Part shown: positions 1-42,510 of the stretch, piece by piece | Layout of the letters: each line of letters starts with the position of its first letter | Numbering within the stretch: the stretch's first letter is position 1 | Assembly: GCA_964356875.1 (NCBI GenBank) | Contig: CAYHIX010000002.1 | Location: 1-42,510 of the forward strand | Reading direction: 5' to 3' | Origin: an uncultured Candidatus Saccharibacteria bacterium | GTDB taxonomy: Bacteria > Patescibacteriota > Minisyncoccia > Phycocordibacterales > UBA9973 | Length of the DNA stretch: 42,510 bases | The notes under the pieces: model-generated | What the model was told of the DNA's origin: nothing | Database searches by the model: none | What the model saw: the letters and a program-made list of their open reading frames with translations, nothing else | Program-made: the position numbers and the translations under genes

Positions 1-55
1 ACCTGCCACCTCCTCATTGCAAATGAGGCGCTCTAGCCAGATGAGCTAAGGGCCC
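1..55 (-). tRNA. tRNA-Ala(UGC), truncated by the window edge (T-arm 3' half and acceptor 3' strand missing)
   Basis: Reverse complement reads GGGCCCT-TA-GCTC-ATCTGGCTA-GAGC-G-CCTCA-TTTGCAA-TGAGG-AGGTG-GCAGG-T... D and anticodon stems pair. The anticodon loop is TT-TGC-AA and G3 fits Ala. The 5' end is ambiguous by 1 nt (55 or 56). Confidence 0.8.
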
Positions 56-209
56 CTCTATCTAAAAGACTAACTACAATATTCTATATTATTTTACTAA
101 TAATGCAACTCCGCCTGGGTTGTTTTTTCTGTGTTTTCTGGTACTATATGTAAGTTCCTTTTAAATTTAATACATTCCGGGGTAGCTCAGTGGTAGAGCG
201 GTCGCCTGT

Positions 210-761
210 GGAAATTTCCACCCTTTGGTATAATATATTTATGCCAGACAATAGGAAATATGCCGATAGACGAGAAGCACTTATTAAAGCTGTTGCAAAA
301 CGACGTAAGAAAATAAAAGTTCTTTCAGTCGAATACAAAGGTGGCAAATGCCAAATTTGCGGATATATGAAATGTATCGGAGCCCTAGAACTTCACCACA
401 TTAATGCTAAAGAAAAAAGTTTTGGTGTTGGTGATAAAGGGTATACTCGTGCATGGATTGTTGTGCAAAAAGAATTAGATAAGTGTGTGCTTTTGTGTGC
501 CAATTGTCACAGAGAAGTCGAGTCAGGTATAACGCAGCTTTCTATCGAAAGATAGATCGAAAACAAGGTGAATTGCTGGAAACCCTCACGAGAGGGCAAT
601 CAGCAGCCAATCCCTAAATTTTAGGGCAGGTTCAGAGACTATCCTTTTATAGGAGTAGCCTGATTCAAAATCAGTCGAAGCGCCTTGCTCCTAAGTTTAC
701 AATTTATTTGTGAATATGGAGATGATATAGTCAATCCCTTTTAGTAATAAGAGGATAAGTG
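210..761 (+). mobile_element. Group I intron with an HNH endonuclease ORF in its 5' peripheral region
   Basis: Conserved core elements are readable. P is AATTGCTGGAAA (571-582), Q is AATCAGCAGCC (598-608), R is GTTCAGAGACTAT (630-642) and S is GAGATGATATAGTC (719-732). The P4 pair is TGCTG/CAGCA, the P5 hairpin is CCCTC-ACGA-GAGGG (583-596), the P7 pair is GACTA/TAGTC, and the P8 arms are AGGAG (651-655) and CTCCT (689-693). The intron ends in G. Confidence 0.8.
241..555 (+). CDS. Intron-encoded HNH-family homing endonuclease (104 aa)
   Basis: ORF-track frame 190..555. ATG at 241 is preferred because codons upstream of 210 lie in the tRNA exon. Motifs are CQIC...LELHHI...CANCHREVE (CxxC, HH, CxxCH zinc-finger HNH). 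The stop lies just before the intron P3-P4 core. Confidence 0.8.
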   Translation: MPDNRKYADRREALIKAVAKRRKKIKVLSVEYKGGKCQICGYMKCIGALELHHINAKEKSFGVGDKGYTRAWIVVQKELDKCVLLCANCHREVESGITQLSIER

Positions 762-821
762 TAAGCGATTGGTCGTAGGTTCGATCCCTACCCCCGGAGC
801 AAATGAAGCCATATTGAAATT

Positions 822-849
822 AGCGAGGATTATGTGTATAATCCTCGCT
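822..849 (+). terminator. Perfect 12-bp stem-loop downstream of tRNA-Asn
   Basis: AGCGAGGATTAT-GTGT-ATAATCCTCGCT. There is no T-tract after it, so the terminator role is uncertain. Confidence 0.35.
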
Positions 850-906
850 GTAAGAAGTATGTTCTTTATGTATTAAGAAAAATCAAATAAAGTAGAGAGG
901 TTAAAA

Positions 907-1656
907 ATGAAAAAACTAATGGCCATTTTGGCTATTTTTCTTTATGTGGTTTTTGCTTCATTCTCGGCTTTTAGCCAGGAAAAAGAAGAAAAGACTGCTG
1001 TTTCTGTAAACTTTGGGGTTGGGTCAGTCCAACATGAGTGGGATACAGGGGAGTCCGAATTTCACCATCCTATATCATTCGCTTCACTCAAGCTTGAACG
1101 AAAGCTGGGGAAAAAAGTTTATGGATGCTTTGAAGTTCTGGGGCAATTTGCTCTAACGAGAAAAAGCCCAAACAAAGGCGAAAGACTAGAACTTGGTGGG
1201 TGTTTAGTTTATAAACCCACCAAAACAGTTAAAGTGGAGACTTCTTTCACTAATTATCGGATGCGAGATTTTAGCGTTCGAAAGTTTGCCGTTGTAGTTT
1301 CAAAAGAATGGGAGCTTAGAGAAAAAGTCTCTACCGAGGCTTACAACAACCTTATGATTTTTTCCGGTTCGGATAAACATCATAAAACTGGTTTCTTAAA
1401 CAAAGTCGGAATTTCAACCACTTTTAAACCATCCAGAAAAGTAAAAGTCGTTGGGGATTTTAGTTTAGGAGGGGACAATGCTCCTCTTGAATTTAAAAAA
1501 CCAACTGCAACTCTTTTTCTAAAACTTAGAGCTGAAAAGAAAATTACTGCACACTCGTCAGTGTTCGGGGAATGGAGATACTCAAAGCCATTCACCGATA
1601 CGAGGCATACCATCTCATCTTTCCAGGCAGGAATGAATTTTCACTTCGGTTTCTAA
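907..1656 (+). CDS. Secreted beta-strand-rich protein with an outer-membrane-barrel-like C-terminal signature (249 aa)
   Basis: GAGAGG lies upstream of the ATG. Signal peptide is MKKLMAILAIFLYVVFASFSAFS. The C-terminus AGMNFHFGF has hydrophobic or aromatic residues at -1, -3, -5, -7 and -9. No family recognised. Confidence 0.6.
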   Translation: MKKLMAILAIFLYVVFASFSAFSQEKEEKTAVSVNFGVGSVQHEWDTGESEFHHPISFASLKLERKLGKKVYGCFEVLGQFALTRKSPNKGERLELGGCLVYKPTKTVKVETSFTNYRMRDFSVRKFAVVVSKEWELREKVSTEAYNNLMIFSGSDKHHKTGFLNKVGISTTFKPSRKVKVVGDFSLGGDNAPLEFKKPTATLFLKLRAEKKITAHSSVFGEWRYSKPFTDTRHTISSFQAGMNFHFGF

Positions 1657-1684
1657 TCTCTGATTAATTTGTAGTATTAGCCTT

Positions 1685-1718
1685 ATGCCACCCAAGGAAA
1701 CGCGGGTGGCATTTTTTA
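1685..1718 (+). terminator. Rho-independent terminator
   Basis: ATGCCACCC-loop-GGGTGGCAT followed by a T-run, directly after the 907..1656 stop. Confidence 0.75.
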
Positions 1719-1784
1719 TATTAAATAATATATTTTGGATTGTGTAAAGGTTGTGAATTTATATATCAGAGTTATAGTACGAGT

Positions 1785-2687
1785 ATGAATACTATTTTTA
1801 ATAAAATTTCAATATATGGATTTCTAGGGTTTTGTTTGATTTTACTAAGTTTTAGCTTATCTATTGATAAGGCAGATGCCCAATTTTTTTATTCAAACAG
1901 TGGTCAGAACAATGCTTCGGATTATGCCTATTATCGACAAATATGCCCAAGTGATTTTGTATTAACTGTTTATGGCAATGGGCAATATATGTGTTATAAG
2001 CTTTTGGGCGCAGGCGTTGGGCAAGTGCTAGGTGCTTATTCAACAAATTATAATTATAATCCGGTTTCATATACCAGCTCAATTCCGGGCTGTAGACCGG
2101 GGTATATTTACTCAGAAACAACAGGACAAAGGTGTGATAGTTATAATTATAATTACAACAATAATAACTTAAATGGTAATTCTGGAAGTATCGAAAATTT
2201 TGATATAAGATACGGGGACGATACTTCTTTAGAGGAAGGTGACGATAATTCTGAAGTTATGGAAGTAAATTTTGATGTGCGAGATGGGGATATCAGGTTA
2301 GATAGGGTAGAGTTTAATTTTGAGTTTACTGGAAACAATAATGGAGAAGATTTACCTTGGAATACATTTGAAGAGATCAGGCTTCTATTGGACGGGAACG
2401 AACTAGATAGTATAAATGCTGATAATGGCAGTGATTGGGACAGAGAAGGTGGAGATCTATACAGTATTACATTCTCCGGTTTAAATGAAACAATAAGAGA
2501 AAACGATAGAGCGAATCTCACTCTCGAGGTTGACCTTAAACCAAATATTGATGTAACAAGCAACAACTATATTTCTTGGAAGATTTTTGTTCCAGACCAT
2601 GGAGTCAGAGCTTTTAATGGAAATGGAAAAACACTATATGGTGGTGATGATTCAGAATATGTAGAAATACATATTGATGAAAATTAG
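1785..2687 (+). CDS. Secreted hypothetical protein (Cys-containing N-terminal part, Asn/Tyr-rich linker, acidic C-terminal domain)
   Basis: ORF-track frame 1740..2687. ATG at 1785 is preferred because it directly precedes the hydrophobic signal/anchor ISIYGFLGFCLILLSFSLSI. The linker reads YNYNYNNNNLNGN. No family recognised. Confidence 0.55.
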   Translation: MNTIFNKISIYGFLGFCLILLSFSLSIDKADAQFFYSNSGQNNASDYAYYRQICPSDFVLTVYGNGQYMCYKLLGAGVGQVLGAYSTNYNYNPVSYTSSIPGCRPGYIYSETTGQRCDSYNYNYNNNNLNGNSGSIENFDIRYGDDTSLEEGDDNSEVMEVNFDVRDGDIRLDRVEFNFEFTGNNNGEDLPWNTFEEIRLLLDGNELDSINADNGSDWDREGGDLYSITFSGLNETIRENDRANLTLEVDLKPNIDVTSNNYISWKIFVPDHGVRAFNGNGKTLYGGDDSEYVEIHIDEN

Positions 2688-2723
2688 TATTTATATTAGA
2701 TACATCTCTTTAAATAACAAACT

Positions 2724-2752
2724 AAAAAACTACCATTTACGGGTAGTTTTTT
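2724..2752. terminator. Bidirectional hairpin between convergent genes
   Basis: AAAAAACTACC-loop-GGTAGTTTTTT, with an A-tract and a T-tract flanking the stem. Confidence 0.55.
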
Positions 2753-2798
2753 AGTGAAAATTATTGAATCACTATCCTGTTTTTAATCCACGGAGTGA

Positions 2799-3005
2799 TT
2801 ATTTTCTTGAAAAACTCATAACTTGAGTAGCTAGGTATATAGCCGCGATTCCAACTAGCGCAAAAACGATCCTAGAAATAGCGGACATATCCCCAAAGAG
2901 AGCTGAGACTAAATTGAAGTTTAATATACCTACTAACCCCCAGTTTAAACCACCCACTACAACTAGAACAATAGATATTAAATCTAATACATTAAGTTTA
3001 TTCAT
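2799..3005 (-). CDS. DUF378-like small membrane protein (68 aa)
   Basis: Two TM helices and a GGLNWGLVG motif typical of DUF378. Confidence 0.6.
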   Translation of the reverse strand: MNKLNVLDLISIVLVVVGGLNWGLVGILNFNLVSALFGDMSAISRIVFALVGIAAIYLATQVMSFSRK

Positions 3006-3020
3006 ATTATTTATTCATTT

Positions 3021-3036
3021 ATTATAAATTTATAAT
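3021..3036. promoter_or_regulatory. 16-bp perfect palindrome in a divergent promoter region (candidate operator)
   Basis: ATTATAAATTTATAAT equals its own reverse complement. It lies between the divergent genes 2799..3005(-) and 3082..3951(+). It is AT-only, so a chance occurrence is plausible. Confidence 0.2.
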
Positions 3037-3081
3037 CGACCTTTTATTGATATTTATAATAATATAGGTTATGATAGTATC

Positions 3082-3951
3082 ATGCAAATCATGCATTTCA
3101 CACCACCACAACTCGCATCAATATTCCAAGTAAACGAGACCACTATAAAACGTTGGATCTGGGCAGGTAAGCTTAAAGCCAGTTTGACCACTGGTCGGCA
3201 TTATCGTGTCTCTAGAGACCAGTTGAATGATTTCTTCAAGCGCTATCCCAAAATATCTTTAAATTCTTATGTGATCAGAAGATATAGTAAACAAAAAGAA
3301 AAGAAAATCCAAGAGTGGGAAGAGTATTATGACCTGATGTTGAAAAACAAACACGAAGAGGCTTTTGTGTTATTGCAATCAACATACTTATCTGGGAATA
3401 ATATCACCAACATCGTGGATACTTATATTGTCCCAGTACTTCACAAGATTGGATTTGATTATAGCAAAGAAATTATCTCCATATACGAAGAACATAGAAT
3501 GAGTTTTCGTATAAGTGAACAACTATCTAAGTTAGAGCAGTTTGTAAGTAAAAATAATAAAAATAGGAAAAGGGCAATCTTGCTCTGTGCTGAAGGAGAT
3601 AATCATATCATACCTCTCCAGATGCTTAATCTAGTTTTGGGTAAAAACAATATAGACACTCATGTTCTAGGTATGAATATATCTTATGAACAACTTGAAA
3701 AAGCAGTAAAAGAAATAAAGCCAAATATGATCTGCATTACAAAGCTTTACAATATAAATAATCCAAAGAAGTATTTAGAAAAAACAAAAAAACTTACAAA
3801 GAAATATAAAATTTTTATTGCTCTTGGGGGTCCTGGATGGAATGAAGAAATAAAGAAAAATTTACATAGAAATATCCGCTGGTTTGGTTCGATGGGCAGC
3901 CTTGAAAAATTTCTTAGCACTAAAGGTGGTCTTAAATTGTCGGATCTGTAG
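3082..3951 (+). CDS. CarH/LitR-like regulator: excisionase-type HTH plus helical-bundle and cobalamin-binding-like domain
   Basis: The N-terminus FTPPQLASIFQVNETTIKRWIWAGKL...YRVSRDQL is an HTH_17-like helix-turn-helix. The middle VPVLHKIGFDYSKEIISIYEEHRMS resembles the B12-binding_2 helical cap. The C-terminal Rossmann-like part has LLCAEGDNHIIPL (DxHxx-, with P where G is canonical) and ALGGPG. Confidence 0.55.
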   Translation: MQIMHFTPPQLASIFQVNETTIKRWIWAGKLKASLTTGRHYRVSRDQLNDFFKRYPKISLNSYVIRRYSKQKEKKIQEWEEYYDLMLKNKHEEAFVLLQSTYLSGNNITNIVDTYIVPVLHKIGFDYSKEIISIYEEHRMSFRISEQLSKLEQFVSKNNKNRKRAILLCAEGDNHIIPLQMLNLVLGKNNIDTHVLGMNISYEQLEKAVKEIKPNMICITKLYNINNPKKYLEKTKKLTKKYKIFIALGGPGWNEEIKKNLHRNIRWFGSMGSLEKFLSTKGGLKLSDL

Positions 3952-4003
3952 TCTGTTGGGGAGCCAGTAGCAAATTTACTTTTTTTGGTTTAATATTATA
4001 AAT

Positions 4004-4222
4004 ATGGAAATTTTACAACAATATTTAATAACTTTTGGTTGGGCGATAACAGGGGCTGTTTCTATGGCTATATCTCTAGGGATACTGGTCAAAGTTTTTT
4101 CTTGGATCACACCTATAGATGAATGGCAGGAGATAAACAAAGGTAACTTAGCTCCAGCTATCGTACTCAGTAGTGCTATTTTAGGTACTGCGCTTGTAAT
4201 AGCTCTAACAATAATGACTTAA
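4004..4222 (+). CDS. DUF350-like small membrane protein (72 aa)
   Basis: Two TM helices flank a short PIDEWQEINKGNLA loop. The stop overlaps the next start by 1 nt. Confidence 0.5.
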   Translation: MEILQQYLITFGWAITGAVSMAISLGILVKVFSWITPIDEWQEINKGNLAPAIVLSSAILGTALVIALTIMT

Positions 4223-4449
4223 TGAAGAAGTTTATATTTTTTATTTTTATAATAACTCTACTTACCCCACAGATATCCTTTGCACACCCAGGTAGGACTG
4301 ATTTTAAGGGTGGGCATACGTGTAAGACAAATTGTAAAGACTGGGGACTTCGCGATGGAGAATATCATTTTCACGGAACAAAAACAAAAGAAACTAAAAC
4401 TGAAGCAAAGAAAACAGCCCCTGTTTCGTCAAAATTACAATCTAGATAG
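4222..4449 (+). CDS. YHYH-domain secreted protein (75 aa)
   Basis: Signal peptide followed by HPGRTDFKGGH...GEYHFHG, the YHYH-type motif. Translationally coupled to 4004..4222. Confidence 0.6.
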   Translation: MKKFIFFIFIITLLTPQISFAHPGRTDFKGGHTCKTNCKDWGLRDGEYHFHGTKTKETKTEAKKTAPVSSKLQSR

Positions 4450-4516
4450 AAACTTAAACTTAGTAAGAGCCGTTTTATTAAAGCAGACTAATGAGGTAAA
4501 AAAGACAATATGGTGT

Positions 4517-4786
4517 TTACTGTTTCTGTTCAAGTATTTCGCTGAGACGGTCTATGATTTTGTTGGTAATTTCTTCTGAGTCAAAACTCCAATAATCATG
4601 TCCATTACCGGCTTCATCTGAGAGTGAAATCTCAAAACGCCCCTCGGTGTTTTTCAGGGGAAGCATATCCCATAAGAGATCTTTATCTTCGGAAATCTTG
4701 AAAATCTCTTGCGCGATGGCATTGATATGCTCCGTTGAAAGTTCACCAGAGAAATCTCTATTAGGGTTTGACGATTCTGTGGACAT
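4517..4786 (-). CDS. Acidic cytoplasmic hypothetical protein (89 aa)
   Basis: ORF track only. No motif recognised. Confidence 0.4.
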   Translation of the reverse strand: MSTESSNPNRDFSGELSTEHINAIAQEIFKISEDKDLLWDMLPLKNTEGRFEISLSDEAGNGHDYWSFDSEEITNKIIDRLSEILEQKQ

Positions 4787-4887
4787 TTTTTATAGTTACC
4801 TTAAGTGATATTGTATCACGTATATTTGTTTTGAGCTGGGAGTGGACTTTTTGGTTGATAGGTATATATTGAAAATAGAGGTGAAAT

Positions 4888-5292
4888 ATGAACGCTAAAA
4901 TGAAAACTTTAGCGATACGTTTCGCTAAAGTTTGTATTTTATTATTGGTTTTATCTGCTCCACTAATGGGGCAAGTAATGCCAAAACACAAGGATCTTCA
5001 TCGTGCCAATGAGCCAGATTGGTGGGATGGCGTCGAGATAGATTTTATTATCTTGTCCGGGCGCACTGGGCGTAATATGGGCAGGTTGATATATTACAAA
5101 AACCAGGAAGACTTTAAAAAGGGGAATATTTCTGAAGACATTGAATGGGATGAGAATACTTTATTCTTTGGTCTCCAAACTCAGAAGAAATTTTACCCGA
5201 ATGGGTGCTTTGTGATCCTGCATTGTAGAGCACACAAGATGGCTTACTTTCTTGAGCAGTTTGAATGCTCAAAATGGGAAGCAAAGCCTTAG
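4888..5292 (+). CDS. Secreted hypothetical protein (134 aa)
   Basis: N-terminal hydrophobic signal (VCILLLVLSAPLMG), followed by a clean terminator. Confidence 0.5.
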   Translation: MNAKMKTLAIRFAKVCILLLVLSAPLMGQVMPKHKDLHRANEPDWWDGVEIDFIILSGRTGRNMGRLIYYKNQEDFKKGNISEDIEWDENTLFFGLQTQKKFYPNGCFVILHCRAHKMAYFLEQFECSKWEAKP

Positions 5293-5328
5293 GCTGCGCG
5301 ATGGAGTAATCCGAGCGCAGCTTTTTTT
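5293..5328 (+). terminator. Rho-independent terminator
   Basis: GCTGCGC-loop-GCGCAGC followed by TTTTTTT. Confidence 0.8.
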
Positions 5329-5403
5329 GTTATCCACCTTTTGAACTTTTTTTTAAAAATATAGGAGTATAATTAATATATTAGCAATTAACCATTTATT
5401 TTT

Positions 5404-5763
5404 ATGAGTAATGATAAAAAATTAGAATGGATTCTTCGTATTGGTGTAGCTGGTGAGTTTTTAGGTCATGGTGTGTTTGCAGTTTTAGGTAAGGCTGACT
5501 GGATAAAATGGACTCAGCAACTTACTGGTTTAGATGCAGGTATGGCTGGGACTTTTATTATGTTAGTAGGGGTGATGGATATTATTATGGCAATAATTGT
5601 TCTCTGGAAGCCGATCAGGCCACTGTTACTTTGGATGGCTTTCTGGGGGTTCTGGACAGCTCTCGTACGTCCGCTTGTAGGTATGCCTATTTGGGATTTC
5701 ATAGAAAGGTTTGCAAACTGGGCAGCGCCTCTTGCACTGTACTACGTTTATAAAAAAAGATAG
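5404..5763 (+). CDS. Integral membrane protein, possibly DoxX-like (119 aa)
   Basis: Four predicted hydrophobic helices. Sits upstream of msrA. The family assignment is tentative. Confidence 0.45.
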   Translation: MSNDKKLEWILRIGVAGEFLGHGVFAVLGKADWIKWTQQLTGLDAGMAGTFIMLVGVMDIIMAIIVLWKPIRPLLLWMAFWGFWTALVRPLVGMPIWDFIERFANWAAPLALYYVYKKR

Positions 5764-5775
5764 AATAATTGGGTA

Positions 5776-6264
5776 ATGATAAAAAAAGCAGTATTTGCGG
5801 GAGGGTGTTTTTGGGGACTCGAAGATCTAATAAGGAAACAACCTGGCGTGGTCGACACGACAGTGGGGTACACTGGTGGAAGTGTGGACAATCCTACATA
5901 TCATAACCACGAAGGTCATGCCGAGGCTTTAGAGATAGAATACGATACTGAAAAAACTTCATATAAGAATCTGTTAGATTTTTTCTTTCAAATTCATAAC
6001 CCCACAACTTTGAATCAGCAAGGGAACGATAAAGGGACTTCATATAGGTCTGCTATTTTCTATGGAAGCGAAGAAGAGAAAAAAGAAGGAGAAGATTTTA
6101 TTAAAATTGTAAATGATTCCAAGAGATGGAAAGATAAAGTGGTTACCACACTAGAATCACTTGTGAAATTTTACCCGGCTGAAGAGTATCATCAAGACTA
6201 TTTGGTTAAAAATCCAGGTGGGTACACATGCCACGCTATTTATTTTGATAGTTATCTAAAATAA
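5776..6264 (+). CDS. msrA: Peptide-methionine (S)-S-oxide reductase MsrA
   Basis: [14 protein letters not shown]...GYTGG...NPTYHNH...[10 protein letters not shown] are diagnostic MsrA motifs. Confidence 0.9.
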
Positions 6265-6326
6265 ATATACCCATTACGCTATATCACGCCTTGAAACTAG
6301 AGAGGTAATAGAGTAAAATTGTATAT

Positions 6327-6890
6327 ATGGAAAATTTAAAATTTATTTTGATTCTCGCTCTTAGCTTAGCCCTTCTTGGATTCGGAGGATACTGGGCTAT
6401 TAATACGATGCAGTCTGGTAGTGACTATGTAAAAAATCAAAAGATCAAAGAACTCGAAGAAGAAAACGAAAAATTAAAACTCTCTCTGGGAAATATGGAA
6501 ACTGAAAATTCCATAGCAAATGAAACTCCTAAAATAGAAACACCTACTCCCGCACCTACTCCTGCTCCAGTCGTAGTAAAGCCTACCACTCCAACTCCGA
6601 CAAAACCTACCACGACTACACATAAGCACCAAACTTTGATAAATGAGTTACAAAAACTTGCTGACAAAGGCGCAGTCATAGAGCCAGGGGATGCTAGCCC
6701 AGCTGTAGGTAGTGTGCAGAAATTTTTAAATATTTATAACAAAACTTCTAATAAGGTAGATAATGACTATGGTGCTAGCACAAAGACTGCAGTAATAGCA
6801 TTTCAAAAAGCTCAAGGGCTCACAGCTGATGGAGGAGTAGGCAAATCGACATTTACTAAAATGGTCTCCTGGCTCAAAAAACAAGGATAA
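6327..6890 (+). CDS. Membrane-anchored protein with a Pro/Thr linker and a peptidoglycan-binding (PG_binding_1-like) domain
   Basis: N-terminal TM, a coiled segment, a PTPAPTPAPVVVKPTTPTPTKPTTT linker, and a C-terminal VQKFLN...DNDYGASTKTAVIAFQKAQGLTADGGVG. Confidence 0.65.
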   Translation: MENLKFILILALSLALLGFGGYWAINTMQSGSDYVKNQKIKELEEENEKLKLSLGNMETENSIANETPKIETPTPAPTPAPVVVKPTTPTPTKPTTTTHKHQTLINELQKLADKGAVIEPGDASPAVGSVQKFLNIYNKTSNKVDNDYGASTKTAVIAFQKAQGLTADGGVGKSTFTKMVSWLKKQG

Positions 6891-6975
6891 ATCACCCAAT
6901 ACTATTTAGTAACGAAAAGGTCGCAGATAGGATGGGTATAAAAATATATTATTAATTTTATTTAATAAATAAAAC

Positions 6976-7407
6976 ATGAAAAAAGAAAATTTAGTTTACG
7001 CGATACTTCGTTATGCGATGAGTCTTGTATTTCTTTGGGCATTTTTCGATAAGCTTTTTGGTTTAGGTTTTGCTACGACTGCGGAAAAGGCTTGGGTCCA
7101 CGGCGGGTCACCTACAGCAGGGTTTCTTACGTTTGCAGCTAAGGGTCCATTTGCTGCTGTCTTTCATAGTATGGCCGGGGTGGCTGTGGTGGATTGGTTG
7201 TTTATGCTTGGGCTTTTGTTCGTAGGGGGGACTTTACTGCTTAATAGATATGTAAAATGGGGGTGCCTAGCGGGGGGAGTTATGCTTTTTTTGATGTACT
7301 TAGCCCTACTTTTGCCAGAGAATAACCCACTTATTGATGATCACATTATATATATACTAGTTCTTGCTCTTATCGCCCTACATCACGAACAAAAACAACC
7401 TGTATAG
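6976..7407 (+). CDS. DoxX/DoxD-family membrane protein
   Basis: LRYAMSLVFLWAFFDKLFGLGF...WVHGGSPTAGFL and four TM helices. Confidence 0.65.
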   Translation: MKKENLVYAILRYAMSLVFLWAFFDKLFGLGFATTAEKAWVHGGSPTAGFLTFAAKGPFAAVFHSMAGVAVVDWLFMLGLLFVGGTLLLNRYVKWGCLAGGVMLFLMYLALLLPENNPLIDDHIIYILVLALIALHHEQKQPV

Positions 7408-7415
7408 ATAAGTTT

Positions 7416-7444
7416 TTGCAAAAAAACTTAAAAAAGGGTATAAT
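7416..7444 (+). promoter_or_regulatory. Near-consensus sigma70-type promoter (TTGCAA-17 nt-TATAAT)
   Basis: TTGCAA at 7416-7421, an exact 17-nt spacer, and TATAAT at 7439-7444. It is followed by a 6-bp hairpin (7482-7497) and a GGGG-containing SD before the ATG at 7514. Confidence 0.6.
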
Positions 7445-7513
7445 ATAAGATATTCATTAATAATACAAAATTACCGTTCAGGCTTGCTATTGCGAGCAAT
7501 CGGGGAAAATTAT

Positions 7514-7639
7514 ATGGCAAAAAGAAACACAACACTAAGTATCCGCCCAAAGTCTCGTCGTTCACACAAGACTAAAAAGCGACTTGTAACAAAGAAGGCA
7601 ACTCTGGCTAAGAAAGTTACTAAGAAGAAGTACAAATAA
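7514..7639 (+). CDS. Small, highly basic protein (41 aa), absent from the ORF track (below its size cut-off)
   Basis: MAKRNTTLSIRPKSRRSHKTKKRLVTKKATLAKKVTKKKYK. It has a dedicated promoter, a purine-rich SD (CGGGGAAAA) upstream, and a stop 5 nt before the next ATG. Confidence 0.55.
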   Translation: MAKRNTTLSIRPKSRRSHKTKKRLVTKKATLAKKVTKKKYK

Positions 7640-7644
7640 TATTT

Positions 7645-8319
7645 ATGGAAAACATTAAAATTTACGGAAAATTCAGCCTAGCGGTAGCATTACTTGTATT
7701 TTCAGTAGTGTTCTATTTTGCTGCAAGCAATTTCTCAAATCAAGGAGCATACGTAGAAGTCAAAGGTCTGTCAGAGAGGATCGTCAAAGCTGATGTAGCC
7801 ATATGGTCTATGAACTTCGAAGTTAAATCCAACGACGTTGATTCTCTATATGCTAGCATTGATAAGAACACCAAAGCAGTCACAACTTTCCTAAAAGAAA
7901 AAGGATTTGAAGATGCTGAGATAAATATCGCTCCTGTAAATATATACCAAGATACATATACTGGCTCACTCTTTAGATATAACTCTACCACTCAACTATC
8001 TGTGTATACCAAAAAAGTTGATCTAGTAAAATCTGCTTCTCGTGATACTCTATCACTTGTAAAACAAGGAGTGACTTTTAATCAAAATTCTATCGAATTT
8101 CAGTTTTCTGATATAAACAGTATTAAGCCAGAAATGCTTGCTGAAGCTATAAAGAATGCTAAAGACTCCGCACAGCAATTTGCAACAGAGTCAAACTCTA
8201 AGCTAGGGTCTATATCTCGAGGGAACCAAGGCGTGTTTGATATCTCTGAAAAAGATCCAGGAAGCCCTGAATTCAAAAAGATTCGCGTGGTATCTAGTTT
8301 GAGATTCCTCCTAAACTAA
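7645..8319 (+). CDS. SIMPL/DUF541-like membrane-anchored protein
   Basis: N-terminal TM. Overall length and the YVEVKGLSE...KADVAIWSMNFEV start fit SIMPL-domain proteins. Tentative. Confidence 0.5.
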   Translation: MENIKIYGKFSLAVALLVFSVVFYFAASNFSNQGAYVEVKGLSERIVKADVAIWSMNFEVKSNDVDSLYASIDKNTKAVTTFLKEKGFEDAEINIAPVNIYQDTYTGSLFRYNSTTQLSVYTKKVDLVKSASRDTLSLVKQGVTFNQNSIEFQFSDINSIKPEMLAEAIKNAKDSAQQFATESNSKLGSISRGNQGVFDISEKDPGSPEFKKIRVVSSLRFLLN

Positions 8320-9563
8320 AACTGAGAAATATCTCTAGGATAAAATAAGTTTATAGTCCAATCAAAGGCAACTCTGAATTTTTTCCTGAGTGATATTAAT
8401 TTAAAAAGATATACTGTCCTCCAGAACCACCAGGCTATGCGTCCAGAAAATGTAAAACCAGATACTTCGCCGACAGCCATCCACTCTCCGAGGGAGACCA
8501 AGGTCCCACTACTTTTATAATTAAATGGCATCAAAGCCTTGTTTCTTATTAGTTTTTCTATGTTGTTTGCAGCATACAAGGCTTGTTTTTCTGCGACTTG
8601 AGCAAGAGCTGGGAAATACTGATCAGTTTTTTTGTCTTTTAATAGGGCTATGTCTCCAATCGCAAAGATTTCGGAATTGTCTTTGAGTTGTAGGTATTCA
8701 TTTATTATTAGGTGCCCCAAGGGAGACTGTTCTACTTGTTTGTCAAAATTAAGTGCATTTGGTTTGATCCCAGCCACCCAGATTACTGTTTCTGTGGGTA
8801 TTTCTGTGTCATCGCCTAGTTTTACGAAGTCAGCACCTATTTCTTTGACTTCTGTGTTTAGAATAACTTTTACTCCTTTTTGTCTCAAAACCTCGAGGCT
8901 TTTTTGACGCATTTTGGCCCCAAACTGTGGTGTGAGCTCAGATGCTTTTTGGATTAAAATTACTGAAGATTCACTTATCAACTCCTTAGAATAATAATGA
9001 GAGAAATTTTCAGTTATTAATTCTTGTATTTCAGCTGCTAGCTCTACTCCAGTAGGTCCACCACCGACTATAACAAAAGACAATTTCCTTTTTTGTTCTA
9101 TTTTATCTTTAGCATGTAGAGCGCACTCCATCTTGATGAGACATTGATTTTTTATATTTATCGCGTCTTCAAGGGATTTGAGTGAAAAAGAATTTTCTGC
9201 GGCACCTTTCGTATTGTAAAAGTTTGTCTGTGCTCCTGGGGCGAGTACTAGGTAGTCATAGCTCAACTCTATACCGCGAAAACCCACAGTTTTATTTGTA
9301 GTATTTATGAGTTCAGCTTTTCCTAGATAGAAATTCTTTAAACAGCATCCAAGTATCGTACGAATAGGCTCTATGATGTTGCCCGCATTTATCCCCCCAG
9401 TAGCTACTTCGTGGAGAAGAGGGGTAAATAAAAAGTAATTCTTCTCGCCGATCATGCTGATCTCGATATTTTTATTTTTATGAAAAATTTTATGTAGGTT
9501 TTTTAGAGTGTATACACCACCAAATCCACTACCTATTATTAGTATTTTTATCGGATGCGCCAT
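8316..9563 (-). CDS. ndh: Type II NADH dehydrogenase / FAD-dependent pyridine nucleotide-disulfide oxidoreductase
   Basis: ILIIGSGFGGV (FAD GxGxxG), FVIVGGGPTGVELAAE (NAD GxGxxG) and FAIGDIA motifs. Confidence 0.85.
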   Translation of the reverse strand: MAHPIKILIIGSGFGGVYTLKNLHKIFHKNKNIEISMIGEKNYFLFTPLLHEVATGGINAGNIIEPIRTILGCCLKNFYLGKAELINTTNKTVGFRGIELSYDYLVLAPGAQTNFYNTKGAAENSFSLKSLEDAINIKNQCLIKMECALHAKDKIEQKRKLSFVIVGGGPTGVELAAEIQELITENFSHYYSKELISESSVILIQKASELTPQFGAKMRQKSLEVLRQKGVKVILNTEVKEIGADFVKLGDDTEIPTETVIWVAGIKPNALNFDKQVEQSPLGHLIINEYLQLKDNSEIFAIGDIALLKDKKTDQYFPALAQVAEKQALYAANNIEKLIRNKALMPFNYKSSGTLVSLGEWMAVGEVSGFTFSGRIAWWFWRTVYLFKLISLRKKFRVAFDWTINLFYPRDISQF

Positions 9564-9600
9564 GCTTTATTATAACATTTTTAAATGATATTATTATTTA

Positions 9601-10209
9601 GTGAATGAGACCATTGAATTACTTCGATTATTCATAATCGAATACAAATCATACGAATACATAATTATATTTTTCGGAGCTTTGCTTGGCGGGGAGATAG
9701 CTCTGTTTGCTCTTGGCTTTTTGTCTTCTCAGGGCTTTTTATCAATATATCCTGTTATCTTTCTGAGTTTTTTTGGGGCTTTGATACCTAATATTTTATG
9801 GTTTTTGATTGGTAAAACTAAAACCACTAGTAATATTTTACTGCATCGGTATACTAGCCCTACTGTGTCAGTCCTCACTGAGTCTATAGAAAAGATGAGT
9901 AGAGGGAACCACTTTATTGCAATAATAATAATAAAATTTGTTGTAGGCACTCCATTTATCTTGACTACATATGTGCATAAAACAAATATAGGTTTTAAGA
10001 AATTTATCTATTATCAGATGGGTGCGATCGCTTTGTCAATGCTGGTAATTATGCCACTTGGTTTTATTTCTGGCCTTGGGTTTATATACTTAATTCAAAT
10101 ATTTGATAATTTATACGCAGCATTAGGTTTTCTGTTATTACTATTAATAACTATTATGATATTGAAATCTTTAATACAAAATTCACTTACAAAAAACATA
10201 AATTTATGA
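9601..10209 (+). CDS. DedA/SNARE-associated-like membrane protein (GTG start, TGA stop)
   Basis: Multi-TM protein with FFGALLGGEIALFALGFL and LWFLIGK segments. The family call is tentative. Confidence 0.5.
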   Translation: MNETIELLRLFIIEYKSYEYIIIFFGALLGGEIALFALGFLSSQGFLSIYPVIFLSFFGALIPNILWFLIGKTKTTSNILLHRYTSPTVSVLTESIEKMSRGNHFIAIIIIKFVVGTPFILTTYVHKTNIGFKKFIYYQMGAIALSMLVIMPLGFISGLGFIYLIQIFDNLYAALGFLLLLLITIMILKSLIQNSLTKNINL

Positions 10210-10223
10210 TATAGTGTAAGTAT

Positions 10224-10622
10224 ATGCAAATAAATCTATTAACTAAAAATATCGAGTTAACAAATGCTATAAAGGATCATGTTTTAAAAAGAGTGACCAA
10301 TCTAGAAAAATTACTCTCTGGTATTGAAAAGCATGGAGGAGAAGTACATGTGCACTTTGAAGTGGGTAAGAGTACTAACCACCACAAAGGCGGAGAGATA
10401 TTTCATGCGGACTGTCTGATAAAAATGGAAGGCAAAGAGTTTTATTCTAGTGCTGACGAAGAAGATCTGTATGTCGCTATTGATAAAGTAAAGGAAAGCC
10501 TTTTCAGAGAAATAAATAAAAACAAAGACCGCAAGCAGACTCTATTCAAACGTGGAGCATCGAGTGTAAAAAAAATGATGAAGGGGATATCCAAACGTAA
10601 TCCTTTTACTTCTAAATATTAG
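10224..10622 (+). CDS. hpf: Ribosome hibernation-promoting factor (RaiA/HPF family)
   Basis: MQINLLTKNIELTNAIKDHVLKRV...LYVAIDKVKESL is typical of the S30AE/HPF fold. Confidence 0.8.
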   Translation: MQINLLTKNIELTNAIKDHVLKRVTNLEKLLSGIEKHGGEVHVHFEVGKSTNHHKGGEIFHADCLIKMEGKEFYSSADEEDLYVAIDKVKESLFREINKNKDRKQTLFKRGASSVKKMMKGISKRNPFTSKY

Positions 10623-11442
10623 ATTTTTGGAAAATTTCAAAGTCCATTTCTTTCTTACCTTCAGGGATTACTTTTTTTATTACAAATTTACCATCTTCTA
10701 GTTTTGCATCAGTGATGATGACTCTTTTGTCTCCTTGGAAAAAGAAAACACGAGGCCAGGGAGTATAAGCCCTAAATTTGTTATAGTTTTTTATAGTATC
10801 ATCATTGAGATCTATTAAACCATCTTCTTTTTTAATTTTCTTACAGTATGTAGCTTGAGATTCATCTTGGATTGTTTCTTTTGTAGTTCCTTCTATAATA
10901 CTTGGTAATATGTCCACTAACAGATGACCACCAATTTGTATTAAGCGATTTCGGAGTTCTGTTGTATTTTCTGTGCTATCAATCTCGACTTTCTCTAGTG
11001 CGATGATATTACCTTTATCTAATTCAAATTTCATTTTCTGTATTGCCACACCAGTTTCAGTATCCCCATTTAATATAGCAGCTTCGACTGGGGACGCTCC
11101 TCTGTATTTAGGTAGCAAAGAGTAGTGAATGTTTATAGATCCATAAGTAGGGAGATTAAGTATTTCTTCGGGAATTATTTTACCGTAAGCTACAACTATA
11201 AATAAATCAGCATTTATCTCTAGCTCTTTTGTAGTTAGTTTTTCTGGTTGGATATAAGGGATATTGTTTTCTGTAGCCCAGATTTTTACAGGAGTTTCCT
11301 GAATTAGCATGTTTCTACCACTTGGTTTATCTGGAGCTGTTACTACCAAAGAAGGTAGGTAGCCTTTCTCTTTTAAAATATCCAGAGTTTGAGATGATAC
11401 TTCCGGTGTTCCAAAAAATACAAAATTTAATTTATTATTCAT
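10612..11442 (-). CDS. fmt: Methionyl-tRNA formyltransferase (short form)
   Basis: FFGTPE...PDKPSGR...INIHYSLLPKYRGASPV motifs. Confidence 0.9.
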   Translation of the reverse strand: MNNKLNFVFFGTPEVSSQTLDILKEKGYLPSLVVTAPDKPSGRNMLIQETPVKIWATENNIPYIQPEKLTTKELEINADLFIVVAYGKIIPEEILNLPTYGSINIHYSLLPKYRGASPVEAAILNGDTETGVAIQKMKFELDKGNIIALEKVEIDSTENTTELRNRLIQIGGHLLVDILPSIIEGTTKETIQDESQATYCKKIKKEDGLIDLNDDTIKNYNKFRAYTPWPRVFFFQGDKRVIITDAKLEDGKFVIKKVIPEGKKEMDFEIFQKSNI

Positions 11443-11445
11443 AGG

Positions 11446-11994
11446 TTAGCTTGGCGGTTCGTCTTTTATGTCTTTCGCATGGTCGATAAATAATATTCCA
11501 TTTAGGTGATCTGTCTCATGTTGGAAAATCTGAGCAAGTAAGCCTGATGCCCCTCGAGTGAATTTGTTACCATCTTCATCATAAGCAGTTGCGGTAGCTT
11601 TTTTTGATCTGCGTACTTTTCCGTAAAGCCAGCGAACAGAGAGACACCCCTCAGCTAGCCATTCCTTGTCTCTTGAAAGTTTGGATATTTTTGGGTTGAT
11701 AAAAATGAGGTCTGGAATCTTTTTAACCTCTTCTTCGTTTTCTTCTTCTTTTAATATTTCCTCAGTGCCACCTCTCACGAAATTTTTAGAAAAAATCTTT
11801 CCTGAGACAAGAAATATTCTAAAAGAGTATCCGATCTGTGGAGCTGCAATAGCCACTCCATCGCTCTGGCTAGCTAGTGCGACAGACATCTCCTTCAAGA
11901 TTTTTTTTATCTTAGGTGTTTTTATGGCAGACAAAGGCACTTCCTTGGCAATTTCTCTAAGTACTTTCTCCTTTTGTTGAAGAATCTTCTTCAT
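11446..11994 (-). CDS. def: Peptide deformylase
   Basis: GVAIAAPQIG, EGCLSV and HETDHLNG motifs. An acidic insert (EEILKEEENEEEVKK) lies between motifs 1 and 2. Confidence 0.9.
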   Translation of the reverse strand: MKKILQQKEKVLREIAKEVPLSAIKTPKIKKILKEMSVALASQSDGVAIAAPQIGYSFRIFLVSGKIFSKNFVRGGTEEILKEEENEEEVKKIPDLIFINPKISKLSRDKEWLAEGCLSVRWLYGKVRRSKKATATAYDEDGNKFTRGASGLLAQIFQHETDHLNGILFIDHAKDIKDEPPS

Positions 11995-12006
11995 AATTTA
12001 TTTAAA

Positions 12007-13317
12007 TTAAAGCTCTTTTAAGTATTCTAGAAGTTTTGGAAGTTTGACCGTGTCTTGTGACCTGTTGCTCATGTTTCGAACTATTACAGAATTCTCTAAA
12101 GCTTCTTTTACTCCAAAGATAATAGCGTAGGGGATAGCAAGCTTTTCCGCGATAGCCAGCTGAGAGCCTAGAGAATCCTTGGATAATGACTGCGCTATAG
12201 GTATGTGCGCTTTTCGTAATATTTCTATAATGTTTAAGCTTTTTAATTTTGCTTCAGAACCTAACTGAATAAAGTAAATTTTTGGTTTCTTTAAAATTCT
12301 TGGGGCAAGCTTTTTGTACCAAGGAGATGAAACTATACGATCTACTCCGATAGAGAAACCGACAGCAGGGACATCTTTTTTGTGACCAATTTGTTTTGCT
12401 AGATAGTCATATCGTCCACCACCAGCGAGTGCAAGCGGGGAAGCGCCTTCTTCTGTTACGTTTGTTTCTAAAACTTCAAAAACTGTACGAGTGTAATAAG
12501 AAAGTCCTCGCACTAGGTTTTTATTTATATTATATTGTATTCCCATTTCTTCTAAATATTCCAATACTTCTTTGAAGTGTTTCTTGCAAGCAGGGCAGAG
12601 GAATGAGATAGAATCAGGAGCGCCTTCGTTTATCTCTTTAGTTTTTTCTTCTTTGGAATCAAGGATCCTAAGAGGGTTACTCTTTAGTCTTTCTCTGTCT
12701 ATAGCAGGGAGACTGCTTAGATTTTTCTTGTAGTAATTTGTAAGTTCTTTTATGTAAGAATTTCTGCATTCTTTGTCACCGATAGAGTTTATATCTATAG
12801 ATAAGTTTGAAGCACCTGCTTCCTCCATGATGCTGATACAAGTCTTTATGACTATCGCATCCATGATACTTTTTTCACTACCGAGAGCATCTACATCAAA
12901 CTGCCAAAATTGTCTGTATCTACCTCTCTGTGGCTTGTCGTGTCTGAAGACTGGTCCATAATGATAGAGCATCACTGGCTGAGGCATACTCTGCATGCCG
13001 TGCTCTACATATGCACGCATGACAGGGGCTGTGTGCTCTGGTAGGAGAGCCAGGTGGTCGCCACCTTTTGTTTTAAGCGTGTACATTTCCTTGTCTATGA
13101 TATCTGTACCTTCTCCAATACTAGAAGTGAATATTTCTTCGTTTTCTATAATATGAGTCGAAATAGGTTTGAATCCATAATACACAGCGACCTCTTGGGC
13201 TTTTTCAAAAAAACCTTGGAAAGCATAATATTCTTCGTTCATCAGATCTCTCATTCCTTTTGGGGAGGAGATATCTCGTACCTTTGCTTTTGTGGTTTTG
13301 GATCCTGGTTTCTTCAT
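12007..13317 (-). CDS. hisS: Histidine--tRNA ligase
   Basis: GMRDL, FRHDKPQRGRYRQFWQ and GGGRYD class II / HisRS motifs. Confidence 0.9.
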   Translation of the reverse strand: MKKPGSKTTKAKVRDISSPKGMRDLMNEEYYAFQGFFEKAQEVAVYYGFKPISTHIIENEEIFTSSIGEGTDIIDKEMYTLKTKGGDHLALLPEHTAPVMRAYVEHGMQSMPQPVMLYHYGPVFRHDKPQRGRYRQFWQFDVDALGSEKSIMDAIVIKTCISIMEEAGASNLSIDINSIGDKECRNSYIKELTNYYKKNLSSLPAIDRERLKSNPLRILDSKEEKTKEINEGAPDSISFLCPACKKHFKEVLEYLEEMGIQYNINKNLVRGLSYYTRTVFEVLETNVTEEGASPLALAGGGRYDYLAKQIGHKKDVPAVGFSIGVDRIVSSPWYKKLAPRILKKPKIYFIQLGSEAKLKSLNIIEILRKAHIPIAQSLSKDSLGSQLAIAEKLAIPYAIIFGVKEALENSVIVRNMSNRSQDTVKLPKLLEYLKEL

Positions 13318-13331
13318 ATATTTTTTATCAA

Positions 13332-13895
13332 TTAAGATTCTATTTGTTTATAATTTCCTGGGAATATGTCTATGTTATTAAAAGGCATTAATCTAAGGAA
13401 TGCTCTACCTACAAAGAGGTCTCTCTCTACTGGTCCCCAGTATCTAGAGTCCGAGCTGGCTGTCCTATTATCTCCCATGACAAAGTATTCGTTTTCTTTT
13501 AATACAAAATGCGCTTGGTCATCTGACATATTCTTTACATATGGTTCTTCTAGTATAAATCCGTTCTTATGAGTTCCGTTTGTTATTGTAATTTCACTAC
13601 CACTAATATCTACGGTGTCACCTGGTAAGCCGATAACTCTTTTTATGAAATATTTCGTGGTATCGTTTGGGTATTTAAAAACGACCACATCGTCTCTTTT
13701 TGGATTTCCTATTTCATATGAGAATTTGTCTACTATTAAATAGTCGGCATTTTCAAAAGTAGGGAACATGGAAGAACCTGAGACGACGAACGGCTCGATG
13801 ATAAACAGCCTAATAGGTACAACTATCAAGAGAGCTATAACTGCAAAACGTACAAGTTCTAAAATAGATTGCTTCAATGTTTTTTCTTCTTCCAT
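13332..13895 (-). CDS. lepB: Signal peptidase I
   Basis: SGSSMFPT (catalytic Ser), KRVIGLPGD (catalytic Lys box) and GDNRTASSDSR. Confidence 0.9.
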   Translation of the reverse strand: MEEEKTLKQSILELVRFAVIALLIVVPIRLFIIEPFVVSGSSMFPTFENADYLIVDKFSYEIGNPKRDDVVVFKYPNDTTKYFIKRVIGLPGDTVDISGSEITITNGTHKNGFILEEPYVKNMSDDQAHFVLKENEYFVMGDNRTASSDSRYWGPVERDLFVGRAFLRLMPFNNIDIFPGNYKQIES

Positions 13896-14001
13896 GGCTA
13901 TAATATATCACACAATATCCTTGACAGCATATCAAATAATGTTTCTTAATAAGATTTTGCTTTATTTGCTTTCAGTTCTAACGAAGTGTTAATATCTAAT
14001 T

Positions 14002-14529
14002 ATGAAATTAATTGTAGGGCTAGGAAACCCTGGCGAAGAATATGAAAACACCAGACATAATGCTGGGCGTATTTTAGTTCAAATACTAGAAAAGAAACTA
14101 AAAGAACAAAAGGTAAAATTTATCACTCCTGATACCTTTATGAATAATTCCGGTAAGGCTGTAAAGCCATTTGTGAAAACAAAAAAAGATTTGGAAAATC
14201 TTATCGTTGTCTATGATGACATAGATCTACCTCTTGGGAAGATAAAAATATCTTTCGATAAATCTTCTGGTGGGCATAATGGTCTCGAGTCCATAATAAA
14301 TCATCTGAAGTCTAGAGAATTTGTGCGTATCAGGATAGGCATAGCTCCTACGACCCCATCTGGGAAAATGAAAAAACCAACTGGAGAAAAGGCAGTACTT
14401 AATTTCCTCCTCGGAGAATTCAAAAAACCAGAATTAGAAAAAATCAAAAAACTAAGCAAAACTATAAGTGAAGCTTGCGAGATGGTATTTACCGAAGGCA
14501 AAGACAAGGCAATGAGTCTGTATAACTAG
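14002..14529 (+). CDS. pth: Peptidyl-tRNA hydrolase
   Basis: LIVGLGNPG..Y..TRHNAG at the N-terminus and a GGHNGL motif. Confidence 0.9.
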   Translation: MKLIVGLGNPGEEYENTRHNAGRILVQILEKKLKEQKVKFITPDTFMNNSGKAVKPFVKTKKDLENLIVVYDDIDLPLGKIKISFDKSSGGHNGLESIINHLKSREFVRIRIGIAPTTPSGKMKKPTGEKAVLNFLLGEFKKPELEKIKKLSKTISEACEMVFTEGKDKAMSLYN

Positions 14530-14535
14530 ATATTT

Positions 14536-15270
14536 ATGGAGAAATTCAGTGACGTAAATAATAATAACGAAAATAAGAAGGGTAAATCTTATAAGATAGA
14601 ACACTTAAATAATTTTGATGTAATTGTAAATTTAGACTATCCAAATAAAGAATATCTAAGTACTTTATTGGAAGCATTGAAAAATCACACCATTGAGGAA
14701 ATGAGAAGAGATGATGTTTTTATGACACATTTTTTTATCAAAGAAAATTTCGAAGAAAGTATTAAGGCTCACGTTGATTTTAATACTGGACGTAGTGTGA
14801 GTGATCCGATAAGTGAACATTATAAAGATGATTTTAATATGAGGGCTAGGTACAATATGGTTTCTGCTTTAAATGAAATAGTTATTTCTCCGAAAGTAAA
14901 AAAAGTAGTTGAGTCTCCTCAGTTTCAAGAAGTTGTAAAAAGATCTGGGTGCTTCGCTGGAGTTATGTTTTGCGAACCCATTTTATCAGCCATAGTTAAC
15001 AAACCTGAAAATAAATATAATAATAAATATAGTTTTTATGAAAAAATAAACATAGATCCAGCCTCTTCGGTGAGTACACCAATGCCGTCCGTTGATGATA
15101 TTCGAGAGATGAGAAAAATTTTTTTCCAAAATAATATTTTCCCGCATGATTTAAATTTAAAGCAATTTATGATCACTAGACATCAGGGTAAGCCATATCT
15201 AGTTTTGATAGATATTGAAGCATATGAAGAGATAAAAAGTAGAAAGATAAATGCATCACCCAAGGAGTAA
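14536..15270 (+). CDS. Hypothetical protein, possibly a degenerate kinase-like fold (244 aa)
   Basis: ORF track. The C-terminal PHDLNLKQFMI...YLVLIDIEAYE loosely resembles HxDLxxxN...IDxE of Kdo/RIO/APH-type kinases. No P-loop recognised. Confidence 0.4.
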   Translation: MEKFSDVNNNNENKKGKSYKIEHLNNFDVIVNLDYPNKEYLSTLLEALKNHTIEEMRRDDVFMTHFFIKENFEESIKAHVDFNTGRSVSDPISEHYKDDFNMRARYNMVSALNEIVISPKVKKVVESPQFQEVVKRSGCFAGVMFCEPILSAIVNKPENKYNNKYSFYEKINIDPASSVSTPMPSVDDIREMRKIFFQNNIFPHDLNLKQFMITRHQGKPYLVLIDIEAYEEIKSRKINASPKE

Positions 15271-15522
15271 TTATTTATTTTCTTGGTTCTGTTTCTGTAT
15301 TTTTTTTATTATTTCCCATAATTTTTCTTCTTCTTTGCTGAGTTTTCCTCCTTTGATTTTATTTAATTCTAGAAAAAGTTTAGTAGCCTCATTTACATCA
15401 CCAGTATTAAAAGCACCATTTATTGCTTTTGAGTAAAATACTTTCAGTTTTTCTTCTAGATCACTTAAAATAGAATCTTTAAGTTTTTCAATTAATTCAT
15501 TACTAGTTGGTATTTTTTCCAT
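15271..15522 (-). CDS. Small helical hypothetical protein (83 aa), distal gene of the dnaE transcription unit
   Basis: Starts 5 nt downstream of the dnaE stop on the same strand. Lys/Glu-rich. No family recognised. Confidence 0.45.
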   Translation of the reverse strand: MEKIPTSNELIEKLKDSILSDLEEKLKVFYSKAINGAFNTGDVNEATKLFLELNKIKGGKLSKEEEKLWEIIKKIQKQNQENK

Positions 15523-15527
15523 AGGTT

Positions 15528-18500
15528 TTAAATTTCTTTTAATGCTTCTATTATAATACTTTTTTCTCCATTTCGGTTAGACACTTTTCCAGATAGGGCT
15601 ATGCACTTTTCTGGCACCAATATATCTATGGAATCCTTGAATATAGAGGGGAAAGCCACTGCTTCTATGGAATCAGTAAGGTCTGCTATTTTAAGGAATG
15701 CCATCCGTTCATTTTTCTTTGTGACTACCTGCCGTACTGACTCTATGATCCCAGCTATGGTGACTCGCATTTCGTTTTCACCCTCTGCTTTTATTTTCTT
15801 AATATTTACGTTTCGACTTTCTAATTTGTCTCGTAAACGATCAAGCGGATGCCCTGAGATATAAAGTCCAAGTAATTCTTTTTCCCATAATAGTTTATCG
15901 GCTTGAGTGGCTTTTTCACCATCTTGTATTTTAAAAGCGCCCACATTTGTTTTTAAATCTCCAAAAAGAGAAACTTGGTTTTTGTTTTGAGTATTTTTCT
16001 CGTGATTATATGCGAGCATGTTTTCTAAATTGGAAAGGAAAACCCCACGGTCACCCCAGTCGTCCATACACCCTGATTTGATCAGTGCTTCCATGGATTT
16101 TTTGTTTAAATTCTTATGTTTTATCCTATCTAAGAATTCAGACATAGAATTAAATTTACCGCCATCTTTTCTCTCTTGTATTATCGCATCAGAAATATCA
16201 GTGCCTAGATTTTTAATTGTATAAAATCCAAACCTGATTTTTTTACTTTTATTCTCGCTACTGATTACAGTGTCTGCTTCAGCAGGCAAGCAGGTAAAGC
16301 CTCCAAAGCTTTCATTTATGTTCGGAGGCAACACGGCGATATCCATGTGTTTACACTCTTCGATGATCTCAGAGATCTTTTCTACATCGCCAGATTCTGC
16401 GGTGAGTATAGCAGCCATGTATTCTACGGGGTAGTTTGCTTTCATATAAGCTGTTTGGTAGGCCACTTTACCATAGCTCGCAGCGTGGGCTTTACCGAAA
16501 CCATATGCCTGGAATGGTTCAAAAAGTTTCCAGAGTTTTTCGGCAAATGCTGGAGTCTGGCCATTTGCTATAATTCCTTTTATTAATTTTTCTTTTTGAG
16601 CTGCCATTTCTGCTGGGATTTTTTTACCGACAGCCTTACGAAATTTATCAGCTTCTTCCCAGTTGTATCCAGCGAGTTCTATTGATGATAGCAAAAGGTC
16701 ATCTTGATAAACGATGATTCCATATGAATCACTTAGATATTTTTTCATTCTTGGATCTAAATATTTTATAAGACTTGGGTTATGTTTACGTTTGATATAT
16801 TCCGGAATCGAATCCATCGGCCCAGGACGATACAAGGCTACCATGGCGTTTATGTCGTGGATAGATGTGGGCTTTAATTCTTTTAAATATCTCGTCATCC
16901 CGCTTCCATTTAGCTGGAAGAGTCCCTCTGTTTGTCCGTTTGCGAGAAGTTCAAAAGTTTTTTTATCATCGAGAGCTATGCGCTCTATGTCTATGTCTGT
17001 GTTGTAAAATTTTTTTACTAAACTTATAGCATCAGCTAAGATAGCCAAATTTCTTATACCCAAAAAGTCGAACTTCAAAAGTCCTGCTTCTTCGATACTG
17101 TACATATCATATTGAGTTATTATTTTCCCACCCTTCGGATCAAGCTGAGTCGGAGTATAATCAGAAATGATAGTGGGTGATATCACCACTCCAGCAGCGT
17201 GCACGGAGATGTGTCTGACGCAGCCTTCTAGTTTGCGTGCGAGGTCTATTATTTCTTTTGTATCTTTTTCTTTTTCGTAAGCTTCTTTTAACTCAGGGAC
17301 TATTTTCATCGCATGATTTATAGTCATCGGCATACCTTGTGAACCCATAGGTATCATTTTAGAAATTCGATCACCTATCGCATACGGGTGAGCGAGCGCT
17401 CTGGCCACATCTCTGACTGCTCCACGGGCCATCATAGTACCAAATGTTCCTATCTGAGCTACTTTATCTTCGCCGTATTTTTGTTTTGTATACTCTATCA
17501 TTTCATCGCGTCTATTGTCGGCGAAGTCCATGTCGATATCCGGTGCAGATGGGCGAAATGGATTTAAGAATCTTTCAAAGGGGATTTTGTATTCTATTGG
17601 GTTTACATTTGTAATACCGATCAGATAAGTCACCATAGATCCAGCCACAGATCCTCTGATGGTGGTCAGGATTCCATTTTCTCTGGCATAGCGGAGTAAG
17701 TCTCCTACAACTAAAAAGTATGGAGAGTAACCTTTATCTATAATAACTTTCAATTCATACTCGACTCTCTCTACTATTTCTGGCTTTTTTTCTATATTTA
17801 ATCTCTCAAATCCAGCGTAGGCGAGCTCACGGAGTTTTTCATCATAGGTTTTTCCTTGTTCTATCGGCAGTGCAGGGAAAACCCAATTACCGAGCTCAAG
17901 CTCAAGGTCACACATGTCTGCTATTTTGCGTGTGTTTGCCACAGCTTCCGGAATGTCTTTAAATATTTTTGCTGCAGCCTTAGAATCTATAAAAGAATAA
18001 TCTCCGTCTCCGAAAGAGAATTTATTTTCATCTTTAATGTCTGAGTTTGTTTGGATGGAGAGCAGTGTGTCGTGCGCCTTGCTGTCATCTTTGGTAGGGT
18101 AGTGCGAGTCTATAGTTCCTACTAGTGGGATGTTTAATTTTTTATTAAGAGCGAGTAAGCCTTCTCTTAATTCTTTTCCTCCTTCTATGTTGCCGTAGTC
18201 TTGGATCTCTAGGAAATAATTTTCTTTGCCGAAAATTTCCTGGTATTCTAGAGCTATTTTTTCGCCTAATTCTAAATCTTTATTCATGAGCGCTCTTCCG
18301 AGCTCTCCACCCATACATCCCGATAGAGCGATGATTCCTTCATGGTATTCCCGTAAAATTTCCTTATCCATCCGGGGCTTGTAGTAGTATCCTTCTAGTT
18401 GAGATAGTGTCACTAGTTTTATCAGATTTTTGTAGCCTTGTAGGTTCTTTGCGAGGAGTATCATGTGATACCTTTTGTTATCCACACCTGATTCTTTATC

Positions 18501-18731
18501 AAGCCTACCTCTGTTTGCTACATAGGCTTCTACTCCTATGATGGGCTTTATACCTGCTTTTTTAGCTAGTTTATAAAACTCTATAGCCCCATACATGTTC
18601 CCATGGTCAGTGATAGCCAGCGCAGACATCTTGAATTTTTTAGCTAAATTCACTAAATCCTCAAGCTTTGAAAGCCCGTCTAAGAGGGAATAATGACTAT
18701 GTGTATGTAGGTGGACAAAACCCTTTTCCAT
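15528..18731 (-). CDS. dnaE: DNA polymerase III alpha subunit
   Basis: PHP N-terminus FVHLHTHSHYSLLDG, the palm/fingers region (GLLKFDFLG, PDIDMDF) and a C-terminal OB-fold region. 1067 aa, with no intein-sized insertion. Confidence 0.95.
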   Translation of the reverse strand: MEKGFVHLHTHSHYSLLDGLSKLEDLVNLAKKFKMSALAITDHGNMYGAIEFYKLAKKAGIKPIIGVEAYVANRGRLDKESGVDNKRYHMILLAKNLQGYKNLIKLVTLSQLEGYYYKPRMDKEILREYHEGIIALSGCMGGELGRALMNKDLELGEKIALEYQEIFGKENYFLEIQDYGNIEGGKELREGLLALNKKLNIPLVGTIDSHYPTKDDSKAHDTLLSIQTNSDIKDENKFSFGDGDYSFIDSKAAAKIFKDIPEAVANTRKIADMCDLELELGNWVFPALPIEQGKTYDEKLRELAYAGFERLNIEKKPEIVERVEYELKVIIDKGYSPYFLVVGDLLRYARENGILTTIRGSVAGSMVTYLIGITNVNPIEYKIPFERFLNPFRPSAPDIDMDFADNRRDEMIEYTKQKYGEDKVAQIGTFGTMMARGAVRDVARALAHPYAIGDRISKMIPMGSQGMPMTINHAMKIVPELKEAYEKEKDTKEIIDLARKLEGCVRHISVHAAGVVISPTIISDYTPTQLDPKGGKIITQYDMYSIEEAGLLKFDFLGIRNLAILADAISLVKKFYNTDIDIERIALDDKKTFELLANGQTEGLFQLNGSGMTRYLKELKPTSIHDINAMVALYRPGPMDSIPEYIKRKHNPSLIKYLDPRMKKYLSDSYGIIVYQDDLLLSSIELAGYNWEEADKFRKAVGKKIPAEMAAQKEKLIKGIIANGQTPAFAEKLWKLFEPFQAYGFGKAHAASYGKVAYQTAYMKANYPVEYMAAILTAESGDVEKISEIIEECKHMDIAVLPPNINESFGGFTCLPAEADTVISSENKSKKIRFGFYTIKNLGTDISDAIIQERKDGGKFNSMSEFLDRIKHKNLNKKSMEALIKSGCMDDWGDRGVFLSNLENMLAYNHEKNTQNKNQVSLFGDLKTNVGAFKIQDGEKATQADKLLWEKELLGLYISGHPLDRLRDKLESRNVNIKKIKAEGENEMRVTIAGIIESVRQVVTKKNERMAFLKIADLTDSIEAVAFPSIFKDSIDILVPEKCIALSGKVSNRNGEKSIIIEALKEI

Positions 18732-18758
18732 TTTTTCATAATAGCATATAATAGATAG

Positions 18759-19784
18759 ATGAAAAAAATACGAGTAGGGATAAATGGTTTTGGGAGGATT
18801 GGTCGGGCTTTTTTGAAAGCTTCTTGGGATAGAGAAGAGATAGAAGTCGTAGCTGTCAACGACCTTGGAGATGTAGCCAACATGGCGTATTTGTTAAAGC
18901 ACGACACTGTTTACCGAGAATGGGTTCATGACATAAAAACAGAAGGGCAAGAAATCCAGATTGATGGAAAGAAAATAAAAGTTTTAGCTGAAAAAGATCC
19001 GGCGTTGCTTCCTTGGAAAGATTTAGATATTGATGTGGTCGTAGAGTCTACAGGATTTTTTGTATCTTTTGATAAATCCAAAGCTCACCTCGACGCTGGC
19101 GCGAAAAAAGTCGTCATCTCTGCTCCAGCAAAAGAAGGAGACGGGAGTGTGATGGGTGAGACGATACTACTCGGAGTAAACGAAGAAAAGTTTGGTACTT
19201 GTGATATCACTTCCAATGCTTCTTGTACTACAAATGCAGCGAGTCCACTCATAGCCATACTGGATGAAGCACTAGGGATCGAAAAAGCTATTTTAAATAC
19301 TGTGCATGGATATACAGCGAGTCAGTCTATAGTAGATGGTCCAAACAAGAAAGATTTTCGTGAAGGTCGTGCTGCTGCCCAAAACATCGTGCCTAGTTCT
19401 ACTGGAGCAGCTATTGCTGTGACTAAAGCATTTACAAAGCTCTCTGGGCTTTTTGACGGCATCTCGATGCGAGTGCCAGTGCCGGCTGGGTCTATGGTAG
19501 ACATTACTTTTATTTCTAAAAAAGATACTACAGCCGAAGAGATAAATGCAATCTTAAAAAAGGCCGCAACCGATCCTAGGTGGGTGAGTATATTTAGTGT
19601 TACCGAAGAGCCTCTAGTCTCGAGCGACATCTTAGGAAGTTCTTATGCTTCTATCGCCGACTTGGGCCTTACTCGTGTAGTCGGGGGGAATTTAGTAAAA
19701 GTCATGGGCTGGTATGACAACGAGATGGGGTACACTCATACTCTTGTCGATCATGTTATTAAGACAGGGAATACTATAAAATAA
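18759..19784 (+). CDS. gap: Glyceraldehyde-3-phosphate dehydrogenase
   Basis: VGINGFGRIGR, the SNASCTTN active site and WYDNEMGY. Confidence 0.95.
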   Translation: MKKIRVGINGFGRIGRAFLKASWDREEIEVVAVNDLGDVANMAYLLKHDTVYREWVHDIKTEGQEIQIDGKKIKVLAEKDPALLPWKDLDIDVVVESTGFFVSFDKSKAHLDAGAKKVVISAPAKEGDGSVMGETILLGVNEEKFGTCDITSNASCTTNAASPLIAILDEALGIEKAILNTVHGYTASQSIVDGPNKKDFREGRAAAQNIVPSSTGAAIAVTKAFTKLSGLFDGISMRVPVPAGSMVDITFISKKDTTAEEINAILKKAATDPRWVSIFSVTEEPLVSSDILGSSYASIADLGLTRVVGGNLVKVMGWYDNEMGYTHTLVDHVIKTGNTIK

Positions 19785-19786
19785 AA

Positions 19787-20275
19787 ATGAGAATATACAT
19801 TGGAGCAGATCATACTGGGTATGAATTAAAAGAAACACTTAAAGAGTATTTACCTCTGCTTGGTTTGGGTTATGAACTCATAGACAAGGGCGCATTGTCT
19901 TATAATGCAGACGATGATTATCCAGATTTCATAACTGAAGTAGCGAAAAGTGTGGCTGAAGATAAAGGCAGTTTCGGAGTCGTTCTCGGTGGTTCTGGCC
20001 AGGGAGAAGCTATGTGTGCCAACAAAGTGAAAGGCGCCAGAGCTGCTCTGTTTTACGGAGAAATTTTGCCAGAAGAAAATGTAGACATTCAGGGAGAAAA
20101 AAGCGCGGATCCATTTGAAATAGTAAAACTCGCGCGCATGCATAACGATGCGAATATTCTATCTATCGGTGTGAGGTTTACATCTGTCGACCAAGCAAAG
20201 TTTGCCATCGAACTTTTCTTGAAAACTGAATTTTCAAAAGATGAAAGGCACGAAAGAAGAATCAGTAAATTTTAA
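19787..20275 (+). CDS. rpiB: Ribose-5-phosphate isomerase B (Glu-type active site)
   Basis: IYIGADHTGYELKE and VLGGSGQGEAMCANK, which is the GGSG..GE arrangement seen in mycobacterial RpiB rather than the E. coli Cys type. Confidence 0.85.
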   Translation: MRIYIGADHTGYELKETLKEYLPLLGLGYELIDKGALSYNADDDYPDFITEVAKSVAEDKGSFGVVLGGSGQGEAMCANKVKGARAALFYGEILPEENVDIQGEKSADPFEIVKLARMHNDANILSIGVRFTSVDQAKFAIELFLKTEFSKDERHERRISKF

Positions 20276-20424
20276 AATTAAAAAGAAAAAATAAACTCGT
20301 TGCAGGCGTACTTTTTAGAAAGCCTTGCGCAGGCCGACGGGTCGAGCAGTTCGCTGGCGAAGCCGAGCCAGATAGATTGCTTTATAAAAAGTTATACCAA
20401 GAAAGAGTTTATAATAAAAATATT

Positions 20425-21153
20425 ATGGAAATAATCCCGGCAATATTGCCTAAAAATTATGAAGATTTAAAGAACAAGATTTCGCTGGTGCGAGGTTTTT
20501 CGCCTTTTGTACAGATAGATATTTGTGATGGAGTTTTTGTAAAAAGCACTACTTGGCCATTTTTCGCTAAGGCTACTGAGGGCGAGCCTTTTTTAGAAAA
20601 TGATCTTGAGCAGCATTTTAGGAGGATTTTAAACGAAGAAGAGGGGCTACCTTTTTGGGAGGATATAGAATTTGAGCTAGACCTTATGGTTCACGATGCA
20701 GTCGAGAATTTTGATATTTATACTAAGCTTGGACCAAAGAGAATAATTTTCCATATTGAAGCCGAGGAAATACAGCGTGACCTAGAAGAATTTAAAAATT
20801 TCCTGGAAGGCATAGATAGCTACACCAGAGATGTGCTCGAAATAGGCATCGCACTTAATCAAGATACAGAAGTGGAGACGATTTTCCCACTCGTAAATTC
20901 TGTAGACTTTGTGCAGGTGATGGGTATAGCCAAGATTGGTTTTCAAGGTGAAGATTTTAATGAAAAATGTTTAGAGCAGATAAAAACCCTTAGAGATAAA
21001 TTTTCTGACTTAGTTATTTCGGTTGATGGGGGAGTAAACTTAGAAACAGCCCCCGCGCTTAAAAGCGCGGGGGCATCGCGCCTCGTCGTCGGCTCGGCAA
21101 TTTTCAATACAGATGATATAATAAATGCTATAGAAGATTTTAGGCAAATTTAA
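20425..21153 (+). CDS. rpe: Ribulose-phosphate 3-epimerase family protein (divergent)
   Basis: IIPAIL, QIDICDGVFV, IIFHIEAEE, VMGIAKIGFQGEDF, SVDGGVN and VVGSAIF align to Rpe motifs. ATG at 20425 is preferred over TTG at 20377. See the finding on altered metal ligands. Confidence 0.75.
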   Translation: MEIIPAILPKNYEDLKNKISLVRGFSPFVQIDICDGVFVKSTTWPFFAKATEGEPFLENDLEQHFRRILNEEEGLPFWEDIEFELDLMVHDAVENFDIYTKLGPKRIIFHIEAEEIQRDLEEFKNFLEGIDSYTRDVLEIGIALNQDTEVETIFPLVNSVDFVQVMGIAKIGFQGEDFNEKCLEQIKTLRDKFSDLVISVDGGVNLETAPALKSAGASRLVVGSAIFNTDDIINAIEDFRQI

Positions 21154-21169
21154 TTTTTGCTATAGCACT

Positions 21170-22051
21170 ATGCCATTTTTATCTGATAAAAAAATTGAAG
21201 AGCTAGAGTTAAAAGCAAACGATATTCGGAAAAGTATCATAGAGATGTTGCTAGAAGCGAGCAGTGGGCACACCGCTGGTCCACTTGGCATGGCAGATGT
21301 TTTCACCTTGTTTTATTTTCATGTACTCAAACACGATCCGAAAAATCCAAGCTGGGAAGACCGCGACAGGTTGGTGCTTTCAAATGGGCATATTTGCCCA
21401 GTTTTATATGCGACCATGGCACATGCAGGGTATTTCCCACTTGAAGAATTAAAAACACTGCGTAAATTTGGCAGTAGACTTCAGGGGCATCCTCACAGAG
21501 AGTTTATGCCCTGGCTCGAGAATAGTTCTGGTCCTCTTGGTTCTGGTCTTTCTCAGGCTGTCGGGATGGCCCTCGCGGATAGAATAGATAAAAAAGATAA
21601 AGAGAGATTTATATATTGTTTTATGTCAGACGGGGAGCTGAATGAAGGTAATTCCTGGGAAGCAGCTATGCTTGCAGGCAAAAATAAACTTAGGAATTTG
21701 ATAGCAATCATAGATAGAAATAATATTCAGATCGATGGCTTCACCGAAGACATCATGCCGCTTGATTCTTTGGCCGACAAATGGCGAGCTTTCAATTTTC
21801 ATGTCATAGAAGTTTCTGGGCATGATTTTGCAGCATTAAACGAAGCAGTTCAAGAAGCACAAGCCGTATATGGTAAACCTATTGTCATCATCGCTCACAC
21901 AATTCCAGGCAAGGGAGTGCATGAATTTGAGCGAGATTATAAATGGCACGGAGGTGCACCAGGTGTAGGGGTACCAAATAAGGAACAAGCAAAAATGGCT
22001 CTTGAGGAGTTGCGCACATTAGGGGGTAAAATTAAAAGCGAACATCAATAA
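21170..22051 (+). CDS. tkt: Transketolase, N-terminal (TPP-binding) subunit
   Basis: GHTAGPLGMADV...RDRLVLSNGH...GSGLSQAVGMA...CFMSDGELNEG...IIDRNNIQIDG. Confidence 0.9.
   Translation: MPFLSDKKIEELELKANDIRKSIIEMLLEASSGHTAGPLGMADVFTLFYFHVLKHDPKNPSWEDRDRLVLSNGHICPVLYATMAHAGYFPLEELKTLRKFGSRLQGHPHREFMPWLENSSGPLGSGLSQAVGMALADRIDKKDKERFIYCFMSDGELNEGNSWEAAMLAGKNKLRNLIAIIDRNNIQIDGFTEDIMPLDSLADKWRAFNFHVIEVSGHDFAALNEAVQEAQAVYGKPIVIIAHTIPGKGVHEFERDYKWHGGAPGVGVPNKEQAKMALEELRTLGGKIKSEHQ
22023..22051 (+). repeat. Direct repeat, copy 1 (last 9 codons plus stop of the tkt N-terminal subunit)
   Basis: GGGGTAAAATTAAAAGCGAACATCAATAA matches 22782..22810 at 24 of 29 positions. All 5 differences are transitions. 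Confidence 0.8.
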
Positions 22052-22054
22052 CAT

Positions 22055-22810
22055 ATGAAAGAATCACCACAAAATTTATATCGGTTTGAAGACCCTAATT
22101 CTTACATAGAAACTGTAGAAACGATTGAAAAACAACTTCTCCAATTAAATTATAAAGATGCAATTCTAGATCTAGAAAGGATAACTAATACCATATATTC
22201 AAAAAATAATATTAATAATCCTGAGTTTAATTTAGGAGATTTAGAACAATGGGTAAGGTCATACGATTTAATTCGTAAAGCTGTGCGCTTGATAGAAGAA
22301 ATGGACGATCTAGGTTCTAATGAACTTAAAAATACTAAGAGCGAGGCTGAGCTAAAGACAAAGATAGATTTAAAAAAAGCTCGTGAAGAAAAATTACAAC
22401 TAATGAAATATGATATCCTGAAAGCAGAAAAAGAAAATATGTATGTGAATGATGCCGTTATTTTCTTAAAAGAGATTAAGGATAATTATATAGATGTAAC
22501 GACAGTACTTGGAGAAATCAAAAATAAATATAGTTCAATTAAACCATATAAAAAAGTAAGTCAGTTTTTTACCGGACTAGACATAGTAGAATTTACAAAA
22601 AATGATTTTGAGCAATCAGATAAATATTTATCCTTGATACAAGAGTTAAATGATCACAATGTAGAATTTTCAAAGAAAAATAACTTGACCAAAGATATTT
22701 TTCTAAGGGCTTGTGATCATAAGGTAAATAAGGGATTGATTGCCAAGATATTAAATTTATTGAATAAAATTCAAAATGAAAGGGGTAAAATTAGAAGTGA
22801 GCACCAGTAA
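22055..22810 (+). CDS. Hypothetical protein (251 aa) inserted between the two transketolase subunit genes
   Basis: ORF track. Visibly more AT-rich than its neighbours and Lys/Asn/Glu-rich. No nuclease or transposase motif recognised. The C-terminus GKIRSEHQ duplicates the tkt-N C-terminus GKIKSEHQ. Confidence 0.6.
   Translation: MKESPQNLYRFEDPNSYIETVETIEKQLLQLNYKDAILDLERITNTIYSKNNINNPEFNLGDLEQWVRSYDLIRKAVRLIEEMDDLGSNELKNTKSEAELKTKIDLKKAREEKLQLMKYDILKAEKENMYVNDAVIFLKEIKDNYIDVTTVLGEIKNKYSSIKPYKKVSQFFTGLDIVEFTKNDFEQSDKYLSLIQELNDHNVEFSKKNNLTKDIFLRACDHKVNKGLIAKILNLLNKIQNERGKIRSEHQ
22782..22810 (+). repeat. Direct repeat, copy 2 (3' end of the inserted ORF)
   Basis: GGGGTAAAATTAGAAGTGAGCACCAGTAA. 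See copy 1. Confidence 0.8.
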
Positions 22811-22814
22811 ATAA

Positions 22815-23813
22815 ATGTTAAATCCAAAATTAAAATTAAATACAAAACTTTTTAATGAAGATGTAGAGCAAGCACCTATCCGTAAAGGATTTGGTGAAGG
22901 TTTAGTTTTGGCAGGGCAACAAGATGAGAATGTTGTCGCCTTATGTGCAGATCTTACAGAGTCTACTCAGATGCATCTTTTTAAAGAAAAGTTTCCTGAA
23001 AGATTTATAGAAGTAGGAGTAGCGGAGCAAAACCTCGTCACTGTGGCCTCCGGCATGAGTGCCATGGGCAAAATACCTTTCTGCTCTTCATATGCTATGT
23101 TCTCTCCAGGGAGAAATTGGGAACAAATCCGCACGACCATCGCATACAACGACAGAAAAGTTGTTGTAGTCGGTTCTCATGCTGGTATTTCTGTTGGTCC
23201 TGATGGTGGCACACACCAAGCCCTTGAAGACATAGCTCTCATGCGAGTCATTCCAAATATGGATGTGATTTCTCCATGCGACAGTATCGAAGCCAAGAAA
23301 GCTACTCTCGCTTTGGCTAAAAGCAGCAAGCCAGCTTACCTAAGGCTTGCAAGAGAAAAAACTCCAGTTATAACTACAGAAGAAACACCATTTAATATAG
23401 GAAAAGCTGAGATTTTTTGGATGCCGGATGTAGGAGTAGCCGAAGTCGGTATCATTGTTACTGGTGGGCTTGTGTACAGAGCATTACTAGCAGCAAAAGA
23501 GCTCGAGTCAGAGGGAATAAAAATAAAAGTTATGAATCTTCCAGCGGTTAAACCGCTGGACGTAGAAGAAATTGTAAAACTTGCCAAAGAAACAAGGAAA
23601 ATTGTGACAGTAGAGGAGCATCAGATAGCAGGTGGTATGGGCTCGGCTATTGCCGAGCTTCTTGTACAACATTTTCCAGTGCCGATAGAATTCATAGGAG
23701 TCAAAGATAAATTTGGACAAAGCGGTACACCCGAAGAGCTCATCGAGCACTACGGTATGGGTAAAGATTCTATCAAAGAGGCAGTGAAAAAAATCCTCAC
23801 CAGAAAGATTTAA
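22815..23813 (+). CDS. tkt: Transketolase, C-terminal (pyrimidine-binding) subunit
   Basis: RKGFGEGL...FPERFIEVGVAEQNLV...GSHAGISVGPDGGTHQALEDIALMR. Confidence 0.9.
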   Translation: MLNPKLKLNTKLFNEDVEQAPIRKGFGEGLVLAGQQDENVVALCADLTESTQMHLFKEKFPERFIEVGVAEQNLVTVASGMSAMGKIPFCSSYAMFSPGRNWEQIRTTIAYNDRKVVVVGSHAGISVGPDGGTHQALEDIALMRVIPNMDVISPCDSIEAKKATLALAKSSKPAYLRLAREKTPVITTEETPFNIGKAEIFWMPDVGVAEVGIIVTGGLVYRALLAAKELESEGIKIKVMNLPAVKPLDVEEIVKLAKETRKIVTVEEHQIAGGMGSAIAELLVQHFPVPIEFIGVKDKFGQSGTPEELIEHYGMGKDSIKEAVKKILTRKI

Positions 23814-23842
23814 TTGCACAAAATAATTCTCGGACTCACCAC

Positions 23843-23866
23843 GAAAATTTGAAGCTTCAAATTTTC
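23843..23866. terminator. 24-nt perfect palindrome between convergent genes (candidate bidirectional terminator)
   Basis: GAAAATTTGAAGCTTCAAATTTTC, centred on AAGCTT, followed by TTTG. Confidence 0.5.
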
Positions 23867-23931
23867 TTTGTCCAGCGCCGTCGCGCTTTCCAGAGGTTCA
23901 CTCGAGAATATTTTGCTCCATTAAATTTTCT

Positions 23932-24924
23932 TTAGTTTATTTTTTTCGGTTTGTAATCCTCGGGAGCAACTTTTAAATATTCTAGTATTTTTTCTTTCGA
24001 AAGTAATCCTTTTTGGGCGCCTATTTCTTGGACGACAGACATAGAGTTTATCGGTCCCCAGGTGAAGGCTTCGAGAGGTGAGAGGCCGAGTGCCAGCCCT
24101 GCAGTAAAGGTAGAAGAAAACGCATCTCCAGCACCGGTGCGCTCTTTTGGCGTTGCTATATCAGGGTATATTGGTAAATGCCATAATTCGTCATTATCAA
24201 AAATATAGGCACCATTTGGCCCATCACTGATGCAGATTATCTTTGGGCCGAGTGCTTTTAGGCCTTTTGATAGCACTAATAAATCCTTACTATTTACGCC
24301 CAAGATTTTCTCTGCTTCTTCCAAGTTGCAGAAAAATATTTCAGTGTTTACATAAATATCTTTCAAAGCTTCTGTGCCTAATTTGATTTGGAAAGTTCCA
24401 GGCTGGAAGGCGAGCTTTGTGTCAGGATGTGTTTTTAAAAATTCTGCAATTTCTAAATGATACGGCAGAGTGTTGTCAGCAAGTGAGCTCAAGTACATCC
24501 AAGAAACCTCGGGGAGGTTTGGAAGCTTGTAATCAAATTCTGTGTGCTTGATGAGAATAGTACGATCAACATCATACCAAAGCACGTAGTGGTAATTTGT
24601 TATTTTATTTTTTTCTATTGAAATAAAATCAGTTGAAATATTTTCTTTTTGTAATTGGTCGATACAATCTTGCCCGTGTTTATCATCACCAACATTTGAT
24701 ATGAGACCTACAGATAGTCCAAGACGGGAAGCAGACACTGCGGCATTTGGGCTGTTGCCAACTGCTGGGATTACGGTGACATCTTCGTAAGGAATTTTGT
24801 CACCAAAGCTCAGACAAAGCTCGCATGTGTTCGTATCTATTTTGCAATTAACATTTGCATCTTTTAATTTTATAAATGCGTCAATGACGACGTCGCCCAC
24901 TGCCAAAAAATCTATTTTTTCCAT
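23932..24924 (-). CDS. PfkB-family carbohydrate kinase
   Basis: The N-terminal AVGDVVID...GG..N motif region and the C-terminal TGAGDAFSSTFTAGLALG (PfkB signature 2). Confidence 0.85.
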   Translation of the reverse strand: MEKIDFLAVGDVVIDAFIKLKDANVNCKIDTNTCELCLSFGDKIPYEDVTVIPAVGNSPNAAVSASRLGLSVGLISNVGDDKHGQDCIDQLQKENISTDFISIEKNKITNYHYVLWYDVDRTILIKHTEFDYKLPNLPEVSWMYLSSLADNTLPYHLEIAEFLKTHPDTKLAFQPGTFQIKLGTEALKDIYVNTEIFFCNLEEAEKILGVNSKDLLVLSKGLKALGPKIICISDGPNGAYIFDNDELWHLPIYPDIATPKERTGAGDAFSSTFTAGLALGLSPLEAFTWGPINSMSVVQEIGAQKGLLSKEKILEYLKVAPEDYKPKKIN

Positions 24925-25039
24925 TACGAAATTATATCATAAAAAACATCCTAAAACTTATCCACAGTTTTGCCGAAAAAATCTTAAAAAAGCGTTCTTT
25001 TTGGATCAAAAAAATGTTAAAATTTAAAGGTAAATATAG

Positions 25040-28000
25040 ATGAAATTATATATCAAAAAATTTAGCGAAACTTTAGTCGCAAAGATGCTTTTTAGCGTTA
25101 GATTTTTTGTTGTTGTTTTGATAATTATTGCAAATGTTTTTTCCGCACAAACTCTTCACGCAACAGCAGGTATTCCGAAGCTTATAAATTTCCAAGGAAG
25201 ACTCATGGACAACACAGGTGCACTCCTCGGTACTTCTGGTGGGACAGATTACTGTTTTAAATTTTCTATTTATGATGCTACGACTGCCGGCACTAAAATT
25301 TGGCCAACCGCAGCACCGACTCCAGACACTCTTGTGGTAAGGACCGGAGTATTTGATGCGACCATCGGAGTAGCAGACACTCTTGATCTTGCTTTTACAG
25401 ATGATCAAGCTTTTGTGAACGTCGCAGTTTCTGCAAAATCAGGAACTTGTGATGTGGGAGAGACAGGTGAGTCTTACGAAACTCTTACTCCACGTCCGCA
25501 AATTGTTTCTTCTGCTTTCGCGATAAATTCTGGAACAGTTGGAGGATTCACTCCTGCACAATCTGCAACTAACAATCAAATCCCAGTACTTACTTCTGGT
25601 GCTATCGTCCTCGGCCATGCGACCACAGCCGGCCTCGCATCGACTGGATCAAATGCTTTGACCATCGACGCAGGAACTTCTGGGATTTTAAATTTAAATA
25701 ATACTTCGACTGGAAATATTTTACTCGGTGGCGGATCTCTCTCTACTGGTTGTACACTTACAAATACCACAGGAGCGTTTGCATGTACCGCTGGGCTTTC
25801 TGGAGTCGGCGTAAATGCTGGAGCTGGATTACTAGAAGGTCAACTCGGTCTTACAATTACCGGCGCTGCAGTGTCACTAAATGCATCAAGCAACTTTGAC
25901 GTAAACATCGCCACAGGAACTTCAACAGGAGACATCACTCTTGGTGGAGGTACTGCAGGACAACTCATCTCTATCAATTCTGACGACTGGGATATTTCTA
26001 CTGCGGGAGCGATGACGGGGATTTCCGGCATCGCCAACAACGGCGCGTACACACAAAGTGGAAGTAGTGCTAATGCATTTACTGGGGACTCCACCTTTAG
26101 TGGTTTCTTACGAGCAACTGGAGCGATAGCCGAATCTGCTCAATCTATTGATCGTATTGACATTGGAGTTAACTCAGGCACCCCTCGTATGGTATTTGAA
26201 GATAGCGGAAGTACTATTTGGCAGGTTGATAACTTTGCTGGAACGTTTCGTTGGTTTACACCTGGTCAAGAGCGTTTTACTCTTGATAGTAGTGGAAACG
26301 TTGATATTAAAACTGGAGGTTTGCGTTTTGCCGCAACTGAGGTTATTACTTCAGGCCGAGCTGCACAAAATTTAACCGGTGTTAGTTCTTCTGGTACCAT
26401 TGCTTTCTCTGGACTTTCTGCGAACGGACCCGTCTACACTTCTGGCGGTACTGGAACACTTACGACAACGGCTCCAACAAGTGGTGCTATTGGTTACTGG
26501 TCTCGAAGTGGCACTACTTTAGAAACAACCACAGCTAATGACATAGTTTTAATTGATACTACAAATACAACTGGAGCTGATCTTGCAATCACCAACACCG
26601 GCATCTACACAGGGACAGGTATCTTGAACCTTACTGCGAATAGTGCGACGACTGGGACACTGGCAAGCATCACTGGCAACGGCGTAACTACTGGCCAACT
26701 CTTTGCTATTGATGGCGGTAACGCTATGACTACAGGGTCAGTGCTTGGAGTAACAGGGACAACCTATGTTCATGGTGCAGAAACAGGTTCACTTGTTAGC
26801 TTGGCATTTACAGATGCAACTATCGCCGCAGTTACTTCTACAACAAATGGAATTTTGCTCTCTCCAACTATCAACGCTCCATCTGGTGCAGCAACCAGAA
26901 CTATAAACGGGATTTCTATAGCACCAGCTTTTACAGCTTGTACAGCTGGAACTTGTGCAGTCAATGGACTTAATATTGGAAACGTCACAGATGGAACTGG
27001 GTTTACAGGAATTGGTATCAAAGTTGGCACAGGTTGGGATACAGGGATTACGGCTCCTGGCACTGCAGCAAATAGCGAACGATTTGGTTTGGGTGCCACA
27101 GTGCCATCAGGTACCGGAGGTTTAGCATTTGGTTATGGTGCAACTGCTAATGCTTCCGGAGCAACATACCCAATAGCAATCGGATATAACTCTAGTGCCA
27201 CTGGACAGCAAAGTATTGTTGTAGGAGGGGCTTCTACGGCAGTAGGTAATGGAGATATCACAATAGGATCAAATGCAACATCTACGGCAAGTAACACCAT
27301 TGTCATTGGTACAAGTGCAGCCAGTACTTCAAATGAAGAAGTGTTAATAGGGGGTAGTGCGACAGGATATAACGCTGGTAACGGCTATTTAGTAGGTATC
27401 GGTCATAGTGTTGCTGCTACAGGTCAGTACAGTACAGCAGTTGGTTATGACTCCTCCTCTACTCATACAGGAGCGGTGGTACTCGGAGCTAGTACAATTT
27501 CTGGGGGTAACTATTCTATCGCATTAGGTACATCTGCGACAACCACTGCAGCGAATCAATTTGTTGCGGGAAGTAATGGAGCGCAAATCACTGATGTGTA
27601 TTTTAGTGAAGGTGTTACAAATGCAACACCACTAGCGTGGATTTTGAACGGAACTGGTGGATCTGGTACTGATATCGCTGGTGGTGATATTACAATCGCT
27701 GGTGGTAAAGGTACAGGTAACGCAGCTGGCGGTGATATTCTTTTCCAAACTTCTAATGCAGGGGCATCTAGCGCTACACTTCAAAGCTTGTCTACAAAAA
27801 TGATTCTTACAGAATTAGGTAGTGTCGGTATCGGCGATACTTCTCCTGCGGCATTATTTACAGTAGGTTCTGGTGATCTTTTCCAAATTGCATCTAATGG
27901 AAACTTAACTTCTGCAAACGCAGGCACATGGACATTTAGTAACGACACAGACTTCGTCTTAACTGGCGGCACTAACGGACTCTCTATAGACGGTACGACT

Positions 28001-31000
28001 TTCTCTGTAGACGGTTCTAATAATAGAGTGGGTATAGGCACCGCGGCACCAAGCACACCACTACATATATTAGTAGACAATGCTACCAATAACGACGTTA
28101 CTAATTTTATAACACTTACCCATACGACTTCTGGAACACCAGCAAACGGTATCGGTGCGGGAATTTTATTCCAAGCGGAAGATACAAATAGTGAAAATGA
28201 GCTCGCTGCATATATAAACGGAGCTCTTACAGGAGCTTCGCATGGATCTGAAACAGGATCACTTTCATTCTATACAAAGAAGGTTGGGGGATATTCAGCT
28301 ATGATATTTGATAGTGCTGCTAGGTTGGGTATAAACACTTCACCAAGCGGTGGAGCACAATTAGATATACTTAACGATAGTTCTGCAATTAATAATGGGA
28401 TCTTACTTACATCGACTGCTAGCGTAGGTGGTTCTCCTTACTACGGTTTAAATATTGATAGAAGCTCTGGAACTGCATCTACTGCTTATGGTATATATGT
28501 TAACGTCGCAAGTACTAGTACCAACATAGCCGCTCAATTATCAACAACTAATTCTGCTACGAATACTGCGAGCAGTGTTATGAATCTAATCAGCTTAACT
28601 TCTGGTACTGCTGCGAACAACATAGGTGCACAAATGAATTTCTATACAGAGGACGACAGTGGAGCAACCGAACTAGCAGCATCTATCGCAGGTATTTTGA
28701 CTAACGCAACTCATGGTGCGGAAGCTGGGGCATTGGTGTTAAGTACTAGAGCCGGAGAGGTGCTCAGACTTCTAAATAATGGCAATGCAGGGTTTGGTAC
28801 TACTGGCGCAGAAAACGCACTCGACATAAACTCTGCCACAGGAGCAAACTTGCAACTTACATACAATGATAGCAATGGATCTGCTGCGAACAAAGTAAAC
28901 CTTGGTACAACCGCAACAGGTGACTTAACCGTTGTTCCTTCTGGGGGAGATATGGGCCTCACTGGAGTTTTGTCTGTATCTTCCATTCTTCAAGTCGGCT
29001 CTGCAACACCAACGACATATTCAAGACTCGGTACAGCTACTACAAACAGAAGTCTAGATGCAGCGAATGATTTATTAATCTCTGACGATCTGGAAGTAGA
29101 AGATGATGCTTGGATCGAAGGGGATCTAACTGTTACAGGTACTTGTACTGGTTGTGGTGGCTCCACCTTCTCCGGTGAAGTAGACGATGCAACGAATGAT
29201 TCCTTAACTTTCACTTCCGACGATGCTTCAGCACCAGCTGGAACAGTGAACTCTATTTTCCGCGATAACACAGGTGACATGAACATCAACACTGTCACTG
29301 GTAAAACTTTGAATGTACAAATTGCTGGAACTGATGAATACAATTTCTCTGCATCCGCTCTCGCGATGAATTCTAACAATATCACCGGACTCGGCACTGA
29401 TATCACCGCTACTGCTGCACTTACTATTACTTCTACCGGTGCAAGTAACGATATAACCCTAACATCTGCCGACCAAATTATTTTAAACAGTACTGGCACT
29501 ATCGAACTACAAGATGCAACGAATGTAACTGGTAACGCCGATGTATCAGGAACCTTGTTTGCCGGCACAGGCGATGCATTCCAAGTTGCAACTTCTGGTG
29601 CTGTAACCGCAGTAGGCGTGAACTCTGGCGCTGGGCTTTTGCAAGGTGCACTTGGCCTCACTGTCACGGGAGCAGCAGTATCATTAAACGATTCACAGAA
29701 CTTCAATGTCACTATTGCTACAGGAACAAGCACAGGAGACATTACTCTTGGCGGTGGAACAGCTGGTCAATTAATCTCTATTAATTCTGATGACTGGGAT
29801 ATTTCTACAGCAGGTGCAATTACCAATGCAACCTACGAAGGCTTAACTATCACAGCTAATGGAACTAATACTCTAAACATTGCTGCAGGAAAAACTCTCG
29901 TCGTTTCTAACTCTATCACTCTAGCTGGTACAGACTCTACAGTTATGACTTTTCCAACCACTTCAGCGACTATCGCCCGTACTGATGCAGGTCAAACCTT
30001 CACAGGAGTTAATACTTTCACTTCTCCAAGGATCATCACCGATATTTCTGATACCAATGGAAATGAACTCTTTAAGTTTACAGCTACTGGTTCAGCAGTC
30101 AATGAACTTACTTTAGCAAACGCAGCTACTGGAGGCATAATTACTCTCGCTGCTACAGGCGGAGACACAGATGTAGAATTTAGAATTGATTCTAAAGGTG
30201 CAGACGCTCTTCATCTAAATGCTACAGCTACTGGATCCATCTTGTTTGCTGGAGGAAGCGGCTCTTCTGGTTGTACCATTACAACAAGTGGAGCACTAAC
30301 TTGTGATGGCAATATCACTGGTCCAGCTACGGGAAGTATTGGTTACTGGTCACGAAGTGGTACAACCCTAGAAACTACCACAGCAAATGATATCGTATTA
30401 ATAGATACTACAAATACTTCTGGAGCTGATCTAGCTATCACTAACACTGGAGTCTACACAGGAACAGGAGTGTTTAATCTTACTGCGAACAGTGCGACGA
30501 CTGGTGTTGTAGGACAGATCAATGCTAATGGTTTAACAACTGGAACAGCGTTAGACATTTCTTCTTCCGGAACTATTACTACTACCGGAGCACTTCTAAA
30601 CTTAACTGCCAACAGTGCCACTACTTCTACTGGTGTTATTCGAGCTTCTGCAACCGCACTTACAACTGGCTTCATGCAAGCTGCGACTCTTGGCACAGCG
30701 CTAACAACTGGTGGTTACTTAAATCTCACTGGCGCAAGTTATGCTCCGGCAGCTGGTGCTACTGGCAATTTGATTAATATTGCTTTCACAAATGCAGCTA
30801 CTAATGGTACCGGTTCTTCCACAGTAACCGGTATGAGTATTACTCCTACAGTTTCTAACAACGGTGCCGGTATTCAAGAAACTTATGGCATTTATGTACA
30901 AAATACAGCTGGCACTCCATCTACAGGCACCCAAAATACTTACGGTATGAGAATTGGTAATCAAGGCAGAAGTGGTGCTGAAGCTTCTTATGGTTTACTG

Positions 31001-34000
31001 ATAGATAATCAAAGCGGTTCCACCGCTAATACAGGTGCGTTAATTAGTGTTTCCGGGGCTAGTGAAGGTATACATATTGCTGGAACCACTTTGACCAGCG
31101 GCACAGGGTTATCTATTTCTGATACTGTTGTGCAATCTGGTTTATCTAGCTTTACTGGAAACTATATTGATATTAGTATGACCAGAATTAATGCTACTTC
31201 TGGGACAACTACAGACAGTGGAAAATATTTGAATGTTTCTAGAACAGGCAGCGGTGTTACAGGTGGAGCTTTTGCTATAACAGGTAATTTGGTTAATTTG
31301 GCGTCAACGTGTTCAAGTACATGTACAGATTCTGGGAAAATTTTGCAATTAACTCAAAGTTTTGCCACTGCGTCTGGGACAGTGTTGGGGATAGATGGAG
31401 CAGGTACTGGTAATTTGATTTCTGCTGATGCAACAGCTGCTACAGCCAACGGTGTATCTATAGATATTCAATCTTCGTCTTCGTCTCAATATGCTCTTAA
31501 CGTTACAACAAATAATGCTGGAACAAATGCTCTCTGGATTGGTGGTGATGGTAATTTAGGTATTGGTGATATAACCCCAGCGAATAAGCTAACCGTCACT
31601 GGCGCAGCATCGATATCTTCAGTCTTACAAGTTGGTCAGGAAACTGTGGCCGCATATTCTCGTCTTGGTGCTGGCACGACAACTCACACTATGGACGCAG
31701 CAAACGATCTTCTCATTTCCGACGACCTTGAAGTAGATGACGACGCTTGGATTGACGGTGACTTAACAGTCACCGGTACTTGTACTGGCTGTGGCGGCGG
31801 AGCTTTCTCCGGTGAAGTTGATGACACAACTAACGACTCTCTAACATTTACTTCCGACGACGCTTCAGCACCAGCTGGAACAGTGAACTCTATTTTCCGC
31901 GATAACACAGGTGACATGAACATCAACACTGTCACTGGTAAAACTTTGAATGTACAAATTGCTGGAACGGATGAATACAATTTCTCTGCTTCTGCTCTTG
32001 CGATGAATTCAAACAATATCACTGGGCTTGGTACAGCACTTACTGCAACAGCAGGGTTAACAGTAACTGCGACTGCTGCCAACTTGGCTTTAGTCACAGC
32101 AACCAGTGGCAACATCACCTTAGCCCCAGCTTCTACGGGTTCTGTTCAGATTACTTCTGGAGTAACGACAGGTACAGGGACTTCTTCAGGAGTATCAATA
32201 GTTGCTAACTCTCTTACTCAAGGAACTGGGCTGGATATTTCTTCAACTAGCTTGACCACGGGAACATTAGAAAAATTAACTCTTTCTGGGACGAGCGCTA
32301 TAGCTACAGCTGCAAGTAGTGGTTCAGCTTTGACTATTAGTTCTTCGGCGACAGGTTGGACAGGAGCAACTCAAACCCTTGCTGCGGTAACCTCAAGTGG
32401 ATCAAATTCTAACGCTAGTGTGGTGCTCCGTGGTCTAAGTAGTTCGGTCACAAACACAGCGACAACAAGCACAAATGTAGCAGGTTATTTTAATGCAAGT
32501 GGAGCGACTACAAACCTAGGATTAAATGTGGATGCAGGGCAGACTTTACTCGGCGGTACTACGCTGACCTCAGGTACACTTTCAAAGCTTAATATAGTAT
32601 CAACGATGGCTTCAAATGGTTCGACTACTGCCATAGCTGGTATTCATGGAGATTATACATTTAACAATGGAGGTACTGCAGGATATGTCCAAATTGGAAA
32701 TAGATTTGTATTCAATAACGCACCGACGACAAATTCAAATACTATGGTCGGAGAGACTATCAGAGTAGTAGACAATAGCGGTCTCGCAAACCTAGTCCGA
32801 GGTATTGATATTACTGCAAACGCTGGTAGTAATACTGCTGGTACAAACACAGGTATCAGGACGACGGCAGCTACATTTGGTATTCAAGCTATCATATCTA
32901 GTACTGCTGGAGGTGTAGCTATACCAGCTGCTATATATGGTGAAAATACAGGCACAACCAACGGAGACATACTTCGTCTTTACACTGGCTCTATGACTTC
33001 TGCTACATCTATGGCTCAGCTTTATCATGATACCTCTACATTTACAGGTGACGGATTGCTTATGGATATGGCAGTAAGCACTGGTACATTCTCAGGAAAC
33101 TTTATTAATCTCAAAAACGCGAGTGTGCTTAAATTTAAAGTCACCAGTGCTGGCGTAGTTAGTATGGGATTGTCTGCTACTGCATCTACAAATGCAGTTT
33201 GTTCTAGCTTAGCAAATGCTACTGGTCCGACTGCAGGTACTGCGTATGAGATCCGTGATTGTAACGCTGCCCCAGCCGCCGACTACGCCGAGATGTATCC
33301 AGTAGAAAGTGGAGTAGAATTTGGAGACATAGTAGCGACAGGAGATGTGATGATAAATACATATGACACTACAGATGGAAACATAGACTGGACTAAGCTA
33401 AAAGGTCAAATCACCAAACTTGAAAAATCTACAAAAGCTTATCAAGGCAACATCGTCGGTATAGTATCTGATAACTATGGAGACTTTACTTCTGCAGGAC
33501 ACAATATAAAAGATGCAGACAATCCTATGCCGGTAGCATTGAACGGACGTGTGCCTGTAAAAGTAGCTTCAACTTCAGAGCCGATAGTGGCTGGGGATTA
33601 TCTTACTACATCTGCTGATGAACCAGGTAAAGCAACAAAAGCAGTAAAAGCAGGGATAGTCATAGGTAAGGCTATAGCTCCATGGAATCCTGGGCAAGCT
33701 ACTGTCATGGTATATGTCGAGCAAGGTTATTATAACGGAGAGAGTTTGAGTAGCTTTGCTGGTATCACTATCACAGGTACAGCCGAAGACTCCGCTATGA
33801 TACTAGCGAAGTTTTTAGAAGAACAAGACAGCATAGGGTATGATGTGTCAGAAATACTTACAGATCGTCTCGCTGCAGGGCTCGAGATAATCACTCCAAG
33901 ACTTACAGCTTCAGAGATAGATACAGGAGTATTGAGAGTAGGAGAGAGTGCGACTTTCCCAGGGCTTACAATGCTAGCAGGTGAGGAAGATCTACCAGCG

Positions 34001-34540
34001 AGAATCATCTTTGACGGGCAAGCAGAATTCAACATGCCTCCAATCTTTAACAAAGACACGGCAGGCTTTGCATTAGTGAAACAAGGGGACAAGAGTGTGC
34101 GTGTAGAATTTGAGGAGGAGTATGCGGCTACTCCAGTGGTTACTGCTTCACTTTCATTTGAGACTACAGACAACATAGATGAAACTTCTCTAGAAGATCT
34201 GTTTGCACAAAATATTTCTTCAATCATTGTAGAAAAAGATGAAACAGGCTTTACTATCGTATTAAATAAAAATGCTCCACAAGATATCCGCTTCTCATGG
34301 ATAGCTCTCGGAGTAAAAGACGCAGCCGTTTTTGAGAGTCTTGGTGAAGGTTTGGAAATTACATCACCTGCACCCGAAGAAAATTCTGGTGGTAGTGGTG
34401 GCGGAGAAGTATCTCCAGACCCAACACCTACTCCAATCCCAGAACCGGAACCAGAAATAATCCCCGAGCCAGAACCAGACCCTACGCCTGATGCAACTCC
34501 CGAACCTACACCCGAACCAGCACCCGAAGCTACACCATAA
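25040..34540 (+). CDS. Giant secreted/surface repeat protein (3166 aa): tail-fibre-like N-terminal module, Gly/Thr/Ala/Ser-rich (GTAS-rich) repeats, YadA-head-like repeats, a C-terminal autoproteolysis-like module and a Pro-rich tail
   Basis: A single uninterrupted frame in the ORF track. N-terminal hydrophobic signal/anchor (FFVVVLIIIANVFSAQTLHA). Internal duplications and motifs are described in the findings. A strong terminator follows directly. Confidence 0.9.
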   Translation: MKLYIKKFSETLVAKMLFSVRFFVVVLIIIANVFSAQTLHATAGIPKLINFQGRLMDNTGALLGTSGGTDYCFKFSIYDATTAGTKIWPTAAPTPDTLVVRTGVFDATIGVADTLDLAFTDDQAFVNVAVSAKSGTCDVGETGESYETLTPRPQIVSSAFAINSGTVGGFTPAQSATNNQIPVLTSGAIVLGHATTAGLASTGSNALTIDAGTSGILNLNNTSTGNILLGGGSLSTGCTLTNTTGAFACTAGLSGVGVNAGAGLLEGQLGLTITGAAVSLNASSNFDVNIATGTSTGDITLGGGTAGQLISINSDDWDISTAGAMTGISGIANNGAYTQSGSSANAFTGDSTFSGFLRATGAIAESAQSIDRIDIGVNSGTPRMVFEDSGSTIWQVDNFAGTFRWFTPGQERFTLDSSGNVDIKTGGLRFAATEVITSGRAAQNLTGVSSSGTIAFSGLSANGPVYTSGGTGTLTTTAPTSGAIGYWSRSGTTLETTTANDIVLIDTTNTTGADLAITNTGIYTGTGILNLTANSATTGTLASITGNGVTTGQLFAIDGGNAMTTGSVLGVTGTTYVHGAETGSLVSLAFTDATIAAVTSTTNGILLSPTINAPSGAATRTINGISIAPAFTACTAGTCAVNGLNIGNVTDGTGFTGIGIKVGTGWDTGITAPGTAANSERFGLGATVPSGTGGLAFGYGATANASGATYPIAIGYNSSATGQQSIVVGGASTAVGNGDITIGSNATSTASNTIVIGTSAASTSNEEVLIGGSATGYNAGNGYLVGIGHSVAATGQYSTAVGYDSSSTHTGAVVLGASTISGGNYSIALGTSATTTAANQFVAGSNGAQITDVYFSEGVTNATPLAWILNGTGGSGTDIAGGDITIAGGKGTGNAAGGDILFQTSNAGASSATLQSLSTKMILTELGSVGIGDTSPAALFTVGSGDLFQIASNGNLTSANAGTWTFSNDTDFVLTGGTNGLSIDGTTFSVDGSNNRVGIGTAAPSTPLHILVDNATNNDVTNFITLTHTTSGTPANGIGAGILFQAEDTNSENELAAYINGALTGASHGSETGSLSFYTKKVGGYSAMIFDSAARLGINTSPSGGAQLDILNDSSAINNGILLTSTASVGGSPYYGLNIDRSSGTASTAYGIYVNVASTSTNIAAQLSTTNSATNTASSVMNLISLTSGTAANNIGAQMNFYTEDDSGATELAASIAGILTNATHGAEAGALVLSTRAGEVLRLLNNGNAGFGTTGAENALDINSATGANLQLTYNDSNGSAANKVNLGTTATGDLTVVPSGGDMGLTGVLSVSSILQVGSATPTTYSRLGTATTNRSLDAANDLLISDDLEVEDDAWIEGDLTVTGTCTGCGGSTFSGEVDDATNDSLTFTSDDASAPAGTVNSIFRDNTGDMNINTVTGKTLNVQIAGTDEYNFSASALAMNSNNITGLGTDITATAALTITSTGASNDITLTSADQIILNSTGTIELQDATNVTGNADVSGTLFAGTGDAFQVATSGAVTAVGVNSGAGLLQGALGLTVTGAAVSLNDSQNFNVTIATGTSTGDITLGGGTAGQLISINSDDWDISTAGAITNATYEGLTITANGTNTLNIAAGKTLVVSNSITLAGTDSTVMTFPTTSATIARTDAGQTFTGVNTFTSPRIITDISDTNGNELFKFTATGSAVNELTLANAATGGIITLAATGGDTDVEFRIDSKGADALHLNATATGSILFAGGSGSSGCTITTSGALTCDGNITGPATGSIGYWSRSGTTLETTTANDIVLIDTTNTSGADLAITNTGVYTGTGVFNLTANSATTGVVGQINANGLTTGTALDISSSGTITTTGALLNLTANSATTSTGVIRASATALTTGFMQAATLGTALTTGGYLNLTGASYAPAAGATGNLINIAFTNAATNGTGSSTVTGMSITPTVSNNGAGIQETYGIYVQNTAGTPSTGTQNTYGMRIGNQGRSGAEASYGLLIDNQSGSTANTGALISVSGASEGIHIAGTTLTSGTGLSISDTVVQSGLSSFTGNYIDISMTRINATSGTTTDSGKYLNVSRTGSGVTGGAFAITGNLVNLASTCSSTCTDSGKILQLTQSFATASGTVLGIDGAGTGNLISADATAATANGVSIDIQSSSSSQYALNVTTNNAGTNALWIGGDGNLGIGDITPANKLTVTGAASISSVLQVGQETVAAYSRLGAGTTTHTMDAANDLLISDDLEVDDDAWIDGDLTVTGTCTGCGGGAFSGEVDDTTNDSLTFTSDDASAPAGTVNSIFRDNTGDMNINTVTGKTLNVQIAGTDEYNFSASALAMNSNNITGLGTALTATAGLTVTATAANLALVTATSGNITLAPASTGSVQITSGVTTGTGTSSGVSIVANSLTQGTGLDISSTSLTTGTLEKLTLSGTSAIATAASSGSALTISSSATGWTGATQTLAAVTSSGSNSNASVVLRGLSSSVTNTATTSTNVAGYFNASGATTNLGLNVDAGQTLLGGTTLTSGTLSKLNIVSTMASNGSTTAIAGIHGDYTFNNGGTAGYVQIGNRFVFNNAPTTNSNTMVGETIRVVDNSGLANLVRGIDITANAGSNTAGTNTGIRTTAATFGIQAIISSTAGGVAIPAAIYGENTGTTNGDILRLYTGSMTSATSMAQLYHDTSTFTGDGLLMDMAVSTGTFSGNFINLKNASVLKFKVTSAGVVSMGLSATASTNAVCSSLANATGPTAGTAYEIRDCNAAPAADYAEMYPVESGVEFGDIVATGDVMINTYDTTDGNIDWTKLKGQITKLEKSTKAYQGNIVGIVSDNYGDFTSAGHNIKDADNPMPVALNGRVPVKVASTSEPIVAGDYLTTSADEPGKATKAVKAGIVIGKAIAPWNPGQATVMVYVEQGYYNGESLSSFAGITITGTAEDSAMILAKFLEEQDSIGYDVSEILTDRLAAGLEIITPRLTASEIDTGVLRVGESATFPGLTMLAGEEDLPARIIFDGQAEFNMPPIFNKDTAGFALVKQGDKSVRVEFEEEYAATPVVTASLSFETTDNIDETSLEDLFAQNISSIIVEKDETGFTIVLNKNAPQDIRFSWIALGVKDAAVFESLGEGLEITSPAPEENSGGSGGGEVSPDPTPTPIPEPEPEIIPEPEPDPTPDATPEPTPEPAPEATP
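25806..26020 (+). repeat. Intragenic repeat A, copy 1
   Basis: Encodes GVGVNAGAGLLEGQLGLTITGAAVSLNASSNFDVNIATGTSTGDITLGGGTAGQLISINSDDWDISTAGAMTG. The paralogous copy is at 29610..29825. Confidence 0.8.
26481..26655 (+). repeat. Intragenic repeat B, copy 1
   Basis: Encodes GAIGYWSRSGTTLETTTANDIVLIDTTNTTGADLAITNTGIYTGTGILNLTANSATTG. The second copy is at 30331..30505. Confidence 0.8.
28968..29397 (+). repeat. Intragenic repeat C, copy 1 (about 430 nt)
   Basis: Encodes ...SSILQVGSATPTTYSRLG...DAANDLLISDDLEVEDDAWIEGDLTVTGTCTGCGG...NSIFRDNTGDMNINTVTGKTLNVQIAGTDEYNFSASALAMNSNNITGLGT. The second copy is at 31601..32034. Confidence 0.85.
29610..29825 (+). repeat. Intragenic repeat A, copy 2
   Basis: Encodes AVGVNSGAGLLQGALGLTVTGAAVSLNDSQNFNVTIATGTSTGDITLGGGTAGQLISINSDDWDISTAGAIT. 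Confidence 0.8.
30331..30505 (+). repeat. Intragenic repeat B, copy 2
   Basis: Encodes GSIGYWSRSGTTLETTTANDIVLIDTTNTSGADLAITNTGVYTGTGVFNLTANSATTG. Confidence 0.8.
31601..32034 (+). repeat. Intragenic repeat C, copy 2
   Basis: Encodes ...SSVLQVGQETVAAYSRLG...DAANDLLISDDLEVDDDAWIDGDLTVTGTCTGCGG...NITGLGT. It contains a 107-nt block (31862..31968) identical to 29225..29331. Confidence 0.85.
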
Positions 34541-34575
34541 AAAAAATTCTAGTTTATAAACTAGAATTTTTTTTA
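34541..34575. terminator. Bidirectional rho-independent terminator
   Basis: AATTCTAGTTTA/TAAACTAGAATT is a perfect 12-bp inverted repeat flanked by an A-run and a T-run. It lies between the convergent giant gene and 34586..35128(-). Confidence 0.85.
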
Positions 34576-34585
34576 TTTTATATTT

Positions 34586-35128
34586 TTAGATGGTTCGCAT
34601 TTTGGTAATTTTTTTGAAAAGTTTTTTTGGCGGTTCTTCTTTTTGTTCTATTGATCCAGTTTCGTTTTCATTTTTTTTTCTTATTAAATTCGCTAAAGTG
34701 TATGTGACTTGTGGATAACTTTTTTCTTTTTTTGCGGGGGAAATATCTGTGAGGAATTTTTTTACGGGTGGGGTGATGGATTTTTCATCTTTTGGCTTAC
34801 TTAAGCTCATCGCCCAGGCTTTGAAAGTCAGAGCATTTGCTGGAGAGAGTGATTTTAGTATTTCAGTGATAAGATAAACATCTGCCACATCTGTCAAGTA
34901 AAACTTGCCATCAGAAGCCTCTAATTTAAGTTGGTTACATTCTGTAACCAACTGCTTTTGTTTTGTATTTAAACGGTTTTTAAAAACCTTCCAGTAGTTT
35001 CGGGGATTAGAGGTTTTGGTGACAATTCCGACTATATCTACAATAGAAAAACTCCATTTTCCGGCATCTTCATCCCACTTTTTTCTGACTGTGTCAAACT
35101 TTATTTTTTTGATATTTTCTTCGTTCAT
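34586..35128 (-). CDS. Bro-N / DinD-like DNA-binding domain protein (180 aa)
   Basis: KWSFSIVDIVGIVT...NPRNYWKVFKNRL...CNQLKLEASDGKFYLTDVAD...LSPANALTFKAWA resembles the Bro-N/DinD consensus (W.FS..D......YW..LK.RL....LKL.A.DGK...TD....PS.KAE.FK.W). Confidence 0.55.
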   Translation of the reverse strand: MNEENIKKIKFDTVRKKWDEDAGKWSFSIVDIVGIVTKTSNPRNYWKVFKNRLNTKQKQLVTECNQLKLEASDGKFYLTDVADVYLITEILKSLSPANALTFKAWAMSLSKPKDEKSITPPVKKFLTDISPAKKEKSYPQVTYTLANLIRKKNENETGSIEQKEEPPKKLFKKITKMRTI

Positions 35129-35257
35129 TTTCTTTTGTTTATACAGTATATACCAAGAAGAGAGAATTGAGCAATAAAATTTTTAAGAATTTTTCTTAAA
35201 AAACCTCAAAATCTCTATACAAATACAGCTGATAGTAAGGTATAATTATTAACATCG

Positions 35258-36241
35258 ATGAAAAAACTAGAAAATCTTTTTGAAGAATACAAAAAGTTGA
35301 GTTTTCATAAAAAAGTTCTACAGGTTATCTGTATTTTTTTGATCGTTACCAATCTAGTTATTTTTACATTCTATCGTAATGAAGTTGCACGTCATGTGGT
35401 AAGTGACTATGAGGCAAAATACTCATTAATAGATTCTCATAGGCAGTTTCATCAGAGCGAAGACATGATCGTCAATATTCAAGAGCTTCGTGAATACTTA
35501 AAATTATTACCGGAGCAAAATAAAGATTGGGCCGAACTTTCTATATATTTCGAAGTTCTAAATACTGGTGCGAATGTATCAGTAAATCCTGATCTGAAAA
35601 TATGGCCTGCAAGTCTAGCCAAGTTACCAATTGCAATGGTAGCTATGAAAAAAGTTGAAAAAGGCGAATGGTCACTTGATACATTTTTTGAATTAAAAAA
35701 AGAAGATATTGATCAAGACAGCGTACTTGTAGAAGTAGGTAAAAAATACACACTTAAAGAAATAATAAATTCAATGTTGTATCTATCAGATAATTCTAGC
35801 TGGAAGATTCTTTCTAGGAGTTTGTCTGACCAAGAAGTTATGGATATAGGAAACGCTGTCGGATTAGACGAGCTCTTTGTTAAAGACGCAAAAGTAAGTG
35901 CTAAAGAATACGCTAGGCTTTACCGAGCTTTGTATTTGGCAGTTTACTTAAATGAAGAAAATTCACAATTGTTGTTAGATATTCTCACTAAAAATTCTTT
36001 CAAAGATTTTCTAAGGAGTGGACTACCAAAAGATTTTTTGTTTGCACAAAAGTGGGGTACGAATACAATAGTAAATGCTTATTCAGATTCTGGGATTATA
36101 TATATAGAAGAAAGACCATATATATTAGTCGTCATGCTCCAGAGTAAATTAGATGACGTTAAGCTTAGTAGAGAAAAGGCAAATCAGTTAATGAAAGAAA
36201 TTAGTGAAAGATCTTACAACTTTATGTCAAAAAATAATTAA
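35258..36241 (+). CDS. Membrane-anchored serine hydrolase with a class A beta-lactamase / PBP-like fold
   Basis: N-terminal TM (VLQVICIFLIVTNLVIFTF). SxxK appears as PASLAKL, SDN as YLSDNSSW, and a KTG-like box as QKWGTN. Confidence 0.65.
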   Translation: MKKLENLFEEYKKLSFHKKVLQVICIFLIVTNLVIFTFYRNEVARHVVSDYEAKYSLIDSHRQFHQSEDMIVNIQELREYLKLLPEQNKDWAELSIYFEVLNTGANVSVNPDLKIWPASLAKLPIAMVAMKKVEKGEWSLDTFFELKKEDIDQDSVLVEVGKKYTLKEIINSMLYLSDNSSWKILSRSLSDQEVMDIGNAVGLDELFVKDAKVSAKEYARLYRALYLAVYLNEENSQLLLDILTKNSFKDFLRSGLPKDFLFAQKWGTNTIVNAYSDSGIIYIEERPYILVVMLQSKLDDVKLSREKANQLMKEISERSYNFMSKNN

Positions 36242-36247
36242 AACAAT

Positions 36248-39200
36248 ATGAAAGTCTCAGCATTCATGATAGCTAAAATAAAATACTTATTAAGAATCTT
36301 CTCTAAATCTTTAGTAGTTGTTTTTATTTTTTCTTTATTTTTAGCTCAGTTTAATTTAGCACAAGCCATAGATGGAACTGGTATGCTTAACTTTGATGAA
36401 GACGGATTAAACAATGTGTCGCCGCATTATAGGACATGGAGCGGGACTGACTTCGGAGGAGAAAGTAATGCTCAAGACGATGAGTCTGCGAGTGATGATA
36501 CAAACCATACAATAGTAGAAGCTTCACCAACTCGTGATGAATACATAATGGGACGTTTGGAGTTAAATGGTCACGTGGACGTCCAGGTGTTTAGTGGTGG
36601 ATCTTGGATCAATGGAACAAACGCACCAACAAACGGAAACTTCACGACAGGCCTCGGTACTACAAATGACATAGCCAGGGGGTTTGATGTGGCTTATGAA
36701 AACGAAAGTGGCGAAGGGATGGTAGTCTACGAAAGTTCGTCTAGTGGTGATGGATTACTTAAGTATAGAACTTGGGATGGTGATAGTTGGTCTAGTGAAG
36801 ATTCCATTGATTACTCAGCAGTGGATGAAGGTAATGCTGTCGCGGTTTGGGTAGAATGTGAAGCAGATCCTGGTAGTAACTACATAATGTGTGCATGGCG
36901 AGAAGCTACTAACTTAGGTCTGTATGCAGCAGTTTGGGACGGCACTCAATGGCTCAACATAGCACAAATAGCTTCAGAAAATGGCACAGCTGCTAGGCAA
37001 GATTTTGATGTAGCATGGGAAGGTACAAGTGGTGATGGGATGATAGTATTCGGTGATGCCACAGGCGCACCTTTTATAGATGCATGGACATATACAAAAG
37101 GCTCAGGCTGGGCTGATACATCAAGCATGACTGACCCTGGTGCAGCAGTTCAATGGGTACGAATAGCCGGCAGTCCGATTAATGATTATATTGCAGTAAT
37201 GATAGGGGACACTCTTTCTACTACTAGTGCTGACTTGAACGTAGATATGTGGAATGGTTCTAACTGGACAACAGCAAACCAGCCCGGAACTATGGATATC
37301 GATATAAACAACAACGGATATGCCCAAGGCTTTGATGTGGCTTGGGAGCAGGCGACCGGAGATAGGGCTTTGTTTGTATTTCGTGATGGTACAACGAGTG
37401 AAACTTTGATTCGTTATATGGTTTATGATATTTCTGCAAACCAATTTCAAGCCATAGAAGACGGTACGCACTGTGCTTTGACAGAAGGTGCGGCGGGTTA
37501 TGCAGAAACTATTACAAACCTTTCTGCAGTAGAAGATTCCGCTGGTCCTTGTACTGCTACTTTTGCATTAGCGGATTCTTTTTCTGGTATAGATTTAAAT
37601 CCTGATCCTGGATCGAATAAAATTATGGTTTTGGCTGAGGACTTAACTGCAGACTTAGTGCCCGAAGCATTTTTGTGGAATGGTGACGCGAACGGTACAT
37701 GGCTTGCGCAGACAGCCACGATGCAAGGTTTTGAAACTGATCTCTCTACGGGGGCCACTCTGTCGAACTCTTTTCCGACAAAACCATATGACTTTGCTTA
37801 TCGTCAAGCGGGCGTTCACAATGTCTGGACAACGGGAACACAGACTACGAACATGACAGTCGGTGCTACGAATCAATACGTAGGGGGAGCTTTTGTTATC
37901 AACAGAACTACGAGTACAGCGAATGTAACCAGCATAACTATTACCGAACAAGGTACAGTCAATGCACAAACTAATTTAGATAATATAAAACTCTATTATG
38001 ACCTAGATAGTAGTGCTCCTTATAACTGTGCTAGTGAAGATTATGCTGGTGGTGCGACTCAATACGGCTCGACTGATACTGATGGTTTTTCTGCTACGAA
38101 TGGATCTTCTACATTTACTGGATCAGTAGCAGTCACGCCTACCTCAGTAATGTGTGTATACACAGTCTTAGATGTAGGAAGTGGAGCGACGGGTGCTGAG
38201 ACAATTGAAATTCAAATAACAACTCCTAGTACTGACATTGTCGTTTCTGCAGGGTCTATCAGAAATGGATTTGCTCGAGTTATTTCTGGAACTACAACTA
38301 TACAAAATGCTATTACTATATCCGGAACTTGTGATGCGTATGATTTGACTACTGACTGTACTGACGATGGTAGCAATTCTATAAAAGTTGCTGTGAATGG
38401 GACTTTGCAGGGTCAAACTGATTCTGTCGTAGATGGTGCATGGTCTATCGGCTCTATTTCGCAGCCAGTTGCTGGCGATGTAATTACTGTATTTATAGAT
38501 GGTGGAGCGACGGACAGTGAAGAGGCGGTGGCTATAACTAAATATGATGGAAGTGGAGACATAGATCTTGTTCGTTTGTATAAAGAACATGTGACTATTG
38601 GTACAGATACTGGTAGTGCAAACTCCGGACAAAGTTTGACTAGTACCAACTTAGAACAATACGATAACGAAGCGTCGGCTGATGAGGATGTGTTTTATGA
38701 ATCCGACACTGTTGCATTTACTTGTGATGGAGTGGCATCGAGTACCGGGTTTTGTTTGGATAAAAATGCGCAAACTAGTACGGGTCGCTTAACTATTTTA
38801 AGTGGTAATACATTTGCACCAGCGAGTAATATTAATGTACACGACATTGCAATAATCGGTACGTTTACTGGTAATGGCAACACTTATACTGTTAGCGGTT
38901 CTTGGAACGATACAGGAACTTTTACAGAAGGTACTAGTACAGTTACATTTACTTCTACATCGACAGGAGAAACTATTACTACGACAGGGTCAACATTTAG
39001 TACTTTAACTTTTAATGGTGTGGCAGGAGTGTGGACTCTACAAGATAGTGCGACTGTGTCGGGAGTACTAACTATTACTAATGGTGAGTTTAATGCCGGC
39101 TCGGGGACACTCACATTTTCAGGTACTGGTACTCCGCTAGTTGTATCAGGTACGTTCACTGCCTCGACAGGAACAGTGCAGTATACAGCAGCGACGGCGA

Positions 39201-42200
39201 CAGTGACGGTAACCACTTTTAATAATTTAATTTTAGGAGGCACTGGTACATATACTCTCCCTGCGTCAACTTGGAATATTAATGGCGATCTTACTATCAC
39301 CACTGGCGCAACTATCACTAAGGGCGCGGGAACAATTACTTTTAACGGAAGTGCAAATACTAAAACTATCACAGGTAATGCCACGAACAGTGACCTGGGA
39401 ACGATATCGATTGGTAACGGTTCACTTGCAAAGATTATAAATTTGGGATCGTCTATAAAATTAACTGCTGTTACTATCACTGCAGGCGCGACATTTGATA
39501 TTAGTTCTGATACTTTAACTTTGACTAGTACTACAACACCACTTACTACTACGGGAACTTTTACAACTACTGGTAGTACAGTTGTTTATACCGGTAACGG
39601 ACCTACTATAGCAGCTACAAATTATAATAATCTCGAGGTGTCACCAGCCACAAATAGCGGTACAGCTGTGTTCGCTGCCGGTACATTTACTATTGGTGGT
39701 AATCTCACTATTGGTAATGGAACAAACACATTAGTTGCGGTAACTGCTGCTACAAATGCATCGATATTAAATGTCACTGGTAATTTTACTATTAGCAACA
39801 ATACTACCTTTACAGCTAATACTGCGAACGCTTTAAGCATCGGTGGTAATTGGAGTCTCGGTGCCACATCTGCTGTATTTACAGCAAACTCTGGTACGGT
39901 AACATTTACAGCTACTGATACTGGAAACACATTAAGTGGAGGCATGACTGGCAGTAGTGCTTTTTACAATCTTATATTTAATGGTAGTGGTGGAGACTGG
40001 TATTTGAGCAGTGCTCACGACTTGAGCGTCGCGAACTTATTGACTGTTACTGCAGGAACTTTTAAAGGAGTATCTAGTGATGCCTACAATTTATATGCGC
40101 GAAATGGTTTAGTTGGAAATGGAATAGTAGATACTTCTACTTATGGAGGTAGTACTGTCGTAGATGGTAGTTTTGGTGGCGATAGTAACTGGATATTTAG
40201 TACGCTTCAAACTACTACTGCAAATGGTGGTGGGGTAATTACTGCGACTGGTAGTGGCTCTATTACAGTCGCTGGTGTGTTTTCAATGCAAAGCAGTAGT
40301 ACATTTAACGCTGGAAGTAAGACTTATATTTTATCTAGAGCATTTACTTCACCATTTGATCCATCTGGAGGTACATTTAATCCTGATACTTCCACTTTCC
40401 GCTTTACCGGTGCAGGCGATATTACCATCGCGCGTCCTGCGAATGGTTACTATAACTTAGAATCAAAGCCAGCATCTACTAATACGCACATACTTGCAGG
40501 CGGCGGTACATTAACCATCGCGAATGATTTTACTGTGGGTACCGGCTCAAACGCATCTATAGTAGACGCTGAAACAAACGATCCAGTAATTGATATTAAT
40601 AGAGATTTCATCACTAGCGCTTCGGCAACTTTTTCTGCTTCGTCTACGAGCACTATGACAGTTGCGCGTAACTTCACCGATGGTGGTACATTTACCTCAA
40701 ATACTGGTACAGTGCAACTAGATACTACGGCTGCTGCGGTAGTATCAGGCACAGTCACCTTTAATAATTTTACAGTTACTACTGCGACTAAAGACATCAC
40801 TTTTACTGCAGGTGAAACTACTACAATAAATGGATTACTTACTTTAACTGGAGGTAGTGGCGCGGGGAATGAGATAACTTTAAATTCTACAACAGGAAGT
40901 TCTAGCTGGACTATCAACCATCAAGGTACCGAAAACATCACGTATACTACTGTCACGTGGAGTGCTTGTCATGGCTCAAGTACTACTATCACAGCAGATG
41001 GAACGGGGAATACTAACGGCGGCAATAACGGTGTGTGTTGGACTTTGCCTGCTACTGGTATAACTGTCTCTGGTATTTTGTATGACACAGATGGGACTAG
41101 TGCATATGCCACAGTGACAGCTATGAAGCTTTCCATAGAAGGAGCTACAGCAGTAACTACAAATTCTATCGTAACTTCTGGTGTATTTAGTTTTGCTACG
41201 GATACACTTCCATCCGCTGGAGACGACATAACAATATGGCTCAATACTGATGGAGGAATCCAGGGAACTTTAGTATTTAAATATGGTACTTCGTGTACAG
41301 GGCACACAGACTGTACCGGGCTTTCTGTTGTTCGTAATCAAGTTCGTGTGCAAAACTTTCATAGTGGAGCTATTGCAAATACTGATTTGGCAGCTTGTGA
41401 CAATGACTCTGGTGCGGGATGCGCAGATGCTGATATTGGATTTACTGCGAACGCAGGAGTGTTGACCAATACTTGGAGTACTAATACTTTGAATATTTCT
41501 GGCAGTACGAGCTTTACACCAGGAGGGAATATAATAGTGAATAATCTTACTATCAGTGATGGTACTGTTGATATGGCAGGTAACAATTTAAATGTTGGAG
41601 CAGCAGGAGAAGCGAACTCTGGAAATATAAAAGTTGCGAGTGGTGAAGTGCTGAGTCAATCTACTAGTGGTACGACAACTATCTTAGGCTCTGCGAGCGG
41701 GAACAACTGTATTGGTGCTAATGCTGCTTCTTGTGCAGGTACTTCTGGTACGATAACTTTTGGTAATTTAACTATTGGAAATGCAAGTACTACATTTACA
41801 ACTTTATTAGGAAACAACGCGGGTGCTGGAACGGACGTTACAGTTGGAACAGTTTTGACTGTTACCACAAATGCAACCTTGAGCAATGGAATGGCTACGC
41901 TGATTTTATCCGGGGCAGGGACACCTTTCGTGCTTAATGGAACCTTTGCTGGAGGGAATAATGGATATTTTAGGTACACTGGATTTAGTAGTCCGGTTAC
42001 TATTAAAAACGCTTCATACGTAAACTTAGAATTAAAACCGGGAGGAGCACAAACATATATTCTTGAAGGCGGCGGTACTTTTTATGCACTGGCTTTGGTA
42101 GTCGGGGATGGAACTAACGTGGTCACTGTGGATGCCGAAACGAATGATCCTGTATTGTATACAGCGTATGGATTAACTTTGAATGCTAATAGTGTTTGGA

Positions 42201-42510
42201 CCAAATCGAGTAGTGCTACTTGGGGAATCGGTCCAAATTGTGGATCAATGACTATAATAGACTCAAATGCAACCAAGCAAGATCTGGGAATACTTTCAAT
42301 AAATGCGAGCTGTGCCACAATTAACCTAGGATCATCTATAAAGGCTACAAGTATTACTATTCCAACAGGAGATACTTTAGATTTAAATACATATACTCTT
42401 ACCTTGACTGGTAGTGGTACACCGATCACTCGAGTGGGGACATTTACCGCAGATACTGGAACTGTAGAGTACACTTCTGGGTCTGGAGCCACCGCACTTT
42501 CTTCTGCGGC
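36248..42510 (+). CDS. Second giant secreted repeat protein, 5' part only (more than 2087 aa, open to the window end)
   Basis: Not in the ORF track because no stop lies in the window. I translated the frame by hand from ATG 36248 to 42510 and found no stop. Signal peptide is MKVSAFMIAKIKYLLRIFSKSLVVVFIFSLFLAQFNLAQA. It has WxGxxW-type repeats followed by T/G/N-rich beta-helix-like modules. It starts 6 nt after the hydrolase stop. Confidence 0.85.
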   Translation, partial: MKVSAFMIAKIKYLLRIFSKSLVVVFIFSLFLAQFNLAQAIDGTGMLNFDEDGLNNVSPHYRTWSGTDFGGESNAQDDESASDDTNHTIVEASPTRDEYIMGRLELNGHVDVQVFSGGSWINGTNAPTNGNFTTGLGTTNDIARGFDVAYENESGEGMVVYESSSSGDGLLKYRTWDGDSWSSEDSIDYSAVDEGNAVAVWVECEADPGSNYIMCAWREATNLGLYAAVWDGTQWLNIAQIASENGTAARQDFDVAWEGTSGDGMIVFGDATGAPFIDAWTYTKGSGWADTSSMTDPGAAVQWVRIAGSPINDYIAVMIGDTLSTTSADLNVDMWNGSNWTTANQPGTMDIDINNNGYAQGFDVAWEQATGDRALFVFRDGTTSETLIRYMVYDISANQFQAIEDGTHCALTEGAAGYAETITNLSAVEDSAGPCTATFALADSFSGIDLNPDPGSNKIMVLAEDLTADLVPEAFLWNGDANGTWLAQTATMQGFETDLSTGATLSNSFPTKPYDFAYRQAGVHNVWTTGTQTTNMTVGATNQYVGGAFVINRTTSTANVTSITITEQGTVNAQTNLDNIKLYYDLDSSAPYNCASEDYAGGATQYGSTDTDGFSATNGSSTFTGSVAVTPTSVMCVYTVLDVGSGATGAETIEIQITTPSTDIVVSAGSIRNGFARVISGTTTIQNAITISGTCDAYDLTTDCTDDGSNSIKVAVNGTLQGQTDSVVDGAWSIGSISQPVAGDVITVFIDGGATDSEEAVAITKYDGSGDIDLVRLYKEHVTIGTDTGSANSGQSLTSTNLEQYDNEASADEDVFYESDTVAFTCDGVASSTGFCLDKNAQTSTGRLTILSGNTFAPASNINVHDIAIIGTFTGNGNTYTVSGSWNDTGTFTEGTSTVTFTSTSTGETITTTGSTFSTLTFNGVAGVWTLQDSATVSGVLTITNGEFNAGSGTLTFSGTGTPLVVSGTFTASTGTVQYTAATATVTVTTFNNLILGGTGTYTLPASTWNINGDLTITTGATITKGAGTITFNGSANTKTITGNATNSDLGTISIGNGSLAKIINLGSSIKLTAVTITAGATFDISSDTLTLTSTTTPLTTTGTFTTTGSTVVYTGNGPTIAATNYNNLEVSPATNSGTAVFAAGTFTIGGNLTIGNGTNTLVAVTAATNASILNVTGNFTISNNTTFTANTANALSIGGNWSLGATSAVFTANSGTVTFTATDTGNTLSGGMTGSSAFYNLIFNGSGGDWYLSSAHDLSVANLLTVTAGTFKGVSSDAYNLYARNGLVGNGIVDTSTYGGSTVVDGSFGGDSNWIFSTLQTTTANGGGVITATGSGSITVAGVFSMQSSSTFNAGSKTYILSRAFTSPFDPSGGTFNPDTSTFRFTGAGDITIARPANGYYNLESKPASTNTHILAGGGTLTIANDFTVGTGSNASIVDAETNDPVIDINRDFITSASATFSASSTSTMTVARNFTDGGTFTSNTGTVQLDTTAAAVVSGTVTFNNFTVTTATKDITFTAGETTTINGLLTLTGGSGAGNEITLNSTTGSSSWTINHQGTENITYTTVTWSACHGSSTTITADGTGNTNGGNNGVCWTLPATGITVSGILYDTDGTSAYATVTAMKLSIEGATAVTTNSIVTSGVFSFATDTLPSAGDDITIWLNTDGGIQGTLVFKYGTSCTGHTDCTGLSVVRNQVRVQNFHSGAIANTDLAACDNDSGAGCADADIGFTANAGVLTNTWSTNTLNISGSTSFTPGGNIIVNNLTISDGTVDMAGNNLNVGAAGEANSGNIKVASGEVLSQSTSGTTTILGSASGNNCIGANAASCAGTSGTITFGNLTIGNASTTFTTLLGNNAGAGTDVTVGTVLTVTTNATLSNGMATLILSGAGTPFVLNGTFAGGNNGYFRYTGFSSPVTIKNASYVNLELKPGGAQTYILEGGGTFYALALVVGDGTNVVTVDAETNDPVLYTAYGLTLNANSVWTKSSSATWGIGPNCGSMTIIDSNATKQDLGILSINASCATINLGSSIKATSITIPTGDTLDLNTYTLTLTGSGTPITRVGTFTADTGTVEYTSGSGATALSSA

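Follow-up and report, generated by a model that had tools for sequence, protein, structure and literature searches.

Known combinations of a tRNA gene and a group I intron were raised from 4 to 21 by Williams 2020 (bioRxiv 10.1101/2020.01.27.920355), whose seed alignment includes a tRNA-Asn member, Pam37.Asn.4Ug, and who points out that genes may be present in introns longer than about 400 bp. The tRNA-Asn insertion site (Asn.4Ug) is thus already known, and the rarity of an Asn-tRNA host, which an earlier note on the DNA described here had stressed, is outdated by that list. Complete CPR genomes also have group I introns in their tRNAs, as noted by Lui et al. 2021 (PMC8172020), and Tsurumaki 2024 reports rRNA inserts only. 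The one characterised homing endonuclease of a tRNA group I intron is I-Ssp6803I (Bonocora & Shub 2001, cited in PMC3984707), encoded in the Synechocystis tRNA-fMet intron. In our literature searches the combination of tRNA-Asn and a group I intron led to organelle-genome papers only, and no description of an HNH-bearing form was found in the literature on CPR, tRNA and homing endonucleases, nor in Williams 2020.

The window, i.e. the whole stretch of DNA that was analysed (42,510 nt), very probably contains a mobile, ORF-bearing group I intron inserted in the tRNA-Asn(GUU) gene of a member of the Patescibacteria (Paceibacteria-type), with a predicted IA-like ribozyme and an HNH endonuclease encoded in the loop of P1. 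The anatomy of the locus, as it emerges from the sequence and from comparison with relatives, is as follows:

176..209, plus strand: 5' exon of tRNA-Asn(GUU), nt 1-35, 34 nt long, its last nucleotide U35 being the 5' splice-site U (U-1); from ARAGORN on the ligated sequence
210..761, plus strand: group I intron, 552 nt, IA-like core with P7.1/P7.2; from RF00028 and covariation
226..234, plus strand: TGGTATAAT, a sequence like an extended -10 element, 6 nt 5' of the ORF's start codon
241..555, plus strand: HNH endonuclease ORF, 104 aa, ATG at 241, TAG at 553-555, located in the P1 loop (L1)
761, plus strand: omega-G, the final intron nucleotide; a G precedes the 3'-exon TAA in all resolved relatives
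762..799, plus strand: 3' exon of tRNA-Asn, nt 36-73, 38 nt long, discriminator G73 at 799; from ARAGORN and relatives

When the two exons are joined, ARAGORN recognises a canonical cloverleaf, tRNA-Asn(gtt), as had been proposed earlier for 176..209 and 762..799. The intron is inserted between the anticodon nucleotides U35 and U36 (loop CTGT|TAA), and CCA is not encoded at the end of the 3' exon. The ligated exons, for which the model predicts the junction GGTCGCCTGT|TAAGCGATT (in longer form GGTCGCCTGT|TAAGCGATTGG), carry the Asn identity set (G34 U35 U36, G73), and exactly this ligated sequence is found as an intron-less allele in a Nomurabacteria MAG, where it scores 71.8 bits on the Rfam tRNA model RF00005. 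Out of 90 loci encoding homologs of the HNH protein, 48 gave a perfect split tRNA, all of them with the loop CTGT|TAA; most of the others can be traced to this gene or lie on truncated contigs that still have a 5' exon ending in CTGT, an ending seen in every resolved homologous locus. As the search for split tRNAs demanded perfect stems and a G preceding the 3' exon, the 100% pairing and the omega-G of these relatives are partly so by construction. In the acceptor and anticodon stems, the 5' and 3' exons covary across the intron.

The Rfam model Intron_gpI (RF00028) matches 479-754 with 82.4 bits (gathering score 50; E=1.3e-19), which bears out the earlier reading of the 552 nt between the exons as a group I intron, and it gives 51.7-73.5 bits on five relatives. 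For the covariation analysis 78 related introns were aligned with MAFFT and pairs were counted. In the core 89.9% of cells are paired, compared with 70.4% in shuffles, and core pairing falls to 34-46% once the partner strand is slid by 1-3 columns. Compensatory changes occur in 47 of the 61 core pairs, and the observed covariation score was reached by none of 500 shuffles. Covariation is strong across P2-P9 and P9.0, and the P3-P9 core, including the P3/P7 pseudoknot, is conserved; the P5, P6, P8 and P9 hairpins suggested by the earlier note are among the covarying helices and are real. The structural elements, with their support in the 78 relatives, are:

206..210, plus strand: P1 5' strand, exon C206-U209 and intron G210, U209 being the splice-site U; pairs with 533-537
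533..537, plus strand: internal guide sequence C-GCAG, which forms the 3' strand of P1 and is contained in the final codons of the HNH ORF; from conservation of GCAG
541..556, plus strand: P2 hairpin, 6 bp with a GAAA loop; 98.9% of cells paired, 5 of 6 pairs compensatory
564..570 and 681..687, plus strand: P3 5' and 3' strands; 92.3% paired, 4 of 7 pairs compensatory
574..605, plus strand: P4 (574-579/600-605) around P5 (583-587/592-596); from the alignment of the 78 relatives
606..631, plus strand: P6 (606-608/629-631) and P6a (612-617/621-626), the innermost two pairs of P6a not being conserved; from the same alignment
637..641 and 728..732, plus strand: P7 5' and 3' strands, the guanosine-binding helix; invariant in 78 of 78
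642..674, plus strand: P7.1 (642-645/651-654) and P7.2 (660-665/669-674); 84-94% paired, all pairs compensatory
688..721, plus strand: P8 (688-691/718-721 and an extended stem); 94.8% paired
734..760, plus strand: P9.0 (734-735/759-760) around P9 (737-743/748-754, GUAA loop); P9.0 98.7% paired

As P7 is invariant in all 78 sequences, covariation is impossible in this helix. The P7.1/P7.2 insertion is a hallmark of subgroup IA, and since both helices are present and covary, the core is IA-like and not IC3, a subgroup with a compact core that lacks them. The P1 and P2 drawn by the Rfam alignment (479-540) are unsupported and fall within the ORF; the real 3' strand of P1 and P2 occupy 533-556.

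In P1, exon CUGU and intron nucleotide +1 face CGCAG, with a U209•G534 wobble. The exon side is only 4 bp long and invariant, and therefore only the +1/-1 pair can yield covariation. The nucleotides corresponding to intron position +1 and to 533 form G-C in 47 of the 78 relatives, A-U in 23 and G.U in 3, and are mismatched in 5, i.e. 70 Watson-Crick pairs, 3 wobbles and 5 mismatches. At the other end of the intron, P9.0 occurs as AU/GC and CG/UA/UG/AU pairs; this covariation positions the 3' splice site and, being located just upstream of G761, is independent support for omega-G. P1 and P9.0 together fix both splice sites, at 209|210 and 761|762. Inspection by eye of the relatives' sequences revealed no consistent P10, in which the 3' exon would pair just upstream of the guide. 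A local P1 built from the hairpin at 208-221 was rejected: this hairpin is not conserved, its median folding z is +0.22, and a G is seldom the partner of U-1. The same hairpin was also flagged as terminator-like in a scan.

As the sequence reads GT|G...GTG|T (CCT|GTGG...ATAAG|TGTAAGC), a second in-silico splice is possible, in which the intron would span 208-759, between loop nucleotides 33 and 34, and the split gene would be tRNA-Thr(UGU). ARAGORN in its intron mode does call tRNA-Thr(tgt) on the window, and U207 with G759 would agree with the U-1/omega-G rule in the window sequence alone. The relatives refute this call. Many of them have a nucleotide other than G at -3 (...AAAACG|TAA, ...AAAATG|TAA), so that the omega-G of tRNA-Thr is unconserved; the partner of U207 would be A536 instead of G; the covariation of the +1/-1 pair and P9.0 place the sites two nucleotides further on, as given above; and where these exons occur without an intron, they read CTGTTAA. 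Moreover, U1-A72, C2-G71 and G73, together with the loop CTGT|TAA, occur in 50 of 50 distinct exon pairs. U1-A72 is typical of bacterial tRNA-Asn, whereas tRNA-Thr has G1-C72. We therefore see practically no chance that the gene is tRNA-Thr, and treat it below as tRNA-Asn.

The guide sequence is embedded in a coding region: the last seven codons of the ORF double as guide sequence and P2, the latter overlapping the final codons and the stop codon. All 41 ORF-bearing homologs that were inspected have GCAG, and the guide G falls on the third position in nine different codons (ACG, TTG, ATG, GTG, AAG, CTG, TCG, GCG and CAG). At this synonymous or variable codon position the guide G is held against codon drift. 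Furthermore, a ribosome reaching the stop codon would be expected to unfold P1 and P2.

It might be argued that the split gene no longer splices and is no more than a relic, and that an intact second tRNA-Asn resides elsewhere in the genome, of which only 42.5 kb are visible. No second tRNA-Asn was found on this 42.5-kb contig, and the 3' exon pattern had one match apiece in 119 of 119 species genomes. Such a relic would not be expected to keep perfect, compensating stems in exon halves separated by more than 500 nt, as is the case in 50 distinct versions, nor would its ribozyme helices covary or its guide G be maintained despite codon drift. In Lui et al., too, the tRNA sets of circularised CPR genomes became complete only when tRNAs with introns were included (PMC8172020). 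We consider a relic most improbable; comparison of the relatives indicates purifying selection on the RNA, the protein and the tRNA alike.

The HNH ORF at 241..555 is complete and lies 5' of the catalytic core, as the earlier note had it. Its product matches PHROG 2255 'HNH endonuclease' with E=4.5e-27 and the Pfam HNH family (PF01844) with 20.4 bits, 1 bit under the cut-off of 21.4. The motifs C37xxC40, H52H53, N88 and C86xxC89-H90 are invariant in 25 HNH sequences. In a Foldseek search of the PDB every top match was an HNH nuclease; the E-values were weak (at least 0.03) and the model had a pLDDT of 69.6. A sequence search of the PDB with an HNH profile returned only marginal matches, to the HNH domain of a group II maturase and to McrA (E at least 0.02). 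The dN/dS of the ORF versus its relatives is 0.07-0.12, with synonymous sites near saturation; as this value is about 0.1, the ORF is under purifying selection. At 104 aa the protein is small for a site-specific homing enzyme. At the 90% cluster level its relatives number more than 3,000, mainly from Paceibacteria MAGs, and the element is not a one-off. Cluster relatives of this protein and of the GAPDH encoded in the window bear the names Patescibacteria/Paceibacterota.

Upstream of the ORF, TGGTATAAT may act as a promoter within the intron, from which a leaderless HNH mRNA would be made. Of 56 leaders that precede an ORF, 39 contain a -10-like hexamer, 32 of them with the TG extension; its distance from the ATG is mostly 6-9 nt, and the same -10/ATG layout is found upstream of two housekeeping genes in the window.

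The split tRNA-Asn element is real and common in Patescibacteria. We surveyed 119 GTDB species genomes matching a 31-nt 3' exon pattern, and found 70 intron-less alleles, 16 with intron and HNH, and 20 with an ORF-less intron, i.e. presence or absence of an intron at one site (70 intron-less versus 36 intron-bearing alleles), often on identical exons. One of the intron-less alleles is the one identical to the window's ligated exons. Judged by comparison of the genomes, the three allele states have the classic pattern of a homing cycle. The ORF-less relatives have GCAG 8-20 nt past the 5' splice site, in an ordinary small P1; since they keep the guide so close to the splice site, the ORF can be interpreted as an insertion in L1. 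Free-standing relatives of the HNH protein, with 53-67% identity, are encoded just downstream of tRNA-Asn in the Bacillus phages Bastille, Goe5 and BCU4. On one bacterial contig the HNH gene has a mutated 5' pseudo-copy of tRNA-Asn on one side and an intact tRNA-Asn on the other. Such linkage to tRNA-Asn outside an intron is indirect support for a cleavage target at or near the insertion site. Viral contigs scanned for the 3' exon gave no match.

The strong purifying selection on the ORF (dN/dS about 0.1 at saturated synonymous sites), the very large and well-conserved family, and the fact that phages have both tRNA-Asn genes and HNH relatives could also speak for an HNH protein that is not, or not only, a homing enzyme, but serves the host or the intron, e.g. 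as a splicing helper or as a nuclease against foreign DNA with intron-less tRNA-Asn genes. However, the ORF was lost while the intron and the tRNA were kept in 20 of 36 intron-bearing species representatives, which indicates that neither splicing nor the host requires the protein. The occurrence of the intron-less, intron-plus-ORF and intron-only states on identical exons also fits a selfish homing cycle, and we regard a host or intron role as unlikely. A more elaborate scenario, to which we give a very small chance, is that the HNH lineage is a tRNA-Asn-gene specialist which alternates between a free-standing state in phage tRNA clusters and residence in the P1 loop of a cellular tRNA-Asn intron, and is also kept by the host as an intron-based self/non-self nuclease. 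If this were true, the intron would shield the cell's own single tRNA-Asn gene, while the HNH enzyme would cut incoming DNA of phages or competitors that carries an intron-less tRNA-Asn.

For the homing intron we propose the following course of events. The intron would be transcribed within the pre-tRNA and then fold into an IA-like ribozyme comprising P1-P9 with P7.1 and P7.2. In P1, exon CUGU and G210 would pair with CGCAG at 533-537, about 324 nt downstream, and the exons would be kept together by the anticodon stem of the tRNA, like in other tRNA introns. External guanosine would attack after U209; omega-G761, placed by P9.0, would occupy the G site next, and ligation of the exons would yield a normal 72-nt tRNA. 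The HNH enzyme, translated from a leaderless mRNA that would start from its own extended -10 element (226-234), would cleave or nick tRNA-Asn genes that lack the intron, close to the anticodon loop, and repair off the intron-bearing copy would lead to spread of the intron. Catalysis, cleavage target and promoter use are the inferred parts of this scheme.

The known mechanism of group I introns is unchanged by this intron. Its presence has practical consequences for annotation, as standard tRNA finders did not report tRNA-Asn on the window; since they miss this gene, completeness and decoding capacity are under-called in many Patescibacteria MAGs. It is plausible that the split gene is the sole tRNA-Asn; if so, translation of every Asn codon in these reduced genomes would hinge on self-splicing of the ribozyme. 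The intron-less, intron-plus-HEG and intron-only alleles in thousands of related genomes offer natural material for the study of the homing cycle. HEG codons tied to the guide sequence and P2, as well as free-standing phage relatives, bear on the question of how endonuclease genes and introns unite. A pathway in which a 'HEG invades an intron' was reportedly described by Bonocora and Shub in 2009.

The closest described system is Asn.4Ug, and the cut after the fourth anticodon-loop nucleotide, U-1 and omega-G (CTGT|...G|TAA) place the window's intron within its definition. Both have a tRNA-Asn host, the CUGU|UAA site, U-1, omega-G and a P7.1-type insertion. In Pam37.Asn.4Ug, as in the window, GCAG is followed by a P2-like hairpin and then by GGUGAAUUC...GGAAACC, a shared stretch from GCAG through P2 and P3 to P4, and the two introns share the 3' ending ...GGGAUAAGUG; local alignment of Pam37 with the window core scores 37, versus 21.2 +/- 2.7 in shuffles. 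Unlike the window's intron, Pam37 is only 276 nt long and ORF-less. Its P1 is drawn in Williams 2020 with a nearby 'ugua', whereas the covariation found here supports GCAG.

The classical IC3 introns of tRNA-Leu(UAA), -fMet, -Ile(CAU) and -Arg(CCU), known from e.g. Anabaena and Azoarcus, are likewise self-splicing introns of the anticodon loop; nucleotides of this loop take part in their P1, and the anticodon stem keeps the exons together (PMC3984707). The window's intron differs from them in its tRNA, its insertion position, its IA-like core with P7.1/P7.2 and the presence of an ORF. I-Ssp6803I (cited in PMC3984707) targets the anticodon region of an intron-less tRNA gene, as the window's HNH enzyme would. 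The host tRNA, the intron subgroup and the phylum are all different from those of the window. Besides, I-Ssp6803I belongs to the PD-(D/E)XK family and is not an HNH enzyme. T4 SegB (PMC2330249) is free-standing in a phage tRNA cluster, similarly to the phage relatives of the window's HNH protein, but in contrast to them it is a GIY-YIG enzyme. An IA ribozyme combined with an HNH enzyme is known from phage introns, namely those of I-HmuI (SPO1), I-BasI (Bastille DNA polymerase), I-TwoI (Twort) and I-PfoP3I (PMC3428280). These reside in protein-coding genes and encode larger enzymes with extra DNA-binding modules, whereas in the window the same pairing of ribozyme and endonuclease is found in a cellular tRNA gene, with an enzyme of 104 aa encoded in L1.

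The DNA under study holds a mobile group I intron that carries an HNH homing-endonuclease gene in a tRNA-Asn gene, a well-supported and widespread arrangement. With default settings ARAGORN found no tRNA in the window, and joining positions 176-209 to 762-799 gave a canonical tRNA-Asn(GUU). The 552 nt between these exons match the Rfam group I intron model (Intron_gpI, RF00028; 82.4 bits, E=1.3e-19) and contain an ORF at 241-555, running from ATG to TAG. The earlier note, which had proposed a tRNA-Asn split by an ORF-bearing group I intron at exactly these coordinates, was thus correct in all of them, and its reading is confirmed by ARAGORN on the ligated exons, by the Rfam match and by the relatives.

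Two in-silico splices are possible at the local sequence CCTGT/GG...AAGTG/TAAGC, and ARAGORN in intron mode chose the other one, which yields tRNA-Thr(UGU). Comparison with relatives settled against this splice: the base that tRNA-Thr would require as its omega-G is A or T in many of them. The comparison covered 9 loci fetched via three HNH relatives and 80 metagenome loci found via the HNH alignment, all with the same layout. A stem-based search of 90 loci recovered 48 with a perfect split tRNA, each having the anticodon loop CTGT/TAA; in a relaxed search most of the remaining loci proved to be the same split tRNA-Asn gene, and others were truncated contigs with a 5' exon still ending in CTGT. 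U1-A72, C2-G71 and G73 were kept in 50/50 distinct exon pairs, among which the acceptor and anticodon stems show many compensatory changes across the intron. For tRNA-Asn, the 3' splice site is placed between 761 and 762 because the P9.0 pairing covaries: in it, the dinucleotide that precedes omega-G pairs with the one that follows P7 (AU/GC and CG/UA/UG/AU).

The 3' end of the tRNA reads GAG/CAA (797-802), so the gene lacks the CCA, which has to be added post-transcriptionally. A possible promoter of the split gene is TGGTACTAT at 139-147, which precedes the tRNA start by about 29 nt. Divergent from the split gene, the minus strand at positions 1-55 carries the 5' portion of a tRNA whose anticodon is UGC (Ala); the contig end truncates it.

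The exon sequence CUGU pairs with GCAG, with the canonical U209.G534 wobble. This GCAG is present in 41/41 ORF-bearing homologs examined, within the last codons of the ORF and 305-344 nt beyond the 5' splice site. The guide G is a third codon base and is always G, though the codon specifies different amino acids (T, L, M, V, K, S, A, Q), and the adjoining P1 pair, between the first intron nucleotide and the one before the guide G, covaries (G-C 47, A-U 23, G.U 3, mismatch 5). ORF-less relatives (233-352 nt) form an ordinary small P1, with GCAG 8-20 nt past the splice site, so the HNH ORF has been inserted into the P1 loop. A hairpin across the 5' splice site (208-221, GTGGAAATTTCCAC), flagged as terminator-like, is not conserved in relatives and is probably incidental.

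For the core, 78 distinct sequences were aligned from the guide sequence to omega-G, and pairs were counted for the structure read off the window. Paired cells amounted to 89.9%, against 70.4% in shuffles and 34-46% with partners shifted by 1-3 columns; both sides had changed in 47 of 61 pairs, and the covariation score of 0.49 (0.16 for shuffles) was reached by 0/500 shuffles. P7 is invariant. The core also contains P7.1 and P7.2, both of which covary, and is therefore IA-like, not the IC3 of classical tRNA introns. In the MAG locus L106 (columns 355-450 of the core alignment A2) a run of N separates copies of a duplicated core segment, most likely a scaffolding artefact.

Seven metagenome loci (L012, L024, L036, L040, L063, L067 and L071) share the HNH, guide sequence, P2 and tRNA-Asn site, and their ribozyme core differs (GGGATAACGGTGAA..., GTAGAGACTAGATAC, no P7.1/P7.2); L012 has no RF00028 match at the gathering score. 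These loci suggest module exchange between two intron lineages.

The protein of 104 aa scored 1 bit under the Pfam HNH threshold and matched PHROG 2255 'HNH endonuclease' at E=4.5e-27, and its CxxC...HH...N..CxxCH motifs are invariant. An AlphaFold model of moderate quality (pLDDT 69.6) has PDB neighbours with weak E-values, all of them HNH nucleases, including Cap5, Cas9 HNH, T4 endonuclease VII, the Gme nicking enzyme and McrA. Its relatives number 3,057 at E ≤ 1e-3; the best 120 share 71-93% identity with it, and some are already named HNH endonucleases in GenBank. The protein is under selection, with dN/dS of 0.07-0.11 against close relatives and a median of 0.12 over non-saturated pairs, synonymous sites being saturated in most pairs.

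Most ORF-bearing introns have a TGnTATAAT-like element 6-9 nt before the ATG. In the window, extended -10 elements occur as follows, with TGNTATAAT at the two minus-strand sites:

226-234, plus strand, before the intron ORF ATG
9569-9577, minus strand, 5-6 nt before the start ATG of an NDH-2-like gene
24931-24939, minus strand, 5-6 nt before the start ATG of a PfkB-like gene

The latter two are housekeeping genes and have the same arrangement as the intron ORF, with no Shine-Dalgarno spacing; many mRNAs of this genome may be leaderless, and the intron ORF copies that layout. Judging by sequence, the HNH ORF probably has its own promoter, presumably the 226-234 element, and a leaderless mRNA. 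Because the guide sequence and P2 coincide with the 3' end of the ORF, a single RNA molecule should either be translated to the stop codon or form P1/P2, not both.

GTDB species genomes were scanned with a 31-nt 3' exon pattern, which returned at least 119 stretches, each from a different assembly.

Allele states among the 119 matches listed
Intron-less tRNA-Asn: at least 70
Intron-bearing with HNH: at least 16
Intron-bearing, ORF-less: at least 20
Intron-bearing, truncated: at least 3
Unrelated or cut: at least 10

Intron-less alleles, which the earlier note had proposed to seek in relatives, are thus present, and that of L124, a Nomurabacteria MAG, is identical to the ligated exons of the window (tRNA score 71.8 bits). 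As far as sequences can tell, three allele states among near-identical targets are the pattern expected of a homing cycle. We infer that the intron catalyses its own splicing, and likewise the cleavage target of the HNH endonuclease. The protein is arguably dispensable for splicing, because the ORF is often lost and the intron retained. The ORF-less intron of L176, a related MAG, begins with GGTATTACGCAGCTTTCTATCGAAAGATAG, the coding sequence of the window ORF C-terminus GITQLSIER*, and seems to have arisen by deletion from an intron like that of the window. About 4.6 kb from it lies a match to Rfam LOOT RNA (7663-7791, 73.8 bits), probably unrelated.

The closest phage relatives of the HNH protein (53-67% identical) are free-standing and follow tRNA-Asn(GUU) at a distance of 75-105 nt, in these regions:

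L209, 2161-2832, Bacillus phage Bastille
L210, 2161-2785, Bacillus phage Goe5
L212, 1626-2216, Bacillus phage BCU4

No group I intron was detected at these loci, and in Bastille the ORF stop codon is directly followed by a second copy of the tRNA-Asn anticodon loop and 3' half. The bacterial contig L086 (2440-2895) also has a free-standing HNH gene and no ribozyme; the region runs from a 43-nt 5' tRNA-Asn pseudo-copy, in which the anticodon loop is mutated, through TATACT and the ORF to an intact intron-less tRNA-Asn. Quite apart from the ribozyme, these arrangements tie the enzyme lineage to tRNA-Asn genes, which fits a free-standing endonuclease gene that entered the intron, or left it. Many weaker phage matches overlap tRNA annotations. 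In the tRNA cluster of Prevotella megaphage Lak-B5 (L211, 1637-2225) a 59% identical relative directly follows a disrupted tRNA-like gene with a 5' half ending in CTGT and nested tRNA-like fragments inside, called Ser(gct) with a 141-nt insert by ARAGORN.

The window is an entire contig of 42,510 bp. Its other genes encode DnaE, HisRS, GAPDH and a split transketolase, and relatives of the window proteins are named Paceibacterota or Patescibacteria. Two giant ORFs are present, the second occupying a seemingly gene-poor stretch past 36.2 kb:

25040-34540, plus strand, 3,166 aa
36242-42508, plus strand, at least 2,089 aa, running off the contig end

The system is instructive for a homing-endonuclease gene in L1 that overlaps the guide sequence, an IA-like core in a tRNA gene, and phage relatives that adjoin tRNA-Asn. 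HNH passengers are known in phage IA introns of protein-coding genes. Among tRNA introns with an endonuclease gene, only that of tRNA-fMet with I-Ssp6803I is known to have been characterised, and its nuclease family is other than that of the window HNH protein. In the literature we found no description of the HNH-bearing tRNA-Asn intron form or of the L1 position of its ORF. Group I introns in CPR tRNAs were noted by Lui et al. 2021, and with Williams 2020 the number of known tRNA/group I combinations grew from 4 to 21. The rarity proposed in the earlier note is not borne out: the intron is widespread, and the Williams 2020 seed alignment already includes Pam37.Asn.4Ug, with the same tRNA and site. 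Like the window intron, Pam37.Asn.4Ug has the GCAG-P2-P3-P4 stretch; unlike it, Pam37.Asn.4Ug is 276 nt long and ORF-less.

What the first reader, a model, noticed from the sequence alone, without database searches (positions are those of the whole stretch)
25040..34540. 3166-aa secreted protein built like a concatenated phage tail-fibre/tailspike
The reading frame is uninterrupted for 9.5 kb. Module 1 (from about 25170) is a signal/anchor followed by an N-terminal module, IPKLINFQGRL.D..G....G.....F.IYDA...G..IWP...L.PRPQIVSSAFA. I recognise this module from tail-fibre-like proteins. Module 2 is kilobases of Gly/Thr/Ala/Ser-rich beta-strand repeats punctuated by (V/L)GIG(D/T)..P...(L/F) motifs (27820-27855, 28030-28075 and 31555-31600), which are typical of tail-fibre shafts. 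Module 3 is a YadA-head-like block. Module 4 is a C-terminal ADYAEMY module resembling tailspike autoproteolytic chaperones. Module 5 is a Pro/Glu/Thr tail. No membrane anchor, sortase signal or S-layer-homology (SLH) domain is visible at the C-terminus. A chromosomal phage-fibre-derived giant adhesin fits a host-attachment device of an episymbiotic or predatory small-genome bacterium, but that role is inference.
Basis: partly seen in the sequence, partly recalled or inferred. Interest (0 to 1): 0.75.

Follow-up and report, generated by a model that had tools for sequence, protein, structure and literature searches.

The report
Giant phage-fibre-like surface adhesin of Patescibacteria
This 9.5-kb chromosomal gene of a tiny, probably host-dependent bacterium (Patescibacteria) encodes a secreted 3166-residue fibre built from the same parts as phage tail fibres and the prey-grabbing fibres of Bdellovibrio; it belongs to a large, so far undescribed family and is the likeliest host-attachment device of these organisms.

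Summary

- **Not a prophage.** The gene lies among housekeeping genes. 26 of 80 related Patescibacteria loci share the same pfkB/transketolase neighbourhood.
- **N-terminal module.** A signal peptide precedes a ~120-aa beta-sandwich. That module heads at least 556 protein clusters, with members up to 5948 aa.
- **Shaft.** It holds a YadA-head block and three copies of the VGIGTxxPxxxL motif. This motif is the capping loop of trimeric beta-helices in S74 tail fibres and Bdellovibrio MAT fibres. A profile of this region hits solved Bd3182 and Bd2133.
- **ADYAEMY module.** It is predicted to fold as a beta-tulip like the self-cleaving C-terminal autochaperone of phi29 tailspike gp12. Its invariant D-x-A-E aligns with the residues just after the gp12 cleavage site.
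- **C-terminus.** An H-type-lectin fold and an acidic Pro/Glu/Thr tail follow.
- **Relatives.** Some carry Peptidase_S74 in place of the tulip.

Best reading: a MAT-like trimeric surface fibre adhesin. Trimerisation, self-cleavage and the adhesin role are inferred. I call it a new variant of a known kind, interest about 0.55.

The parts
25040..34540 (+). Whole gene: 3166-aa secreted fibre protein
   Evidence: Single ORF with no stops. The exact sequence is in the public collection, on a 42,510-bp NCBI contig of a Patescibacteria MAG.
25040..25168 (+). Sec-type signal peptide (aa 1-43): K-rich n-region, hydrophobic core FFVVVLIIIANVF, then A-T-A before G44
   Evidence: It is the only TM-like segment in the protein and is modelled as a helix. 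The A-x-A/G junction is conserved in homologues. Cleavage is inferred.
25169..25534 (+). Conserved N-terminal module (aa 44-165), a 7-stranded beta-sandwich that defines the family
   Evidence: pLDDT is 82-96 over aa 45-155. A profile search gives 556 cluster representatives at E<=1e-30, always at the N-terminus of proteins up to 5948 aa. There is no specific PDB relative, only a weak macroglobulin/Ig-like match.
25535..27091 (+). Shaft segment 1 (aa 166-684), Thr/Gly/Ala/Ser-rich beta-strand repeats; an ancient duplicate lies at aa ~1438-1920
   Evidence: Self-comparison gives 42-69% identity between the two copies and DNA repeats D2/D3 confirm it. Hydrophobic residues show a lag-2 periodicity with z=4. 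The monomer AF2 model is low-confidence here.
27092..27544 (+). YadA-head-like left-handed beta-roll block (aa 685-835)
   Evidence: Pfam YadA_head scores 36.7 bits against a cut-off of 25, in 4 stretches. PDB 1P9H matches at E=1.8e-7.
27737..28909 (+). MAT/S74-fibre-type beta-helix region (aa ~900-1290) with two ~140-aa repeat units (aa 980-1115 and 1136-1279)
   Evidence: Homologues of this tile carry Peptidase_S74, K1-lyase_C or DUF2793. Profile A6 hits Bd3182 (8OJN/8ONB/8ONC, E=4.1e-4) and Bd2133 (8OND, E=0.031).
27824..27859 (+). Capping-loop motif 1, VGIGDTSPAALF (aa 929-940)
   Evidence: It matches the MAT capping-loop alignment.
28028..28063 (+). Capping-loop motif 2, VGIGTAAPSTPL (aa 997-1008)
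   Evidence: It aligns to the Bd3182 capping loop.
28904..29530 (+). Duplicated block, copy 1 (aa 1289-1497)
   Evidence: It is 74-77% identical to aa 2171-2376. The DNA copies are 81% identical (repeat D1).
31550..32167 (+). Duplicated block, copy 2 (aa 2171-2376), which starts with capping-loop motif 3, LGIGDITPANKL (31556-31591)
33200..33280 (+). Conserved Cys2721...Asp2740-Cys2741 loop leading to Ala2747, the residue before the putative cleavage point
   Evidence: The D-C pair is conserved in 26-27 of 28 homologues.
33281..33739 (+). Beta-tulip module (aa 2748-~2900) starting with the invariant D-Y-A-E-x-Y; a putative gp12-type C-terminal autochaperone
   Evidence: pLDDT is mostly above 90. 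Foldseek against PDB finds phi29 gp12 C-terminal fragment 3GQH (E=3.5e-3), 3SUC, and beta-tulip decoration proteins. Foldseek against BFVD finds a 'Preneck appendage protein' (TM 0.61, rmsd 3.4 A, 27% identity) and phage proteins at rmsd 2.3-3.1 A. D and E are invariant in 28 of 28 homologues. In gp12 the mature chain ends at S691 and is followed by D692-F-A-E695.
33740..34060 (+). Linker (aa 2901-3007) with one predicted helix and the conserved EL..DR..AGLE.ITP motif
   Evidence: pLDDT is 44-70. The motif is conserved across full-length family members.
34061..34315 (+). H-type-lectin-like beta-sandwich (aa 3008-3092)
   Evidence: Pfam H_lectin scores 22.8 bits, just under the cut-off of 24, and 14 of 40 family members match. 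Foldseek finds Helix pomatia/aspersa agglutinin (2CCV, 4Q56), SLL-2, discoidin II, and tailspike and pyocin-fibre C-terminal domains, all at prob 1.0.
34352..34537 (+). Acidic Pro/Glu/Thr low-complexity tail (aa 3105-3166); no anchor
   Evidence: Every full-length relative ends in a 67-172-aa tail of similar composition but different sequence, without a hydrophobic end.

Best explanation
The gene encodes a cell-surface fibre of a Patescibacteria (class Paceibacteria-type) bacterium. It is built on the plan of the 'mosaic adhesive trimer' (MAT) fibres of Bdellovibrio and of phage tail fibres.

Proposed mechanism:
1. A Sec signal peptide exports the chain.
2. The conserved ~120-aa N-terminal beta-sandwich stays next to the cell and docks on an unidentified surface element.
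3. About 2500 residues of beta-strand repeats form a long, probably trimeric, shaft. The shaft includes a YadA-head roll and beta-helix units closed by VGIGTxxPxxxL capping loops. It grows and varies by internal duplication.
4. The C-terminal cassette consists of a beta-tulip with the D-Y-A-E motif, a linker, an H-type-lectin fold and an acidic tail. It nucleates and registers trimer folding the way the phi29 gp12 autochaperone does.
5. The cassette either stays on as a sugar-binding tip or is cut off before Asp2748.

The fibre would let the small cell recognise and hold its host or another glycan-bearing surface.

What is shown: the ORF, the modules, their predicted folds, their relatives, the chromosomal syntenic context and the mosaic C-termini. 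What is inferred: trimerisation, orientation, self-cleavage, sugar binding and the adhesin role.
For: Architecture:
- Signal peptide plus a conserved N-module.
- Capping-loop motif present 3 times against 0.0015 expected and identical in form to the published MAT/S74 motif.
- A profile of aa 980-1290 hits solved Bd3182 (E=4.1e-4, both capping loops aligned) and Bd2133.
- YadA_head is above the Pfam threshold.

C-terminal cassette:
- The AF2 model has pLDDT 81.7.
- It matches the phi29 gp12 autochaperone and beta-tulip proteins, and H-type lectins.
- D-x-A-E is invariant and sits where gp12 is cut.

Family:
- The N-module profile finds 6588 cluster representatives at E<=1e-3 and 556 at E<=1e-30.
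- Among 98 long representatives, 59 carry the tulip (41 of them with the lectin), 12 carry an S74-like domain with the SSDxxLK motif, and 2 carry S74 followed by the same lectin domain. The two phage-type chaperones therefore occupy the same slot.

Context:
- The neighbours are housekeeping genes.
- pfkB lies upstream in 26 of 80 GTDB loci, tktC in 22 and tktN in 20. The best 80 loci (of 231 found) are titled as Patescibacteria lineages, apart from a few auto-labelled MAG bins.
- Orthologues range from ~1100 to more than 3100 aa.

Precedent:
- MAT fibres are displayed on the predator surface and bind prey glycans.
- Giant surface proteins are proposed as attachment devices in CPR.
Against: - No experiment or proteomic datum bears on this family.
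- The shaft tile aa 170-480 was modelled at low confidence as a monomer, so fibrous structure is shown only for the YadA block and, by homology, for the capping-loop region.
- Pfam Peptidase_G2 does not match any of 40 family members. hhalign against gp12 gives only 1.5% probability. The residue before Asp is Ala, not Ser.
- If cleavage occurs, the lectin domain would leave with the chaperone, which conflicts with a tip role.
- Homology of the N-module to the Bdellovibrio MAT N-domain could not be tested.
- No anchor is identified, so the protein could be released rather than surface-bound.
Confidence: 0.65

Rival explanations
1. It is a structural envelope or coat protein (S-layer-like, or a spacer that keeps cells apart) and not a specific adhesin. 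The conserved ends serve self-assembly on the cell, and the variable shaft only sets thickness or evades phages.
For: The locus is syntenic and apparently vertically inherited in many species, as expected for a core envelope component. No anchor or specific ligand-binding site was demonstrated. The acidic tail is conserved in composition only.
Against: No SLH or S-layer domain is present. All identifiable modules come from adhesins or receptor-binding proteins: YadA head, MAT/S74 beta-helix, H-type lectin fold, and sporadic LamG/F5_F8_C inserts in relatives. Mosaic C-terminal swapping is typical of recognition proteins.
Confidence: 0.15
2. It is a tailspike-like enzyme fibre: a secreted or surface depolymerase whose beta-helix degrades host capsule or cell wall, as phi29 gp12 and K1F endosialidase do.
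For: The nearest structural relatives of the C-terminal module belong to enzymatic tailspikes such as phi29 gp12 and marine Dpo31. Some family members match K1-lyase_C or Phage_depo_C weakly.
Against: No catalytic domain or hydrolase/lyase family was detected anywhere in the 3166 residues. The matches are to chaperone and C-terminal domains, not to catalytic beta-helices.
Confidence: 0.1
3. It is a phage or prophage tail-fibre gene, or part of a phage-derived tailocin, sitting in the chromosome.
For: The building blocks are phage-like. One weak hit of the GIG tile falls in gp42 of Pelagibacter phage HTVC304P, next to its tail fibre gene.
Against: No phage structural, integrase or lysis genes lie in the 42.5-kb contig; the neighbours are dnaE, gapdh, rpiB, rpe, tkt and pfkB. 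PHROGs gives no hit. The N- and C-terminal modules have no relatives in 50,697 phage genomes or in IMG/VR. The protein has a signal peptide. The same neighbourhood is found in 26 related loci.
Confidence: 0.03

Closest known systems
MAT (mosaic adhesive trimer) fibre superfamily of Bdellovibrio bacteriovorus (Caulton et al. 2024, PMC10769870), e.g. Bd3182 (S74 group), Bd2133 and Bd1334 (NS74 group)
   Same: Both have a signal peptide followed directly by a conserved ~120-130-aa beta-rich N-domain that has no PDB homologue. Both have a long beta-helical shaft with xVGIGTxxPxxxL capping loops. Both have mosaic C-termini that are either an S74 chaperone or other tips. Both are chromosomal genes in an organism that lives off other cells.
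   Different: This protein is three times longer than typical MATs (~1000 aa) and contains a YadA-head block. Its C-terminal cassette (gp12-like beta-tulip, H-type lectin fold, acidic tail) is not among the described MAT tips. The host phylum, Patescibacteria, is absent from the paper's list of MAT-bearing lineages. Homology of the N-domains was not tested.
Bacillus phage phi29 gp12 pre-neck appendage (tailspike), C-terminal autochaperone domain D4 (PDB 3GQH, 3SUC; MEROPS/Pfam Peptidase_G2)
   Same: Both have a beta-tulip fold at the C-terminal end of a beta-helical fibre. Both have a D-(F/Y/L)-A-E-x-(F/Y) motif at the very start of the domain. In gp12 the chain is cut immediately before this Asp, after S691.
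   Different: There is no significant sequence match: Pfam Peptidase_G2 is absent and hhalign gives 1.5% probability. Ala, not Ser, precedes the Asp. About 270 further residues (linker, lectin fold, tail) follow the domain here. Cleavage is not shown.
Phage tail fibres and tailspikes with the Peptidase_S74 intramolecular chaperone (K1F endosialidase, T5 pb1) and MyRF
   Same: They share the capping-loop motif and the triple beta-helix logic. Family members with the same N-module end in S74.
   Different: This protein itself has no S74 domain. It is cellular, Sec-exported and far longer.
Trimeric autotransporter adhesins (YadA family)
   Same: YadA_head repeats form a block of ~150 aa. Both are fibrous adhesins.
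   Different: There is no C-terminal YadA anchor beta-barrel. The polarity is probably opposite, with the conserved cell-proximal end at the N-terminus. To my knowledge Patescibacteria lack an outer membrane.
H-type lectins (Helix pomatia agglutinin, discoidin II C-domain) and lectin-like C-terminal domains of tailspikes and R-pyocin fibres
   Same: The fold of aa 3008-3092 matches (Foldseek prob 1.0, TM 0.47-0.54 on the target), and the Pfam score is near threshold.
   Different: The Pfam score is below the gathering threshold. Sugar-binding residues were not examined. The domain lies downstream of a possible cleavage site.

Membership tests
MAT (mosaic adhesive trimer) fibre superfamily | Signal peptide followed immediately by a conserved ~130-aa beta-rich N-terminal domain | tested here: inconclusive
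   A signal peptide and a conserved 122-aa beta-sandwich are present at the right place and size, with no PDB homologue, as described for MATs. No Bdellovibrio N-domain sequence was available, so homology could not be tested.
MAT (mosaic adhesive trimer) fibre superfamily | Beta-helical shaft with capping-loop motif (xVGIGTxxPxxxL) | tested here: met
   There are 3 strict motif copies against 0.0015 expected, in the same form as Supplementary Fig. 18 of the MAT paper. Profile A6 hits Bd3182 (E=4.1e-4) and Bd2133 (E=0.031), aligned on the loops.
MAT (mosaic adhesive trimer) fibre superfamily | Mosaic C-terminus: an S74 chaperone or an exchangeable non-S74 tip on a common N-terminal chassis | tested here: met
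   Among 98 long proteins with this N-module, 59 carry the tulip, 12 carry S74, 6 carry the lectin only and 21 carry something else. L023 scores 51.5 bits for Pfam Peptidase_S74.
MAT (mosaic adhesive trimer) fibre superfamily | Intertwined homotrimer displayed on the cell surface | not testable with these tools
   Only monomer AF2 was available. The monomer model of the shaft is low-confidence. There are no localisation data.
Peptidase G2 (phi29 gp12 C-terminal autochaperone) | Match to the Pfam Peptidase_G2 profile or significant sequence similarity to gp12 | tested here: not met
   There is no Peptidase_G2 hit for the tile or for any of 40 family members. A PDB profile search is empty. hhalign gives 1.5% probability.
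Peptidase G2 (phi29 gp12 C-terminal autochaperone) | Beta-tulip fold at the C-terminal end of a fibre | tested here: met
   Foldseek finds 3GQH (E=3.5e-3, prob 1.0), 3SUC, gp8.5 and decoration proteins. BFVD gives a pre-neck appendage protein at TM 0.61 and rmsd 3.4 A. The beta-tulip link between gp12 and decoration proteins is documented.
Peptidase G2 (phi29 gp12 C-terminal autochaperone) | D-x-A-E motif at the domain start, directly after the scissile bond | tested here: met
   gp12 reads S691|D692-F-A-E695. This protein reads A2747|D2748-Y-A-E2751. D and E are invariant in 28 of 28 homologues, and variants such as DLAEWY and DLAEYY occur in the wider family.
Peptidase G2 (phi29 gp12 C-terminal autochaperone) | Self-cleavage after trimerisation | not testable with these tools
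   This needs expression of the C-terminal fragment with D2748 and E2751 mutants.
Peptidase_S74 tail-fibre chaperone | S74 domain with the S-D-x-x-x-K catalytic motif | tested here: not met
   It is absent from this protein (local HMM). It is present in relatives.
Trimeric autotransporter adhesin (YadA family) | YadA_head repeats | tested here: met
   36.7 bits against a cut-off of 25. 1P9H matches at E=1.8e-7.
Trimeric autotransporter adhesin (YadA family) | C-terminal YadA-anchor beta-barrel | tested here: not met
   There is no such Pfam hit. The C-terminus is a tulip, a lectin fold and an acidic tail. The protein is therefore not a TAA.
H-type lectin | Pfam H_lectin at or above the gathering score | tested here: inconclusive
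   The score is 22.8 bits against 24. 14 of 40 relatives match at E<=0.05. The fold match to HPA has prob 1.0.
Prophage structural module | Neighbouring phage structural, integration or lysis genes | tested here: not met
   The neighbours are housekeeping genes. PHROGs gives no hit. Synteny is conserved in 26 related loci.

The most novel reading that the evidence does not exclude
This family could be the main host-recognition organelle of Paceibacteria-type Patescibacteria. On this reading it is a vertically inherited, syntenic 'fibre locus' whose shaft length and C-terminal cassettes are reshuffled between species. The D-x-A-E beta-tulip would be a second class of self-cleaving C-terminal chaperone, so far known only from phage tailspikes, working in cellular proteins. 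It would be interchangeable with S74 and would release a lectin-bearing fragment on maturation.
Probability: 0.25. Interest if true: 0.75.

Novelty: new variant of a known kind. Interest (0 to 1): 0.55.

Why it matters
How uncultivated Patescibacteria find and hold their hosts is largely unknown. So far mainly type IV pili have been implicated (PMC11623550 abstract).

This gene identifies a concrete, widespread candidate. It belongs to a family of hundreds of giant fibres with a fixed cell-proximal end and exchangeable phage-type distal cassettes, sitting at a conserved chromosomal position. The family extends the Bdellovibrio MAT concept to a phylum not listed for it.

It also offers testable parts. 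The C-terminal cassette can be tested for self-cleavage. The lectin domain can be put on glycan arrays. The N-module can be used to pull down the docking partner.

If the tulip really is an autochaperone that alternates with S74, it would show that cells recruited both known classes of tailspike intramolecular chaperones.

Tried and rejected
- PHROGs and NCBIfam on the whole protein gave nothing useful.
- Pfam on the whole protein gave only sub-threshold hits; tiling was needed.
- phmmer of the C-terminal tile and profile A1 against PDB gave only chance-level hits or none.
- hhalign of A1 against the gp12 C-terminus aligned the motif, but at 1.5% probability.
- tblastn of the N- and C-terminal tiles against 50,697 phage genomes gave no match. 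The GIG tile gave one weak hit.
- IMG/VR pattern scans with the N-module and tulip alignments found no relatives. Alignments A2 and A1 were too diverse for the pattern tool.
- Foldseek of the N-module found only generic Ig/macroglobulin-like sandwiches. The N-module profile found nothing in PDB.
- Promoter and terminator scans at both gene ends found nothing above shuffles.
- The Xiang et al. 2009 gp12 paper is not held, so the catalytic role of D692/E695 rests on my memory. Only the 1-691 mature boundary was verified.
- The MAT supplement holds no protein sequences, so the N-domains could not be compared.
- Literature searches found no description of this Patescibacteria family.
- The prophage, TAA and artefact readings were rejected for the reasons given under the rival explanations and the membership tests.
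Full report
**1. Observation**

The window is a complete 42,510-bp NCBI contig of a Patescibacteria MAG. The exact giant protein and its GAPDH neighbour are in the public collection, and the GAPDH cluster is named 'Patescibacteria group bacterium'.

The ORF 25040-34540 (+) is uninterrupted and encodes 3166 aa. Thr, Gly, Ala and Ser make up 50.5% of residues, but Ile, Leu, Val and Phe make up 22.6%. In the shaft, Lys+Arg are 2.2% and Pro 1.3%.

The strict motif [VL]G[IV][GN][TD]..P...[LF] occurs three times against 0.0015 expected in shuffles. The gene is internally duplicated. aa 1289-1497 matches 2171-2376 at about 75% identity, and aa 157-600 matches 1438-1920 at 30-69%. The DNA copies are 71-81% identical.

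**2. Context**

The neighbours are dnaE, gapdh, rpiB, rpe, a split transketolase and pfkB upstream. A beta-lactamase-fold gene lies downstream. hisS, a formyltransferase and NDH-2 lie further away. There are no phage genes, and the giant protein has no PHROGs hit.

A scan of one genome per GTDB species found 231 loci that encode the same N-terminal module. Nearly all of the best 80 are titled as Patescibacteria lineages: Nomurabacteria, Paceibacterota, Staskawiczbacteria, Adlerbacteria, Nealsonbacteria and Minisyncoccia. The few exceptions are auto-labelled MAG bins.

The pfkB gene on the opposite strand lies upstream in 26 of those loci, tktC in 22, tktN in 20 and rpe in 17. This is an orthologous chromosomal locus, not a prophage. 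Complete orthologues range from about 1100 to 2100 aa against 3166 here, so shaft length is highly variable.

**3. Anatomy**

- *N-terminus.* aa 1-43 is the only hydrophobic, helix-forming segment and ends in A-T-A before Gly44. That junction is conserved in homologues. It reads as a Sec signal peptide, but cleavage is inferred.
- *N-module.* aa 44-165 is a confidently modelled seven-stranded beta-sandwich (pLDDT 82-96). It has only a weak macroglobulin/Ig-like resemblance in PDB and no PDB sequence relative.
- *Family size.* An exhaustive profile search finds 6588 cluster representatives at E<=1e-3 and 556 at E<=1e-30. The module is always at the N-terminus, in proteins up to 5948 aa.
- *Shaft, YadA block.* aa 685-835 is a YadA-head block. 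Pfam scores 36.7 bits against a cut-off of 25, and PDB 1P9H matches at E=1.8e-7.
- *Shaft, capping-loop region.* aa ~900-1290 carries the VGIG motifs. Its homologues include proteins ending in Peptidase_S74, K1-lyase_C or DUF2793.
- *Link to solved fibres.* A profile of this region hits the solved Bdellovibrio fibres Bd3182 (8OJN/8ONB/8ONC, E=4.1e-4, aligned on both capping loops) and Bd2133 (8OND, E=0.031).
- *Meaning of the motif.* The published MAT/S74 capping-loop alignment contains LVGIGTPAPAVPLQ, NVGIGATSPSAKLQ and MyRF RVGINTDRPDEALV. It is the same motif.
- *Rest of the shaft.* Hydrophobic residues show a lag-2 periodicity typical of beta-strands. The one monomer AF2 run over aa 170-480 was low-confidence (pLDDT 40-55).
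- *Why that run is uninformative.* The solved MAT beta-helix is intertwined, with each face formed from several chains. The alignment was also shallow there.

**4. C-terminal cassette**

The AF2 model of aa 2735-3110 has mean pLDDT 81.7, with two domains above 90.

*First domain, aa 2748-~2900.*
- In PDB it matches beta-tulip proteins, including the phi29 gp12 C-terminal fragment 3GQH (E=3.5e-3, prob 1.0), pre-mature gp12 3SUC, the phi29 gp8.5 base, and decoration or cement proteins.
- In BFVD it matches a 'Preneck appendage protein' (TM 0.61, rmsd 3.4 A, 27% identity). It also matches several large uncultured-phage proteins at rmsd 2.3-3.1 A and 22-25% identity.
- The literature confirms that gp12 D4 shares the beta-tulip fold with decoration proteins. 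It also confirms that gp12 D4 is an autochaperone removed after trimerisation.
- Mature gp12 ends at residue 691. In the phi29 record residue 691 is Ser, followed by D692-F-A-E695-Y-F. Here A2747 is followed by D2748-Y-A-E2751-M-Y.
- The D, A, E and second Y are invariant in all 27-29 homologues that cover them. Variants such as DLAEWY and DLAEYY occur in the wider family.
- At sequence level the link fails. There is no Pfam Peptidase_G2 hit in 40 members and hhalign gives 1.5% probability.

*Second domain, aa 3008-3092.* It has the H-type lectin fold. It matches HPA 2CCV and 4Q56, SLL-2, discoidin II, and tailspike and pyocin-fibre C-terminal domains. The Pfam score is just below threshold (22.8 against 24), and 14 of 40 relatives match.

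*Tail.* The last 62 residues are an acidic Pro/Glu/Thr tail. Every full-length relative has such a tail, and none has a hydrophobic end or a sortase motif.

**5. The family is mosaic**

Among 98 representatives of at least 850 aa with this N-module:
- 59 have the tulip, and 41 of those also have the lectin domain.
- 12 have an S74-like domain with the canonical SSDxxLK motif.
- 2 have S74 followed by the same lectin domain.
- 6 have the lectin domain only, and 21 have other ends.

Pfam confirms Peptidase_S74 in locus L023 (51.5 bits), whose N-module is 51% identical to this one. Other relatives carry LamG, F5/8-C or LVIVD inserts. The tulip and S74, the two known classes of tailspike C-terminal intramolecular chaperone, therefore occupy the same slot on the same chassis. 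This is the strongest indirect argument that the tulip has a chaperone-type role here.

**6. Comparison with known systems**

The closest described system is the MAT superfamily of Bdellovibrio (PMC10769870). Its features are:
- a signal peptide;
- an invariant ~130-aa beta-rich N-domain without PDB homologues, thought to bind a surface element of the producer;
- an intertwined trimeric beta-helix with capping loops;
- an S74 or a swapped tip;
- display on the predator surface, and binding of prey glycans.

The present protein meets the testable features. N-domain homology could not be tested.

It differs in four ways: size, the YadA block, the gp12-type tulip/lectin/acidic-tail cassette, and phylum. 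The paper's list of MAT-bearing lineages covers Oligoflexia, PVC, Alpha- and Deltaproteobacteria, the FCB group and Omnitrophica, but not Patescibacteria.

It is not a TAA, because it has no anchor barrel. It is not a member of Pfam Peptidase_G2 or Peptidase_S74. Giant surface proteins have been proposed as attachment devices in CPR (Vampirococcus), but my searches found no description of this family.

**7. Mechanism and limits**

I propose a Sec-exported, N-terminally docked, C-terminally nucleated trimeric fibre. It would be used to recognise and hold a host or another glycan-bearing surface. Its evolution would run by internal duplication and cassette swapping.

Several things remain open:
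- whether the chain is cut before Asp2748, in which case the lectin domain and tail leave with the chaperone;
- whether instead the cassette stays on as the tip;
- what the N-module binds;
- whether the fibre is retained on the cell or released.

Descent from phages is not demonstrated. Sequence relatives of the end modules are absent from phage collections. The relation is one of shared building blocks.

Noticed in passing
window 36248-42508 (+): A second giant gene starts with a signal-peptide-like N-terminus (MKVSAFMIAKIKYLL...) and runs off the contig end after at least 2087 aa without a stop. The ORF listing omits it for that reason. It is also Thr/Gly/Ser-rich, but it lacks the N-module, the capping-loop motif and any Pfam hit.
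   Followed up: partly
window 176-~796 (+): A tRNA gene appears to be split by a group I intron. The 5' half (TCCGGGGTAGCTCAGTGGTAGAGC...) starts at 176. The 3' half (GTAGGTTCGATCCCTACCCCCGGAGCA) lies just after the Rfam Intron_gpI match at 479-754 (82.4 bits). An HNH-like endonuclease ORF with CxxC...HH...CxxCH (154-552) lies in the stretch between the halves. ARAGORN does not call the gene.
   Followed up: partly
window 1-55 (-): A partial tRNA is cut by the contig end (Rfam, 31.1 bits).
   Followed up: no
window 34586-35128 (-): A 180-aa ORF lies directly downstream of the giant gene and has no Pfam hit. Homologues occur on the minus strand downstream of the giant gene in 7 other Patescibacteria loci, so it may be a conserved partner.
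   Followed up: partly
window 21170-23813 (+): The transketolase is split into N- and C-terminal genes. A 251-aa ORF (22055-22810) with no Pfam hit lies between them.
   Followed up: no
window 25001-34000: The giant gene has 43-46% G+C against 33-37% in much of the contig. This is most simply explained by its Gly/Ala/Thr-rich coding. Conserved synteny argues against recent transfer.
   Followed up: partly
P0180, P0183 (proteins): Two family members combine an S74-like chaperone with the same downstream lectin-like domain. If S74 cleaves as usual, the lectin domain would be released with it. The same puzzle applies to the tulip cassette.
   Followed up: partly
L015 and L029 (JBPOHU01, Candidatus Nomurabacteria MAG_26): One genome has two loci with the N-module, so at least some species carry paralogous fibres.
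   Followed up: no
window 3082-3951 (+): This ORF carries HTH_17 plus a B12-binding domain, which is the architecture of a light- or B12-responsive MerR-type regulator.
   Followed up: no

Follow-up and report, generated by a model that had tools for sequence, protein, structure and literature searches.

Huge exported proteins of the adhesion type have been described in ultrasmall episymbionts. Examples are the giants of Vampirococcus lugosii (in CPR bacteria, giant membrane proteins have been proposed to build a fibrous surface for host contact; PMC8080830) and the glycan-binders of Southlakia epibionticum, a cultured Saccharibacterium that requires these envelope proteins to grow epibiotically (PMC10633639). 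The giant genes of Omnitrophota, likewise very long, found in ultrasmall, putatively predatory or episymbiotic hosts and associated with cell-envelope interaction, have been implicated in cell-wall degradation, with no mention of a β-lactamase (bioRxiv 10.1101/2023.11.21.568195). Here, we describe a surface-protein island in the final 17.5 kb of a Patescibacteria (CPR) groundwater contig, whose two giant proteins, g1 and g2, resemble those of Vampirococcus and Southlakia by description and share their proposed role, host recognition. For neither of these two systems has a linked β-lactamase-fold enzyme, the C-terminal family of g1 or a Bro-N companion been described, and the Omnitrophota giants belong to another phylum, are much larger and carry their enzymatic domains internally, not in a separate partner gene. 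An analogy for a small wall-active enzyme gene that is encoded and expressed together with a bulky structure crossing the sacculus comes from lytic transglycosylases of the FlgJ, VirB1 and EtgA type, wall-remodeling enzymes encoded with envelope-spanning machines. Those enzymes cleave glycan strands (lysozyme/SLT folds) and serve multi-protein machines, whereas the enzyme here has a serine DD-peptidase fold and its cargo would be one giant protein.

The window, i.e., the whole 42,510-nt stretch analyzed, is the complete public contig; g2 is open at its end, which is therefore not recoverable. All other assemblies with an identical hydrolase are shorter than this contig, and JGI metagenomes scanned for exact matches gave none. 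Assemblies from Hainich H41 groundwater contain genes identical to those of the window, and the cluster of its GAPDH carries the name "Patescibacteria group bacterium". The four genes of the island (g1, a convergent Bro-N-like gene, a serine hydrolase gene and g2) were confirmed from open reading frames and translations, with the coordinates and strands of the original prediction. Its statement that the two giant ORFs occupy more than 40% of the window was too high, since they account for 37.1% and only the entire island reaches 41.1%. Housekeeping genes flank the island (DnaE, GAPDH, RpiB, Rpe, a split transketolase, PfkB, HisRS, Def, Fmt, LepB and Pth). The material behind all comparisons is MAGs, and the functional statements made here are drawn from sequence data, fold predictions and the order of genes. 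With about even confidence, we read the locus as a chromosomal cell-surface island of two conserved units that would combine a wall-remodeling enzyme with glycan-directed adhesins facing host cells.

The first giant, g1 (25040..34540, + strand), is a fiber-type protein of 3166 aa, 57% of which are G, A, S, T or N. One single N-terminal hydrophobic segment (aa 10-43) ends in an AxA-type cleavage site (between ..HATA and G), as expected of a secreted protein. Repeats of the SxAxGxxAxA type, a predicted left-handed β-roll resembling the YadA head, occupy aa ~685-835 (27092..27544, +); they matched the collagen-binding head of YadA in a phmmer search (PDB 1p9h, E 1.5e-7) and scored 16.8 bits against Pfam YadA_head, below the cut-off of 25. 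Such head-type repeats and the logic of a long fibrous adhesin are shared with the trimeric autotransporter adhesins of the YadA family, but membership in that class was rejected because g1 has no C-terminal β-barrel anchor and instead combines an N-terminal signal peptide with a phage-fiber-like C terminus. CPR bacteria are not expected to have an outer membrane. A repeat search also found internal duplications in g1 (29016-29315 and 31653-31952, 81%, +; 25779-26016 and 29586-29823; 26468-26655 and 30317-30504). Mismatches between the copies fall mostly at third codon positions and have no adenine bias, which rules out DGR repeats and points to old in-frame duplications; the copies are under purifying selection. 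Orthologues of g1 lie 5′ of the hydrolase gene at L004, L005, L006, L014, L015, L018, L020-22, L028, L034, L036 and L088, and the g1-like genes of L093 and L098 are 65-72% identical to g1.

The C-terminal module of g1 (aa ~2496-3161; 32525..34522, +) belongs to a family of 3516 representative clusters, in which it is invariably C-terminal and found in long proteins. Its conserved core motifs are ADYAEMY, GRVPVKV and GDYLTTS..PGKAMKA (near-invariant residues from alignment A4). Pfam and PDB sequence searches with the module gave no match above threshold (H_lectin was sub-threshold only). The AF2 model of the core (pLDDT >90) gave 44 Foldseek matches in BFVD at E≤1e-3, reaching 1e-9, to phage fiber, pre-neck appendage, Mtd-N and H-lectin proteins; matches to PDB structures were weak (E≥5e-3). 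The TMt was 0.60 for a pre-neck appendage (phi29 type) and ~0.5 for HPA. Within the module, aa 3020-3089 (34097..34306, +) resemble an H-type lectin domain (21.4-21.6 bits against Pfam H_lectin, below the cut-off of 24; model pLDDT ~90), with Foldseek TMt values of 0.49-0.54 for Helix pomatia/aspersa agglutinin and ~0.2 for discoidin II. A Pro/Glu/Thr-rich tail follows (34367-34537, +). Phage fiber tips, pre-neck appendage modules and H-type lectins are trimeric receptor-binding tips, whereas the module of g1 terminates a 3166-aa protein that has a signal peptide and is encoded on a cellular chromosome. We take g1 for a Sec-exported fiber that is, by analogy, probably trimeric.

The second giant, g2 (36248..42510, +), is visible over 2087 aa. 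Its orthologues at L004, L005, L006 and L014 have 2799-3111 aa and its counterparts in the island neighbors 2890-3210 aa; the C-terminal ~800-1000 aa lie beyond the contig end, as do the genes 3′ of g2. Like g1, it appears to be secreted, with one N-terminal hydrophobic segment (aa 13-42) and an AxA-type cleavage site (between ..LAQA and I). A predicted β-propeller of lectin/sialidase-like fold follows (aa 43-520; 36374..37807, +), with repeated blade motifs FDVA[YW]E and WxGxxW and a pLDDT of ~85-95 in the AF2 model. Foldseek matched it in the PDB to GH33 sialidases (E 1e-9) and to the fucose lectins PHL, BP39L, RSL and AFL (TMt 0.5-0.6), fold matches that are generic at such TM-scores, and a scan of the propeller for sialidase motifs found no Asp-box and no FRIP. 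An HMM of this domain detected it, often as tandem copies, in 16 of the partner proteins. A β-rich module of low model confidence (aa 528-690; 37829..38317, +), defined by iterated HMM search, is common to a few partner proteins (L014, L042, L061, L080 and L090). The remaining T/G/S/N-rich repetitive region (aa ~690-2087; 38318..42510, +) is homologous by BLAST to the equivalent parts of the partners of L004, L005, L006, L015, L016, L018-20, L022 and L028. Pfam and PDB sequence searches with it gave no match; it is probably β-helical, judging from relatives with PATR or Beta_helix domains.

The hydrolase gene (TAA at 36239-36241) and the g2 ATG (36248) are separated by 6 nt (AACAAT) and are in the same frame, in agreement with the original prediction. 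Its proposal that the two genes form a unit is decisively borne out by synteny in relatives. Of 65 GTDB loci with ≥3 kb of sequence 3′ of the hydrolase gene, 57 have a partner ORF of ≥750 aa on the same strand that starts between 47 nt before and 101 nt after the hydrolase stop, most commonly with a 23- or 17-nt overlap; at 2 more, the partner is one small ORF further downstream (59/65). Partner proteins have a median length of 1365 aa, and ORFs of such length make up 7.7% of the background. All seven homologues inspected individually have a large secreted protein directly 3′, and at L093 and L094, where the hydrolases are only 27-30% identical, giants of 3094-3210 aa still come next. The order g1-hydrolase-g2 is kept in at least 13 loci, the closest relatives included. 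Because the pair recurs in ~90% of related genomes, we take it as a conserved module of the cell surface that did not arise by chance; hydrolase and g2 would be co-transcribed as a tightly coupled two-gene operon. Most partner proteins elsewhere share a previously undescribed N-terminal leader, NIVD..Y..NVID, which is absent from g2, so that its role may not apply here. By their N-terminal architecture, the partners form at least five classes, mostly without detectable mutual homology; conservation extends to the presence of a "large secreted protein", not to any specific adhesin.

The pair is spread over many Patescibacteria lineages, as expected of a core envelope function, and the hydrolase could on this account be an ordinary low-molecular-weight PBP and the giant a structural protein of the wall or S-layer type. 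The strictly conserved catalytic motifs of the hydrolase and the setting among housekeeping genes, with PfkB adjoining the island both in the window and at L093, agree with such a housekeeping cluster. We nevertheless consider it unlikely, since the island is mosaic and its two units (g1 plus the Bro-N-like gene; hydrolase plus g2) reassort between genomes: at L093, the first unit is 65-67% identical to that of the window, while the hydrolase is only 27% identical and g2 is unrelated. In addition, the passenger domains of the partners are highly variable and modular, g1 ranges from 1587 to >4300 aa among relatives, and additional Beta-lactamase2 paralogues lie near the locus in at least one genome (L009). 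Variability of this sort typifies interaction or host-range proteins, not core structural components.

The hydrolase itself (35258..36241, +; 327 aa) is a PBP-A-like serine enzyme of the class A β-lactamase fold (Pfam Beta-lactamase2, PF13354; E 7e-36, 124 bits). Its motifs are S119-L-A-K122, S177-D-N179 and K265-W-G267, the third being KWG instead of KTG. In an alignment of 21 homologues (A1), SxxK, SDN and KxG are invariant, the KTG counterpart reads K-[W/Y/F/I/Q]-G, and an N-terminal TM segment is present in all 21. The window protein has one N-terminal hydrophobic segment (aa 16-41) with no AxA-type cleavage site and only ~50 residues between this anchor and the catalytic domain. The predicted "membrane-anchored SxxK/SDN serine hydrolase" is thereby upheld, and the uncleaved anchor and short spacer would keep the enzyme tethered at the membrane of its producer. 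The DD-peptidase family PBP-A (e.g., Thermosynechococcus Tll2115, PDB 2j9o/2j7v) shares the fold family, the SxxK, SDN and KxG motifs and an omega-loop unlike that of true class A β-lactamases; the hydrolase differs from it in the N-terminal membrane anchor, K-W-G in place of K-T/S-G, and a near-obligatory operon with a secreted giant. The literature searched contained no description of a giant-protein operon partnership for PBP-A or any β-lactamase.

The original prediction had also allowed for cell-wall attack. On this reading, the hydrolase would be delivered to the peptidoglycan of host or prey, or act on it, and the two giants would be targeting fibers. Bacterial predators attack prey walls with DD-endopeptidases and those of the CPR have secreted peptidoglycan hydrolases (PMC8080830), the lectin-like and phage-fiber-like domains of the giants suit binding to foreign cell surfaces, and the hydrolase is operon-coupled to a giant fiber. 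However, an enzyme held by an uncleaved anchor (conserved in 21/21 homologues) on a ~50-residue spacer would have to be released to reach beyond its own wall, and it carries no fused domain for cell-wall binding or toxin delivery. Moreover, PBP-A-type enzymes of the class A fold (Tll2115) are carboxypeptidases that act on the producer's own wall. The shortened omega-loop and the uncleaved anchor therefore fit action on the own wall or an own partner protein, not on prey, and we regard attack as somewhat less probable still than a housekeeping role. Given KWG and the altered omega-loop, the partner protein or some other substrate could be the target instead of the wall.

That the gene is a genuine β-lactamase, a resistance gene lying beside surface-protein genes by chance, is very improbable. 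In Pfam, NCBIfam and the PDB, it is indeed most similar to class A β-lactamases (BlaZ, E 1e-8, compared with 5e-7 for the PBP-A Tll2115), and CPR genes of this kind have been catalogued as a resistome, with 1606 class-A-like genes reported and some β-lactam hydrolysis by two that were tested (PMC9145738). The NCBIfam class A model has, however, a cut-off of 200 bits and gives only 80, KTG is replaced, the protein is membrane-anchored, and the HMMER alignment is gapped across the omega-loop, the segment with Glu166 and Asn170 in class A enzymes. The ~90% operonic coupling to a secreted giant would also have no rationale for a resistance enzyme.

Between g1 and the Bro-N-like gene lies a terminator-like hairpin (34537..34576), common to both convergent genes and unique in the window. 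The proposed strong bidirectional terminator is matched by a perfect 18-bp palindrome with a 4-nt loop and A8/T8 flanks that folds on the two strands with dG -16.4/-16.9 kcal/mol (z -8.1/-9.3). A consensus terminator scan of the window did not report it because it is AT-rich, with 2 G-C pairs per arm. The adjacent gene (34586..35128, - strand) encodes 180 aa with an N-terminal DNA-binding-type domain, a conserved SYPQV motif and a Lys-rich C-terminal end (subfamily alignment A5). It matches phrog_15286 (E 1.5e-26) but not Pfam Bro-N, even at E≤10. Its Bro-N homology is transitive only, through P0171, which is 53% identical over aa 1-106 of both proteins (E 4e-36) and matches PF02498 with aa 14-109 (1.2e-10). 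Of the predicted "Bro-N/DinD-like" label, the first half thus holds in this transitive sense and the second is unsupported, with no NCBIfam match. The divergent intergenic region toward the hydrolase gene (35129..35257) contains TATAAT at 35241-35246, 11 nt 5′ of the hydrolase ATG, a putative promoter that a consensus promoter scan of the window did not report.

The Bro-N-like gene had been described as phage-associated and isolated by the terminator. It is no stray phage remnant, since its subfamily is a recurrent neighbor of g1-type giant genes in many genomes; it is absent in L014, the closest g2 relative. The gene probably encodes a local regulator or was domesticated from a mobile element. 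Derivation of this gene and the tail-fiber-like g1 from an integrated phage or mobile element, with no cellular role for either, is equally improbable as a chance β-lactamase: the phage association of Bro-N and phrog_15286, the fiber resemblance of g1 and the ORF6N/GIY-YIG genes and IS200/605 transposase at the L006 island are outweighed by the lack of capsid, portal, terminase, integrase and tail-tube genes in the window, by a g1 that far exceeds phage fibers in size, bears a signal peptide and keeps its duplicates under purifying selection, by the position beside PfkB in a relative as well (L093), and by the 3516 clusters of its C-terminal family in long cellular-type proteins.

The reading we prefer, own-wall remodeling coupled to adhesins, would involve (i) g1 as a Sec-exported fiber with a YadA-like head, a phage-tail-fiber-like distal module and an H-type-lectin-like end, together with the convergent Bro-N-like gene, and (ii) a type-II membrane-anchored serine enzyme together with Sec-exported g2, its lectin-like propeller and a long β-helix-like passenger. 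On the outer face of the producer's own membrane, the enzyme would react with stem peptides of the D-Ala-D-Ala type to give an acyl-enzyme; it would be a DD-carboxy- or endopeptidase rather than a true β-lactamase. Local remodeling of the own peptidoglycan would then let the co-expressed protein of >200 kDa cross the wall or stay in it. Trimerization and lectin activity of the giants are suggested solely by analogy. The original interpretation is thus supported in part, for the unit and the surface role; of its "attachment or cell-wall-attack module", attack is the weaker option. The YadA-head-like repeats, the phage-fiber-like module with its H-lectin-like fold and the lectin/sialidase-like propeller make a role at the surface or in attachment plausible, and g1 and g2 may serve this bacterium as glycan-directed adhesins toward host cells.

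The four genes of the island are arranged as originally predicted, on the strands predicted, according to an ORF map and translations: the first giant gene, g1 (25040-34540, + strand; 3166 aa), a Bro-N-like gene (34586-35128, - strand; 180 aa), a hydrolase gene (35258-36241, + strand; 327 aa) and the second giant gene, g2 (36248 to the contig end, + strand), of which 2087 codons are visible before it runs off the end. The two giants had been said to occupy more than 40% of the window; that share holds for the whole island (41%), while the giants themselves make up 37%. Exactly one N-terminal hydrophobic segment is present in each of g1, g2 and the hydrolase. In the two giants it is accompanied by an AxA-type signal-peptidase site (between HATA and G in g1, between LAQA and I in g2), which bears out the signal peptides assigned to both, and the N-terminus of the hydrolase has no such site. 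The GC content of the giants is elevated (0.43-0.46 vs 0.33-0.40), which fits their composition, rich in Gly, Ala and Thr. The strong bidirectional terminator proposed beside the Bro-N-like gene was recovered as a perfect 18-bp palindrome with A8/T8 flanks (34537-34576) between the convergent g1 and Bro-N-like genes (dG about -16.4 to -16.9 kcal/mol; z = -8 to -9 against shuffles).

Only 6 nt separate the hydrolase stop codon (TAA, 36239-36241) from the g2 ATG, a spacing that had led to the proposal of an operon. To place this pair in a wider context, we scanned one genome per GTDB species for the hydrolase and obtained 80 loci, all 80 from Patescibacteria-type MAGs (Paceibacterota, Kerfeld-, Doudna-, Falkow-, Gracili-, Peri-, Dojka-, Microgenomat- and other lineages). 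Partners, defined as ORFs of at least 750 aa, were counted in loci whose sequence continues for 3 kb or more past the hydrolase, 65 in all. A partner started between -47 and +101 nt from the hydrolase stop in 57 of these 65 loci; of background ORFs, 7.7% reach this length. Thus, the operon hypothesis survives the test of synteny in relatives, with strong numerical support. The median partner length is 1365 aa, and in two apparent exceptions (L031 and L077) the partner lies one small ORF beyond the hydrolase. The commonest spacing is an overlap of 23 or 17 nt; such stop/start overlap is frequent in relatives, unlike in the window. In the window the hydrolase and g2 share a reading frame with only TAA-AAC-AAT between them (36239-36250), so that stop-codon readthrough would yield a fusion, but a frame match is expected in 1 of 3 cases and this one is probably a coincidence.

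The closest relatives preserve more of the island. Four hydrolase homologues of about 50% identity (P0002, P0007, P0008 and P0027) are preceded by a giant of at least 3400-4350 aa and followed by a giant of 2799-3111 aa, and BLAST identifies g1 and g2 as orthologous to the respective giants of three related loci (L004, L005 and L006). In L004 and L005, genes for small secreted proteins come after the second giant. In at least 13 loci of the subclade nearest the window, a g1-type gene lies directly upstream of the hydrolase. For three homologues of about 40% identity, the next gene downstream encodes a secreted protein (851, 1385 and 1551 aa), and even Beta-lactamase2 genes of 27-30% identity (L093 and L094) precede giants of 3094-3210 aa. 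L005 also carries, between its g1-like gene and its hydrolase, a 783-aa M11/M12-type zinc metallopeptidase with NPCBM_assoc and Big_7 domains (L005:2680-5031).

Residues 95-293 of the hydrolase match positions 1-213 of the 214 in Pfam Beta-lactamase2 (PF13354) with 124 bits (cut-off 22). Its motifs S119-L-A-K122 and S177-D-N179 correspond to Ser70-x-x-Lys73 and Ser130-Asp-Asn132 of Ambler class A enzymes. The third motif differs: class A has Lys234-Thr/Ser235-Gly236, whereas the hydrolase has K265-W-G267. An alignment of 21 homologues (36-52% identity) shows no variation in S119xxK122, S177-D-N179 or the K and G of K265-x-G267; between these last two stands W, Y, F, I or Q and never T or S, and the N-terminal transmembrane segment is kept in all 21. 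The HMMER alignment has a gap of about 8 residues at the segment that holds the omega-loop R164-E166-N170 of BlaZ; a conserved acidic residue in the motif G-[LM]-[DE]-x-[LF]-F could, judging from the alignment, stand in for Glu166 of that loop. The NCBIfam model bla_class_A gives 80.1 bits, below its curated cut-off of 200. Among proteins of solved structure, the hydrolase is closest to S. aureus BlaZ (1e-8) and to Tll2115 (2j9o), a cyanobacterial DD-peptidase of the PBP-A type, which is similar in sequence to hydrolase residues 93-320 (E 5e-7). Enzymes of this type are marked by DD-carboxypeptidase activity and by deacylating beta-lactams slowly. From these sequence features we infer that the hydrolase would be an active, acyl-enzyme-forming serine enzyme, tethered on the outer face of its own membrane, and that it is probably closer in character to a penicillin-binding protein (PBP) than to a lactamase. 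In one related locus, the same neighbourhood encodes a second Beta-lactamase2 protein, of 580 aa and fused to PG_binding_4 (L009:17680-19422), so at least some genomes have paralogues of the hydrolase family; a TrbL-like (type IV secretion) protein is encoded near the hydrolase there (L009:6083-9409).

The partners are far more diverse than the enzyme that precedes them. Single-linkage BLAST united 72 of them, but the idea of one homologous family was rejected when the first 600 aa were clustered: they fall into several classes (19 DUF7483-type, 14 propeller-type including g2, and others) that are mostly unrelated to each other by hhalign, and single linkage had joined unrelated architectures through shared modules. 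What most partners have in common is a leader of about 80 aa, consisting of a transmembrane helix, [F/L]P, the double motif N[IV][IV]D-x2-[YW]-x7-9-N[IV][IV]D at about residues 38-65 and an Ala-rich junction. Of 75 partners, 41 have this leader by regular expression; a search of all loci, covering 929 open segments no shorter than 200 aa, places it exclusively in genes after the hydrolase (for example, L007:10998-11250, L011:8146-8400 and the corresponding genes of L048, L024 and L079, each just after the hydrolase). It has no model in Pfam or NCBIfam. The passengers behind it are mutually unrelated. The general rule is thus a conserved enzyme and, behind it, a giant passenger that bears the leader but is otherwise highly variable. 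In the window this arrangement is derived: g2 and its nearest clade lack the leader and have an ordinary short Sec-type signal peptide instead.

A word-indexed search for homologues of the g2 N-terminus was swamped by low-complexity words and gave only 23 matches. The AlphaFold2 (AF2) model of residues 41-690, built on a 24-sequence alignment (mean pLDDT 72.6; about 85-95 for the first 440 residues), shows a beta-propeller. Among its Foldseek matches are GH33 sialidases (2ber, E 1e-9), GH43/GH32 enzymes and, with TMt 0.5-0.6, the fucose-binding propeller lectins PHL, BP39L, RSL and AFL. GH33 sialidases are six-bladed propellers with Asp-boxes (SxDxGxTW) and a FRIP motif, and g2 resembles them in fold alone; a regular-expression search of g2 residues 1-560 found neither motif, and a sialidase identity was rejected for this reason. 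Since the blades carry FDVA[YW]E and WxGxxW in place of these motifs, glycan binding without catalysis is the more economical reading of the modeled propeller. Propellers of this type occur in only 16 partners, often in tandem, and the module at g2 residues 528-690 in only 6. The rest of the visible protein (residues ~690-2087) is rich in T, G, S and N and is homologous to passengers of relatives; sequence searches of Pfam and PDB gave no match for it. Because some relatives of g2 have PATR or Beta_helix domains, this region is likely a beta-helical stalk. A sortase-motif-like LPATG at residues 1600-1604 (41045-41059), in the middle of g2, is followed by no hydrophobic segment in the visible part and is probably there by chance.

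Against Pfam, NCBIfam and PHROGs, both giants gave sub-threshold matches only (H_lectin, YadA_head and a compositional match to PARP). In g1, residues ~685-835 resemble the collagen-binding head of YadA (PDB 1p9h, E 1.5e-7; Pfam YadA_head 16.8 bits, cut-off 25). Trimeric autotransporter adhesins end in the YadA membrane-anchor beta-barrel, whereas g1 ends in a phage-fibre-like module and a Pro-rich tail; a Pfam search of g1 found no anchor barrel, and an autotransporter identity was therefore rejected. The C-terminal ~700 aa define a family of great size, with 3516 representative clusters matched at E<=1e-3 and 572 at <=1e-30; here the match is invariably at the C-terminus of long proteins of up to 4834 aa and the motifs ADYAEMY, GRVPVKV and GDYLTTS..PGKAMKA are near-invariant. 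A PDB sequence search with the profile of this region (A3) found nothing. Its AF2 model has a mean pLDDT of 67.7 and values above 90 in the core and the lectin-like domain. Weak PDB matches of the model are to phage decoration and head-fibre proteins, H-type lectins, tailspike C-termini and pyocin fibres. BFVD gave 44 matches at E<=1e-3, including a phage pre-neck appendage (TMt 0.60) and tail-fibre, Mtd-N, collagen-repeat and H-lectin proteins. The lectin-like region (pLDDT ~90) matches HPA/HAA with TMt 0.49-0.54 and E 1e-2, and Pfam H_lectin (PF09458) scores 21.4-21.6 bits there against a cut-off of 24. We infer that g1 may be a trimeric fibre, N-terminally proximal, with a glycan-binding tip. 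Three pairs of internal repeats, 71-81% identical in DNA and differing mostly at third codon positions, indicate that internal duplication enlarged g1. The Mtd-N-like matches had suggested a target of a diversity-generating retroelement (DGR), an idea rejected because the repeats lack adenine bias and the window ORFs contain no reverse transcriptase domain.

The Bro-N label of the 180-aa protein stands by transitive homology only. The protein itself has no match to the Pfam Bro-N model (PF02498) even at E<=10, and none in NCBIfam. Its residues 1-106 are 53% identical to residues 1-106 of its homologue P0171 (E 4e-36), of which residues 14-109 match PF02498 at 1.2e-10; dozens of homologues are annotated BRO or Bro-N, and PHROGs assigns the protein to phrog_15286, a family without a function there. 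Many relatives of the domain (P0143-P0157 and others) are fused to an HSP20/alpha-crystallin domain (PF00011), an architecture that to our knowledge has not been described.

There were two indications that this gene is a lineage-specific insertion. It is absent from L004, from the P0027 contig and from L014, which has the closest relative of g2, and the same g1-hydrolase gap in L006 holds minus-strand ORF6N and GIY-YIG genes instead (L006:8756-9847). A direct comparison of the window protein with the L006 ORF6N protein found no similarity. A recent random insertion was nevertheless dropped as an explanation, because the subfamily adjoins g1-type giants in L093, L094, L096, L098, L021 and JGI loci. 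All four sampled close homologues (60-69% identity; L093, L094, L096 and L098) lie in such islands, and convergence with a g1-type giant is seen in four of five contexts, the window counted, the remaining one having the gene between the hydrolase and g2. In the JGI scan, g1-type giants adjoin 6 of 9 full-length members of the subfamily and 2 of 26 relatives that have the Bro-N domain alone in common. The island junctions do appear to draw small mobile or DNA-binding genes, and L006 has an IS200/IS605 Y1 transposase gene after its g2 (L006:20475-20993). The Bro-N-like protein itself may have a regulatory or a domesticated mobile-element role.

L093 shares 65-67% identity with the window in its g1 and Bro-N genes but only 27% in its hydrolase, and its giant partner is unrelated. 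L014 shows the converse. These opposite patterns indicate that the island is a mosaic of two reassorting units, g1 with the Bro-N-like gene and the hydrolase with g2, a pattern suggestive of a host-interaction locus that varies. In the window as in L093 (GCA_031425235.1), the g1-type gene has a PfkB kinase gene beside it (23932-24924 and 11926-12543, respectively). The island occupies a conserved chromosomal position at which the hydrolase/g2 unit has been exchanged. A prophage was rejected on account of the housekeeping flanks and the lack of phage structural genes, none of which was found in the window.

The remainder of the window is ordinary chromosome, with genes for DnaE, GAPDH, RpiB, Rpe, a split transketolase, PfkB, HisRS, Def, Fmt, signal peptidase I, Pth, MsrA and NDH-2. 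A protein named 'Patescibacteria group bacterium' shares a cluster with the GAPDH. The transketolase (21170-23813) is encoded by an N-terminal gene (21170-22051) and a C-terminal gene (22815-23813), between which lies a 251-aa ORF (22055-22810) without a Pfam match. At the contig start there are a group I intron (Rfam RF00028, 82 bits, E 1e-19; 479-754, +), a 121-aa ORF with a weak HNH-endonuclease match that overlaps it from upstream (190-555, +) and, on the opposite strand, a partial tRNA match at the contig edge (1-55, -). A 289-aa protein (3082-3951, +) combines HTH_17 DNA-binding and B12-binding domains in a CarH/MerR-like architecture, which is unexpected in a metabolically minimal Patescibacteria genome. 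A 187-aa protein (6327-6890, +) has a C-terminal PG_binding_1 peptidoglycan-binding domain; it is wall-associated and is not linked to the island. The window is the complete 42510-nt NCBI contig. An identical hydrolase occurs on short contigs of Hainich H41 0.1-um groundwater assemblies, and the other assemblies that contain it are shorter than the window; JGI metagenomes, scanned for exact matches that could extend the contig, gave none.

The island had been proposed to serve in cell-cell attachment or cell-wall attack. Attachment is plausible, and attack is weakened by the tethering of the hydrolase to its own membrane. In published work, Vampirococcus, a predator that belongs to the CPR, was proposed to build a fibrous host-contact surface from giant membrane proteins (PMC8080830), and a cultured Saccharibacterium requires glycan-binding proteins of its envelope (PMC10633639). 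Giant genes of Omnitrophota were tied to cell-wall degradation, with no mention of beta-lactamase-fold partners (bioRxiv 10.1101/2023.11.21.568195). Among CPR 'class A beta-lactamases', 1606 were counted and two assayed as resistance-type enzymes (PMC9145738). Surveys of CPR-enriched families do not mention the hydrolase-giant pair, and a non-exhaustive literature search found no description of the operonic coupling or the leader motif. Taken singly, the PBP-fold hydrolase, the fibrous adhesins and the Bro-N protein are of familiar types; what is probably new, as variation on them, is that their coupling is conserved, that the island is a mosaic and that the partners have a leader.

A broader reading, which we think unlikely, is that the 'class A beta-lactamase-like' genes of Patescibacteria, so far listed as a resistome, encode dedicated partner enzymes of giant surface proteins. 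The membrane-anchored PBP-fold transpeptidase or peptidase may recognise its own co-encoded giant as a substrate, in most lineages through what would be the juxtamembrane NIVD..Y..NVID leader and its Ala-rich junction. The enzyme would then process the giant or install it, covalently or non-covalently, in peptidoglycan. Such a scheme would amount to surface display of a sortase-like or two-partner-like type, with a penicillin-binding fold as its basis. In the window, a derived version, an ordinary signal peptide would have replaced the leader, and a second giant, the phage-fibre-like g1, would have been recruited with its Bro-N companion.

Patescibacteria make up a huge, mostly uncultured share of bacterial diversity and live in attachment to other cells; their surface assembly and host recognition are poorly understood. 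About nine in ten of their abundant 'beta-lactamase-like' genes open a predicted operon whose second gene encodes a very large secreted protein. Enzyme and giant partner form a concrete, testable pair, with a leader motif that is diagnostic in most lineages. This linkage shifts the default reading of the more than 1000 reported CPR 'class A beta-lactamases' from antibiotic resistance to envelope and adhesin biogenesis.
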